In this document: in pieces, positions 1 through 64,000 of the stretch | Numbering within the stretch: the stretch's first letter is position 1 | How the letters are laid out: each line of letters opens with the position of its first letter | DNA from: Eledone cirrhosa | Taxonomy: Eukaryota | Reading direction: 5' to 3' | Length of the DNA: 64,000 bases | Assembly (NCBI GenBank): GCA_964016885.1 | Contig: OZ024742.1 | Span: forward strand, 13,020,001 to 13,084,000 | The notes under the pieces: generated by a model | The model's input: the letters and a program-made list of their open reading frames with translations, nothing else | What the model was told of the DNA's origin: nothing | Database searches by the model: none | Position numbers and translations under genes: made by a program

Positions 1-42
1 ACACATTTCTACTAAAGATCCCTCTACCACGAATTACTCTGC

Positions 43-85
<43 letters not shown>

Positions 86-421
86 AATAGGCATTTGAAC
101 TGTCAACAGGCTGCGGTTCGCACACACATCCCTGCTAACCTTATCACAACAACTAACACTTTACTACTACTACACACACACACACACATATTTGTTGTGA
201 AAGAGTCATTTCTCAGTCTTGGCGCAAAATCAATTTTTTACATTCACATGACCTCTACCGACCAATCAAAATTGTTTTGACCACAAGAATTTTTGCAACA
301 CGTATTGGCGCAAAAACCAATTTTAATAGCGCTGGAGTCACTTTTTTAACATAAAAACAGGTAGAATTCCCAAAACTAATCAGATCAGAGCAAACATCAC
401 GGACGCTCTATCTCAAAATTA

Positions 422-457
422 TTTTTGAAAAGCATTAGAAATGCGCAACCGGTAAAA
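422..457 (+). ncRNA. Degenerate minimal hammerhead ribozyme (U3-A8 core type; GAAA mutated to GCAA) in a PLE pLTR remnant
   Basis: ttt-TTGAAAA-GCATtagaaATGC-GCAA-CCGG-TA-aaa; same architecture as the intact motif at 7146-7181. Confidence 0.45.
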
Positions 458-639
458 CTTAAAACCAAAACTGAATACTAACCAATACAATTACTAATTC
501 TCATTTATTCCTAATTAAACTATTTTTCACTGTGAACAATTTGTCAGCATTTTCTATTCCGTTTACCAATATATATATATATATATATATACATATATAT
601 ATGTGCACACATATATGTATGCGTACACGCACGCATATT

Positions 640-1552
640 TATACGCCCGTATATGTAAAAATACTTACACACAGACACACACACTTGCGTTGGTCCGGGA
701 GGGGAGGTATGTGTTGGCGGTGTTGATGAAGTATGGAGTTGTGTTTTGTGGTGGTGGTGGTGGAGTTGTAAGCGACAAAAATATACAGGATGGAATAGTG
801 CGATGGGTTACAGGTTAGAAGGTGACATAGGGAACGCGGGGAGAAGAGTTTATGGATGTATGGCGATGTGTGTTGTGGTCATGGTGGTGGTTTTGGTGCT
901 GGGGTGATATGTTCGACAAAATGATTACATGACCAGAAGTTACGGTGTGTCACAAACGCCACTACCATAAACAACAACACCACAACCACACCCCACACAC
1001 GACAACCCGTCTACCGAAAACCCACTAACCTCATACCACAGCCCATCCCAGAAAGCGACCATAACCACCATCTTATCATCACATCCACCCCCACATACAC
1101 TACAGGCCAAGGCCAACACGCCACCACCACACCACAGGCCATCTCATCCACCGACCGTCACCAACATCTCACCATCACACCCACCCTCATATACACCACA
1201 GGCCAGTACATCCACTTGATCCTTCCCACCAATCAAAACAACCCATTTTGTCAAACTCTTGAAACTCTGACTTTACCACAAGTATTTCATTTTCTTATAG
1301 CATTTTAAAAGGGTCCGTCGAGCCGCCGATTATTGAGTCGGGTAGGATCGATACAGATCGAACCTTGAGCTGATTAGTGGCGAAACGCGCGTCACCTATC
1401 AATAAATGCAATGAAGGAGTAATCAATCGTCCTTGTTATCCTTTCAATATATTACACTCTGTATAGCTCTACACCTCATCACAGAAGTGAACCTAAACAT
1501 CGAGTGCTCTCCCGGGTGAACCTGCAGTAACTCCAAGTTACACCTCCCTCCT

Positions 1553-1555
<3 letters not shown>
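640..1555 (+). mobile_element. PLE-like terminal repeat (family A, copy 1), ending in (TA)n
   Basis: ~950-1555 closely matches ~12300-12905; HHR-like fold followed by AATAAA; GT-rich partially inverted 5' part. Confidence 0.6.
1311..1397 (+). ncRNA. Candidate variant hammerhead (core CCGUCGA, long stem II, palindromic CGCGCG stem III)
   Basis: gggt-CCGTCGA-GCCGC...GTGGC-GAAA-CGCGCG-TC-acct; same core and stem I aggt/acct in the copy at 12666-12752. Confidence 0.55.
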
Positions 1556-1629
<74 letters not shown>

Positions 1630-1634
<5 letters not shown>

Positions 1635-2420
1635 ATACTTTGGGAGGGTCATGTTGCCAATAAGAAACACACGCACCAGTTGCTTTCACTTCAATTTATT
1701 ATAAATTAAATTTATAAATTAAGGAATTTATAAATTTCCGGTTGGTTGGTTGGTTCCACAACCAGACGATTGTTCATATATTGTCAAATTCTTTCGTCAC
1801 ACATTCTCTGACCTCTTCAGTGACTGGGGATTCTTTTCTTTATTTTTGTGCCTCTCCTTTGTTCTGTCCTACGCCATCTTGTTTTTGTGTGTTGTGTGCT
1901 TAGTTTGCAACTCCAACAAAAATTAAATAGAAAACATGAATGGAACAGCAACATCACAACTTACAATTAAGGACAAAATGAAAACACACACACACATAGA
2001 ACAAACAACCAACCAGTAACATGTAAATAAACAAATAAATAAATATAAACACATACAGACACCCGGATGTAACACATGCGCAAGCTAAGCACACAACATA
2101 CACAAAAACAAGATGGCGTAGGACAGAACAAAGGAGAGGCACAAAAACAAAGAAAAGAATCCCCAGTCACTGAAGAGGTCACAGAATGTGTGATGAAAGA
2201 ACTTTGACAATATATAAACAATCATCTGGTTGTGGAACCAACCAACCATCCGGAAATTTATAAATTCCTAAATTTATAAATTTATTATAATAAATTGAAG
2301 TGAAAGCAACTGGTGCGTGTGTTTCTTATTGGCAACATGACCCTCCCAAAGTATAACAATATCGGTTTCAACACACGTTTTCAGATAAAGAATCTTGCTA
2401 AACAAATTCAGAAACGAAAT
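1630..2420 (+). mobile_element. PLE pLTR fold-back module (family B)
   Basis: Arms ~1630-1910 and ~2085-2360 are inverted copies; right arm extends to ~2420; (TA)n flanks; HHR in both arms. Confidence 0.7.
2166..2208 (+). ncRNA. Minimal type I hammerhead ribozyme (inverted copy at 1783-1824, minus)
   Basis: gtca-CTGAAGA-gGTCACAgaatgTGTGAT-GAAA-GAAC-TT-tgac. Confidence 0.7.
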
Positions 2421-2496
2421 ATACATATATAAATATATATATATATATATATTTGTTTTGCGAGGTTTTTGATATGAAATCGTTTGTCGAAACAAA

Positions 2497-2827
2497 AATT
2501 GTTATACTTGGGGAGGGTCATATTGTTGTGATACTATTGCCAGAAATAATAACAGAACACGCTCAGTGTTTGGTAGGTTTTCAAAGACACAGATATAAAT
2601 ATATATATATATATAGTCTATAAAGTTCTTTCGTTGCACATCTGCAACATCATCAGTGGTACTATTATCATGTTTCCCCATAATGTATTGTATTGTAATG
2701 TCTACGCCATTTTTATTTTATTTAATAAATAGATAAAATAAAAATGGCGTAGACATTACAATACAATACAATACAATACAATTATTATTTCTGGGAACAG
2801 TATTACATCAATATGACCCTCCCCATG

Positions 2828-2832
<5 letters not shown>
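2497..2832 (-). mobile_element. PLE fold-back related to family B, with HHR-like core at ~2617-2660 (minus)
   Basis: Shares tgttatactt(t/g)gggagggtcat end and ctacgccat with 1630-1880; minus strand CTGATGA-tGTTGCAgatgTGCAAC-GAAA-GAACTT; stem I poor; inverted arms around ~2730. Confidence 0.55.
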
Positions 2833-2882
<50 letters not shown>

Positions 2883-2926
2883 AACCAGAAAAGTTCCAGG
2901 ACTGGTTCCTTACCACATTTCCTTCG

Positions 2927-3874
<948 letters not shown>

Positions 3875-3919
3875 TATACATACATATATATATATATATA
3901 TATACATACATACATATAT

Positions 3920-3997
<78 letters not shown>

Positions 3998-4193
3998 TAA
4001 CGAAGGAAATGTGGTAAGGAACCAGGTGGACCATAACGCACCAAAGTACTCAATACTTGAGGTAGTAGAGTGTGTAATAGGAACCAGTAAGACCCCGACA
4101 GCTGAGCTCAAGCCGTCTCGACGGCTAATTCTGGTCCAGAATTAGCCGTCGAAACGGCTTGAGCTCAGCTGTCGGGGTCTTACTGGTTCCTAT

Positions 4194-4194
<1 letters not shown>
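3998..4194 (-). mobile_element. Short PLE-like fold-back (family C) retaining only the 3' half of an HHR
   Basis: Near-perfect inverted arms 4076-4133 and 4136-4194; right arm GAAA-CGGCT-tgagctc-AGCTG-TC; (TA)n flanks. Confidence 0.55.
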
Positions 4195-4249
<55 letters not shown>

Positions 4250-4271
4250 TATATGTATATATATATATACA

Positions 4272-4550
4272 TATAAGTTTTGAAGTTTCCATTGAAAATT
4301 GAAAAAGTCATAGGAGTGAAGAGTACTCTATGTAAGTTACAGAGCTAAATTTAATGTATAATAAACAATACAATATAATTACCTCATTACCAGAGGTTTC
4401 CCGAATAAGACGAATACAAGAAACATCCTCATTCGTTCATCGGACAAGGCAATTGTCCGATGAACGAATGAGGATGTTTCTTGTATTCGTCTTATTCGGG
4501 AAACCTCTGGTAATGAGGTAATTATATTGTATTGTTTATTATACATTATA
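4272..4550 (-). mobile_element. PLE fold-back (family D)
   Basis: Inverted arms ~4352-4447 and 4453-4548; left arm extends to ~4272; (TA)n flanks. Confidence 0.65.
4453..4516 (+). ncRNA. Hammerhead candidate with CCGAUGA core (mirrored on minus strand in the left arm)
   Basis: ttgt-CCGATGA-aCGAATGAGG...TCTTATTCGg-GAAA-CCtctGG-TA-atga. Confidence 0.55.
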
Positions 4551-4850
4551 TATACATATATATATATATACATATACATTCACGAAAGAAATAGAGACAG
4601 TGGTATTGTAAACAGTGTAAATATGTATTAGTTATGGAAGGTAAGGATATGAAGAGGAATACATCTGGTAATGAAAAGTGATTGATTTGTGTTGAAAAGG
4701 TGTTAAAGAAATAACAAAGCTACTGCACATAATTATGTCCCAATATAATCATTCCTGTTAACTAGATAATATATTGTCTTCACACATCTTTACTGTCAAG
4801 ACGCCTGCTACTCTACATTCATATATATATATAGGAATATATATATATAC

Positions 4851-4905
<55 letters not shown>

Positions 4906-5010
4906 AATATATATATACATATATATATATATAAGTATATACATATATATACATATATATATGTATATACATATATATATATATGTATATACATATATAT
5001 ATATATAGGA

Positions 5011-5041
<31 letters not shown>

Positions 5042-5093
5042 AGTATATACATATATATACATATATATATGTATATACATATATATATATATG

Positions 5094-5199
<106 letters not shown>

Positions 5200-5251
5200 A
5201 ATATAAATGAAAAGTATAGAAAATATTGTAGCAAAAAGCCAACAGTATTTC

Positions 5252-5302
<51 letters not shown>

Positions 5303-5328
5303 TATATTATATATAAATATACATATAC

Positions 5329-5445
<117 letters not shown>

Positions 5446-5543
5446 GTATATATATATATATACATTATATATACATACATATATCTGCTTCCTTCTCTCT
5501 CTCTCTTTCTCTCTCTATAGATATAGATATTTGTGTATATATT

Positions 5544-5611
<68 letters not shown>

Positions 5612-5692
5612 CAGTTTGGTGATGGGGGTTGTTATGGAGATTGTGGGATGAGGACGAGGTTCTAATTTACTGAACAATTCCGTTTTACAATC

Positions 5693-6160
5693 TACGAGGG
5701 AAAGTTAAACATTATCCGCAGTTTCTCCATAAAATATATTTAGGTTTGTCACACTACCGTTGCTCATGTGTGCTTATATTTGGGACTAATGTGGACACGT
5801 GGTCGAAGTTTGAGCTTCATCACCCAGTTTCCTTGTTTTTGTTACAGTGTAAACATGGCCGCTCTACTGGCAGTGTGTACCGAAGTGGAACAGAAACCAG
5901 TGATCCGATTTCTCTGGTCAGAAGGTGTGTCGGCCTGAAATCAGAGGCTTTTAACACAATGTAGTGACTGTGAACTACTACGTAGAAGTGTGTATGAATG
6001 GATAGAACATTTTTAAAGTGACCGGACAAACGTGAAATCCGAAGAAGGAGCAGCGCACCCGTCAACCTCGACCACTGACCAGAAGATTCGACAAGCTGGA
6101 GAGATGGTGAACCGGCGAGTTATCATCGATGAGGTAGTATGTTCTCTACAGATTAGTCTT
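5693..6160 (+). mobile_element. Degenerate mariner 5' fragment
   Basis: TACGAGGG TIR start; reading MAALLAVCTEVEQKPVIRFLWSEGV...VYEWIEHF...HPSTSTT...NRRVIIDEV with stops and frameshifts. Confidence 0.8.
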
Positions 6161-6281
6161 TTTAACTTCAGTCGTTCTCTAAATACTTCAGTGTGACATA
6201 GATTTAGTACCTTCTTCTTTACACCCACTCGTGTGAAGATTAACATGATACACATAAAGTGTTTCTACTTTTGGCAGAAGG

Positions 6282-6493
6282 CCAGCAATTCTATCAGTGT
6301 ATTACTGGTATTTTATTTTATCGACCCCGTAAGGATGAAAGGCAAAGTTAACCTCAGCGGAATTTGAACTCAGACTATAAAGGGCCGTAACTCCTTGTTG
6401 CAAAGCATGGCATCAGACACTCTACCGATACTACCAATCCACCGCCCTAGCATGGTATCAGACCCTCTACCGATACTGCCGATCCACCACCCT
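6282..6493 (-). mobile_element. tRNA-derived SINE (cephalopod type) with a 45-bp tandem duplication of its head
   Basis: Minus strand B-box-like GAGTTCAAATTCC; body ttttatcgaccccg-aaggatgaaaggcaaagt resembles octopus SINEs (from memory); 6404-6448 repeated at 6449-6493. Confidence 0.75.
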
Positions 6494-6745
6494 ATGATAT
6501 ACATAAATAAGAGACAGACACCCTCGCATTAACATCTGTTCATATGAGTTCACCTGAGACCAAAGTCACTGAAACTTAGACAAAACAAGACAGTTCGTTT
6601 ATTTTCTTCATCAAAATTATACAAAGAACAAAAACAACAGCCTCTCTTCGCTATTTATTTATTTGTGTGTATGTGTACGTTTGTGCGTATACATATATAT
6701 ATATATATATATATGGCGAAATTAATTACATGTAGGAACACATAC

Positions 6746-6843
<98 letters not shown>

Positions 6844-6844
6844 T

Positions 6845-6894
<50 letters not shown>

Positions 6895-6899
<5 letters not shown>

Positions 6900-7255
6900 A
6901 GAAAGTGAGGGTTTTTTTACGAAATGAAAAATAACCGAGGTGTCCTACACGAGTGAAGGTATAAAGAAAAAAAGATGAAATCGAAAATGCAACTGGAGTC
7001 TTATTTTTTTTAAAATATATATATATTTATTTGGTTCCTTTACCGGTTACGCAGTTCTTCTGCTTTTCAAAAGTAGAGTTGAGGTGGAGGGTCTGTGGTT
7101 TTTCTCCCATGTGAGGAAAACCACAGACCCTCCATCTCAACTCTACTTTTGAAAAGCAGAAGAACTGCGAAACCGGTAAAGGAACCAAATAAATATATAT
7201 TTTTTTTTTAAATAAGACTCCAGTTACATTTTCGATTTCATCTTTTTTTCTTTAT
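6895..7255 (-). mobile_element. PLE fold-back (family E), nested in another short inverted pair (6720-6742 / 7271-7292)
   Basis: Inverted arms ~6960-7102 and ~7115-7255; (TA)n flanks. Confidence 0.7.
7146..7181 (+). ncRNA. Minimal hammerhead with U3-A8 covariant core
   Basis: ctt-TTGAAAA-GCAGaagaaCTGC-GAAA-CCGG-TA-aag, then AATAAA; the left-arm copy has GTAA instead of GAAA. Confidence 0.65.
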
Positions 7256-7668
7256 ATATATATATAAGTATGTGTTCCTACATGTAATTAATACACACAG
7301 GGATACAAGTATAGTCGGACCGTATGCCAGTGTGGTTCAATGACAAGTTAATAAATTAACAAGCCAGAACATATAAAATAAAGGGAAAGCAAATAAAGAA
7401 AAAATTTCAAAATAAATTTTAAAATATTCACTGTACTTACTATATGATATTTGTGGGCGAGATTACGCTCCAGCAATGCAGTGCGAATATTTTTCTTAGC
7501 TGAACTTTCTGCTTTGCTAAATGGATGATATAGGAATGCAAGATTCTGTCAAGTACAAAATATGTCAATGTCTCAAAGTCTGCAAAAGAAAACTGTAAAA
7601 ATTCAGGTCCTCCAGTGATTCTGTAGACCAAAATATTGACACATATTTTATATATACATGCATATACG

Positions 7669-7755
<87 letters not shown>

Positions 7756-7805
7756 CAAGAACCTTGCAAGACGAATACAAAAACGAACTATATATATAGA
7801 TATAC

Positions 7806-7838
<33 letters not shown>

Positions 7839-7965
7839 CATAAATATATACATACATATATAAACAGATACACATACATCTACAATGATAGTGGACGCGA
7901 ATTATTTGACACATGCTTCTCAAAACTGTGTAAAATGAAACCAGTATAAAATTAAAAAGTACAAC

Positions 7966-8978
<1,013 letters not shown>

Positions 8979-9054
8979 TTAGAATAAATCGTTTTCTAAT
9001 ACGAAAACAGATAAAAGTAGGTGAAGAAGTTTTTACAACTCAAAATATTTTGGG

Positions 9055-9087
<33 letters not shown>

Positions 9088-9829
9088 GGAAAAATTTGAA
9101 CAGGAACAAAACAGAGAGGCAGTACAACGAATGTTTATTAATTTCACGCTCTGGAGAGTGGGGTGGTGGTGAGGAACGACGTTTCGGGCATAAGCCCTTC
9201 CTCGGGTGAGAAGTGTGTGGGAACAGAGTTCAAAGGGTGTGTAGGGGAGTGGTGGAGAGACATATAGCGAAAGGAAACGGTGCGAATGAAATTAAAAATA
9301 AAAGTAAAAATAAAGCATGATCAAAATACAAGGAATGAAATAAAATTAAATATAAAAGCATGATCAAAATAAACTGAAATTAAAAAGGGGTAAAACAGGT
9401 GGTGGAAGGGTGTGGGGTGTGTAGGGGTGGTGGCGGTGGAGTGGGGAGAGGGAGACGGCGTGTCCGAGCGGGGAGGGCTGAAGGTGGTGTGTGTGTGTAG
9501 GTGTACGTGTGTGTGTGTGTGTATGTGAAAGTAAGGGTTGGGGGAAGAACGGGGTTGGATGTTCAGGAAGAGGTATGTGTGTGGAGGGGTTGTAGGTCGG
9601 AGTGTCTGTGCGTGTGTGGATAGAGGGGTGGGGGGAGAGGAATCAGGAGGCTGAGGGTGTAAATATGTGGTGGAAAGCACGTGTGTGTGTGGGGTTTAAG
9701 CGTGTTGTGGGTGTAGGTGGCGTGTGGAAGAAAAACATTTTTTGGGTGTGTGTGTGGGTGAGTTATATAGGTGATTCCGTAAGAGGATGGTTGAAATGTT
9801 GGTAAGTTCCTATGATGTTTATATATATA

Positions 9830-10399
<570 letters not shown>

Positions 10400-10409
10400 G
10401 TATGTGTAT

Positions 10410-10950
10410 GTTTTTAATTATAAAATGTAAGTTGTAAAAGTACAGTCTATTTGATGTGTTACAACTTGAGAACCGTTAGCAGACGACACAAAACATATCA
10501 ACACAACTTGTTGCTATGTCTCGATGAAAGAGCTTCTCAAACGAAGCACAACATATATGTGTGTAACTGGGTGGGTATGTGAGTGTGTCTGTGTCTGTGT
10601 GTGTGTCTGTGTGTGGGTGGGTATGTGAGTGTGTCTGTGTGTGTCTGTGTGTGGGTGGTTATGTGAGTGTGTCTGTTTCTGTGTGTGTGTCTGTGTGTGG
10701 GTGGGTATGTGAGTGTGTCTGTGTGTGTGTATGTGTGTGTGTCTGTGTGTGTGTGTCTATGTGTGTGGCTGTATGTTTGTATCTGTGTGTGGGTGTTTGT
10801 ATCTGTTGGTGTGTCTGTATGTGTGGGTGTGTCTGTGTGTATGTGTGTTTGTCTGTGTGGGTGTGTCTGTGTGGGTGTGTGTCTGAATGTGTGGGTGTGT
10901 CTGTGTGTATGTGTATCTGTGTGTGTGGCTGTATGTTTTTATCTGTATGT
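10410..10950 (+). mobile_element. Internal fragment of the repeat at 32810-33458 (putative non-autonomous Helitron)
   Basis: Follows a (GA)n tract, then gtaagttgtaaaagtacagtctatttga...gtgggtatgtgagtgtgtct, shared with 32810-33200. Confidence 0.55.
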
Positions 10951-10992
10951 GTGTGGGCGTTGTCTACAGCAGACGAATTGAATACACACAGA

Positions 10993-11029
<37 letters not shown>

Positions 11030-11655
11030 ACACACACAGACACATACACAGAGACACACACACAGAGACACACACACAGAGACACACACACAGAGACACA
11101 CACACACACACAGACACACACACAGACAAGCACACAGACACACACACAGACACACACACAGACACACACACAGACACAAACACAGACACACACACAGAGA
11201 CACACACACAGAGACACACAGACACGCACAGACACTCCGACCCCCCCCCCCCACACACACACACACACACCTCTTCCTGAACATGCAACCCCGTTCTTCC
11301 CCCAACCCTTACTTTCACATACACACACACACACACACACACGTACACCTACACACACACACACCACCTTCAGCCCTCCCCGCTCGGACACCCCGTCTCC
11401 CTCTCCCCACTCCACCCGCCACCACCCCTACACACCCCACACCCTTCCATCACCTGTTTTACCCCCCTTTTAATTTCAGTTTATTTTGATCATGCTTTTA
11501 TATTTGAATTTATTTCATTCCTTGTATTTTGATCATGCTTTATTTTTATTTTTATCTTTATTTTTTTAATTTTTCATTCGCACCGTTTCCTTTCGCTATA
11601 TGTCTCTCCACCACTCCCCTACACACCCTTTGAACTCTGTTCCCACACACTTCTC

Positions 11656-11687
11656 ACCCGAGGAAGGGCTTATGCCCGAAACGTCGT
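11656..11687 (+). ncRNA. Minimal hammerhead-like motif with CCGAGGA core (minus copy 9176-9207)
   Basis: ac-CCGAGGA-aGGGCttatGCCC-GAAA-CG-TC-gt; stem I only 2 bp. Confidence 0.55.
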
Positions 11688-11777
11688 CCCCCACCAACAC
11701 CCCACTCTCCAGAGCGTGAAATTAATAAACATTCGTTGTACTGCCTCTCTGTTTTGTCCCTGTTCAAATGTTTCCAT

Positions 11778-11808
<31 letters not shown>

Positions 11809-11829
11809 ATATATATATGTATGTGTGTA

Positions 11830-12902
11830 TATATATGTATGTGTATATATGTGCGTGAGTATACGTGTGTGCGAGTGAGTATGTGTATATTTTGTATACG
11901 TGAGTGTGAGTCCAGGTGCCCATACCCATATGTATGTATGGGTATATGTATGTGGACGTATGTATGTAAAACACCTTCTACATTGCCTCTCACCTTCCCC
12001 CATATCCGTCGTTCGCCACCCCAACGATACTCCCCCACTCTCCATATTCGTGCCCGCACGCGCACATGCACATACATGTGTGTACATATACATATGGCCG
12101 TGTGTGAGCGTGTGTCGATATGTGTGGGCAGGGATGTGTGTATGTGTTGTGTGGTGGGTGTGTTTATACAACAATATGTGTGCACATATATACCTATATG
12201 TGTGTGCGTATAAGTATACACAAAGCATCTGCCAGGCGATGAGCGACTAGCTATGTATCTAGGTAATGACCTTGACGCCACCAACACATCCGCCACACCA
12301 CCACAAACGCCACTACCATAGATAGCGGCACCAATACCCCCCACACACACGCCAACCCGTCTACTGACAATCCACTAACCTCATACCACAGCCCATCCCA
12401 CTAAGCAACCATAACCACCACCAATCATGACATCAACACCCACACATACTTACACGCCAAGGCCAATCAACCACCACCAGACCACAGCCCATCTCATCCA
12501 CCCATCGTCGCCAACATCTCACCATCACACCCACCCCCATATACACTACAGGCCAGTACATCGCCTTGACCCTTCCCACCAATCAAAACAACTCATTTTC
12601 TCAAACTCTTGAATATCTGACTTTATCACATAGCATGTATTTCATTTTCTTATAGCATTTTGGGAAGGTCCGTCGAGCTGCGGATTATTGAGTCGGGTAG
12701 GATCGATATAGATCGAACCTTGAGCTGATTAGTGGCGAAACGCGCGTCACCTATCAATAAATGCAATGAAGGAATAATAAATCGTCCTTTTATCCTTTTA
12801 ATATATTACACTCTGTATAGCTCTACACATCATCACAGAAGTGAACCTAAACATCGAGTGCTCACCCGGGTGAACCTGCAGTAACTCCTAGTTACACCCC
12901 CT

Positions 12903-12905
<3 letters not shown>
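11830..12905 (+). mobile_element. PLE-like terminal repeat (family A, copy 2) with variant HHR at 12666-12752
   Basis: High similarity to 950-1555; aggt-CCGTCGA-GCTGC...GTGGC-GAAA-CGCGCG-TC-acct. Confidence 0.6.
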
Positions 12906-12941
<36 letters not shown>

Positions 12942-12942
<1 letters not shown>

Positions 12943-14600
12943 GTTATTCCGGGTTGAATCGGAGGTAACCACAGTAAGTAAGGTACTCAATACATTGCAG
13001 AATATAAAAGTTTTAATATAGATGAGATTCTACAGGACTAGAACTGTTTCATTCTTTAGAAATCATCAGGAATCTGGGTATCAAAAAATAAGTATGATAT
13101 TTAATGTTACCACCATTACCGATACTGAGCAAGTTGTTATCCTCCACGCTCGTAAGACCTTCCTATACCACGATGGATCTTACTGGATCAACAAGAAATC
13201 TCAGACCCCATTTGACGTTAGCATGGGAGCGAGTGACTCGGCTGAAATTAGCGACCTTGTGGGCCTGTACATCCTACATCACCTGAAGAACCTCTTTACC
13301 GGCCTAACGGGAGGTTTATATCGAGACGACGGCCTCTTCGCCCTGCATAAGGTTAGCCCCAGAACCACCGATGGCTTTCGGAAAAACTTAAGCTCATTCT
13401 TCTCTAATCTAGGATTTAGTATAACTATAGAATCTAATTTGACTAGGGCCAACTTCTTAGATGTCACTCTCGACCTAGATACTTCCCTCTATTACCCGTA
13501 CCACAAACCTAACGAGTCCCTTAAATATATTAATGTTAATTCAAACCACCCCCAAAACATCACTGATAACCTAGTAAAAGGCGTCTCTATGAGAATATCC
13601 GGCCTCTCCGCCAACAAAGATATTTTTAACGCATCTGCCTCCTACTACAATGACGCCCTCGCCCGTAGCGGATTTAAAGAAAAGATAACATACCTAGAAA
13701 CCACCGCAAGATTGCAGAGGAGGAATAGACATAGGCAGATTAGCTGGTACAACCATCCCTTCAATAGAGAGGTCTCTACTCCGATAGCTAGGATTTTCTT
13801 CACTTTGCTGAAATTACACTTCCCCATACAACATAGGTACCACACCATCTTTAATAAGAACACAATAAGACTCTCCTACTCCACCACACCTAACCTAGCT
13901 AGGAATATAGCCAACCACAATTCTAAAAAATTAAATAAACCAACCACCTCCGAACCCAATCCCCGGACTGGGGCTCTGTGTAATTGCCTAAATAAGGAGG
14001 CATGCCCACTTGAAAACAAATGCCTCACAAATGATATCGTATACAAATGCGATGTCATCTCAGGCACCGATGATTGCAAAAAAACTTACATCGGCATGAC
14101 CTCCAACAACTTTAAGACCCGTTGGTATGCCCATACCCACTCCTTCAGAAGTCCGGACAAATCAAACCAGACAACACTCGCCTCCTATGTTTGGGACCTC
14201 AAAAGGAACTCCACCCCTTCATGCTTAAATAGAAAATACTCCAGAAAGCGCGCTCTTACAACGGAGGACACAAGGGCTGCGACCTTTGTATTTCAGAGAG
14301 CTACGAAATTTTATTCGCCAAGGGCCCGCTACTGAACAAACTCTCTGAACACTGCCCGAACTGCATGCACAAGAACTTTGCAACTTTCAAACACTTTAAG
14401 CCAGTGTTAAAGCCCGATGGCTAAAAACGACTTCCTCCTATTGGCCCCTATACCTTCCCACATAACCCCCACCTTTCCTCAACCTGAAATACGGCAACTA
14501 TGGTTATGTGAGTACCTCTTACCTATCTACATTTTCTGCCTGTAGAGGTGTTTTTATGTGCCTGCGTATATGCGTATATTTATTGAGTACATATTTATTT
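12942..14600 (+). mobile_element. 5'-truncated Penelope-like element, Naiad type, with inverted pLTR at its 5' end (12942-~13100)
   Basis: RT and GIY-YIG motifs; inverted pLTR matches 23510-23596 and carries an HHR on minus (13025-13075). Confidence 0.9.
13100..14424 (+). pseudogene. Naiad-type PLE RT (C-terminal half) + GIY-YIG endonuclease; frameshift at ~14215 and TAG in place of a Trp
   Basis: FDVSMGASDSAEISDLVGLY, GLYRDDGL, NFLDVTLDL, CNC..CPLENKC, IVYKC..TYIGMT..FKTRW..H; shifted frame gives KILQKARSY..CDLC..LLNKLSE..C.H. Confidence 0.9.
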
Positions 14601-14741
14601 GTATGTGTATATATTTGTGTGTGTGTGTATGTGTGTATATGTATGTGTATGTATATGTATGTGTATGTATGTGTGTGTGTGCACATGTGCATATGGGTAT
14701 GTGTGTGTATGTGTGCATATATATGTAAATGAATGTGTGTA

Positions 14742-14802
<61 letters not shown>

Positions 14803-15021
14803 ATATATATGTATATATATGTGTGTGTATGTATGTGTATTTTTTTATATATATATATATGTATATATGTGTGTATGTGTATGTGTGTATATGTATGTAT
14901 GTATATGTGTGTGTGTATATATATGTATATGTATATATATATATATGTATGTATGTGTGTGTGTGTGTGTGTGTACATATGTATGTATATATGTGTGTGT
15001 GTGTGTGTGTGTATATATATG

Positions 15022-15052
<31 letters not shown>

Positions 15053-15700
15053 GTACGTTATTCCGGGTTGAATCGGAGGTAACCACAGTAAGTAAGGTAC
15101 TCAATACATAGCAGAGTATAAAAGTTTTAATATAGATGAGATTCTACAGGACTAGAACTGTTTCATTCTTTAGAAATCATCAGGAATCTGGGTATCAAAA
15201 AATAAAAAAATAAAAATGGTATTTATAGGTCTCTACAAGTGGTAGGAGAGGGTGGGGAGTAGGATGGGTGCAGGTCATTGGTTGATAGAAAAGGGAATTC
15301 ATTAAAAGCTAATTCTACAAAGCTATAGTTTATTTTTATTTTTATTTATTTATGTTTTTAGAGTAACAAAGGCAGACAGAATTCTATAAACAGGTTCCGG
15401 ATGGCATACCAATCCTTGTCATTAAGTTTCTCTTAAGCTAACAGATGTCTATAAAATCAGTGGGGGGTCAGTCATGGTAGAAAGAATTAAAGAAAAGGGA
15501 GATTCTTTAAAAGCTAAAATCATTAAGGTTCTACTAAGTGACAAAGGTTTAGAGAATTCTGTAGACAGATTCAAAATACTGAGTGCATATCTTACAATTA
15601 TCTTCGAACTTCTCTTAAACTAATCAACTATATGCCAAAAATCAACAGACACGTTCACAAAAAAACACACTCACTCACACACTCACGCGCAACCATAAAC
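15053..15700 (-). mobile_element. Naiad pLTR (family I) with HHR at 15139-15189
   Basis: Reverse complement of 23030-23596; likely 3' end of a minus-strand copy whose 3' UTR start is at 18420-18550. Confidence 0.8.
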
Positions 15701-15778
15701 ACACATACACATACACATATACACACATAAAAACACACACACATATATATAAATATATTCACATACATACATACACAT

Positions 15779-15851
<73 letters not shown>

Positions 15852-16010
15852 TATAAAGATATATATATATATACACACACATACACATACACACACACAT
15901 ACATATATATACATACACACACACATATATACACATATAAAAATACACTCACACACATACATACAAACACAAATATACAAGTGTATACATATACACATAA
16001 AGACACATAG

Positions 16011-16060
<50 letters not shown>

Positions 16061-16103
16061 CATATACACACACATATATACATATACACACACATACACA
16101 CAA

Positions 16104-16184
<81 letters not shown>

Positions 16185-16217
16185 CATATATATACATATA
16201 CATACACACACACACAC

Positions 16218-16260
<43 letters not shown>

Positions 16261-16300
16261 AACACACACACATATATACACATATATAAGGAAAAAGCAC

Positions 16301-16380
<80 letters not shown>

Positions 16381-16383
<3 letters not shown>

Positions 16384-16570
16384 GTTATTCCGGGTTGAAT
16401 CGGAGGTAACCACAGTAAGTAAGGTACTCAATACATAGCAGAGTATAAAAGTTTTAATATAGATGAGATTCTACAGGTCTAGAACTGTTTCATTCATTAG
16501 AAATCATCAGGAATCAGTGATTCCTGATGATTTCTAATGAATGAAACAGTTCTAGTCCTGTAGAATCTCA

Positions 16571-16575
<5 letters not shown>
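16381..16575 (-). mobile_element. Miniature fold-back of the Naiad pLTR, with HHRs at 16466-16515 (-) and 16519-16567 (+)
   Basis: Arms meet at gaatc-agt-gattc, exactly at HHR stem I. Confidence 0.8.
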
Positions 16576-16644
<69 letters not shown>

Positions 16645-16678
16645 CACCATTCATACATATATTCATATATATATACAC

Positions 16679-16735
<57 letters not shown>

Positions 16736-16828
16736 TACACACATACACATATATACATACACATATACACACACACATACACATACATACATATATACAC
16801 AAATACATACACATATATACACACATAC

Positions 16829-16867
<39 letters not shown>

Positions 16868-16918
16868 CAGATAAATATATATATATAAATAAATATACAC
16901 ACACATACATACATATAC

Positions 16919-16949
<31 letters not shown>

Positions 16950-16998
16950 AATATATATACAAACATACACATACACATATATATATATATATACACAC

Positions 16999-17057
<59 letters not shown>

Positions 17058-17058
17058 T

Positions 17059-17775
17059 GGTGGCTGCCAACTCGTTTTCGAGTACGGCCACTACTTTATA
17101 TCCATGTAGGAGAACCCCTACCAATGCGCTGAACGAATGTGACTTTTTAGTTCAGCCAGCGACTTGAAAACTCTGGTACAAACACTACACTTGTGACAAT
17201 TATTGACACATAGTGCTGGGCCCATGGTACCATGTGACGACAAGTGCAGAGAGATCTCCAGATATAAAGCAATGCTTGTGCTGTGAAGCTTTTATAGTGA
17301 GCAAAGGCACTGCACAAAGCCAGTCCCACTCTCTTAACCAAGATGATATTTACCAAAAAGAAGAACAATTCAACATCATTGGATACCATCAGTACAACCT
17401 GTCTCATGGTCGGGTCGTTGGCGACTAAACTGGCAACCCCACCAAGGTTTCTTGGTGAGGAGGGTGGCTTTGGACATCCTGCAGGACTAAAAACAAAACC
17501 TGTCAAAAGGCAAAGGGGCTCTTAAGAGTCAATAGCCATCCAAAATCACCGGGAGAGATGACCCCTTAGCCTTTGTCAAGGCAGAATTCTAGGAGAAGGA
17601 AAACTCTGATATAACACCTGCAACCCTGATGGTATCCAATGATGTTGAATTGTTCTTCTTTTTGGTAAATATCATCTTGGTTAAGAGAGTGGGACTGGCT
17701 TTGTGCAGTGCCTTTGCTCACTATAAAAGCTTCACAGCACAGGCATTGCTTTAAATCTGGAGATCTCTCTGCACT
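17059..17775. mobile_element. Non-autonomous RTE-like retroposon, rearranged copy (inverted body + head + truncated body)
   Basis: Matches 20604-21207; taggagaaggaaaactctga motif resembles RTE/BovB 5' UTRs (from memory). Confidence 0.55.
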
Positions 17776-17935
17776 ATATATATATACATCCATATATATA
17801 CATATATACACACACATACACAGACCTATACATAAATATACACATATATACATATATATATATATACATATATATATATACATATATATATATATACATA
17901 TACATACACACACACACATACACACATACACACAT

Positions 17936-18000
<65 letters not shown>

Positions 18001-18131
18001 TATATATACACACACCTGCCCACACACACATATATATATACACACACACACATACACACATACATATATATATACACACACACACATACACACATACACA
18101 TATATATATACACACACACACATACACACAT

Positions 18132-18172
<41 letters not shown>

Positions 18173-18230
18173 CACACATACACACACATATACAATACAT
18201 ACATACACATACACATACATACACATATAT

Positions 18231-18283
<53 letters not shown>

Positions 18284-18337
18284 TATACATATATACACAT
18301 ACATACATACATAAATATACACACATAAAGCACATGT

Positions 18338-18383
<46 letters not shown>

Positions 18384-18419
18384 ACATACATATACACACA
18401 TACAAACAAATATATACAC

Positions 18420-18550
18420 ATACAAATAAATAAGTACTCAATAAATATACGCATATACGCAGGCACATAAAAACACCTCTACAGGCAGAAAATGTAGATA
18501 GGAAGGAGGTACTCACATAACCATAGTGGCCGTATGTCAGGTTGAGGAGG
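18420..18550 (-). mobile_element. Naiad 3' UTR fragment
   Basis: Reverse complement of ~14475-14610. Confidence 0.8.
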
Positions 18551-18572
18551 GGTGGGGGTAGATGTGTGGATG

Positions 18573-18647
<75 letters not shown>

Positions 18648-18767
18648 ATGTGTGTATATATATATGTGTATATATGTATATATATGTGTATATATATGTG
18701 TATATATGTGTGTATATATATGTATATATGTATATATATGTGTGTATATATGTGTATATATGTATGT

Positions 18768-19407
18768 TGCACCGACGTGAGGTATATGATTTTTGATGCA
18801 ATGAAATATCTATGATCGTCGGCAAATCACTGATGAGGGACTTATTTTATTACATGTTATCCATGTGCAACCAGCAGTATTCTTCTCCCCATTTTTTCAC
18901 ATATATTTACCTAAACTGCGATTCTGTTTTTTTCTCTCTCTTACTGCTCCCTCGCTCTCTCTGTTTCTCCTACTTTCTTTCGCCCCCTCTGTCATGTCAG
19001 TTAACTCTTCCTCACACTTCCACTCACTCACTCACTGTTTCTCCTCTTCTCACTTCACCCCGTTCGCGACGAAATCATTTCTCTCTTCTCACATTTGAAT
19101 TCGCTCCTGAAAGGTCTTTTTTCTAAGCGCTCATATATTCACCTAGCTTATGCTAACAGAATAACTATGAAGCTTGTTCCCTTCCTTCTACGGTTAGCTA
19201 TCCTCTTTGTTGTTTACTTGTTTCACTCGCTTTACGCGTTTTAATTGTCCTAATAACTTAATTTAGTTATTATCGCACCGACGTGAGGTATATGATTTTT
19301 AATGCAATGAAATATCTATGATCGTCGGCAAATCACTGATCGGGGACTTATTTTATTACATGTTATCCATGTGCAACCAGCAGTATTCTTCTCCCCATTT
19401 TTTCATA
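18768..19407 (+). repeat. Unclassified ~640 bp element with ~135 bp terminal direct repeats (partial tandem, PLE-like)
   Basis: 18768-18905 repeated at 19276-19410; ends in (TA)n. Confidence 0.55.
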
Positions 19408-19518
19408 TATATATATATATATATGTATATGTTTGTGTATATGTGTATGTATGTGTATGTATATGTGTATATGTAGGTGTGTGTATGTATTTATGTTTGT
19501 ATGTGTGTGTGAGTGTGT

Positions 19519-19580
<62 letters not shown>

Positions 19581-19633
19581 ATGTGTGTGTGTGTATGTAT
19601 ATATATATATAAGTGTATGCACATGTATGTATG

Positions 19634-19700
<67 letters not shown>

Positions 19701-19719
19701 ATATGTATATATATGTATG

Positions 19720-19788
<69 letters not shown>

Positions 19789-19807
19789 ATATGTATATAT
19801 ATGTATG

Positions 19808-19840
<33 letters not shown>

Positions 19841-19848
<8 letters not shown>

Positions 19849-20284
19849 AGATCAAAAGATGGTTAAAGGAGTTCCATATATTTTATTATGCGCATTACAA
19901 AAACAAACATCATCAAGCAATAATATTTGTGTTTTCATCAGATAAAACAGGAGAACATAATATGAAGGCTAAAAAACACTTGTTGATAGTGCAGTTTTAA
20001 ATCAACATATGTTGATTTAAAACTGCAACATATGTTGATTTAAAACTGCACTATCAACAAGTGTTTTTTAGCCTTCATATCATGTTCTCCTGTTTTATCT
20101 GATGAAAACACAAATATTATTGCTTGATGATGTTTGTTTTTGAAATGCGCATAATAAAATATATGGAACTCCTTTAACCATCTTTTGATCTTATATTATG
20201 CATACTCCAGTCCCACAAACTGTAGAGTGCTTCTTATCCGATATCTGCATTGCTTTATTGTACTACAATAAACTCACCTCCTAC

Positions 20285-20285
<1 letters not shown>
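19841..20285 (+). mobile_element. PLE fold-back (family J, copy 1)
   Basis: Inverted arms ~19841-20005 and ~20033-20198; right arm extends to 20285; second copy at 33838-34255. Confidence 0.8.
20093..20159 (+). ncRNA. Type I hammerhead ribozyme, canonical core
   Basis: ttttat-CTGATGA-long stem II-GAAA-TGCGCA-TA-ataaaa; 6-bp stem I, palindromic stem III. Confidence 0.85.
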
Positions 20286-20327
<42 letters not shown>

Positions 20328-20453
20328 TGTGTATGTTTGTGTATGTGTATATGTATGTATGTGTATATGTGTGTATATATATGTATATATATATGTATGT
20401 ATTTTTGTGTGTGTATATGTATATGTATGTATATATGGGTGTGTATATGTATG

Positions 20454-20544
<91 letters not shown>

Positions 20545-20603
20545 GTGTATATATATGTGTATGTGTATGTATGTGTATGTATGTGTGTATATATATGTAT
20601 ATA

Positions 20604-21207
20604 GGTCAGGTCACCAGTTGGTGCTACTGGTAACATGTATCCCAGTACAACCTGTCCCATGGTCGGGTCGTTGGCGACTAAACTGGCAACCCCACCAAGG
20701 TTTCTTGGTGAGGAGGGTGACTTTGGACATCCTGCAGGACTAAAAACAAAACCTGGCAAAGGAGCTCTTAAGAGTCAATGGCCATCCAAAATCACCGGGA
20801 GAGATGACCCCTTAGCCTTTGTCAAGGCAGAATTCTAGGAGAAGGAAAATTCTGATATAACACCTGCAACCCTGATGGTATCCAATGATGTTGACTTATT
20901 CTTCTTTTTGGTAAATATCATCTTGGGTTAAGAGAGTGGGACTGGCTTTGTGCAGTGCCTTTGCTCACTATAAAAGCTTCACGGCACAGGCATTGCTTTA
21001 TATCTGGAGATCTCTCTACACTTGTCGTCACATGGTACCAAGGGCCCAACACTATGTGTCAATAATTGTCACAGGTGTAGTGTTTGTACCAGAGTTTTCA
21101 AGTCACTGGCTGGACTAAAAGTCACACTTGTTTAGCGCATCGGTAGGGGTTCTCCTACATGGATATAAAGTAGTGGTCATACTCGAAAACGAGTTGGCAG
21201 CCACCAT
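20604..21207 (+). mobile_element. Non-autonomous RTE-like retroposon, collinear copy
   Basis: Head + body collinear; 3' end ...gagttggcagccacca followed by TA/TATG repeats; three copies in window. Confidence 0.55.
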
Positions 21208-21255
21208 ATGTATATATATATATATATATATATGAATATATGTATGTATGGTCTA

Positions 21256-21327
<72 letters not shown>

Positions 21328-21331
<4 letters not shown>

Positions 21332-21954
21332 TATGCATGTATACGTACATACATATATGTATACAGACGTACAGTAGCATGCACATATATATATATATAT
21401 ACATATATACATACATGTGCATACAGGTACACATACATATATGCACGTATCAGTTTAGCGGCGCCAACGTCGCTTTGTTCGTTTGTAAACAAACTGAACA
21501 GCCTGAATTTATGCCATACGGTGTTAAGGCAACCACGTCACCTTTTTGTTCAACACTGACACAGGAACGATGTACTAGTTTCAAGCTTGTTAGCTATCAT
21601 CAGCACCGTTTACCCATCTGCCAGATAGTTGAACGTTCGAAAGTATATACTTTCCTTATGAAAATTAACGGCTGAGCAGCCTAATTTGCATATTGAGTGA
21701 GTTAAATCGGTCAGGCATACCGAAAACGATAAATTGAAACAAAATGAAAATGAAATTTCATTTCTCACTCTTAGTATGGCACTTACTTAAATGTAAGTAT
21801 GCATGTATACGTACATACATATATGTATACAGACGTACAGTAGCATGCACATATATATATATATATACATATATACATACATGTGCATACAGGTACATTT
21901 AAGTAAGTGCCATACTAAGAGTGAGAAATGAAATTTCATTTTCATTTTGTTTCA

Positions 21955-21960
<6 letters not shown>
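21328..21960 (-). mobile_element. PLE pLTR (family K) with 104-bp partial tandem plus 67-bp inversion
   Basis: 21328-21431 duplicated at 21794-21897; 21729-21795 inverted at 21894-21960. Confidence 0.75.
21566..21610 (-). ncRNA. Type I hammerhead ribozyme, canonical core
   Basis: aacggtg-CTGATGA-tAGCTaacaAGCTt-GAAA-CTAG-TA-catcgtt; 7-bp stem I. Confidence 0.88.
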
Positions 21961-21986
<26 letters not shown>

Positions 21987-21991
<5 letters not shown>

Positions 21992-22521
21992 TAAATAAAA
22001 GTCAAATGATTAAAATTTAGCTTCGTTTATTACTGCTATATATATTTCAGTGACAGCCATCTTTGGCTGTGACCTCTTCAGGCAGTTTGAATTAGTATGG
22101 TATAGACAAGTACATATGTTGTTTAGGTGTATGATATTGTCAATACTCTGATATGCCCAGTTCCTTGTTGGGTTGTTAATTCACTGGGGAACTGGAGTCA
22201 TATGACTCCAGTTCCCCACTGAATTAACAACCCAACAAGGAACTGGGCATATCAGAGTATTGACAATATCATACACCTAAACAACATATGTACTTGTCTA
22301 TACCATACTAATTCAAACTGCCTGAAGAGGTCACAGCCAAAGATGGCTGTCACTGAAATATATATAGCAGTAATAAACGAAGCTAAATTTTAATCATTTG
22401 AATTTTATTTAACTTTATTTTACACTACTCCGGAGTAACCAAACCAACCTGCGCACTTCGTCGAGTGCTCCAGCCTGTATACTGAGGTGTTAGTATACGA
22501 CCAACATAAACTCAAAATCTA

Positions 22522-22522
<1 letters not shown>
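21987..22522 (+). mobile_element. PLE fold-back (family L)
   Basis: Inverted arms ~21987-22201 and 22202-22416; right arm extends to (TA)n. Confidence 0.8.
22317..22371 (+). ncRNA. Type I hammerhead ribozyme (minus copy 22032-22086)
   Basis: actgc-CTGAAGA-ggtcACAGCCAaagaTGGCTGTcact-GAAA-TATATA-TA-gcagt, then AATAAA. Confidence 0.88.
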
Positions 22523-22588
<66 letters not shown>

Positions 22589-22737
22589 ATGTGTGACCCC
22601 ACTCTCAAGAGCGTGGAATCAATAAACATTTGTTTGTTCTGCCCCTCTGTTTTGTTCCCGTTCAATTTTTCCTTATATATGTGTATATATGTGTGTGTGT
22701 GTGTATATATATATATATGTGTATATATGTATGTGTA

Positions 22738-22768
<31 letters not shown>

Positions 22769-22785
22769 ATATATTTTTATATGTG

Positions 22786-22851
<66 letters not shown>

Positions 22852-23029
22852 CGTGTGTATATATATGTATATATGTGTATATATATATATATATATGCGA
22901 TATATATATGCGTACATATGTGTGTATGTATGTGTGTGTATGTATGTGTATTTATGTATGTGTATATTTATATATATAAATATGTTTATATGGGTGTCTG
23001 TGTATATGTGTGTCTGTGTATGTGTGTTT

Positions 23030-23592
23030 ATGGGTGCGCGCGAGTGTGTGAGTGAGTGTGTCTTGTGAATGTGTCTGTTGTTTTTTGGCATATAGTTGAA
23101 TAGTTTAAGAGTAATTTGAGGATAATTGTAAGATATGCACTTAATATTCTGAATTTGTCTACAGAATTCTCTAAACCTTTCTCACTTAGTAGAACCTTAA
23201 TGATTTTAGCTTTTAAAGAATCTCCCTTTCCTTTAAATCTATCTACCATGACTGACCCCCCACTGATCTTATAGACACCTGTTAGCTTAAGAGAAACTTA
23301 ATAATAAGGAATGACATGCCATCCTGAACCTGTTTATAGAATTCTGTCTGCCTTTGTTACTCTAAAAACAAAAATAAATATAAATAAAAATAAAAATAAA
23401 AATAAACTATAGCTTTGTAGAATTAGCTTTTAATGAATTCCCTTTTCTATCAACCAATGAACTACACCCATCCCACACCCCACCCTCTCCTACCACTTGT
23501 ATAAATACCATACTTATTTTTTGATACCCAGATTCCTGATGATTTCTAAAGAATGAAACAGTTCTAGTCCTGTAGAATCTCATCTATATTAA

Positions 23593-23596
<4 letters not shown>
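23030..23596 (+). mobile_element. Naiad pLTR (family I), 3'-truncated
   Basis: Matches 15120-15700 in reverse complement. Confidence 0.8.
23530..23580 (+). ncRNA. Type I hammerhead ribozyme of the Naiad pLTR
   Basis: agattc-CTGATGA-tTTCtaaaGAAt-GAAA-CAGttctagtcCTG-TA-gaatct; five copies in window. Confidence 0.8.
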
Positions 23597-23629
<33 letters not shown>

Positions 23630-23635
<6 letters not shown>

Positions 23636-24150
23636 GCCACCGGAAATAACAGCTGTGAAATATACAGCGCCATCTACCTGTTAGCTAGCTACTCAACGTG
23701 AAACAAAAGAACCCTTAGAACCTACCAGAATAAGAACCTACCAGAATAAACGCCTACACATCGACTAAACAACAAAGGATTGTTCCTGTATAAATAGAGT
23801 GGTTCCTAACACTTTCTCTAGTCGACTTTTGGCAGAGTCAGCTAGCGCATCGTTGTTCCTTTACTCTGCCACGCTTTGTCACTCACACACGCATTGCCTT
23901 GTATCCCGTATCGTTGCTTCATGTGAAAATAAATAGCTGATCGAATTTACATCTCGCCTTGCTTCGTCCTTTCAACTTGTGCTTTCGTCTGTCCATCTTC
24001 AACAGTTCTTTTAAGGGCTATATGCGACAACAGTCCTTTTAAAGGCTATCTTCATATCTGATCAGACCGTATGCGATAACAGTCCTTCTAAGGACTATTC
24101 TCGGATCTGGTCAGAAGTAGTGACTAGACTGACCAACCAGCGTCGCTACA
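23630..24150 (+). mobile_element. Gypsy 5' LTR
   Basis: TGTA...TACA ends, TATAAATA and AATAAA motifs, directly followed by PBS; inserted in (TA)n. Confidence 0.85.
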
Positions 24151-24152
24151 AT

Positions 24153-24184
24153 TGGTGACCCAAACGTGAGTCGAACGCGCAACC
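24153..24184 (+). promoter_or_regulatory. Primer binding site complementary to tRNA-Trp (extended)
   Basis: TGGTGACCCAAACGTGAGTCGAACGCGCAACC versus recalled tRNA-Trp complement TGGTGACCCCGACGTGATTTGAACACGCAACC. Confidence 0.8.
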
Positions 24185-24209
24185 AGACAGCACCTAAGAA
24201 AATATCAAC

Positions 24210-27200
24210 ATGGACGTGTCACAAAAGACAGAGGCCGAGATTTCAGAGCTGCGGGCTATGATCAGAGAGCGGGCTGGTCAAATTAAAGCCCTCTCGAATC
24301 AAGTAGAGAACTTGACCTTTCAAACACACCGGCGACGCGGCAACAATCGATCCAGGCCTTTTCACAGTCGAAGATCCAGTAGTCCCAGTCAAAATCGTGT
24401 GCCTGGCAACATCTGCTGGTATCACACAAATTTCGGCGCACAGGCATCTAAGTGCAAAGCCCCGTGCTCTTTCCGGAATGCCACCCAGAGCCTAGCGACG
24501 ACGTTCACCCCTGGTACTGAAAAGAAAAGTCGTTTATTTTTTATTAACGACCAGGCGACAGGCATCCGTTACCTCGTGGATACAGGAGCCCAGGTTAGTG
24601 TTATTCATGTTTCACTAATCTCGGGCAAAAGACATCCAACCCCGTCCTTTCTGCAGGCAATGAACCAATCGTCAATTCCGACTTTCGGGGAGAAGTCTCT
24701 GACCCTCAATTTAGGCCTGAGGCGGCGTTTTCAATGGGTGTTCGTCGTGGCAGACCTGCCGACCCCGATCCTAGGAGTCAATTTTCTCCACCACTTCAAC
24801 CTTCTGGTGGATATGAAGAACCGGAGGCTTATTGACACCACCACAAACCTCACTGTGAGAGGTATATTTACCACGCAATCCACAGTGAGCCCTGTAATTT
24901 GCCAGTCAGAGCCTTCACGGTACAACGGCATTCTCCAGAAACACCCAGACATCACTCGCCCGGTATTTAAGGATAGTCCCATTAAGCATAGTGTCACGCA
25001 CCACATCGAGACAAAGGGACCACCCACAGCTGCCCGACCAAGGAGACTGCCTCCAGACCGATTGAGAATCGCCAAGCAGGAGTTCCAACACATGCTGGAC
25101 CTCGGAATCATTCGCCCTTCCTCCAGCAACTGGTCTGCACCCCTACACCTTGTTCCAAAAAAAAACGAGAATGATTGGCGACCATGTGGGGATTATCGTG
25201 CACTTAACAATTCTACAGTGCCCGATAATTACCCTGTACCTCACCTGCACGATTTTTCTGCCTCTCTGCAAGGCGCACGTATCTTTTCCAAGGTAGATCT
25301 GGTGCGTGCATATAACCAGATACCTATGGAGCCTGCAGACATTCCGAAGACCGCAATCACAACACCGTTCGGTTTATTCGAATTCCTACGAATGCCGTTC
25401 GGTCTGCGCAACGCTGCACAAACTTTTCAGCGGTTCATTGACACCATGTTACGCGATCTACCCTTCGTATTCGCGTATATTGACGACGTACTGGTAGCAA
25501 GTGCTTCCGAGAATGAACACGAGAAGCACTTAGATCTCCTTTTCCGACGTTTGGCTGAGTACGGTATCATCATCAACCCCAGCAAGTGCCTTCTCGGCGT
25601 TCCTTCACTGTCCTTTCTCGGGCACATCATCGATAAAGACGGCATTCGTCCACTTCCCGAGAAAGTAGAAGCTATCCGCAGTTTTCCCGCACCTACATCA
25701 CTTCGGAAACTGCATGAATTCCTCGGTCTGGTGAATTTTTATAGGCGGTTCATCCCTCATTGTTCCGACGCAGCCAGACTCCTCACGGACCTTCTTCGTA
25801 ACCGGACTCGCAAAAACGAAGAGATCACTCTAAACGAGGAAGAATTAACATATTTTAACCGCCTGAAAGAAATGTTGGCAAACGCTTCCATGCTCGTTTT
25901 CCCCAGGTCTGGCGCTCCTCTTTCGCTGCTAGTGGACGCATCAGACACGGGGGTTGGAGGCGTTCTACAACAACATGTCGACGACGGGTGGCAACCCTTA
26001 TCCTTCTTTTCTAAGCGGCAGAAACGAAATACAGTACCTTTGGCCGCGAACTCTTGGCAACCTATCTTTCGGTTAAGCATTTTCGGCACATGCTCGAAGG
26101 ATCAGATTTCGTGATCTACACGGACCATAAACCACTAGTTTATGCGTTCCGTATCAAACCTGATCGACATTCACCGAGAGAACTCCGACACCTGGATTTT
26201 GTCTCCCAATATTCAACTGATATTCGGCATATCAAGGGATCAGACAACGTAGCAGCCGACGCCCTGTCCCGAATCCAGCTGAACGCAATACATGTGCATT
26301 CAGGCATCGACCTTCAACAAATCGCAGCTGACCAAGAGACTGACGAAGAGTTTATGAAACTCTGAGATTCGCCATCTCTCAAGTTTCAGCAAGTTCCCAT
26401 TCCTTCTTCTCCGGGACAAATTTGTTGCGACCTTTCTACCGGTCATGAACAACCGTACGTACCACAGATGCATCGTCGACAAGTTTTTTCTGCTTTACAC
26501 TGCTTGTCTCACCCGGGAATCCGGGCTACACAGAAACTCATCTCTGCTCGTTTTGTGTGAACTAACATTAACAAGGACGTGCGCGACTGGTCCAGGAGCT
26601 GCATTGCCTGCCAGAAAGCCAAAGTCCACAGACACATCAAAACTCCACTCGGCACATTCGCGCAACCTGATGCACGTTTTCATCATGTGCATATCGACAT
26701 CGTCGGACCTCTACCACCATCACAGAACTACACACACTTGCTCACCTGCATCGATCGATTTTCTCGTTGGCCTGAGGCTTTTCCCATAAATGATACCTCA
26801 GCAGAAACAGTCGCTAAAACTTTTGTTTTACACTGGGTATCACGTTATGGCGCCCCAGCGAAGATAACAACGGACAGAGGACGCCAGTTTGACTCCCACC
26901 TCTTCAGGGAACTGACTCGCCTGTTAGGATGTAAACACATCCGCACGACAGCTTATCACCCGCAAGCTAATGGTCTCGTGGAAAGAGTCCATCGCCAATT
27001 GAAAGCTGCAATAAAAGCATATCCAGACAAGACCCACTGGTTTGAATACCTACCACTCATCCTTCTGGGCATTTGATCCAACGTTAAGGAGGAATTCGGA
27101 CACACACCTGCAGAATTAGTGTACGGCACCACCCTGGTTCTACCTGGTCAGATGGTTGCTCCCATCTCTCCTCAGGATGTTCCAGACCCAGGATCATACG

Positions 27201-27270
27201 TACACCGTCTTCGACAATATATGTCTCACCTTGCTCCTGCAAGCACCCGTCAACAGAACACTGCCACACA
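24210..27270 (+). pseudogene. Gypsy gag-pol (short gag C-terminus, protease, RT, RNase H, integrase), disrupted and 3'-truncated
   Basis: CWYH..FG..A.KC..PC; LVDTGA; YIDD; VDAS; H-H-C-C and [17 protein letters not shown]; frameshift ~26015, stops at 26363, ~26558, 27074; no 3' LTR. Confidence 0.95.
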
Positions 27271-30200
27271 CGTACTTGTAATTTCCTAACTAGTTGTGTT
27301 CTTTCTGTTCCTGTGAAGCCTAGCTTCTCAAGATTTGTATTGTGGCAGTTACTAACATATCCAAGTGCCCCAATAATCACAGGCATAAATCTGAAGGTGT
27401 AATCAGGGTGGAGTACCTGCAGATTTCTCATCAGTTCTGCATAAATATTCTCCTTTTCGCTAATCTTTGATATTATATTGGCATCTGCTGGGCAGCTAAC
27501 TTCCACTACTGTGCATGCTTTCTTCTACCTGTCCCATATCATAATATCTGGTCCGTTATGCCTGCATTTTATTGGCGTTTTTACAGGAACATTCCACCAG
27601 TACTCTTTCATATTATGTACGTGGATGTCTTCCACATTGCTGTAGCTTTTAATGTGTTTATTATCGGGGCTATCTTTTTTCCGGACTGCATTGGACAGTG
27701 TTTTGGCCACTACATCATGCCTCATGGGTAGATAGTACCGCGATGACATTTTTCGACAGCTGCTTATGACATGGGTGATATCCTCGATGTTAGTTCTGCA
27801 GAGTCTGTACTTGTTATCACATCTAGGTGTTTTGCCTGCATCCCTATCTCTTTTGTGAATCAGGTATTTCGTGTTAATCTCTTGTTCTTGGATTGCAAAA
27901 GCGTATCCTTCAAAGTGGGAGCAAATATAGCGGTTGTTGGTCCAAGATAGACTACTTTCCTTATCTATATTACTCTCACTCTGGAGCTTCCTGGCAACGT
28001 ATCAATGCATGATTTTTTGCTGATAAGCATGCAGTTTTTCATCCATGGACTCACTGCGATACTGCTGAGCGACTTCTCTGGGTGTGAGTGTTTGGTTATC
28101 ACACAGGGAATATCTCTCGAGGAGTTCCTTCCCAACTCTCATGATCTTATCTGTTTCATCTTAGCTGTTTCAGCTATAATTTGCCCTATCTTAAAAAAAG
28201 GCGACAAAGACCCGTGAGCCTCACCTCAATCGTCTGTAAAGCCTTGGAATCTCTAATTAAGCGGGCAATTATGGCTCATCTTGCTACTTTCACTGCCATC
28301 TCTCCATCTCAACACGGTTTCATCCCGAAACGTTCCTGTCTTACAAACCTACTCGTGATGGAAGAATGGGTGAGGAGAATAATAGACGATGGAGATGCGG
28401 CCGATATTATCTTTCTCGGCTTCGCAAAAGCCTTTGACTCTGTCAACCACCGCCTGCTCCTGCATAAGCTCAGCAACTATGGTCTCCATGATTCGATTAT
28501 AAAGTGGATTGGATCATTCCTTGAGGGTCGTACTTGCAGAGTTCGGATCAATGGTAGTCTGTCATCGGGGGTGGGTGTAGGCAGCGGCGTTCCCCAGGGC
28601 TCTGTGTTGGGCCCAATTCTCTTCCTTCTATACATCAACGACATGCCGGACGTGATTGGTGGAAACATGGTGAAAAGATGTTGTGAACATGGTAGCCCGT
28701 AGGAGCGAGATCGACAATCTCAAGTCCAGCCTCCAGCGCGCCTGGAGTTGGTCCATTGACTGGGATTTATACCTCAATGACGATAAGTGTTGCCATATGG
28801 AAGTGGGTACACCTTATAACTCAGCTCTTACCTTCAACGGTGGCACTGCTCCTTTGAAGGAGGTTGAGGAGACTAAAGATCTTGGTCTGCTGGTCGACTC
28901 GTCCGTCAAACCAAAACATTGCATTCAAGCCGCAAACAAGGCAAGGAGCTCTCTTTTTCTTGACGCTCCTTTGCCAAACTTACTCCAGAAATGTTCAGGC
29001 CTCTCTATGTCGCCCTCGTGAGACCGCACCTAGAATATGGCATCCAAGCATTAAACCCATATCTCATCCGGCATATCCATCACTTTGAGAGAGTTCAACG
29101 ATTAGCGACTCGAATGGTACAGGGTCTTCATGAGCTGCCTTACGAAAGCCGGCTGCAGAAGCTGAACCTCTTCTCCTTGGAGCGTCGACGGCTAAGAGGC
29201 GATCTCATCTTGGCTTACAATCTCTTCAATGGCCATTACGATCTCCCTCAAGATCTCCTCTTCACTCCGGCACTTGAAAGGGGTCTACTTGGACATGACA
29301 AAAAGCTGTTTCACCGCTGCTTTCGCCTAAATAGACGGAAAGCTGCTTTCTCGATCCGCATCTCTGGACCCTGGAATCGGCTTCCAGAAGAAGTAGTCAA
29401 CGCGTCAACCACGCAACAATTGAAGGCGAAATTGGACCGGTGTTGGACCACTGTGTTTCCGATTGTGTAAATTTTGCCCCCCTTCCCTCCTTACATGGCA
29501 TCTTAAGCATCTATCTTTTAATTTCTGCCAAATATATTGAATTGAATTGAATCATGCAGATAGACTTGCTCGAGAGACAGGCTCCTACGCTTCGAGGTTC
29601 GTAGAAGTTGTCGGAGGGATATGATGGGACATTCAAATGCTGTCTGGACTGATGTTAGGCCTCTGCCTCCCTGCTTATGTTTCAAGTAAAGGCGGTCTAT
29701 GTCACTGTTGATGTGGAAGTTTTCGGTGTTGTTTACTATTTTTCGAGTTCCAACAGCAACTGCTCGGATTTCGTCTATCGTCGAATTGAGTATTCCAAAC
29801 GTTGGTGTTAGGACAGGCACAGCAAACACATTGTGAGCCACTGTTTTGTTTTGCGCAGAGAGTTCCGATGACCGAATCTTTCTTAATCGGGTGTAGTATT
29901 CCCTGGTTACGCGTTCCTTATTACAGATACCATTATAGGATATGTTCTCATCTATCCCCAGGTATCTGTAGCAGTCATCATCAGATTATTGGTGAAACAG
30001 TTAGACCATTGATGACAATGTTGCTAGATTGGGTTTTTGTTTTCCCCGCTTTAGAGTCATGTATGAGCATTTATCTTGGCCAAACTCTATTCCTATATCC
30101 TTTGAGAACGTTGTAACCAGGTCAAGATTTTCTTCATCCCATCCATGTTCTTGGCATAGTTTCAGATCGTCCACCAAGAAATTATGAGTTAGGTTCGTAT

Positions 30201-31960
30201 TTCTGTCCTCCTGTGAGCCAATGATGTATCCCTCACATTTCTTGAGCAGAAAGGACAAGGGGTTTAATGACAAGATGAACAATATCACAGAGAGACTGTC
30301 TCCCTGAAATATACTCCTGTGATATTTTATTTTATCAGTGAAAATAGAGTCCTCCCTCTCTGTCTTTAACCTTAGGATGGTAGCCCAAGAAGAAGACAGC
30401 TTCTCTATTGCTCTGACAATAATGTCTGGGACTTTAGCAAGTTGGAGGGCCTCTATCATCCAAGAGTGGGGAACAGAATCGAAAGCTTTCCTGTAGTCCA
30501 GCCAGACTGTAGCCATATTCCTCCTAAGTTCTCGCACGTCCGACATCGCAGTTTTGTTGATTAGGAGTTGTTCAATACATCTCCAAACCCCTTTCTTTCC
30601 AGCTGCTTGTTCATCTGTGATGATGTTATTATTTTCACAGTGATCTTGGAGGAATAGGTTCAGGCAGGCTGTATACATCTTATACATCAGGTTGTGGCAT
30701 GCAATGGGTCGGTAGTTTTTTGCCAAGTGGGTGTCTTTGTTCTTGGGGACCAGTAATGTTTGTGCTAATTTCAACCATTCTGGTATAAGTGTATCTCCCT
30801 TAAGAACTTGTTGGTAGAGGTCAGTAAGATACCTCCGATAGAATTTCAGTTTTTTGTACCAGTAGCCGACAATCAAGTCTCTTCCTGGTGTTTTCTTATC
30901 TTGGAGTTTTCCTATCACAGTCTCAAGGGTACTCTCTGTTAATATCTCTGCTATCACCAAGATAATGCTTCACTGTCGTTGCTAAGGCATATAAACAGGC
31001 GTTGATTTGCCAAAATGTTGTAAATATCCGTCGTAAATATTCATCCCCTATTTCGCCAATAACACGTAATATTTCATTATTTGTTTTTTTATTAAATATT
31101 GTCGTTTTAATACGTTCAGCAAGAGAGATATTTATACATCAATTCATTTCTCTCTGGAAGATTTCGTTGAGGGAAATTTTCAATTGTTTATACTTTTGAT
31201 TATTATCATTATCGATAGTATTTTCCACAACAGTTGAGGTAGACTCGGATGGTACACGTGGTGTCAAATTTCTTCGATTATTATTATTATCGATAGTGTT
31301 TTCCCAGCATTCGAGGGTAGACTTAGATGGTACAGGCGGTGTCAAGTTTCTTACAGGCATAGTTGTTTCAAGGCGCTGTTCAACCTAGCTGCTAGGAAGT
31401 CTAGTAGCATGGCGACCTGTAGCACGTGTTGTTGATCCCATGTGTTGTGGGGGACTTATAATTAATAATATTTATCTTATTTTTACGTTCAACAAACGTC
31501 GCTTGTTGGCGCTTGTTGGCGTAATTTAGCTCTAGGTGCATTTCGTCCCAGTGTAGCTTCATTTTATTCATATAGCCAATGGAGGGATTGTTTTTTGCCA
31601 TTTTATAACAATTAAATAAATCATCATTAAGTTCGCAACTCCAAGAGAAATGTGATTTATAATTTCGGTTTCTTTTGTAGCTACAACTGAATAAAGTTTG
31701 TTTACCTTTCGATACCTCCTTAATTTTGTTGATGTTGTGTTCAGCCATGCTGTTTGTAGCAAATCCTTGTAAAATGAATTATGTATTTAGTCGGATATCT
31801 CTACGAATTCGAATAAAAGGTTTCTTAGAAGATACAGTTAGAAGAGAACCAGTTATTCAACATAACTGTAGTTGTGGCATTACTGTCGGAGATAGTATTC
31901 ATCTTAAATTTAATAAATAGTCTCCCACGCCAAAATATGCGACTGATCGCGTTGACTGTG
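27271..31960 (-). mobile_element. R4/Dong-type non-LTR retrotransposon (RT + CCHC + restriction-like endonuclease), degenerate, interrupted by a LINE
   Basis: RT 30001-30960 (NYRPIAC, DYRKAFDSVPH, IFQGDSLS, LVDDLK); LYLK..QGGRGL; RHDVVA; PDIMIWDR, EVSCP, PVIIGALG; N-terminal WSCELN..CY..GY..W motif. Confidence 0.88.
28161..29550 (+). mobile_element. 5'-truncated CR1-like LINE (RT and 3' end) inserted into the R4 element
   Basis: RPVSLTS, QHGF..RSCLTNL, AKAFDSVNH, GVPQGSVLGP, YIND, RPHLEY, LERRRLRGDL, WNRLP; (ATTGA)n tail; flanking atc/atc rejoins R4 frame VYLHD-ETDKIMR. Confidence 0.92.
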
Positions 31961-31961
31961 T

Positions 31962-31993
<32 letters not shown>

Positions 31994-32004
31994 TGTATGT
32001 TTTT

Positions 32005-32613
32005 TTTCCTTCCCCTAGAATTCTGCTTTGACAAAGGCTCAGGGATCATCTCTCCCGGTGATTTTGGATGGCCATTGACTCTTTGACAGGTTTTGTTTTT
32101 AGTCCTGCAGGATGTCCAAAGTCACCCTCCTCACCAAGAAACCTTGGTGGGGTTGCCAGTTTAGTTGCCAACGACCCGACCATGAGATATAACACCTGCA
32201 ACCCTGATGGTATCCAATGATGTTGACTTGTTCTTCTTTTTTGGTAAATATCATCTTGGTTAAGAGAGTGGGACTGACTTTGTGCAGTGCCTTTGCTCCC
32301 TATAAAAGCTTCACGGCACAGGCATTGCTTTATATCTGGAAATCTCTCTGCACTTGTCGTCACATGGTACCATGGGCCCAGCACTATGTGTCAATAATTG
32401 TCACAAGTGTAGTGTTTGTACCAGAGTTTTCAAGTCGCTGGCTGGACTAAAAAGTCACACTCGTTCAGCGCATCGATATGGGTTCTCCTACATGGATATA
32501 AAGTAGTGGCCGTACTCGAAAACGAGTTGGCAGCCACCATGTATGTATGTACGCATGTATGTATGCATGCATGTATGTATGTATGCATGTATGCTTGTAT
32601 GTATGTATGTATG

Positions 32614-32644
<31 letters not shown>

Positions 32645-32660
32645 GCATGTATGTATGTAT
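32005..32660 (+). mobile_element. Non-autonomous RTE-like retroposon with inverted head and (TATG)n tail
   Basis: ~32010-32185 is the reverse complement of the head at 20657-20845; 32186-32539 is the body; (TATG)n on both sides. Confidence 0.55.
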
Positions 32661-32752
32661 ATATGTATAAATGTATGTATGTACGTATGTTTATATGAAT
32701 ATGTATGTTAATAATCATTAAGTTTGCTGTATATTTACGAATAGAAAGAGAG

Positions 32753-32809
<57 letters not shown>

Positions 32810-32811
<2 letters not shown>

Positions 32812-33458
32812 TTTTTAATTATAAAATGTAACAAGTAAAGAGATAAACAGCAACAGTAAGGTAAAATGAGTGAAATATATGCACTGGAATGTAAGTTGTA
32901 AAAGTACAGTCTATTTGAAGTGTTACAACTTGAGAATCGTTAGCAGACGACACAAAATATATCAACACAACTTGTTGCTATGTCTCGATGAAAGAGTTTC
33001 TCAAACGAAGCACGACATATATGTGTGTATCTGGGTGGGTATGTGAGTGTGTCTGTGTCTGTGTGTGTGTCTGTGTGTGTGTCTGTGTGTGTGTCTGTGT
33101 GTGGGTGGGTATGTGAGTGTGTCTGTGTGTCTCTGTGTGTGTCTGTGGGTGGGTATGTGAGTGTGCCTATGTGTGTGTCTGTGTGTGTGTGTCTGTGTGT
33201 GTGTCTATGTGTTTTTACAGATTTGCAACGTGTATTGTCTTTAATCATTTGTATAACTACATCCTGTTCAGTGTTTTCCTTCATTATCAACATAGATTTA
33301 TGTGTACAAAGATTGCACTAAATATTCGTTTGCATTAATTATTGAAGACTTCTGCTTATTTTGACGGGTTGGGGACAAATAATGTTCTTCTTTTACTTCC
33401 TAGCTGTATATTCTTAGCATAATTTCAAACCCCGTGCGACGCCGGGTAAATATGCTAG
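32810..33458 (+). mobile_element. Non-autonomous Helitron, 3' terminus
   Basis: GC hairpin cccgtgcgacgccggg (33431-33446), 8 nt, then CTAG|T at 33455-33459; 5' boundary uncertain. Confidence 0.7.
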
Positions 33459-33474
33459 TACATGATAAATGTGA

Positions 33475-33725
33475 GTGTTTATAGATGTGTGTATGTATGT
33501 GTTTATAAATAAATGTGTGTGTATGTATGTGTTTATAGATAAATTGTGTGTGTATGTGTTTATAGATAAATGTGTGTATTTATGTGTTTATAGATAAATG
33601 TGTGTATGTATGTGTTTATAGATAAATGTGTGTATGTATGTGTTTATAGATAAATGTGTGTGTATGTATGTGTTTATAGATAAATGTGTGTATGTATGTG
33701 TTTATAGATAAATGTGTGTGTATGT
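33475..33725. repeat. 28-30 bp minisatellite (gtgtttatagataaatgtgtgtatgtat)n, ~8 copies
   Basis: Direct tandem repetition. Confidence 0.85.
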
Positions 33726-33837
33726 ATGCATGAGTGAGACTGTGTATGTTTGTATTTATATATTATATACATATATATGTATATATATAATATATATATA
33801 TGTGTCTGTGTATTTATATATATATATATATATATAT

Positions 33838-34255
33838 GTAGGAGGTGAGTTTTATTGTAGTACAATAAAGCAATGCAGATATCGGATAAGAAGCACTCTA
33901 CAGTTTGTAGGACTGGAGTATACATAATATATAAGAACAAAAGATGGTTAAAAGGGTTCCATGTATTTTATATGCGCATTTCAAAAACAAATATCATCAT
34001 GCAATAATATTTGTGTTTTCATTAGATAAAAGAGGAAGACATGATATGAAGGTTAAAAAACACTTTTGGATAGTGCAGTTTTATATATGTTGATTTAAAA
34101 CTGCACTATCCACAAGTGTTTTTTAACCTTCATATCATGTCTTCCTGTTTTATCTGATGAAAACACAAATATTATTACATGATGATATTTGTTTTTGAAA
34201 TGCGCATATAAAATACATGGAACCCTTTTAACCATCTTTTGTTCTTATATATTAT
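33838..34255 (-). mobile_element. PLE fold-back (family J, copy 2); HHR at 34148-34213 (+), mutated CTAATGA copy on minus
   Basis: Homologous to 19841-20285 in the opposite orientation. Confidence 0.8.
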
Positions 34256-34789
34256 ATATATATATATATATACATGTCTATATGTATATATATGTGTGTG
34301 TGTGTGTTTGTAAGTGTTTATAAATCAAGCATACATAAATACATATACACGTACATATATATATATATACATACATGCATACATTTATACATAGATACAC
34401 ACGTACATACATACATATACATACATACATACATACATACATACATACATACATACATACATACATACATACATACATACATACATACATACACACTCAT
34501 ACATACATACATACACACTCATACATACATACATACATAACATTTAGTCATTGTGGCATTTCCTCATTGTTCAGAATATGTTACCAAGAAACTTGTGTTG
34601 GTGATTTTAAATGATGTGGTCAAACGGTTCGATATTTGGGTCCCCACCGGGTTTTCTCTTGGAAACGCCGCCTATATATTTGTCTCATCTATGTTGCCCA
34701 TAAGGGGAAGCTTGTCCAATCTTTCAGAGATACCAGTGTTACTCTCGGTTGTGGTTCACTTTGGAACTGCAGTGGTGTGGGCGATGATG

Positions 34790-35085
34790 TGGCCATCACT
34801 AAATTCTAGAGTCTGTCTCGAGGCATTGAGGTTTATTAGCTCGGCATTTATCCTGGTTTCTAAGGTGTTAAGTACAAGACTCCCCTTTGGACAGGACGCC
34901 AGTCCAACACAGGGTTAAACTCCCAGCTATTGTTGCTCGTACTAATTGACAGCTGATTATACTGGAGCAACGTGAAATTAAGTGTTTTACTCAAGAACAC
35001 AATACACAACCCAGTCCAAGAATTGAACCCATGGCGTTATGATCGTAAGTCCAACACCCTTACCACTAGGTCACACCACACCTCC
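34790..35085 (-). mobile_element. tRNA-derived SINE (CORE/Nin-domain-like body), source of the adjacent satellite
   Basis: actggagcaacgtgaaattaagtgttttactcaagaacacaa and ggacaggacgccagtc..cagggtt body (family resemblance from memory), continuous with a tRNA-like head matching the array unit. Confidence 0.8.
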
Positions 35086-38000
35086 ACAACACAACCTAAC
35101 CCAGGAATCAAACCCACGACATTATGATCGTAAGTCCAACACCCTTACCACTAGGCCACACCACCACAACACACAACCCAGGAATCAAACCCACGACATT
35201 ATGATCGTAAGTCCAACACCTTTACCACTAGGCCATACCACACCCCCACAACCCAACCTAACCCAGGAATCAAACCCACGACATTATGATCGTAAGTCCA
35301 ACACCCTTACCACTAGACCGCACCACACCTCAGCAACACAACACAACCCAGGAATCAAACCCACGATATTATGATCGTAAGTCCAACACCCTTACCACTA
35401 GGCCCCACCACACCTCCACAACACACAACCTAGGAATCAAACCCACGATATTATGATCGTAAGTCGAACACCCTTACCACTAGGCCCCACCACACCTCCA
35501 CAACACAACACAACACAGGAATCAAACCCACGATATTATGATCGTAAGTCCAACACCCGTACCTCTAGGTCACACCACACCTCCACAACACACAACCCAG
35601 GAATCAAACCCACGACATTATGATTGTAAGTCGAACACCCTTACCTCTAGGTCACACCACACCTCCACACAACACACAACCCAGGAATCAAACACACGAT
35701 ATTATGATCGTAATTCGAACACCCTTACCTCTAGGTCACACCACACCTCCACACAACACACAACCCAGCAATCAAACCCACGACATTATGATCGTAAGTC
35801 CAACACCCTTACCTCTAGGTCACACCACACCTCCACAACACACAACCCAGGAATCAAACCCACGACATTATGATCGTAAGTCCAACACCCTTACCTCTAG
35901 GTCACACCACACCTCCACACAACACACAACCCAGGAATCAAACCCACGACATTATGATCGTAAGTCGAACACCCTTACCTCTAGGTCACACCACACCTCC
36001 ACACAACACACAACCCAGGAATCAAACACACGATATTTGATCGTAAGTCGAACACCCTTACCACTAGGCCATACCACACCTCCACAACACAACACAACCC
36101 AGGAATCAAACCCACGATATTATGATTGTAAGTCCAACACCCTTACCACTAGGCCCCACCACACCTCCACAACACAACACAACCCAGGAATCAAACCCAC
36201 GATATTATGATCGTAAGTCCAACACCCTTACCACTAGGCCCCACCATACCTCCACAACAGACAACCCAGGAATCAAACCCACGATATTATGATCGTAAGT
36301 CCAACACCCTTACCACAAGGCCCCACCACACCTCCACAACACAACACAACCCAGGAATCAAACCCACGATATTATGATAGTAAGACGAACACCCTTACCA
36401 CTAGGCCCCACCACACCTCCACAACACACAATCCAGGAATCAAACCCACGATATTATGATCGTAAGTCGAACACCCTTACCACTAGGTCACACCACACCT
36501 CCACAACACACAACCCAGGAATCAAACCCACGATATTATGATCGTAAGTCGAACACCCTTACCACAAGGCCAGACCACACCTCCACAACCCAACCTAACC
36601 CATGAATCAAACCCACGATATTATTATCGTAAGTCCAACACCCTTACCACTAGGCCCCACCACACCTCCACAACACAATACAACCCAGGAATCAAACCCA
36701 CGATATTATGATCGTTAGTCGAACACCCTTACCATTAGGCCATACCACACCACCACAAGCCAACCTAACCCAGGAATCAAACCCACGATATTATGATCGT
36801 AAGTCGACCACCCTTACCACTAGGCCATACCACACCACCACAACCCAAACTAACCCAGGAATCAAACCCACGATATTATGATCGTAAGTCGAACACCCTT
36901 ACCACTAGTCCCCACCACACCTCCATAACAGACAACCCAGGAATCAAACCCACGATATTGTGATCGTAAGTCCAACACCCTTACCACTAGGCCCCACCAT
37001 ACCTCCATAACAGACAACCCAGGAATCAAATCGACGATATTATGATCTTAAGTCGAACACCCTTACCACTAGGCCCCACCACACCTCAACAACAGACAAC
37101 CCAGGAATCAAACCCACGATAATATGATCGTAAGTCCAACACCCTTACCACTAGGCCATACCACACCTCCACAACCCAACCTAACCCAGGAATCAAACTC
37201 ACGATATTATGATCGTAAGTCCAACACCCTTACCACTAGGCCCCACCACACCTCCACAACACACAACCCAGGAATCAAACCCACGATATTATGATCGTAA
37301 GACCAACACCCTTACCACTAGGCCCCACCGCACCTCCACAACACACAACCCAGGAATCAAACCCACGATATTATGATCGTAAGTCCAACTCCCTTACCAC
37401 TAGGCCACACCACACCTCCACAACACACAACCCAGGAATCAAACCCACGATATTATGATCGTAAGACCAACACCCTTACCACTAGGCCCCACCGCACCTC
37501 CACAACACACAACCCAGGAATCAAACCCACGATATTATGATCGTAAGTCCAACTCCCTTACCACTAGGCCACACCACACCTCCACAACACACAACCCAGG
37601 AATCAAACCCACGATATTATGATCGTAAGACCAACACCCTTACCACTAGGCCCCACCGCACCTCCACAACACACAACCCAGGAATCAAACCCACGATATT
37701 ATGATCGTAAGTCCAACTCCCTTACCACTAGGCCACACCACACCTCCACAACACACAACCCAGGAATCAAACCCACGATATTATGATCGTAAGTCCAACA
37801 CCCTTACCACTAGGCCATACCACACCTCCACAACCCAACCTAACCCAGGAATCAAACCCACGATATTATGATCGTAAGTCCAACACCCTTACAACTAGGC
37901 CCCACCACACCTCCACAACAGACAACCCAGGAATCAAACCCACGACATTATGATTGTAAGTCGAACAACCTTACCACTAGGTCACACCACACCTCCACAA

Positions 38001-41000
38001 CACACAACCCAGAAATCAAACCCACGACATTATGATCGTAAGTCGAACACCCTTAACACTAGGCCATACCACACCTCCACATCACACAACCCATGAATCA
38101 AACCCACGACATTATGATCGTAAGTCGAACACCCTTACCACTAGGCCACACCACACCTCCACAACACACAACCCAGGAATCAAACCCACGACATTATGAT
38201 CGTAAGTCGAACACCCTTACCACTAGGCCATACCACACCTCCACAACACACAACACAGGAATCGAACCCACGACATTATGATCGTAAGTCGAACACCCTT
38301 ACCACTAGGCCACACCACACCTCCACAACACACAACCCAGGAATCAAATCCACGATATTATGATCGTAAGTCTAACACCCTTACCACTAGGCCTCACAAC
38401 ACCTCCACAACACACAACCCAGGAATCAAATCCACGATATTATGATCGTAAGTCGAACACCCTTACCACTAGGCCATACCACACCTCCACAACACACAAC
38501 ACAGGAATCAAACCCACGATATTATGATCGTAAGTCGAACACCCTTACCACTAGGCCCCACCACACCTCCACAACACACAACCCAGGAATCAAACCCACG
38601 ATATTATGATCGTAAGTCGAACACCCTTACCACTAGGCCATACCACACCTCCACAACCCAACCTAACCCAGCAATCAAACCCACGATATTATGATCGTAA
38701 GTCTAACACCCTTACCACTAGGCCACACCACACCCCCACAACACACAACCCAGGAATCAAACCCACGACATTATGATCGTAAGTCGAACACCCTTACCAC
38801 TAGGCCATACCACACCTCCACAACACACAACCCAGGAATCAAACCCACGATATTATGATCGTAAGTCGAACACCCTTACCACTAGTCCCCACCACACCTC
38901 CACAACACACAACCCAGGAATCAAACCCACGAATTTATGATCGTAAGTCCAACACCCTTACCACTAGGCCACCCCACACCTCCACAACACACAACCCAGG
39001 AATCAAACCCACGATATTATGATCGTAAGTCGAACACCCTTACCACTAGTCCCCACCACACCTCCACAACACACAACCCAGGAATCAAACCCACGAATTT
39101 ATGATCGTAAGTCCAACACCCTTACCACTAGGCCACACCACACCTCCACAACACACAACCCAGGAATCAAACCCACGACATTACGATCGTAAGTCGAACA
39201 CCCTTACCACTAGGCCATACCACATCTCCACAACACACAACCCAGGAATCAAACCCACGATATTATGATCGTAAGTCCAACACCCTTACCACTAGGCCCC
39301 ACCACACCTCCACAACACAACACAACCCAGGAATCAAACCCACGATATTATGATCGTAAGTCCAACACCCTTACCACTAGGTCACACCACACCTCCACAA
39401 CACACAACCCAGGAATCAAACCCACGATATTATGATCGTAAGTCCAACACCCTTACCACTAGGTCACACCACACCTCCACAACACACAACACAGGAATCA
39501 AACCCACGATATTATGATCGTAAGTCCAACACCCTTACCACTAGGTCACACCGCACCTCCACAACACAACACAACCCAGGAATCAAACCCACGATATTAT
39601 GATCGTAAGACCAACACCCTTACCACTAGGCCCCACCACACCTCCACAACACACAATCCAGGAATCAAACCCACGACATTATGATCGTAAGTCCAATACC
39701 CTTACCACTAGGCCCCACCAAACCTCAACAACAGACAACCCAGGAATCAAACCCACGATAATATGATCGTAAGTCCAACACCCTTACCACTAGGCCATAC
39801 CACACCTCCACAACCCAACCTAACCCAGGAATCAAACTCACGATATTATGATCGTAAGTCCAATACCCTTACCACTAGGCCCCACCACACCTCCACGATA
39901 TTATGATCTTAAGTCCAACACCCTTACCACTAGGCCATACCACACCTCCACAACACACAACCCAAGAATCAAACCCACGATATTATGATCGTAAGACCAA
40001 CACCCTTACCACTAGGCCCCACCGCACCTCCACAACACACAACCCAGGAATCAAACCCACGATATTATGATCGTAAGTCCAACTCCCTTACCACTAGGCC
40101 ACACCACACCTCCACAACAGACAACCCAGCAATCAAACCCACGATATTATGATCGTAAGTCCAACTCCCTTACCACTAGGCCACACCACACCTCCACAAC
40201 ACACAACCCAGAAATCAAACCCACGACATTATGATCGTAAGTCGAACACCCTTAACACTAGGCCATACCACACCTCCACATCACACAACCCATGAATCAA
40301 ACCCACGACATTATGATCGTAAGTCGAACACCCTTACCACTAGGCCACACCACACCTCCACAACACATAACCCAGGAATCAAACCCACGACATTATGATC
40401 GTAAGTCGAACACCCTTACCACTAGGCCATACCACACCTCCACAACACACAACACAGGAATCAAACCCACGACATTATGATCGTAAGTCGAACACCCTTA
40501 CCACTAGGCCACACCACACCTCCACAACACACAACCCAGGAATCAAACCCACGACATTATGATCGTAAGTCGAACACCCTTACCACTAGGCCACACCACA
40601 CCTCCACAACACAACACAATCCAGGAATCAAACCCACGATATTATGATCGTAAGTCCAACACCCTTACCACTAGGCCACACCACACCTCCACAACACAAC
40701 ACAACCCAGGAATCAAACCCACGATATTATGATCGTAAGTCCAACACCCTTAACACTACGCCATACCACACCTCCACATCACACAACCCACGAATCAAAC
40801 CCACGACATTATGATCGTAAGTCGAACACCCTTACCACTAGGCCACACCACACCTCCACAACACACAACCCAGGAATCAAACCCACGACATTATGATCGT
40901 AAGTCGAACACCCTTACCACTAGGCCATACCACACCTCCACAACACACAACCCAGGAATCAAACCCACGATATTATGATCGTAAGTCCAACTCCCTTACC

Positions 41001-44000
41001 ACTAGGTCATACCACACCTCCACAACCCAACCTAACCCAGGAATCAAACCCACGATATTATGATCGTAAGTCCAACACCCTTACCACTAGGCCCCACCAC
41101 ACCTCCACAACACACAATCCAGGAATGAAACCCACAATATTATGATCGTAAGTCCAACACCCTTACAACTAGGCCCCACCACACCTCCACAACAGACAAC
41201 CCATGAATCAAACCCACGACATTATGATCGTAATTCCAATACCCTTACCACTAGGCCCCACCACACCTCAACAACACACAATCCAGGAATCAAACCCACG
41301 ATATTATGATCGTAAGTCCAACACCCTTACCACTAGGCCACACCACACCTCCACAACACACAACCCAGGAATCAAACCCACGATATTATGATCGTAAGTC
41401 CAACTCCCTTACCACTAGGTCACACCACACCTCCACAACACAGAACACAGGAATCAAACCCACGATATTATGATCGTAAGTCCAACACCCTTACCACTAG
41501 GTCACACCACACCTCCACGATATTATGATCTTAAGTCCAACACCCTTACCACTAGGTCATACCACACCTCCACAACACACAACCCAGGAATCAAACCCAC
41601 GATATTATGATCGTAAGACCAACACCCTTACCACTAGGCCCCAGCGCACCTCCACAACACACAACCCAGGAATCAAACCCACGATATTATGATCGTAAGT
41701 CCAACTCCCTTACCACTAGGCCACACCACACCTACCCCACAACACACAACCCAGGAATCAAACCCACGATATTATGATCGTAAGTCCAACTCTCTTACCA
41801 CTAGGTCACACCACACCTCCACAACACAACACAACCCAGGAATCAAACCCACGATATTATGATCGTAAGTCCAACACCCTTACCACTAGGCCATACCACA
41901 CCTCTACAACCCAACCTAACCCAGGAATCAAACCCACGATATTATGATCGTAAGTCCAACACCCTTACCACTAGGCCCCACCACACCTCCACAACACACA
42001 ATCCAGGAATGAAACCCACAATATTATGATCGTAAGTCCAACACCCTTACAACTAGGCCCCACCACACCTCCACAACAGACAACCCAGGAATCAAACCCA
42101 CGACATTATGATTGTAAGTCGAACAACCTTACCACTAGGTCACACCACACCTCCACAACACACAACCCAGAAATCAAACCCACGACATTATGATCGTAAG
42201 TCGAACACCCTTAACACTAGGCCATACCACACATCCACATCACACAACCCATGAATCAAACCCACGACATTATGATCGTAAGTCGAACACACTTACCACT
42301 AGGCCACACCACACCTCCACAACACACAACCCAGGAATCAAACCCACGACATTATGATCGTAAGTCGAACACCCTTACCACTAGGCCATACCACACCTCC
42401 ACAACACACAACACAGGAATCAAACCCACGACATTATGATCGTAAGTCGAACACCCTTACCACTAGGCCACACCACACCTCCACAACACACAACCCAGGA
42501 ATCAAATCCACGATATTATGATCGTAAGTCTAACACCCTTACCACTAGGCCTCACAACACCTCCACAACACACAACCCAGGAATCAAACCCACGATATTA
42601 TGATCGTAAGTCGAACACCCTTACCACTAGGCCATACCACACCTCCACAACACACAACACAGGAATCAAACCCACGATATTATGATCGTAAGTCCAACAC
42701 CCTTACCACTAGGCCCCACCACACCTCCACAACACACAACCCAGGAATCAAACCCACGATATTATGATCGTAAGTCGAACACCCTTACCACTAGGCCATA
42801 CCACACCTCCACAACCCAAACTAACCCAGCAATCAAACCCACGATATTATGATCGTAAGTCTAACACCCTTACCACTCGGCCACACCACACCCCCACAAC
42901 ACACAACCCAGGAATCAAACCCACGACATTATGATCGTAAGTCGAACACCCTTACCACTAGGCCATACCACACCTCCACAACACACAACCCAGGAATCAA
43001 ACCCACGAATTTATGATCGTAAGTCCAACACCCTTACCACTAGGCCACACCACACCTCCACAACACACAACCCAGGAATCAAACCCACGACATTACGATC
43101 GTAAGTCGAACACCCTTACCACTAGGCCATACCACATCTCCACAACACACAACCCAGGAATCAAACCCACGATATTATGATCGTAAGTCCAACACCCTTA
43201 CCACTAGGCCCCACCACACCTCCACAACACAACACAACCCAGGAATCAAACCCACGATATTATGATCGTAAGTCCAACACCCTTACCACTAGGTCACACC
43301 ACACCTCCACAACACACAACCCAGGAATCAAACCCACGATATTATGATCGTAAGTCCAACACCCTTACCACTAGGTCACACCGCACCTCCACAACACAAC
43401 ACAACCCAGGAATCAAACCCACGATATTATGATCGTAAGACCAACACCCTTACCACTAGGCCCCACCACACCTCCACAACACACAATCCAGGAATCAAAC
43501 CCACGACATTATGATCGTAAGTCCAATACCCTTACCACTAGGCCCCACCAAACCTCAACAACAGACAACCCAGGAATTAAACCCACGATAATATGATCGT
43601 AAGTCCAACACCCTTACCACTAGGCCATACCACACCTCCACAACCCAACCTAACCCAGGAATCAAACTCACGATATTATGATCGTAAGTCCAATACCCTT
43701 ACCACTAGGCCCCACCACACCTCCACGATATTATGATCTTAAGTCCAACACCCTTACCACTAGGCCATACCACACCTCCACAACACACAACCCAAGAATC
43801 AAACCCACGATATTATGATCGTAAGACCAACACCCTTACCACTAGGCCCCACCGCACCTCCACAACACACAACCCAGGAATCAAACCCACGATATTATGA
43901 TCGTAAGTCCAACTCCCTTACCACTAGGCCACACCACACCTCCACAACAGACAACCCAGGAATCAAACCCACGACATTATGATTGTAAATCGAACAACCT

Positions 44001-47000
44001 TACCACTAGGTCACACCACACCTCCACAACACACAACCCAGAAATCAAACCCACGACATTATGATCGTAAGTCGAACACCCTTAACACTAGGCCATACCA
44101 CACCTCCACATCACACAACCCATGAATCAAACCCACGACATTATGATCGTAAGTCGAACACCCTTACCACTAGGCCACACCACACCTCCACAACACATAA
44201 CCCAGGAATCAAACCCACGACATTATGATCGTAAGTCGAACACCCTTACCACTGGGCCATACCACACCTCCACAACACACAACACAGGAATCAAACCCAC
44301 GACATTATGATCGTAAGTCGAACACCCTTACCACTAGGCCACACCACACCTCCACAACACACAACCCAGGAATCAAACCCACGACATTATGATCGTAAGT
44401 CGAACACCCTTACCACTAGGCCACACCACACCTCCACAACACAACACAATCCAGGAATCAAACCCACGATATTATGATCGTAAGTCCAACACCCTTACCA
44501 CTAGGCCACACCACACCTCCACAACACAACACAACCCAGGAATCAAACCCACGATATTATGATCGTAAGTCCAACACCCTTAACACTACGCCATACCACA
44601 CCTCCACATCACACAACCCACGAATCAAACCCACGACATTATGATCGTAAGTCGAACACCCTTACCACTAGGCCACACCACACCTCCACAACACACAACC
44701 CAGGAATCAAACCCACGACATTATGATCGTAAGTCGAACACCCTTACCACTAGGCCATACCACACCTCCACAACACACAACCCAGGAATCAAACCCACGA
44801 TATTATGATCGTAAGTCCAACTCCCTTACCACTAGGTCATACCACACCTCCACAACCCAACCTAACCCAGGAATCAAACCCACGATATTATGATCGTAAG
44901 TCCAACACCCTTACCACTAGGCCCCACCACACCTCCACAACACACAATCCAGGAATGAAACCCACAATATTATGATCGTAAGTCCAACACCCTTACAACT
45001 AGGCCCCACCACACCTCCACAACAGACAACCCATGAATCAAACCCACGACATTATGATCGTAATTCCAATACCCTTACCACTAGGCCCCACCACACCTCA
45101 ACAACACACAATCCAGGAATCAAACCCACGATATTATGATCGTAAGTCCAACACCCTTACCACTAGGCCACACCACACCTCCACAACACACAACCCAGGA
45201 ATCAAACCCACGATATTATGATCGTAAGTCCAACTCCCTTACCACTAGGTCACACCACACCTCCACAACACAGAACACAGGAATCAAACCCACGATATTA
45301 TGATCGTAAGTCCAACACCCTTACCACTAGGTCACACCACACCTCCACAACCCAACCTAACCCAGGAATCAAACTCACGATATTATGATCGTAAGTCCAA
45401 CACCCTTACCACTAGGCCCCACCACACCTCCACGATATTATGATCTTAAGTCCAACACCCTTACCACTAGGCCATACCACACCTCCACAACACACAACCC
45501 AGGAATCAAACCCACGATATTATGATCGTAAGACCAACACCCTTACCACTAGGCCCCACCGCACCTCCACAACACACAACCCAGGAATCAAACCCACGAT
45601 ATTATGATCGTAAGTCCAACTCCCTTACCACTAGGCCACACCACACCTCCACAACACACAACCCAGGAATCAAACCCACGATATTATGATCGTAAGTCCA
45701 ACTCCCTTACCACTAGGTCACACCACACCTCCACAACACAACACAACCCAGGAATCAAACCCACGATATTATGATCGTAAGTCCAACACCCTTACCACTA
45801 GGCCATACCACACCTCTACAACCCAACCTAACCCAGGAATCAAACCCACGATATTATGATCGTAAGTCCAACACCCTTACCACTAGGCCCCACCACACCT
45901 CCACAACACACAATCCAGGAATGAAACCCACAATATTATGATCGTAAGTCCAACACCCTTACAACTAGGCCCCACCACACCTCCACAACAGACAACCCAG
46001 GAATCAAACCCACGACATTATGATTGTAAGTCGAACAACCTTACCACTAGGTCACACCACACCTCCACAACACACAACCCAGAAATCAAACCCACGACAT
46101 TATGATCGTAAGTCGAACACCCTTAACACTAGGCCATACCACACCTCCACATCACACAACCCATGAATCAAACCCACGACATTATGATCGTAAGTCGAAC
46201 ACCCTTACCACTAGGCCACACCACACCTCCACAACACACAACCCAGGAATCAAACCCACGACATTATGATCGTAAGTCGAACACCCTTACCACTAGGCCA
46301 TACCACACCTCCACAACACACAACCCAGGAATCAAACCCACGATATTATGATCGTAAGTCGAACACCCTTACCACTAGTCCCCACCACACCTCCACAACA
46401 CACAACCCAGGAATCAAACCCACGAATTTATGATCGTAAGTCCAACACCCTTACCACTAGGCCACACCACACCTCCACAACACACAACCCAGGAATCAAA
46501 CCCACGACATTACGATCGTAAGTCGAACACCCTTACCACTAGGCCATACCACATCTCCACAACACACAACCCAGGAATCAAACCCACGATATTATGATCG
46601 TAAGTCCAACACCCTTACCACTAGGCCCCACCACACCTCCACAACACAACACAACCCAGGAATCAAACCCACGATATTATGATCGTAAGTCCAACACCCT
46701 TACCACTAGGTCACACCACACCTCCACAACACACAACCCAGGAATCAAACCCACGATATTATGATCGTAAGTCCAACACCCTTACCACTAGGTCACACCG
46801 CACCTCCACAACACAACACAACCCAGGAATCAAACCCACGATATTATGATCGTAAGACCAACACCCTTACCACTAGGCCCCACCACACCTCCACAACACA
46901 CAATCCAGGAATCAAACCCACGACATTATGATCGTAAGTCCAATACCCTTACCACTAGGCCCCACCAAACCTCAACAACAGACAACCCAGGAATTAAACC

Positions 47001-50000
47001 CACGATAATATGATCGTAAGTCCAACACCCTTACCACTAGGCCATACCACACCTCCACAACCCAACCTAACCCAGGAATCAAACTCACGATATTATGATC
47101 GTAAGTCCAATACCCTTACCACTAGGCCCCACCACACCTCCACAACACACAATCCAGGAATGAAACCCACAATATTATGATCGTAAGTCCAACACCCTTA
47201 CAACTAGGCCCCACCACACCTCCACAACAGACAACCCAGGAATCAAACCCACGACATTATGATTGTAAGTCGAACAACCTTACCACTAGGTCACACCACA
47301 CCTCCACAACACACAACCCAGAAATCAAACCCACGACATTATGATCGTAAGTCGAACACCCTTAAAACTAGGCCATACCACACCTCCACATCACACAACC
47401 CATGAATCAAACCCACGACATTATGATCGTAAGTCGAACACCCTTACCACTAGGCCACACCACACCTCCACAACACACAACCCAGGAATCAAACCCACGA
47501 CATTATGATCGTAAGTCGAACACCCTTACCACTAGGCCATACCACACCTCCACAACACACAACCCAGGAATCAAACCCACGATATTATGATCGTAAGTCG
47601 AACACCCTTACCACTAGTCCCCACCACACCTCCACAACACACAACCCAGGAATCAAACCCACGAATTTATGATCGTAAGTCCAACACCCTTACCACTAGG
47701 CCACACCACACCTCCACAACACACAACCCAGGAATCAAACCCACGACATTACGATCGTAAGTCGAACACCCTTACCACTAGGCCATACCACATCTCCACA
47801 ACACACAACCCAGGAATCAAACCCACGATATTATGATCGTAAGTCCAACACCCTTACCACTAGGCCCCACCACACCTCCACAACACAACACAACCCAGGA
47901 ATCAAACCCACGATATTATGATCGTAAGTCCAACACCCTTACCACTAGGTCACACCACACCTCCACAACACACAACCCAGGAATCAAACCCACGATATTA
48001 TGATCGTAAGTCCAACACCCTTACCACTAGGTCACACCGCACCTCCACAACACAACACAACCCAGGAATCAAACCCACGATATTATGATCGTAAGACCAA
48101 CACCCTTACCACTAGGCCACACCACACCTCAACAACAGACAACCCAGGAATTAAACCCACGATAATATGATCGTAAGTCCAACACCCTTACCACTAGGCC
48201 ATACCACACCTCCACAACCCAACCTAACCCAGGAATCAAACTCACGATATTATGATCGTACGTCCAATACCCTTACCACTAGGCCCCACCACACCTCCAC
48301 GATATTATGATCTTAAGTCCAACACCCTTACCACTAGGCCATACCACACCTCCACAACACACAACCCAAGAATCAAACCCACGATATTATGATCGTAAGA
48401 CCAACACCCTTACCACTAGGCCCCACCGCACCTCCACAACACACAACCCAGGAATCAAACCCACGATATTATGATCGTAAGTCCAACTCCCTTACCACTA
48501 GGCCACACCACACCTCCACAACAGACAACCCAGGAATCAAACCCACGACATTATGATTGTAAATCGAACAACCTTACCACTAGGTCACACCACACCTCCA
48601 CAACACACAACCCAGAAATCAAACCCACGACATTATGATCGTAAGTCGAACACCCTTAACACTAGGCCATACCACACCTCCACATCACACAACCCATGAA
48701 TCAAACCCACGACATTATGATCGTAAGTCGAACACCCTTACCACTAGGCCACACCACACCTCCACAACACATAACCCAGGAATCAAACCCACGACATTAT
48801 GATCGTAAGTCGAACACCCTTACCACTGGGCCATACCACACCTCCACAACACACAACACAGGAATCAAACCCACGACATTATGATCGTAAGTCGAACACC
48901 CTTACCACTAGGCCACACCACACCTCCACAACACACAACCCAGGAATCAAACCCACGACATTATGATCGTAAGTCGAACACCCTTACCACTAGGCCACAC
49001 CACACCTCCACAACACAACACAATCCAGGAATCAAACCCACGATATTATGATCGTAAGTCCAACACCCTTACCACTAGGCCACACCACACCTCCACAACA
49101 CAACACAACCCAGGAATCAAACCCACGATATTATGATCGTAAGTCCAACACCCTTAACACTACGCCATACCACACCTCCACATCACACAACCCACGAATC
49201 AAACCCACGACATTATGATCGTAAGTCGAACACCCTTACCACTAGGCCACACCACACCTCCACAACACACAACCCAGGAATCAAACCCACGACATTATGA
49301 TCGTAAGTCGAACACCCTTACCACTAGGCCATACCACACCTCCACAACACACAACCCAGGAATCAAACCCACGATATTATGATCGTAAGTCCAACTCCCT
49401 TACCACTAGGTCATACCACACCTCCACAACCCAACCTAACCCAGGAATCAAACCCACGATATTATGATCGTAAGTCCAACACCCTTACCACTAGGCCCCA
49501 CCACACCTCCACAACACACAATCCAGGAATGAAACCCACAATATTATGATCGTAAGTCCAACACCCTTACAACTAGGCCCCACCACACCTCCACAACAGA
49601 CAACCCATGAATCAAACCCACGACATTATGATCGTAATTCCAATACCCTTACCACTAGGCCCCACCACACCTCAACAACACACAATCCAGGAATCAAACC
49701 CACGATATTATGATCGTAAGTCCAACACCCTTACCACTAGGCCACACCACACCTCCACAACACACAACCCAGGAATCAAACCCACGATATTATGATCGTA
49801 AGTCCAACTCCCTTACCACTAGGTCACACCACACCTCCACAACACAGAACACAGGAATCAAACCCACGATATTATGATCGTAAGTCCAACACCCTTACCA
49901 CTAGGTCACACCACACCTCCACAACCCAACCTAACCCAGGAATCAAACTCACGATATTATGATCGTAAGTCCAACACCCTTACCACTAGGCCCCACCACA

Positions 50001-53000
50001 CCTCCACGATATTATGATCTTAAGTCCAACACCCTTACCACTAGGCCATACCACACCTCCACAACACACAACCCAGGAATCAAACCCACGATATTATGAT
50101 CGTAAGACCAACACCCTTACCACTAGGCCCCACCGCACCTCCACAACACACAACCCAGGAATCAAACCCACGATATTATGATCGTAAGTCCAACTCCCTT
50201 ACCACTAGGCCACACCACACCTCCACAACACACAACCCAGGAATCAAACCCACGATATTATGATCGTAAGTCCAACTCCCTTACCACTAGGTCACACCAC
50301 ACCTCCACAACACAACACAACCCAGGAATCAAACCCACGATATTATGATCGTAAGTCCAACACCCTTACCACTAGGCCATACCACACCTCTACAACCCAA
50401 CCTAACCCAGGAATCAAACCCACGATATTATGATCGTAAGTCCAACACCCTTACCACTAGGCCCCACCACACCTCCACAACACACAATCCAGGAATGAAA
50501 CCCACAATATTATGATCGTAAGTCCAACACCCTTACAACTAGGCCCCACCACACCTCCACAACAGACAACCCAGGAATCAAACCCACGACATTATGATTG
50601 TAAGTCGAACAACCTTACCACTAGGTCACACCACACCTCCACAACACACAACCCAGAAATCAAACCCACGACATTATGATCGTAAGTCGAACACCCTTAA
50701 CACTAGGCCATACCACACCTCCACATCACACAACCCATGAATCAAACCCACGACATTATGATCGTAAGTCGAACACCCTTACCACTAGGCCACACCACAC
50801 CTCCACAACACACAACCCAGGAATCAAACCCACGACATTATGATCGTAAGTCGAACACCCTTACCACTAGGCCATACCACACCTCCACAACACACAACAC
50901 AGGAATCAAACCCACGACATTATGATCGTAAGTCGAACACCCTTACCACTAGGCCACACCACACCTCCACAACACACAACCCAGGAATCAAATCCACGAT
51001 ATTATGATCGTAAGTCTAACACCCTTACCACTAGGCCTCACAACACCTCCACAACACACAACCCAGGAATCAAACCCACGATATTATGATCGTAAGTCGA
51101 ACACCCTTACCACTAGGCCATACCACACCTCCACAACACACAACACAGGAATCAAACCCACGATATTATGATCGGAAGTCCAACACCCTTACCACTAGGC
51201 CCCACCACACCTCCACAACACACAACCCAGGAATCAAACCCACGATATTATGATCGTAAGTCGAACACCCTTACCACTAGGCCATACCACACCTCCACAA
51301 CCCAAACTAACCCAGCAATCAAGCCCACGATATTATGATCGTAAGTCTAACACCCTTACCACTAGGCCACACCACACCCCCACAACACACAACCCAGGAA
51401 TCAAACCCACGACATTATGATCGTAAGTCGAACAACCTTACCACTAGGCCATACCACACCTCCACAACACACAACCCAGGAATCAAACCCACGATATTAT
51501 GATCGTAAGTCGAACACCCTTACCACTAGTCCCCACCACACCTCCACAACACACAACCCAGGAATCAAACCCACGAATTTATGATCGTAAGTCCAACAAC
51601 CTTACCACTAGGCCACACCACACCTCCACAACACACAACCCAGGAATCAAACCCACGACATTACGATCGTAAGTCGAACACCCTTACCACTAGGCCATAC
51701 CACATCTCCACAACACACAACCCAGGAATCAAACCCACGATATTATGATCGTAAGTCCAACACCCTTACCACTAGGCCCCACCACACCTCCACAACACAA
51801 CACAACCCAGGAATCAAAACCACGATATTATGATCGTAAGTCCAACACCCTTACCACTAGGTCACACCACACCTCCACAACACACAACCCAGGAATCAAA
51901 CCCACGATATTATGATCGTAAGTCCAACACCCTTACCACTAGGTCACACCGCACCTCCACAACACAACACAACCCAGGAATCAAACCCACGATATTATGA
52001 TCGTAAGACCAACACCCTTACCACTAGGCCCCACCACACCTCCACAACACACAACACAGGAATCAAACCCACGACATTATGATCGTAAGTCGAACACCCT
52101 TACCACTAGGCCACACCACACCTCCACAACACAACACAATCCAGGAATCAAACCCACGATATTATGATCGTAAGTCCAACACCCTTACCACTAGGCCACA
52201 CCACACCTCCACAACACAACACAACCCAGGAATCAAACCCACGATATTATGATCGTAAGTCCAACACCCTTAACACTACGCCATACCACACCTCCACATC
52301 ACACAACCCACGAATCAAACCCACGACATTATGATCGTAAGTCGAACACCCTTACCACTAGGCCACACCACACCTCCACAACACACAACCCAGGAATCAA
52401 ACCCACGACATTATGATCGTAAGTCGAACACCCTTACCACTAGGCCATACCACACCTCTACAACACACAACCCAGGAATCAAACCCACGATATTATGATC
52501 GTAAGTCCAACACCCTTACCACTAGGCCACACCACACCTCCACAACACAACACAACCCAGGAATCAAACCCACGATATTATGATCGTAAGTCCAACACCC
52601 TTAACACTACGCCATACCACACCTCCACATCATACAACCCACGAATCAAACCCACGACATTATGATCGTAAGTTGAACACCCTTACCACTAGGCCACACC
52701 ACACCTCCACAACACACAACCCAGGAATCAAACCCACGACATTATGATCGTAAGTCGAACACCCTTACCACTAGGCCATACCACACCTCCACAACACACA
52801 ACCCAGGAATCAAACCCACGATATTATGATCGTAAGTCCAACTCCCTTACCACTAGGTCACACCACACCTCCACAACACAACACAAGCCAGGAATCAAAC
52901 CCACGATATTATGATCGTAAGTCCAACACCCTTACCACTAGGCCATACCACACCTCCACAACCCAACCTAACCCAGGAATAAAACCCACGATATTATGAT

Positions 53001-56000
53001 CGTAAGTCCAACACCCTTACCACTAGGCCCCACCACACCTCCACAACACACAATCCAGGAATGAAACCCACAATATTATGATCGTAAGTCCAACACCCTT
53101 ACAACTAGGCCCCACCACACCTCCACAACAGACAACCCAGGAATCAAACCCACGACATTATGATCGTAAGTCGAACACCCTTAACACTAGGCCATACCAC
53201 ACCTCCACATCACACAACCCATGAATCAAACCCACGACATTATGATCGTAAGTCGAACACCCTTACCACTAGGCCATACCACACCTCCACAATACACAAC
53301 ACAGGAATCAAACCCACGACATTATGATCGTAAGTCGAACACCCTTACCACTAGGCCACACCACACCTCCACAACACACAACCCAGGAATCAAATCCACG
53401 ATATTATGATCGTAAGTCTAACACCCTTACCACTAGGCCTCACAACACCTCCACAGCACACAACCCAGGAATCAAACCCACGATATTATGATCGTAAGTC
53501 GAACACCCTTACCACTAGGCCATACCACACCTCCACAACACACAACACAGGAATCAAACCCACGACATTATGATCGTAAGTCGAACACCCTTACCACTAG
53601 GCCACACCACACCTCCACAACACACAACACAGGAATCAAACCCACGATATTATGATCGTAAGTCCAACACCCTTACCACTAGGCCCCACCACACCTCCAC
53701 AACACACAACCCAGGAATCAAACCCACGATATTATGATCGTAAGTCGAACACCCTTACCACTAGGCCATACCACACCTCCACAACCCAACCTAACCCAGC
53801 AATCAAACCCACGATATTATGATCGTAAGTCTAACACCCTTACCACTAGGCCACACCACACCCCCACAGCACACAACCCAGGAATCAAACCCACGACATT
53901 ATGATCGTAAGTCGAACACCCTTACCACTAGGCCATACCACACCTCCACAACACACAACCCAGGAATCAAACCCACGAATTTATGATCGTAAGTCGAACA
54001 CCCTTACCACTAGTCCCCACCACACCTCCACAACACACAACCCAGGAATCAAACCCACGAATTTATGATCGTAAGTCCAACACCCTTACCACTAGGCCAC
54101 ACCACACCTCCACAACACACAACCCAGGAATCAAACCCACGACATTACGATCGTAAGTCGAACACCCACCCTTACCACTAGTCCCCACCACACCTCCCCA
54201 ACACACAACCCAGGAATCAAACCCACGATATTATGATCGTAAGTCCAACACCCTTACCACTAGGCCCCACCACACCTCCACAACACAACACAACCCAGGA
54301 ATCAAACCCACGATATTATGATCGTAAGTCCAACACCCTTACCACTAGGTCACACCACACCTCCACAACACACAACCCAGGAATCAAACCCACGATATTA
54401 TGATCGTAAGTCCAACACCCTTACCACTAGGTCACACCGCACCTCCACAACACAACACAACCCAGGAATCAAACCCACGATATTATGATCGTAAGTCCAA
54501 CACCCTTACCACTAGGTCACACCGCACCTCCACAACCCAACCTAACCCAGGAATCAAACTCACGATATTATGATCGTAAGTCCAATACCCTTACCACTAG
54601 GCCCCACCACACCTCCACGATATTATGATCGTAAGTAGAACACCCTTACCACTAGGCCATACCACACCTCCACAACACACAACCCAGGAATCAAACCCAC
54701 GATATTATGATCGTAAGTCCAACACCCTTACCACTAGGCCCCACCACACCTCCACAACACAACACAACCCAGGAATCAAAACCACGATATTATGATCGTA
54801 AGTCCAACACCCTTACCACTAGGTCACACCACACCTCCACAACACACAACCCAGGAATCAAACCCACGATATTATGATCGTAAGTCCAACACCCTTACCA
54901 CTAGGTCACACCGCACCTCCACAACACAACACAACCCAGGAATCAAACCCACGATATTATGATCGTAAGACCAACACCCTTACCACTAGGCCCCACCACA
55001 CCTCCACAACACACAACACAGGAATCAAACCCACGACATTATGATCGTAAGTCGAACACCCTTACCACTAGGCCACACCACACCTCCACAACACAACACA
55101 ATCCAGGAATCAAACCCACGATATTATGATCGTAAGTCCAACACCCTTACCACTAGGCCACACCACACCTCCACAACACAACACAACCCAGGAATCAAAC
55201 CCACGATATTATGATCGTAAGTCCAACACCCTTAACACTACGCCATACCACACCTCCACATCACACAACCCACGAATCAAACCCACGACATTATGATCGT
55301 AAGTCGAACACCCTTACCACTAGGCCACACCACACCTCCACAACACACAACCCAGGAATCAAACCCACGACATTATGATCGTAAGTCGAACACCCTTACC
55401 ACTAGGCCATACCACACCTCTACAACACACAACCCAGGAATCAAACCCACGATATTATGATCGTAAGTCCAACACCCTTACCACTAGGCCACACCACACC
55501 TCCACAACACAACACAACCCAGGAATCAAACCCACGATATTATGATCGTAAGTCCAACACCCTTAACACTACGCCATACCACACCTCCACATCATACAAC
55601 CCACGAATCAAACCCACGACATTATGATCGTAAGTTGAACACCCTTACCACTAGGCCACACCACACCTCCACAACACACAACCCAGGAATCAAACCCACG
55701 ACATTATGATCGTAAGTCGAACACCCTTACCACTAGGCCATACCACACCTCCACAACACACAACACAGGAATCAAACCCACGATATTATGATCGTAAGTC
55801 CAACTCCCTTATCACTAGGTCACACCACACCTCCACAACACAACACAAGCCAGGAATCAAACCCACGATATTATGATCGTAAGTCCAACACCCTTACCAC
55901 TAGGCCATACCACACCTCCACAACCCAACCTAACCCAGGAATAAAACCCACGATATTATGATCGTAAGTCCAACACCCTTACCACTAGGCCCCACCACAC

Positions 56001-59000
56001 CTCCACAACACACAATCCAGGAATGAAACCCACAATATTATGATCGTAAGTCCAACACCCTTACAACTAGGCCCCACCACACCTCCACAACAGACAACCC
56101 AGGAATCAAACCCACGACATTATGATCGTAAGTCGAACACCCTTAACACTAGGCCATACCACACCTCCACATCACACAACCCATGAATCAAACCCACGAC
56201 ATTATGATCGTAAGTCGAACACCCTTACCACTAGGCCATACCACACCTCCACAATACACAACACAGGAATCAAACCCACGACATTATGATCGTAAGTCGA
56301 ACACCCTTACCACTAGGCCACACCACACCTCCACAACACACAACCCAGGAATCAAATCCACGATATTATGATCGTAAGTCTAACACCCTTACCACTAGGC
56401 CTCACAACACCTCCACAGCACACAACCCAGGAATCAAACCCACGATATTATGATCGTAAGTCGAACACCCTTACCACTAGGCCATACCACACCTCCACAA
56501 CACACAACACAGGAATCAAACCCACGACATTATGATCGTAAGTCGAACACCCTTACCACTAGGCCACACCACACCTCCACAACACACAACACAGGAATCA
56601 AACCCACGATATTATGATCGTAAGTCCAACACCCTTACCACTAGGCCCCACCACACCTCCACAACACACAACCCAGGAATCAAACCCACGATATTATGAT
56701 CGTAAGTCGAACACCCTTACCACTAGGCCATACCACACCTCCACAACCCAACCTAACCCAGCAATCAAACCCACGATATTATGATCGTAAGTCTAACACC
56801 CTTACCACTAGGCCACACCACACCCCCACAGCACACAACCCAGGAATCAAACCCACGACATTATGATCGTAAGTCCAACACCCTTACCACTAGGCCACAC
56901 CACACCTCCACAACACACAACCCAGGAATCAAACCCACGAATTTATGATCGTAAGTCGAACACCCTTACCACTAGTCCCCACCACACCTCCACAACACAC
57001 AACCCAGGAATCAAACCCACGAATTTATGATCGTAAGTCCAACACCCTTACCACTAGGCCACACCACACCTCCACAACACACAACCCAGGAATCAAACCC
57101 ACGACATTACGATCGTAAGTCGAACACCCACCCTTACCACTAGTCCCCACCACACCTCCCCAACACACAACCCAGGAATCAAACCCACGATATTATGATC
57201 GTAAGTCCAACACCCTTACCACTAGGCCCCACCACACCTCCACAACACAACACAACCCAGGAATCAAACCCACGATATTATGATCGTAAGTCCAACACCC
57301 TTACCACTAGGTCACACCACACCTCCACAACACACAACCCAGGAATCAAACCCACGATATTATGATCGTAAGTCCAACACCCTTACCACTAGGTCACACC
57401 GCACCTCCACAACACAACACAACCCAGGAATCAAACCCACGATATTATGATCGTAAGTCCAACACCCTTACCACTAGGTCACACCGCACCTCCACAACCC
57501 AACCTAACCCAGGAATCAAACTCACGATATTATGATCGTAAGTCCAATACCCTTACCACTAGGCCCCACCACACCTCCACGATATTATGATCGTAAGTCG
57601 AACACCCTTACCACTAGGCCATACCACACCTCCACAACACACAACCCAGGAATCAAACCCACGATATTATGATCGTAAGTCCAACACCCTTACCACTAGG
57701 CCACACCACACCTCCACAACACAACACAATCCAGGAATCAAACCCACGATATTATGATCGTAAGTCCAACACCCTTACCACTAGGCCACACCACACCTCC
57801 ACAACACAACACAACCCAGGAATCAAACCCACGATATTATGATCGTAAGTCCAACACCCTTAACACTACGCCATACCACACCTCCACATCACACAACCCA
57901 CGAATCAAACCCACGACATTATGATCGTAAGTCGAACACCCTTACCACTAGGCCACACCACACCTCCACAACACACAACCCAGGAATCAAACCCACGACA
58001 TTATGATCGTAAGTCGAACACCCTTACCACTAGGCCATACCACACCTCCACAACACACAACCCAGGAATCAAACCCACGATATTATGATCGTAAGTCCAA
58101 CACCCTTACCACTAGGCCACACCACACCTCCACAACACAACACAACCCAGGAATCAAACCCACGATATTATGATCGTAAGTCCAACACCCTTAACACTAC
58201 GCCATACCACACCTCCACATCATACAACCCACGAATCAAACCCACGACATTATGATCGTAAGTTGAACACCCTTACCACTAGGCCACACCACACCTCCAC
58301 AACACACAACCCAGGAATCAAACCCACGACATTATGATCGTAAGTCGAACACCCTTACCACTAGGCCATACCACACCTCCACAACACACAACCCAGGAAT
58401 CAAACCCACGATATTATGATCGTAAGTCCAACTCCCTTACCACTAGGTCACACCACACCTCCACAACACAACACAAGCCAGGAATCAAACCCACGATATT
58501 ATGATCGTAAGTCCAACACCCTTACCACTAGGCCATACCACACCTCCACAACCCAACCTAACCCAGGAATCAAACCCACGATATTATGATCGTAAGTCCA
58601 ACACCCTTACCACTAGGCCCCACCACACCTCCACAACACACAATCCAGGAATGAAACCCACAATATTATGATCGTAAGTCCAACACCCTTACAACTAGGC
58701 CCCACCACACCTCCACAACAGACAACCCAGGAATCAAACCCACGACATTATGATCGTAAGTCGAACACCCTTAACACTAGGCCATACCACACCTCCACAT
58801 CACACAACCCATGAATCAAACCCACGACATTATGATCGTAAGTCGAACACCCTTACCACTAGGCCATACCACACCTCCACAATACACAACACAGGAATCA
58901 AACCCACGACATTATGATCGTAAGTCGAACACCCTTACCACTAGGCCACACCACACCTCCACAACACACAACCCAGGAATCAAATCCACGATATTATGAT

Positions 59001-62000
59001 CGTAAGTCTAACACCCTTACCACTAGGCCTCACAACACCTCCACAGCACACAACCCAGGAATCAAACCCACGATATTATGATCGTAAGTCGAACACCCTT
59101 ACCACTAGGCCATACCACACCTCCACAACACACAACACAGGAATCAAACCCACGACATTATGATCGTAAGTCGAACACCCTTACCACTAGGCCACACCAC
59201 ACCTCCACAACACACAACACAGGAATCAAACCCACGATATTATGATCGTAAGTCCAACACCCTTACCACTAGGCCCCACCACACCTCCACAACACACAAC
59301 CCATGAATCAAACCCACGACATTATGATCGTAAGTCGAACACCCTTACCACTAGGCCACACCACACCTCCACAACACACAACCCAGGAATCAAACCCACG
59401 ACATTATGATCGTAAGTCGAACACCCTTACCACTAGGCCATACCACACCTCCACAACACACAACACAGGAATCAAACCCACGACATTATGATCGTAAGTC
59501 GAACACCCTTACCACTAGGCCACACCACACCTCCACAACACACAACCCAGGAATCAAATCCACGATATTATGATCGTAAGTCTAACACCCTTACCACTAG
59601 GCCTCACAACACCTCCACAACACACAACCCAGGAATCAAACCCACGATATTATGATCGTAAGTCGAACACCCTTACCACTAGGCCATACCACACCTCCAC
59701 AACACACAACACAGGAATCAAACCCACGATATTATGATCGGAAGTCCAACACCCTTACCACTAGGCCCCACCACACCTCCACAACACACAACCCAGGAAT
59801 CAAACCCACGATATTATGATCGTAAGTCGAACACCCTTACCACTAGGCCATACCACACCTCCACAACCCAAACTAACCCAGCAATCAAACCCACGATATT
59901 ATGATCGTAAGTCTAACACCCTTACCACTAGGCCACACCACACCCCCACAACACACAACCCAGGAATCAAACCCACGACATTATGATCGTAAGTCGAACA
60001 ACCTTACCACTAGGCCATACCACACCTCCACAACACACAACCCAGGAATCAAACCCACGATATTATGATCGTAAGTCGAACACCCTTACCACTAGTCCCC
60101 ACCACACCTCCACAACACACAACCCAGGAATCAAACCCACGAATTTATGATCGTAAGTCCAACACCCTTACCACTAGGCCACACCACACCTCCACAACAC
60201 ACAACCCAGGAATCAAACCCACGACATTACGATCGTAAGTCGAACACCCTTACCACTAGGCCATACCACATCTCCACAACACACAACCCAGGAATCAAAC
60301 CCACGATATTATGATCGTAAGTCCAACACCCTTACCACTAGGCCCCACCACACCTCCACAACACAACACAACCCAGGAATCAAAACCACGATATTATGAT
60401 CGTAAGTCCAACACCCTTACCACTAGGTCACACCACACCTCCACAACACACAACCCAGGAATCAAACCCACGATATTATGATCGTAAGTCCAACACCCTT
60501 ACCACTAGGTCACACCGCACCTCCACAACACAACACAACCCAGGAATCAAACCCACGATATTATGATCGTAAGACCAACACCCTTACCACTAGGCCCCAC
60601 CACACCTCCACAACACACAACACAGGAATCAAACCCACGACATTATGATCGTAAGTCGAACACCCTTACCACTAGGCCACACCACACCTCCACAACACAA
60701 CACAATCCAGGAATCAAACCCACGATATTATGATCGTAAGTCCAACACCCTTACCACTAGGCCACACCACACCTCCACAACACAACACAACCCAGGAATC
60801 AAACCCACGATATTATGATCGTAAGTCCAACACCCTTAACACTACGCCATACCACACCTCCACATCACACAACCCACGAATCAAACCCACGACATTATGA
60901 TCGTAAGTCGAACACCCTTACCACTAGGCCACACCACACCTCCACAACACACAACCCAGGAATCAAACCCACGACATTATGATCGTAAGTCGAACACCCT
61001 TACCACTAGGCCATACCACACCTCCACAACACACAACCCAGGAATCAAACCCACGATATTATGATCGTAAGTCCAACTCCCTTACCACTAGGTCACACCA
61101 CACCTCCACAACACAACCCAGGAATCAAACCCACGATATTATGATCGTAAGTCCAACACCCTTACCACTAGGCCATACCACACCTCCACAACCCAACCTA
61201 ACCCAGGAATCAAACCCACGATATTATGATCGTAAGTCCAACACCCTTACCACTAGGCCCCACCACACCTCCACAACACACAATCCAGGAATGAAACCCA
61301 CAATATTATGATCGTAAGTCCAACACCCTTACAACTAGGCCCCACCACACCTCCACAACAGACAACCCAGGAATCAAACCCACGACATTAAGATCGTAAG
61401 TCGAACACCCTTAACACTAGGCCATACCACACCTCCACATCACACAACCCATGAATCAAACCCACGACATTATGATCGTAAGTCGAACACCCTTACCACT
61501 AGGCCACACCACACCTCCACAACACACAACCCAGGAATCAAACCCACGACATTATGATCGTAAGTCGAACACCCTTACCACTAGGCCATACCACACCTCC
61601 ACAACACACAACACAGGAATCAAACCCACGACATTATGATCGTAAGTCGAACACCCTTACCACTAGGCCACACCACACCTCCACAACACACAACCCAGGA
61701 ATCAAATCCACGATATTATGATCGTAAGTCTAACACCCTTACCACTAGGCCTCACAACACCTCCACAACACACAACCCAGGAATCAAACCCACGATATTA
61801 TGATCGTAAGTCGAACACCCTTACCACTAGGCCATACCACACCTCCACAACACACAACACAGGAATCAAACCCACGATATTATGATCGTAAGTCCAACAC
61901 CCTTACCACTAGGCCCCACCACACCTCCACAACACACAACCCAGGAATCAAACCCACGATATTATGATCGTAAGTCGAACACCCTTACCACTAGGCCATA

Positions 62001-64000
62001 CCACACCTCCACAACCCAGCCTAACCCAGCAATCAAACCCACGATATTATGATCGTAAGTCTAACACCCTTACCACTAGGTCACACCACACCCCCACAAC
62101 ACACAACCCAGGAATCAAACCCACGACATTATGATCGTAAGTCGAACACCCTTACCACTAGGCCATACCACACCTCCACAACACACAACCCAGGAATCAA
62201 ACCCACGATATTATGATCGTAAGTCGAACACCCTTACCACTAGGCCATACCACACCTCCACAACACACAACACAGGAATCAAACCCACGACATTATGATC
62301 GTAAGTCGAACACCCTTACCACTAGGCCACACCACACCTCCACAACACACAACCCAGGAATCAAATCCACGATATTATGATCGTAAGTCTAACACCCTTA
62401 CCACTAGGCCTCACAACACCTCCACAACACACAACCCAGGAATCAAACCCACGATATTATGATCGTAAGTCGAACACCCTTACCACTAGGCCATACCACA
62501 CCTCCACAACACACAACACAGGAATCAAACCCACGATATTATGATCGTAAGTCCAACACCCTTACCACTAGGCCCCACCACACCTCCACAACACACAACC
62601 CAGGAATCAAACCCACGATATTATGATCGTAAGTCGAACACCCTTACCACTAGGCCATACCACACCTCCACAACCCAACCTAACCCAGCAATCAAACCCA
62701 CGATATTATGATCGTAAGTCTAACACCCTTACCACTAGGCCACACCACACCCCCACAACACACAACCCAGGAATCAAACCCACGACATTATGATCGTAAG
62801 TCGAACACCCTTACCACTAGGCCATACCACACCTCCACAACCCAACCTAACCCAGGAATCAAACCCACGATATTATGATCGTAAGTCTAACACCCTTACC
62901 ACTAGGCCACACCGCACCACCACAACACACAACCCAGCAATCAAACCCACGATATTATGATCGTAAGTCCAACACCCTTACCACTAGGTCACACCGCACC
63001 TCCACAACACACAATCCAGGAATCAAACCCACGACATTATGATCGTAAGTCCAACACCCTTACCACTAGGTCACACGACACCTCCACAACACACAACCCA
63101 GGAATCAAACCCACGATATTATGATCGTAAGTCCAACACCCTTACCACTAGGCCATACCACACCTCCACATCACACAACCCAGGAATCAAACCCACGATA
63201 TTATGATCGTAAGTCCAACTCCCTTACCACTAGGCCACACCGCACCTCCACAACACAACACAACCCAGGAATCAAACCCACGATATTATGATCGTAAGAC
63301 CAACACCATTACCACTAGGCCACACCGCACCTCCACAACACAACACAACCCAGGAATCAAACCCACGATATTATGATCGTAAGTCCAACACCCTTACCAC
63401 TAGGTCACACCGCACCTCCACAACACACAACCAGGGAATCAAACCCACGATATTATGATCGTAAGACCAACACCCTTACCACTAGGCCACACCACACCTC
63501 CACAACACACAATCCAGGAATCAAACCCACGACATTATGATCGTAAGTCCAATACCCTTACCACTAGGCCCCACCACACCTCAACAACAGACAACCCAGG
63601 AATCAAACCCACGATAATATGATCGTAAGTCCTACACCCTTACCACTAGGCCATACCACACCTCCACAACCCAACCTAACCCAGGAATCAAACTCACGAT
63701 ATTATGATCGTAAGTCCAATACCCTTACCACTAGGCCCCACCACACCTCCACGATATTATGATCTTAAGTCCAACACCCTTACCACTAGGTCAAAACCAC
63801 ACCTCCACAACACACAACCCAGGAATCAAACCCACGATATTATGATCGTAAGACCAACACCCTTACCACTAGGCCCCACCGCACCACCACAACACACAAC
63901 CCAGGAATCAAACCCACGATATTATGATCGTAAGTCCAACTCCCTTACCACTAGGCCATACCACACCTCCACAACCCAACCTAACCCAGGAATCAAACCC
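35030..64000 (-). repeat. Tandem satellite of SINE tRNA-like heads, 82/87-bp unit, ~350 copies, runs off window
   Basis: Minus unit tgttgtggaggtgtggtgTGGCCTAGTGGtaagggtgttggacttacgatcataatatcgtgGGTTTGATTCCtgggttgtg, with A box and B-box-like motif; ORF starts 35538 and 35620 are 82 apart. Confidence 0.97.

Follow-up and report, generated by a model that had tools for sequence, protein, structure and literature searches.

The window analysed here, a stretch of 64 kb, looks like animal DNA, with microsatellites, retroelement fragments and an 82-bp satellite. A repeat of about 600 bp occurs in it twice (blastn of 951–1591 against 12302–12941, 89% identity), and each copy carries a hammerhead-like motif. 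The features are the following:

951–1554, forward strand: repeat copy 1, likely the 3' end or pseudo-LTR (pLTR) of a Penelope-like element (extent by blastn, element label inferred from the anatomy)
1292–1305, forward strand: predicted distal extension of stem I, 5' arm, pairing with 1404–1418 in a constrained fold
1311–1314, forward strand: proximal stem I, 5' arm GGGT, pairing with ACCT at 1394–1397
1315–1321, forward strand: core box C3–A9, CCGTCGA (CCGUCGA in RNA)
1322–1381, forward strand: stem II, 60 nt, with a 5-bp base, an interrupted helix and a distal hairpin (from the fold of 1322–1382)
1382–1385, forward strand: GAAA box
1386–1391, forward strand: palindromic stem III strand CGCGCG
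1391–1393, forward strand: GTC (GUC) triplet, with the predicted cut between 1393 and 1394
1394–1397, forward strand: stem I, 3' arm ACCT
1401–1406, forward strand: AATAAA, within the segment 1394–1418
1555–1630: (TA)n after copy 1 (TRF)
12302–12905, forward strand: repeat copy 2, then (TA)n, with flanks unlike those of copy 1
12666–12752, forward strand: hammerhead motif of copy 2, with AGGT at 12666–12669, the box at 12670–12676 and U6 at 12673
Remaining parts of the copy 2 motif, forward strand: stem II arm GCTGC; GAAA at 12737–12740; GTC (GUC) at 12746–12748

The 3' part of the repeat runs in the order hammerhead motif, AATAAA, a tail of ~150 nt, and (TA)n. The two copies have a common 3' end in front of (TA)n and differ in their 5' and 3' flanks, as expected if they were separate 5'-truncated insertions. 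The hammerhead near the element end, the common 3' end, the variable 5' truncation and the insertion at (TA)n together make up the anatomy of a pLTR. For Penelope-like elements, the accessible parts of two papers describe an insertion bias toward (TA)n and element ends that match this setting (PMC8557442), and ends with hammerheads, with which the anatomy here agrees (PMC4209133); the host repeat is likely the end of such an element. The layout of a non-LTR retrozyme, described in the available part of its source as head-to-tail tandem units each with a hammerhead (10.64898/2026.07.22.740005), differs from the two single copies here, which lie 11.3 kb apart with no tandem array there.

An ORF of the element itself, with RT and GIY-YIG domains, was not found upstream of either copy within the window. 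The ORF at 13022–14335 (forward strand), a 437-aa fragment with YRDDG, a Cys cluster and a GIY-YIG-like motif, is presumably the RT and GIY-YIG-like part of a Penelope-like element, an identity that we take to be likely. It has 437 relatives at E 1e-30 or better; neither the ORF nor four relatives of ~700 aa (among the 150 listed) gave a usable match in Pfam, NCBIfam or PDB. The repeat in front of it is another one, which has a CTGATGA box of its own on the minus strand; the ORF was therefore rejected as that of the element studied here, and as evidence for the identity of this element. Copy 1 is preceded by a G/T-rich stretch (690–950), possibly the 5' part of the element in inverted orientation, and copy 2 may continue into 12228–12301; no other match to either segment occurs within the window. 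Four short motifs were sought in the accessible part of the supplement of PMC8557442: three gave 0 matches and the fourth gave 4, the two shown being unrelated coding sequence.

Both copies read as type I hammerheads (core boxes 1315–1321 and 12670–12676), with the junction in the order stem I, 5' box, stem II, GAAA, stem III, NUH, stem I, and with helices of 4 bp (stem I), 5 bp (stem II base) and 2 bp (stem III). Stem I, the stem II base, GAAA, the palindromic CGCGCG and the GUC site are each present in both copies, as the original prediction had read them. One of the four proximal pairs of stem I differs between the copies, on one side only. The stem II base (GCCGC at 1322–1326 and GTGGC at 1377–1381, with 50 nt between) is opened by G10.1–C11.1. 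The C3–G8 pair, G5, A9, G12–A13–A14, A15.1–U16.1 and H17 are all in place. The 5' box departs from the canonical CUGANGA, which requires U4 and A6: direct reading confirms CCGUCGA in both copies, and in copy 1 this amounts to U4C, A6U (position 1318) and C at N7, with C3, G5, G8 and A9 kept. The letters support a hammerhead-derived motif that was parsed correctly at the outset. Distal stem I, with about 13 pairs predicted in a constrained fold, gains no covariation support, since none of these pairs differs between the copies.

A relaxed descriptor for type I, requiring any letter but A at position 6, has two matches in bases 1–35000, and these are the two copies, although the descriptor was composed after the motif had been seen and both matches belong to one family. 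With the same descriptor, 100 local Markov resamples give a mean of 0.0 (maximum 0) in the strict form and 0.04 (maximum 1) in the loose form, so that two matches are more than chance. The stem II fold (1322–1382) has a predicted energy of −21.4 kcal/mol and z of −2.55 against shuffles (−1.86 for stem II of copy 2); the fold of the whole motif is unexceptional (z of −1.36 and −0.67). The hammerhead fold lies 8.1–8.2 kcal/mol above the predicted best fold of each copy, in a comparison made without a control, and the predicted best fold of each copy pairs the core box. No Rfam hammerhead appears among the 150 of 185 window matches listed, nor among all 27 matches in 11550–12900; this is a weak test, as canonical-box motifs of the same window were missed too. 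A pattern scan of metagenomes gave 32 loci, none of them with a blastn match to the element, and these are read as chance. A viral pattern scan for the variant box gave at least 120 loci (about 800 estimated); none of the 120 listed fits the full descriptor or matches the element.

The two copies agree at 83/87 positions of the motif, 311/366 of the upstream part, and 143/157 of the downstream part. The motif is better conserved than the upstream part (p 0.007) and not better than the downstream part (p 0.31). At the downstream rate, the 19 box letters would be identical by chance with a probability of 0.17, and the two copies alone therefore do not show selection. Each of the 39 predicted pairs can form in both copies; two paired positions change on one side with pairing kept, and a check for covariation, limited to the two copies, finds 0 of 39 pairs changed on both sides. 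The conservation in two diverged copies that had been claimed thus holds as far as the box is the same in both; as a sign of selection, this pair of copies is weak evidence.

Contigs of four public runs were aligned on 12600–12880 (X1, 2943 contigs; X2, 3158; X4, 1; X6, 3). X1 and X2 come from one sample, possibly of the window's own source species, and are not independent of each other; X4 and X6 carry other organism labels in small shares, have no contig across the 5' box, and were not used. At 12670–12676 no other letter reaches 2% among the 40 of 44 variants listed, in X1 and in X2, with a summed depth in the bin of these positions of 32,032 (X1) and 38,753 (X2), depth not being copy number. 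All three T>A places per run are listed elsewhere, so none of the other four variants can be U6 back to A; by the counts per run, these four comprise a T>C, which could fall at position 6, a C>T confined to X1, a G>A confined to X2 and a G>C. A at position 6 thus stays below 2% of depth, the limit of detection, in both runs that cover the box, and therefore A6U is fixed in a multi-copy subfamily, among the contigs aligning across the box, and is not a decay of two copies. Variants near the box, at 12679 (7–9%) and 12682 (about 80%), fit the structure, and the box itself has none. The segment GAAA–CGCGCG–GUC (12737–12751) also shows no variant among the 40 of 44 listed, and stem positions beside it vary at 22–62%.

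These data bear on the reading that U6 is limited to the two copies or to a small sub-lineage, with their own subfamily canonical. T at 1375/12730 is common to both copies, against C in 99.5% of the public-run depth, which sets the two copies apart from the bulk as a closer pair; moreover, clipping would remove A6 contigs with another stem I from the alignment, and these may lie outside the loose ends listed. However, the places private to copy 2 (12662, 12663, and 12666) show 94–99.6% other letters, yet in the same contigs 12673 has less than 2% A, and dozens of contigs lie beside the box (25–34 at 12662; 61–63 at 12682). We consider such a local decay improbable.

Clipped contig ends provide the comparison with relatives. 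Those before 12690 read CTGATGA (52 contigs in X1, 46 in X2; agreement 0.66–0.67), with an arm of 13 nt after it, as long as the one in the window, and those before 12701 read CGACGA (43 contigs, X1; agreement 0.68). Both the CTGATGA and the (C)CGACGA of the relatives fall in gap-free register with the CCGTCGA box of the window, although they are mixed consensus strings drawn from the loose ends listed, beside which 308 further ones exist. This register is the strongest support for the parse, and for the view that CCGTCGA descends from a true hammerhead box. The wider family appears canonical at position 6, and the mixed strings suggest the order CUGAUGA, CCGACGA, CCGUCGA for the box in the master lineage. 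A family consensus of CYGANGA, which the original prediction had set against itself, is borne out in part: relatives with the same scaffold carry CUGAUGA or (C)CGACGA, whereas the subfamily of the window keeps A6U. Stem II differs as well. G>A at 12732 and 12734 (22–25%) would pair with the U-rich stem II arm of the relatives; between the window type and the relatives, pair 5 apparently goes from C–G to U–A, and pair 3 likewise from U–G/C–G to U–A. This points to compensation in stem II between subfamilies, as seen across pooled contigs rather than on one molecule.

The same register bears on whether the true 5' box lies elsewhere, either as the word CTGATTAG at 1370–1377 or in a re-ordered hammerhead, with CCGTCGA incidental. 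The word does place a CUGA just before GAAA. Where G8 should stand, however, the word has T (99.5% of the depth has C). Its letters are engaged in stem II pairs, a partner strand for stem I is lacking, and the CTGATGA of the relatives stands exactly at the position of CCGTCGA; CTGATTAG was rejected as a real box, and a mis-parse, largely refuted by the register, is highly improbable.

Of the two departures for which the core had been called doubly non-canonical, A6U is anomalous and U4C is ordinary. U4C is known as a natural viroid variant with reduced activity in vitro that is sufficient in vivo, and which, in contrast to the box here, keeps A6 (cited in the accessible part of PMC3088659). 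It is also found in two other repeats of the window, minimal hammerhead-like repeats with two copies each: the box is CCGAAGA at 10152 (forward strand) and 10025 (reverse strand), and CCGAGGA at 11658 (forward strand) and 9205 (reverse strand), with canonical CTGAAGA and CTGATGA boxes beside these repeats in the window. U4C was accordingly rejected as a second anomaly.

Compared with known systems, the motif resembles the minimal type I hammerheads of Penelope-like elements, as described in the available part of PMC4209133, in the type I order, the short proximal stem I, G10.1–C11.1, the palindromic stem III suited to dimers, the position near the element end, and the AU-rich flanks. It differs from them in the box, with U4, G5 and A6 in all 56 hammerheads of their Fig. 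S3 (partly imposed by the descriptor); in stem II, which with its loop spans about 10–25 nt there and 60 nt here; and in having no extra base between A9 and G10.1. The motif thus appears to descend from type I hammerheads of the Penelope-like kind and, failing the defining box at U4 and A6, is best described as a variant rather than a standard member. The A6C hammerhead of Bcep176, slow in Mg2+, likewise has a natural pyrimidine at position 6 (PMC3088659, PMC7151607, both available in part); it is a single phage example with C6 and U4 and measured activity, whereas U6 and C4 are combined here in a multi-copy animal repeat known from its sequence. The pLTR hammerhead of PAc (Poseidon, Anolis) also lies in the terminal repeat of a Penelope-like element; it is protein-assisted, is not needed for insertion in vitro, and has conserved C3 and G8 and measured cleavage, with no position-6 change mentioned in the accessible part of PMC11167929, while the motif here is read from letters.

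No natural A6U hammerhead was found in the literature searched, to which most subscription papers did not belong, and the accessible parts of PMC11014351, PMC12192606 and PMC6155905 hold nothing on A6U. Within these searches, the suggestion of an undescribed natural core variant therefore stands for the sequence; a functional core variant is putative, and a complete scan of double mutants of another hammerhead found no rescue within CUGA (PMC9901934). The A6U motif is real and subfamily-wide, and it is apparently undescribed as a sequence variant, with one anomaly rather than two.

Published activities at position 6 are mostly low, as given in the available parts of the sources. The natural A6C hammerhead cleaves at less than 0.1 per min (PMC3088659), and A6C introduced into a fast hammerhead lowers its rate from 0.30 to 3.6e-6 per min at 0.3 mM Mg2+ (PMC7151607, Table 1). 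In a scan of a type III hammerhead, all single and double mutants of CUGA are low except the C3–G8 swap (PMC9901934, from its text). For the PAc element, mutants of the catalytic core were without effect on insertion in vitro (PMC11167929), and Naiads have spread without a canonical hammerhead (PMC8557442). On the published A6C rates, the CUGA mutant scan and the dispensable cleavage of PAc, a weakened or dead core is favoured over the other readings: judging from mutagenesis of other hammerheads, A6U likely weakens or abolishes self-cleavage, and, by analogy with one in vitro system of a Penelope-like element, it was likely carried along in an element that needs little or no cleavage to spread, so that the weakened or dead core would have spread with a successful master copy. 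We give about an even chance to this reading, in which the successful element is likely Penelope-like; that the ribozyme activity of the A6U motif is low is, taken separately, more likely than that it is high. A counterpoint is that rules derived in vitro may not apply: A6C in the fast hammerhead recovers to 0.18 in Mn2+ and 0.33 at 10 mM Mg2+ (PMC7151607), and cleavage by the PAc hammerhead depended on protein (PMC11167929). The better conservation of the motif than of the upstream part, though not than of the downstream part, and the variants beside the box that fit the structure likewise speak against a dead core. Another counterpoint is that the rest of the core (C3, G5, G8, A9, GAAA, and GUC) is intact in both copies, together with all 39 predicted pairs.

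The latter points agree with a working core variant, in which U6 would be tolerated on this scaffold and the RNA would cleave at GUC as a dimer, with rescue proposed to come from C4 as a partner, from contacts between the long stem II and the extended stem I, from the protein of the element, or from Mn2+. Only one critical letter departs, the A6U form reached many copies, the backbone provides a structural link between positions 4 and 6 (PMC3088659), and the natural A6C hammerhead reaches 0.31 per min in 1 mM Mn2+ (PMC7151607, Table 1). Against it, the double mutants of CUGA in the type III hammerhead show no positive epistasis apart from the C3–G8 swap (PMC9901934), the two copies offer no double-sided change in 39 pairs, and U4C, coexisting with A6 in the neighbouring families, needs no A6U partner. 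We regard such a variant as possible, and only tentatively so; with equal reserve, this could be the first hammerhead known from nature with A6U, one whose CCGUCGA core is active, has been kept by selection in a successful subfamily of animal retroelements and is made workable by its context. RNA editing was dismissed as a rescue of U6, as A-to-I editing cannot convert U into A. If active, the RNA would be cut after C1393, probably as a dimer formed through stem III: the 8-nt stem III strand is predicted to form an 8-bp self-duplex of −13.3 kcal/mol, against only two stem III pairs within one molecule.

The same duplex is compatible with A6U transcripts serving as substrates, paired with canonical sisters via the palindromic stem III and cut in trans by the sister core. 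The unvaried GAAA–CGCGCG–GUC in the aligned contigs (among the variants listed), the canonical relatives in the same sample, and the description of hammerheads of Penelope-like elements as dimers (PMC4209133, PMC6765202, both available in part) fit this scheme. However, the stem I 5' arm of the sisters gives only two proximal pairs with the 3' arm of the window (by eye; consensus agreement 0.67), and, apart from one letter, the enzyme half is complete in the copies of the window; we find trans cleavage unlikely.

With the weakened or dead core as the favoured reading, the A6U family bears on the open question of whether Penelope-like elements need their hammerhead, whose function is described as unclear and which may parasitize the element (PMC8557442, available in part). 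CUGAUGA, CCGACGA and CCGUCGA would form a natural series on one scaffold, informative whether A6U cleaves or not. Should A6U prove dead, the subfamily would have multiplied in vivo with no functional ribozyme; should it cleave, context would be able to rescue a position held to be near-invariant, and search descriptors would have to be broadened, as those fixing A6 would miss whole retroelement subfamilies. As a point variant of a known system, it is relevant to specialists in ribozymes and retroelements.

Hammerhead-like boxes recur elsewhere in the window. In its first 35 kb, at least six repeat families have a candidate hammerhead box followed by GAAA. The inverted repeat pair 1627–1908 and 2080–2362 (95%) holds a hammerhead-like motif with the box CTGAAGA at 2170 (forward strand) and 1820 (reverse strand). 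Further boxes followed by GAAA (CTGATGA, CTGAAGA, CCGATGA), often in inverted pairs, are at 16524, 22322 and 4457 on the forward strand and at 13069, 15183, 16510, 22081 and 4443 on the reverse strand. At 4082–4188, two 53-bp arms form a near-perfect inverted repeat around a loop of 1 nt; CCGTCGA occurs in it on either strand, and one arm includes a GAAAC word. Nested retroelement fragments occupy 24198–30969; we take 24198–27076 (forward strand) to be a Gypsy-like pol, and two further fragments on opposite strands to be non-LTR RT. The satellite array at 35037–63752 comprises about 350 copies of the 82-bp unit, with a strong strand skew and a recurring variant block of 55/137 bp.

Follow-up and report, generated by a model that had tools for sequence, protein, structure and literature searches.

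A 925-head SINE-derived satellite in Eledone cirrhosa with units probably exchanged into older SINE copies

Introduction

SINE-derived satellites (sSat) have been described in squamates, where, in the sections of the report dealing with them (Vassetzky 2023, PMC10702118), a locus can hold up to about 950–1,200 units and a terminal SINE, and unequal recombination together with concerted evolution is proposed. In the relevant sections on Drosophila Rsp-like repeats, a rare microhomology junction is followed by spread into clusters of the 1.688 repeat (Sproul et al. 2020, PMC7403614). A literature search, with most subscription papers outside its scope, returned no report of SINE-head satellites in cephalopods.

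The window analysed here, a whole stretch of 64,000 nt from Eledone cirrhosa (contig OZ024742.1, positions 13,020,001 to 13,084,000), contains part of an array of 925 SINE heads. The array is an sSat: its units are homologous to a SINE dispersed in the same genome, 925 heads of 82–85 bp follow each other head to tail where an sSat has at least four monomers shorter than the SINE, the terminal unit is longer, the units are homogeneous and the location is distal. We consider it probable that this satellite is transcriptionally inert, that homologous DNA exchange brought its unit into an older SINE copy or fused it to one, and that it was then expanded in place.

Results

Extent and internal order of the array

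TRF analysis of the window yielded an 82-bp period with 349.6 copies between positions 35037 and 63752, and 353 heads were counted. The tandem heads (35088..64000, minus strand; 82-, 85- and 55-bp units with a mostly intact A box and a C56T B box) continue to the window end and past it. The original prediction had described a satellite of SINE heads of at least 29 kb, still joined to a SINE body; this architecture was borne out, and the size holds for the window, with a real extent of 75.8 kb and 925 heads. The whole array lies on the minus strand, contains 0 N and ends at G000:C3:13,130,926, where an A box is interrupted midway, marking the array start at that end. Units measured 82 bp (n=676), 85 bp (n=195), 55 bp (n=19) or other lengths (n=33). 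Their mean divergence from the array consensus was 3.9%, with 286 distinct units among 924. Local best periods within the array ranged from 8 to 56 units, showing block duplications of these sizes with shifting periods; at period 56, 32 consecutive units were identical.

Among the 353 window heads, the minus strand carried TGGCCTAGTGG in 165, GCCTAGTGGTAAGGG in 237, CTTACGA in 327, the B box GGTTTGATTCC in 252 and TTGTGGAGG in 274. The minus-strand motifs of the original prediction were recovered. A four-GG (G-quadruplex-type) motif was present in 249 of the 353 window units.

The distance from the array to the chromosome end corresponded to 3.4% of chromosome length (measured to the end of the assembled chromosome, the telomere itself not being located). 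In the left flank of the array no host gene was seen, the long ORFs there being transposon remnants or simple repeats, and a search for a target-site duplication, including a comparison with the far flank, found none. Exact junction matches fell almost entirely within the one 76-kb locus (345 of 352), and this distribution speaks against a centromeric repeat present genome-wide in the assembly.

Long runs of identical units could suggest that the array length was inflated, or its structure created, during assembly. We regard such an artefact as barely credible, since the array contains 0 N, shows periods of many lengths and includes 286 distinct units, and contigs spanning the junction reached a depth of 240–390, compared with about 12 for unique flank (public runs from one sample, perhaps the source sample). 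In run X7, one 112-nt contig crossed the 82-type junction at a depth of 3, and run X5 gave low-depth pieces, both too weak to speak to conservation.

The source SINE family

The array derives from a dispersed tRNA-derived SINE of about 280 bp, for which 2,481 copies, each recognised by two exact anchors, were collected. The family shows dispersed copies, a head with A and B boxes, a simple-repeat tail and target-site duplications. Boundary repeats of at least 8 bp were detected at 6 of 22 SINE monomers, and 7 of 30 monomers scored as 5'-truncated. As predicted, the array unit aligns to the dispersed SINE head, its consensus differing from the family head consensus at 3 of 70 positions; randomly chosen monomer heads differed from each other by 13% on average (435 pairs). 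Folding z-scores below -2 were obtained for 19 of 30 monomer heads and 14 of 30 array units, with a mean z of -3.2 for the C19 units and overlap between the groups. In octopus OR2, the head is tRNA-Arg-like and a CORE-like domain comes after it. The source family may resemble this octopus CORE-SINE, whose name is used here as a lead only. OR2 is named as a CORE element in the part of the literature concerned (PMC5804259).

The terminal head and the joined SINE copy

The last head continues into a SINE body, and the whole element (35087-34806, minus strand) reaches its tail. The type of this terminal head switches at about nt 50, where a long-subfamily sequence that is more decayed replaces the array type. 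Its 5' part (35037..35087, minus strand) is of the array type and departs from the array consensus at 2 sites in 50 nt, each of them variable within the array. Its 3' part (34999..35036, minus strand) shows 7 differences from that consensus over 18 nt, retains 5 nt missing from the 82-bp units and carries the B box GGTTCAATTCT; this long-subfamily resident type would represent the resident side of a crossover. The body and tail (34806..34998, minus strand) belong to an old copy that is 15% diverged from the family consensus.

The adjoining SINE had been taken as the literal parent of the satellite, with TTGTG as the site at which its own head was duplicated before expanding on the spot. This reading accounts for the direct continuity of head and body, other loci give clear signs of local duplication (L064, L132 and L062, where heads carry common private mutations or take in flank), and homogenisation does not reach edge units. 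It is nevertheless very unlikely and already largely contradicted. The decay of the adjacent copy is absent from the units: non-CpG differences from the family consensus amount to 2/64 in the unit consensus and 26/173 in the joined body (Fisher p=0.011; part of the body divergence is a subfamily difference). Because the units are thus much nearer to the family consensus than the adjacent body, this SINE is unsupported as their parent. Moreover, the units are of the short type and the terminal head of the long type, and the units match those at L061 and L041. The proposed unit boundary within TTGTG was retained in part: the demonstrable common boundary is GTG, with which the SINE itself begins, whereas the TT before it relies on flank sequence missing from this locus, and TTGTG occurs at the 5' end of only 3 of 30 monomers.

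Other head arrays in the genome

The genome-wide search proposed with the original prediction revealed dozens of head arrays, so that the 925-head array is no one-off. Among the 2,481 anchored heads, 40 matches at at least 35 loci were in tandem, as against 3 of 3,058 for a matched body-pattern control placed at a single anchor position (head versus body OR 14.6, p=1e-9). Within this SINE family, the head is duplicated far more often than the body. The arrays, each within a SINE copy, range from 2 to about 925 units, with unit lengths of 33–131 bp; the 33–48-bp units include A-box-only forms, which also expand. A second giant array extends over about 73 kb.

Families defined by their junction form clusters that occupy both strands (C2 396-408 Mb, C12 39.8-40.0, C23 14.3-15.1 and C3 12.9-18.3). 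Of the 17 loci among the matches listed for the three largest chromosomes, 16 (5 of 6 clusters) lay no more than 6% from an end, a count that covers grouped loci, as the distal loci are clustered. The 82-type junction was found on five chromosomes, also occurring on C4, C5, C19 and C25. Of the 11 arrays whose 5' ends are full, 5 were flanked by boundary repeats of at least 8 bp, compared with 1 of 110 mismatched pairs.

Units and bodies compared between loci

Near-identical units with the same junction were found in different SINE insertions 0.3–5 Mb apart whose bodies are divergent. The best three of 23 pairs were the 925-head array and L061, located 5.2 Mb away (units 1/82, bodies 25/145 differences, or 17%; p=1e-4), L236 and L238 (units 1/71, bodies 19/145; p=0.005), and L153 and L154 (units 1/91, bodies 13/144; p=0.011). 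Two of the 12 L061 units were found letter for letter in the 925-head array, whose units also match L041. The flanks of the compared unit-sharing loci were unrelated except for short dispersed repeats, and several of these arrays have retained target-site duplications of their own. At the flank-compared loci, the unrelated flanks ruled out segmental duplication as the origin of the common units. For most pairs of the 71-bp family, the unit consensus differs by 8–16%, about as much as the body, so that recent transfer is shown for some pairs only. Transfer into a monomer and conversion between pre-existing arrays cannot be separated in these data. In a tree of the bodies, from which four loci were left out, 2 of 61 branches were supported.

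Taken with the terminal head, these comparisons suggest DNA exchange into nearby older SINEs as the likely route by which the repeat spreads, and not outgrowth from the adjoining SINE. As an alternative, multi-head SINE RNAs, started by Pol III at an upstream head and read through to the tail, might have been retrotransposed and have seeded arrays that expanded locally. Such a SINE-to-satellite-to-SINE cycle would be compatible with exchange. It fits the spread of the 82-type junction over five chromosomes, including C4, C5, C19 and C25, and the 7-bp repeat that lies right at the truncated first head and after the tail of L206 (C19; 35 units with canonical B boxes). The consensus unit lacks a T4 terminator (TTTT occurs 26 times over all 925 units), and the first heads of the 925-head array, L061, L062, L190 and L206 are 5'-truncated at different points, with junctions that contain the SINE start. 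We nonetheless consider this route unlikely as the main one: retrotransposition does not predict families clustered within a few Mb, unit-sharing loci have bodies 9–17% apart, several arrays have full, locus-specific 5' ends, 5'-truncation was also scored in 7 of 30 monomers, and a single 7-bp repeat is weak, repeats of at least 7 bp being found in 3 of 110 null pairs.

tRNA and Pol III promoter status

That the units are not tRNA genes, as originally proposed, was upheld. ARAGORN reported 0 tRNAs in the part of the array within the 64-kb window, and Rfam tRNA matches scored 15–19 bits, below the gathering score of 29 bits, and spanned model positions 6–9 to 63–65 only, the acceptor stem being missing. 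On these grounds an array of tRNA genes was ruled out.

The consensus B box is GGTTTGATTCC, corresponding to C56T, and the canonical form GGTTCRANNCC was present in 2 of 925 units only: one at 38258..38268 on the minus strand (GGTTCGATTCC), the other outside the window. Yeast TFIIIC makes a base-specific contact with the C:G pair at position 56, in the part of the report concerned (PMC11724288), and the argument from C56 is drawn from the yeast factor. With this key promoter base mutated in nearly every copy, the array is, judging from its sequence, likely to be transcriptionally inert and promoter-dead.

The original prediction had also envisaged a platform for TFIIIC and Pol III, acting as an insulator, centromere-like domain or source of small RNA. 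A-box-like motifs (467 matches in 925 units) at tRNA-like box spacing and the 173 tandem heads genome-wide that retain a canonical B box, including the C19 array, would agree with such a role. The proposal is weakened, however, by the C56T consensus and the scarcity of canonical B boxes, and it is further opposed by the free variation of unit length and content among arrays, by the expansion of A-box-only forms among the 33–48-bp units and by the B box of the second giant array, which is likewise non-canonical. From the motifs present, a functional platform maintained by selection appears highly improbable.

Discussion

The favoured explanation, exchange of the unit followed by expansion in place, may be broken down into four steps. 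Head duplication would be seeded by short homologies, namely GTG at the 5' end and the TG-rich tract after the B box, or CCAGT/CTAGT for the 94–104-bp units. A resident SINE might then repair a break on a nearby array and acquire the repeat (by gene conversion/SDSA or circle reintegration); at the present locus, a recombination event fusing an array to the downstream old copy would fit equally well. Local expansion could follow by unequal exchange, favoured in distal regions, and C56T would leave little TFIIIC binding or Pol III output. In a more speculative extension, which we hold to be possible but doubtful, the SINE family gives rise to a homing satellite and also provides its landing pads. 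Head arrays would copy themselves through homologous repair into old SINE copies nearby, and arrays retaining a B box, such as that on C19, would also be transcribed along their length and retrotransposed to other chromosomes as multi-head RNAs. If this were true, SINE, satellite and SINE would form a self-sustaining cycle, with the Pol III promoter region as its hotspot.

The useful part of these observations is the genome-wide series of arrays, in which the SINE body and target-site duplication of each array give it an independent age and identity. Satellite birth and jumps to new loci, usually masked by homogenisation, are thereby directly testable in this genome. Annotators should bear in mind that a SINE joined to a satellite may not be its parent and that such arrays may inflate counts of tRNA-like sequences and Pol III promoters.

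Comparison with known systems

The amphibian repeats OAX/satellite 1, PolIII/TAN, Rana/polIII and Hy/polIII are also tandem and carry tRNA-like Pol III boxes; as summarised in the sections of PMC10702118 concerned, no matching dispersed SINE is reported for them and some are transcribed, whereas the source SINE is explicit here and the B box mutated. Bivalve HCD-SINEs, as treated in the pertinent parts of PMC11481361, offer a mollusc parallel of tRNA-SINE tandems, some of them arranged as TSD-(SINE)n-TSD and closed by a complete element, but their arrays comprise 2–15 units of long SINE parts, compared with 925 head-only units here.

Rsp-like repeats resemble the present arrays in that they spread along the chromosome, through interlocus gene conversion or eccDNA, to loci where a homologous repeat is already present, and in that distant loci have junction types in common (sections of PMC7403614). 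They differ in that the landing pads in Eledone cirrhosa are single dispersed retroposon copies and that the satellite comes from the very element it invades.

The closest counterpart is the squamate sSat, of which the 925-head array represents the described class in a new and different animal lineage. The two have in common tandem units made of part of a tRNA-derived SINE (70–290 nt in sSat), a terminal unit that is longer and extends as far as the SINE end, head-derived variants, distal sites and few long but many short loci (sections of PMC10702118). Relative to squamate sSat, the bias towards head units is put at about 14-fold here, and there is evidence for movement of units between separate old SINE insertions; the passages of the sSat paper concerned (PMC10702118) do not show units being transferred into resident copies that have target-site duplications of their own.

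Extent and structure of the array

The window is part of the 378.9-Mb contig C3 of the 3.0-Gb genome. The 82-bp tandem array, originally predicted to comprise about 350 minus-strand SINE heads and to run to the window end, was recovered with TRF (349.6 copies, 35037-63752) and by anchor counting (353 heads), and the motifs named for its units were found on the minus strand in 165, 237, 327, 252 and 274 of the 353 heads, respectively. With ten neighbouring stretches included, the full array comprised 925 heads in 75.8 kb with zero N, its far end opening mid-A box. Among 924 units, 286 were distinct; a run of 32 identical units recurred at period 56, local periods ranged from 8 to 56, and internal blocks were duplicated. 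Contigs spanning the array junction reached a depth of 240-390, whereas the unique flank stood at ~12 in a run made from the same sample; the public runs behind these figures may be the assembly's own source. The array is real and exceeds the reported size.

In 249 of the 353 units, the 3-nt insertion of the 82-bp family generated a four-GG motif within unit positions 2-16, which might form a two-tier G-quadruplex; the strand is 74% G+T. Elsewhere in the window, a near-perfect palindrome of 342 bp (33919-34260; arms of 168 nt, 96%; very high depth in public runs) is likely a MITE or foldback family. An LTR-retrotransposon-like pol remnant (24198-27076, plus strand) contained protease, RT and RNase H (Pfam) and, by eye, an integrase-like ORF, and RT fragments of other elements lay at 28145-28702 (plus strand) and 30001-30969 (minus strand). 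An ORF at 13022-14335, possibly Penelope-like, had zero Pfam matches.

Source SINE and terminal element

As predicted, the last head ran on into a SINE of ~280 bp (35087-34806, minus strand), with a GTGGAGG start, A box, B box, body and short repeat tail. Matching to two exact anchors yielded 2,481 genomic copies of this family. Of 30 sampled single copies, 16 had a long and 14 a short head (lacking 5 nt) and 18 a B box with GGTTCRA; flanking direct repeats of at least 8 bp were present in 6 of 22 scorable copies. The head may be tRNA-Arg-like and followed by a CORE-like domain, for which OR2 may be compared. OR2 is an octopus CORE element, according to an excerpt of PMC5804259. Whole SINE copies also occurred at ~1.4-kb spacing within a larger tandem unit (L018/L019, G000:C6:63.866 Mb).

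The adjoining SINE had been regarded as the parent, a reading that was not upheld. Between the array consensus and the family head, 2 of 64 non-CpG sites differed, whereas the joined body differed from the family at 26 of 173 (p=0.011), a divergence partly accounted for by a subfamily difference. The units were also shared by L061, a 16-head locus 5.2 Mb off: its unit consensus was 1/82 from that of the 925-head array and 2 of 12 of its units were found there letter for letter, but the bodies differed at 25 of 145 positions and the flanks were unrelated. Compared with the array consensus, the terminal head carried 2 mismatches over its first 50 nt but 7 over the following 18, and was of the long type, the 82-bp units being of the short type. 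Because of this mismatch jump, the split in head type and the sharing of units with L061 despite unlike bodies, the terminal element is best read, on sequence comparison, as a probable chimera, part array head and part older resident copy. A 5-head array lay 120 kb from the 925-head array on the opposite strand.

Pol III-related features

In agreement with the original prediction, the units are not tRNA genes: ARAGORN returned 0 tRNA, and Rfam tRNA matches scored below the gathering score and did not include acceptor positions. The case for the suggested TFIIIC/Pol III platform was weakened. The most frequent B box was GGTTTGATTCC (676 of 871 full-length units), the canonical GGTTCRANNCC occurred twice in the entire array, and the prevailing change was C56T, a CpG transition; A-box-like motifs persisted (467 matches). 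In yeast, the part of PMC11724288 concerned with TFIIIC reports base-specific contact to the corresponding C:G pair on both strands, which by analogy may extend to the E. cirrhosa array. A functional platform is unlikely for the 925 heads. Better candidates for activity are the 173 tandem heads elsewhere whose B box stayed canonical; they belong to smaller arrays, among them the 35-unit locus L206 (82-bp units, G000:C19:26070115-26073100).

Head arrays across the genome

Exact matches to the array's junction lay almost entirely within it (345 of 352), yet head arrays were generally common: 125 of the 1,460 adjacent-head matches genome-wide fell in the 925-head array. A terminal head with a second head 72-102 bp upstream was matched 40 times, the matches falling at 35 loci, whereas the matched body pattern gave 3 of 3,058 (OR 14.6, with a single body anchor as control). 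Unit lengths ranged from 33 to 131 bp. A second giant array (~73 kb of 91-bp units with a SINE body at its end; L191, L210-L215 and L231) occupied, to judge by probes, about 23.3-96.0 kb of the unplaced contig C1660 (23286-96021); its unit consensus was identical to that of a 75-unit array at C1:1.74 Mb, the ends being unlike. Other large arrays had ~170 (C2, C26), 80 (C12) and 75 units (C1). Minisatellites of the A-box region only (33-39 bp, up to ~170 units) had likewise expanded upstream of SINE bodies (L131, L141, L142, L147, L197, L198). Recurrent 94-104-bp duplications (L150, L156, L159, L200-L205 on C21, C24, C26 and C3, several on C24) were joined through homology of body CCAGT with A box CTAGT.

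Junction families were grouped locally on both strands: 71-bp at C2 396-408 Mb, 74-bp at C12 39.8-40.0 Mb, 91-bp at C23 14.3-15.1 Mb and 82-bp at C3 12.9-18.3 Mb. The C2 group (L235-L241) comprised six 71-bp arrays (4-169 units), found on either strand and each inside a SINE insertion of its own; two had clear target-site duplications. Of 11 arrays whose 5' end was complete, 5 had the SINE bracketed by boundary repeats of 8-10 bp (null 1/110); those arrays therefore lie inside ordinary, separate insertions. In 3 of 23 compared pairs, unit consensuses were at most one base apart and bodies 9-17% apart; one further pair was equally close in unit consensus, its body not being scorable, and in most others the units had diverged too. 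On C1-C3, 16 of 17 non-independent loci (5 of 6 clusters) among the matches listed lay within 6% of an end.

Mechanism of spread

Heads were preferentially duplicated, and units were common to unrelated SINE copies. It is reasonably probable that arrays would be seeded at short homologies, that units would pass between array and resident SINE by homologous repair (or, at the 925-head locus, that the array would have fused to a downstream copy), that growth would proceed by unequal exchange and that the array would have no function. Retrotransposition of a multi-head RNA, the main rival, is compatible with this explanation but rather unlikely; the 82-type junction also on C4, C5, C19 and C25, the truncated first heads and the 7-bp repeat flanking such a head at L206 point towards it, whereas the local grouping of families and the unrelated bodies argue against it. 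Both Pol III activity and retrotransposition of a multi-head element have their best candidate in L206, whose body is young (6% diverged). At some small loci, clonal duplication has indeed taken place locally, but it fits the 925-head locus poorly. Spread by seeding, transfer and exchange is a variant that is supported but not proven.

Comparison with known systems

The literature searched, of incomplete coverage, yielded no cephalopod SINE-head satellite; tandem SINEs of bivalves reach 15 units in the portion of PMC11481361 available. As far as the accessible text of PMC7403614 goes, the spread of heads resembles Rsp-like moving into 1.688 clusters. SINE-derived satellites (sSats), as defined in the available sections of Vassetzky et al. 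2023 (PMC10702118), have up to ~950-1,200 units, head-derived variants and a distal location; the 925-head array has exactly this layout and all four sSat characters, and extends an already known class to a new lineage.
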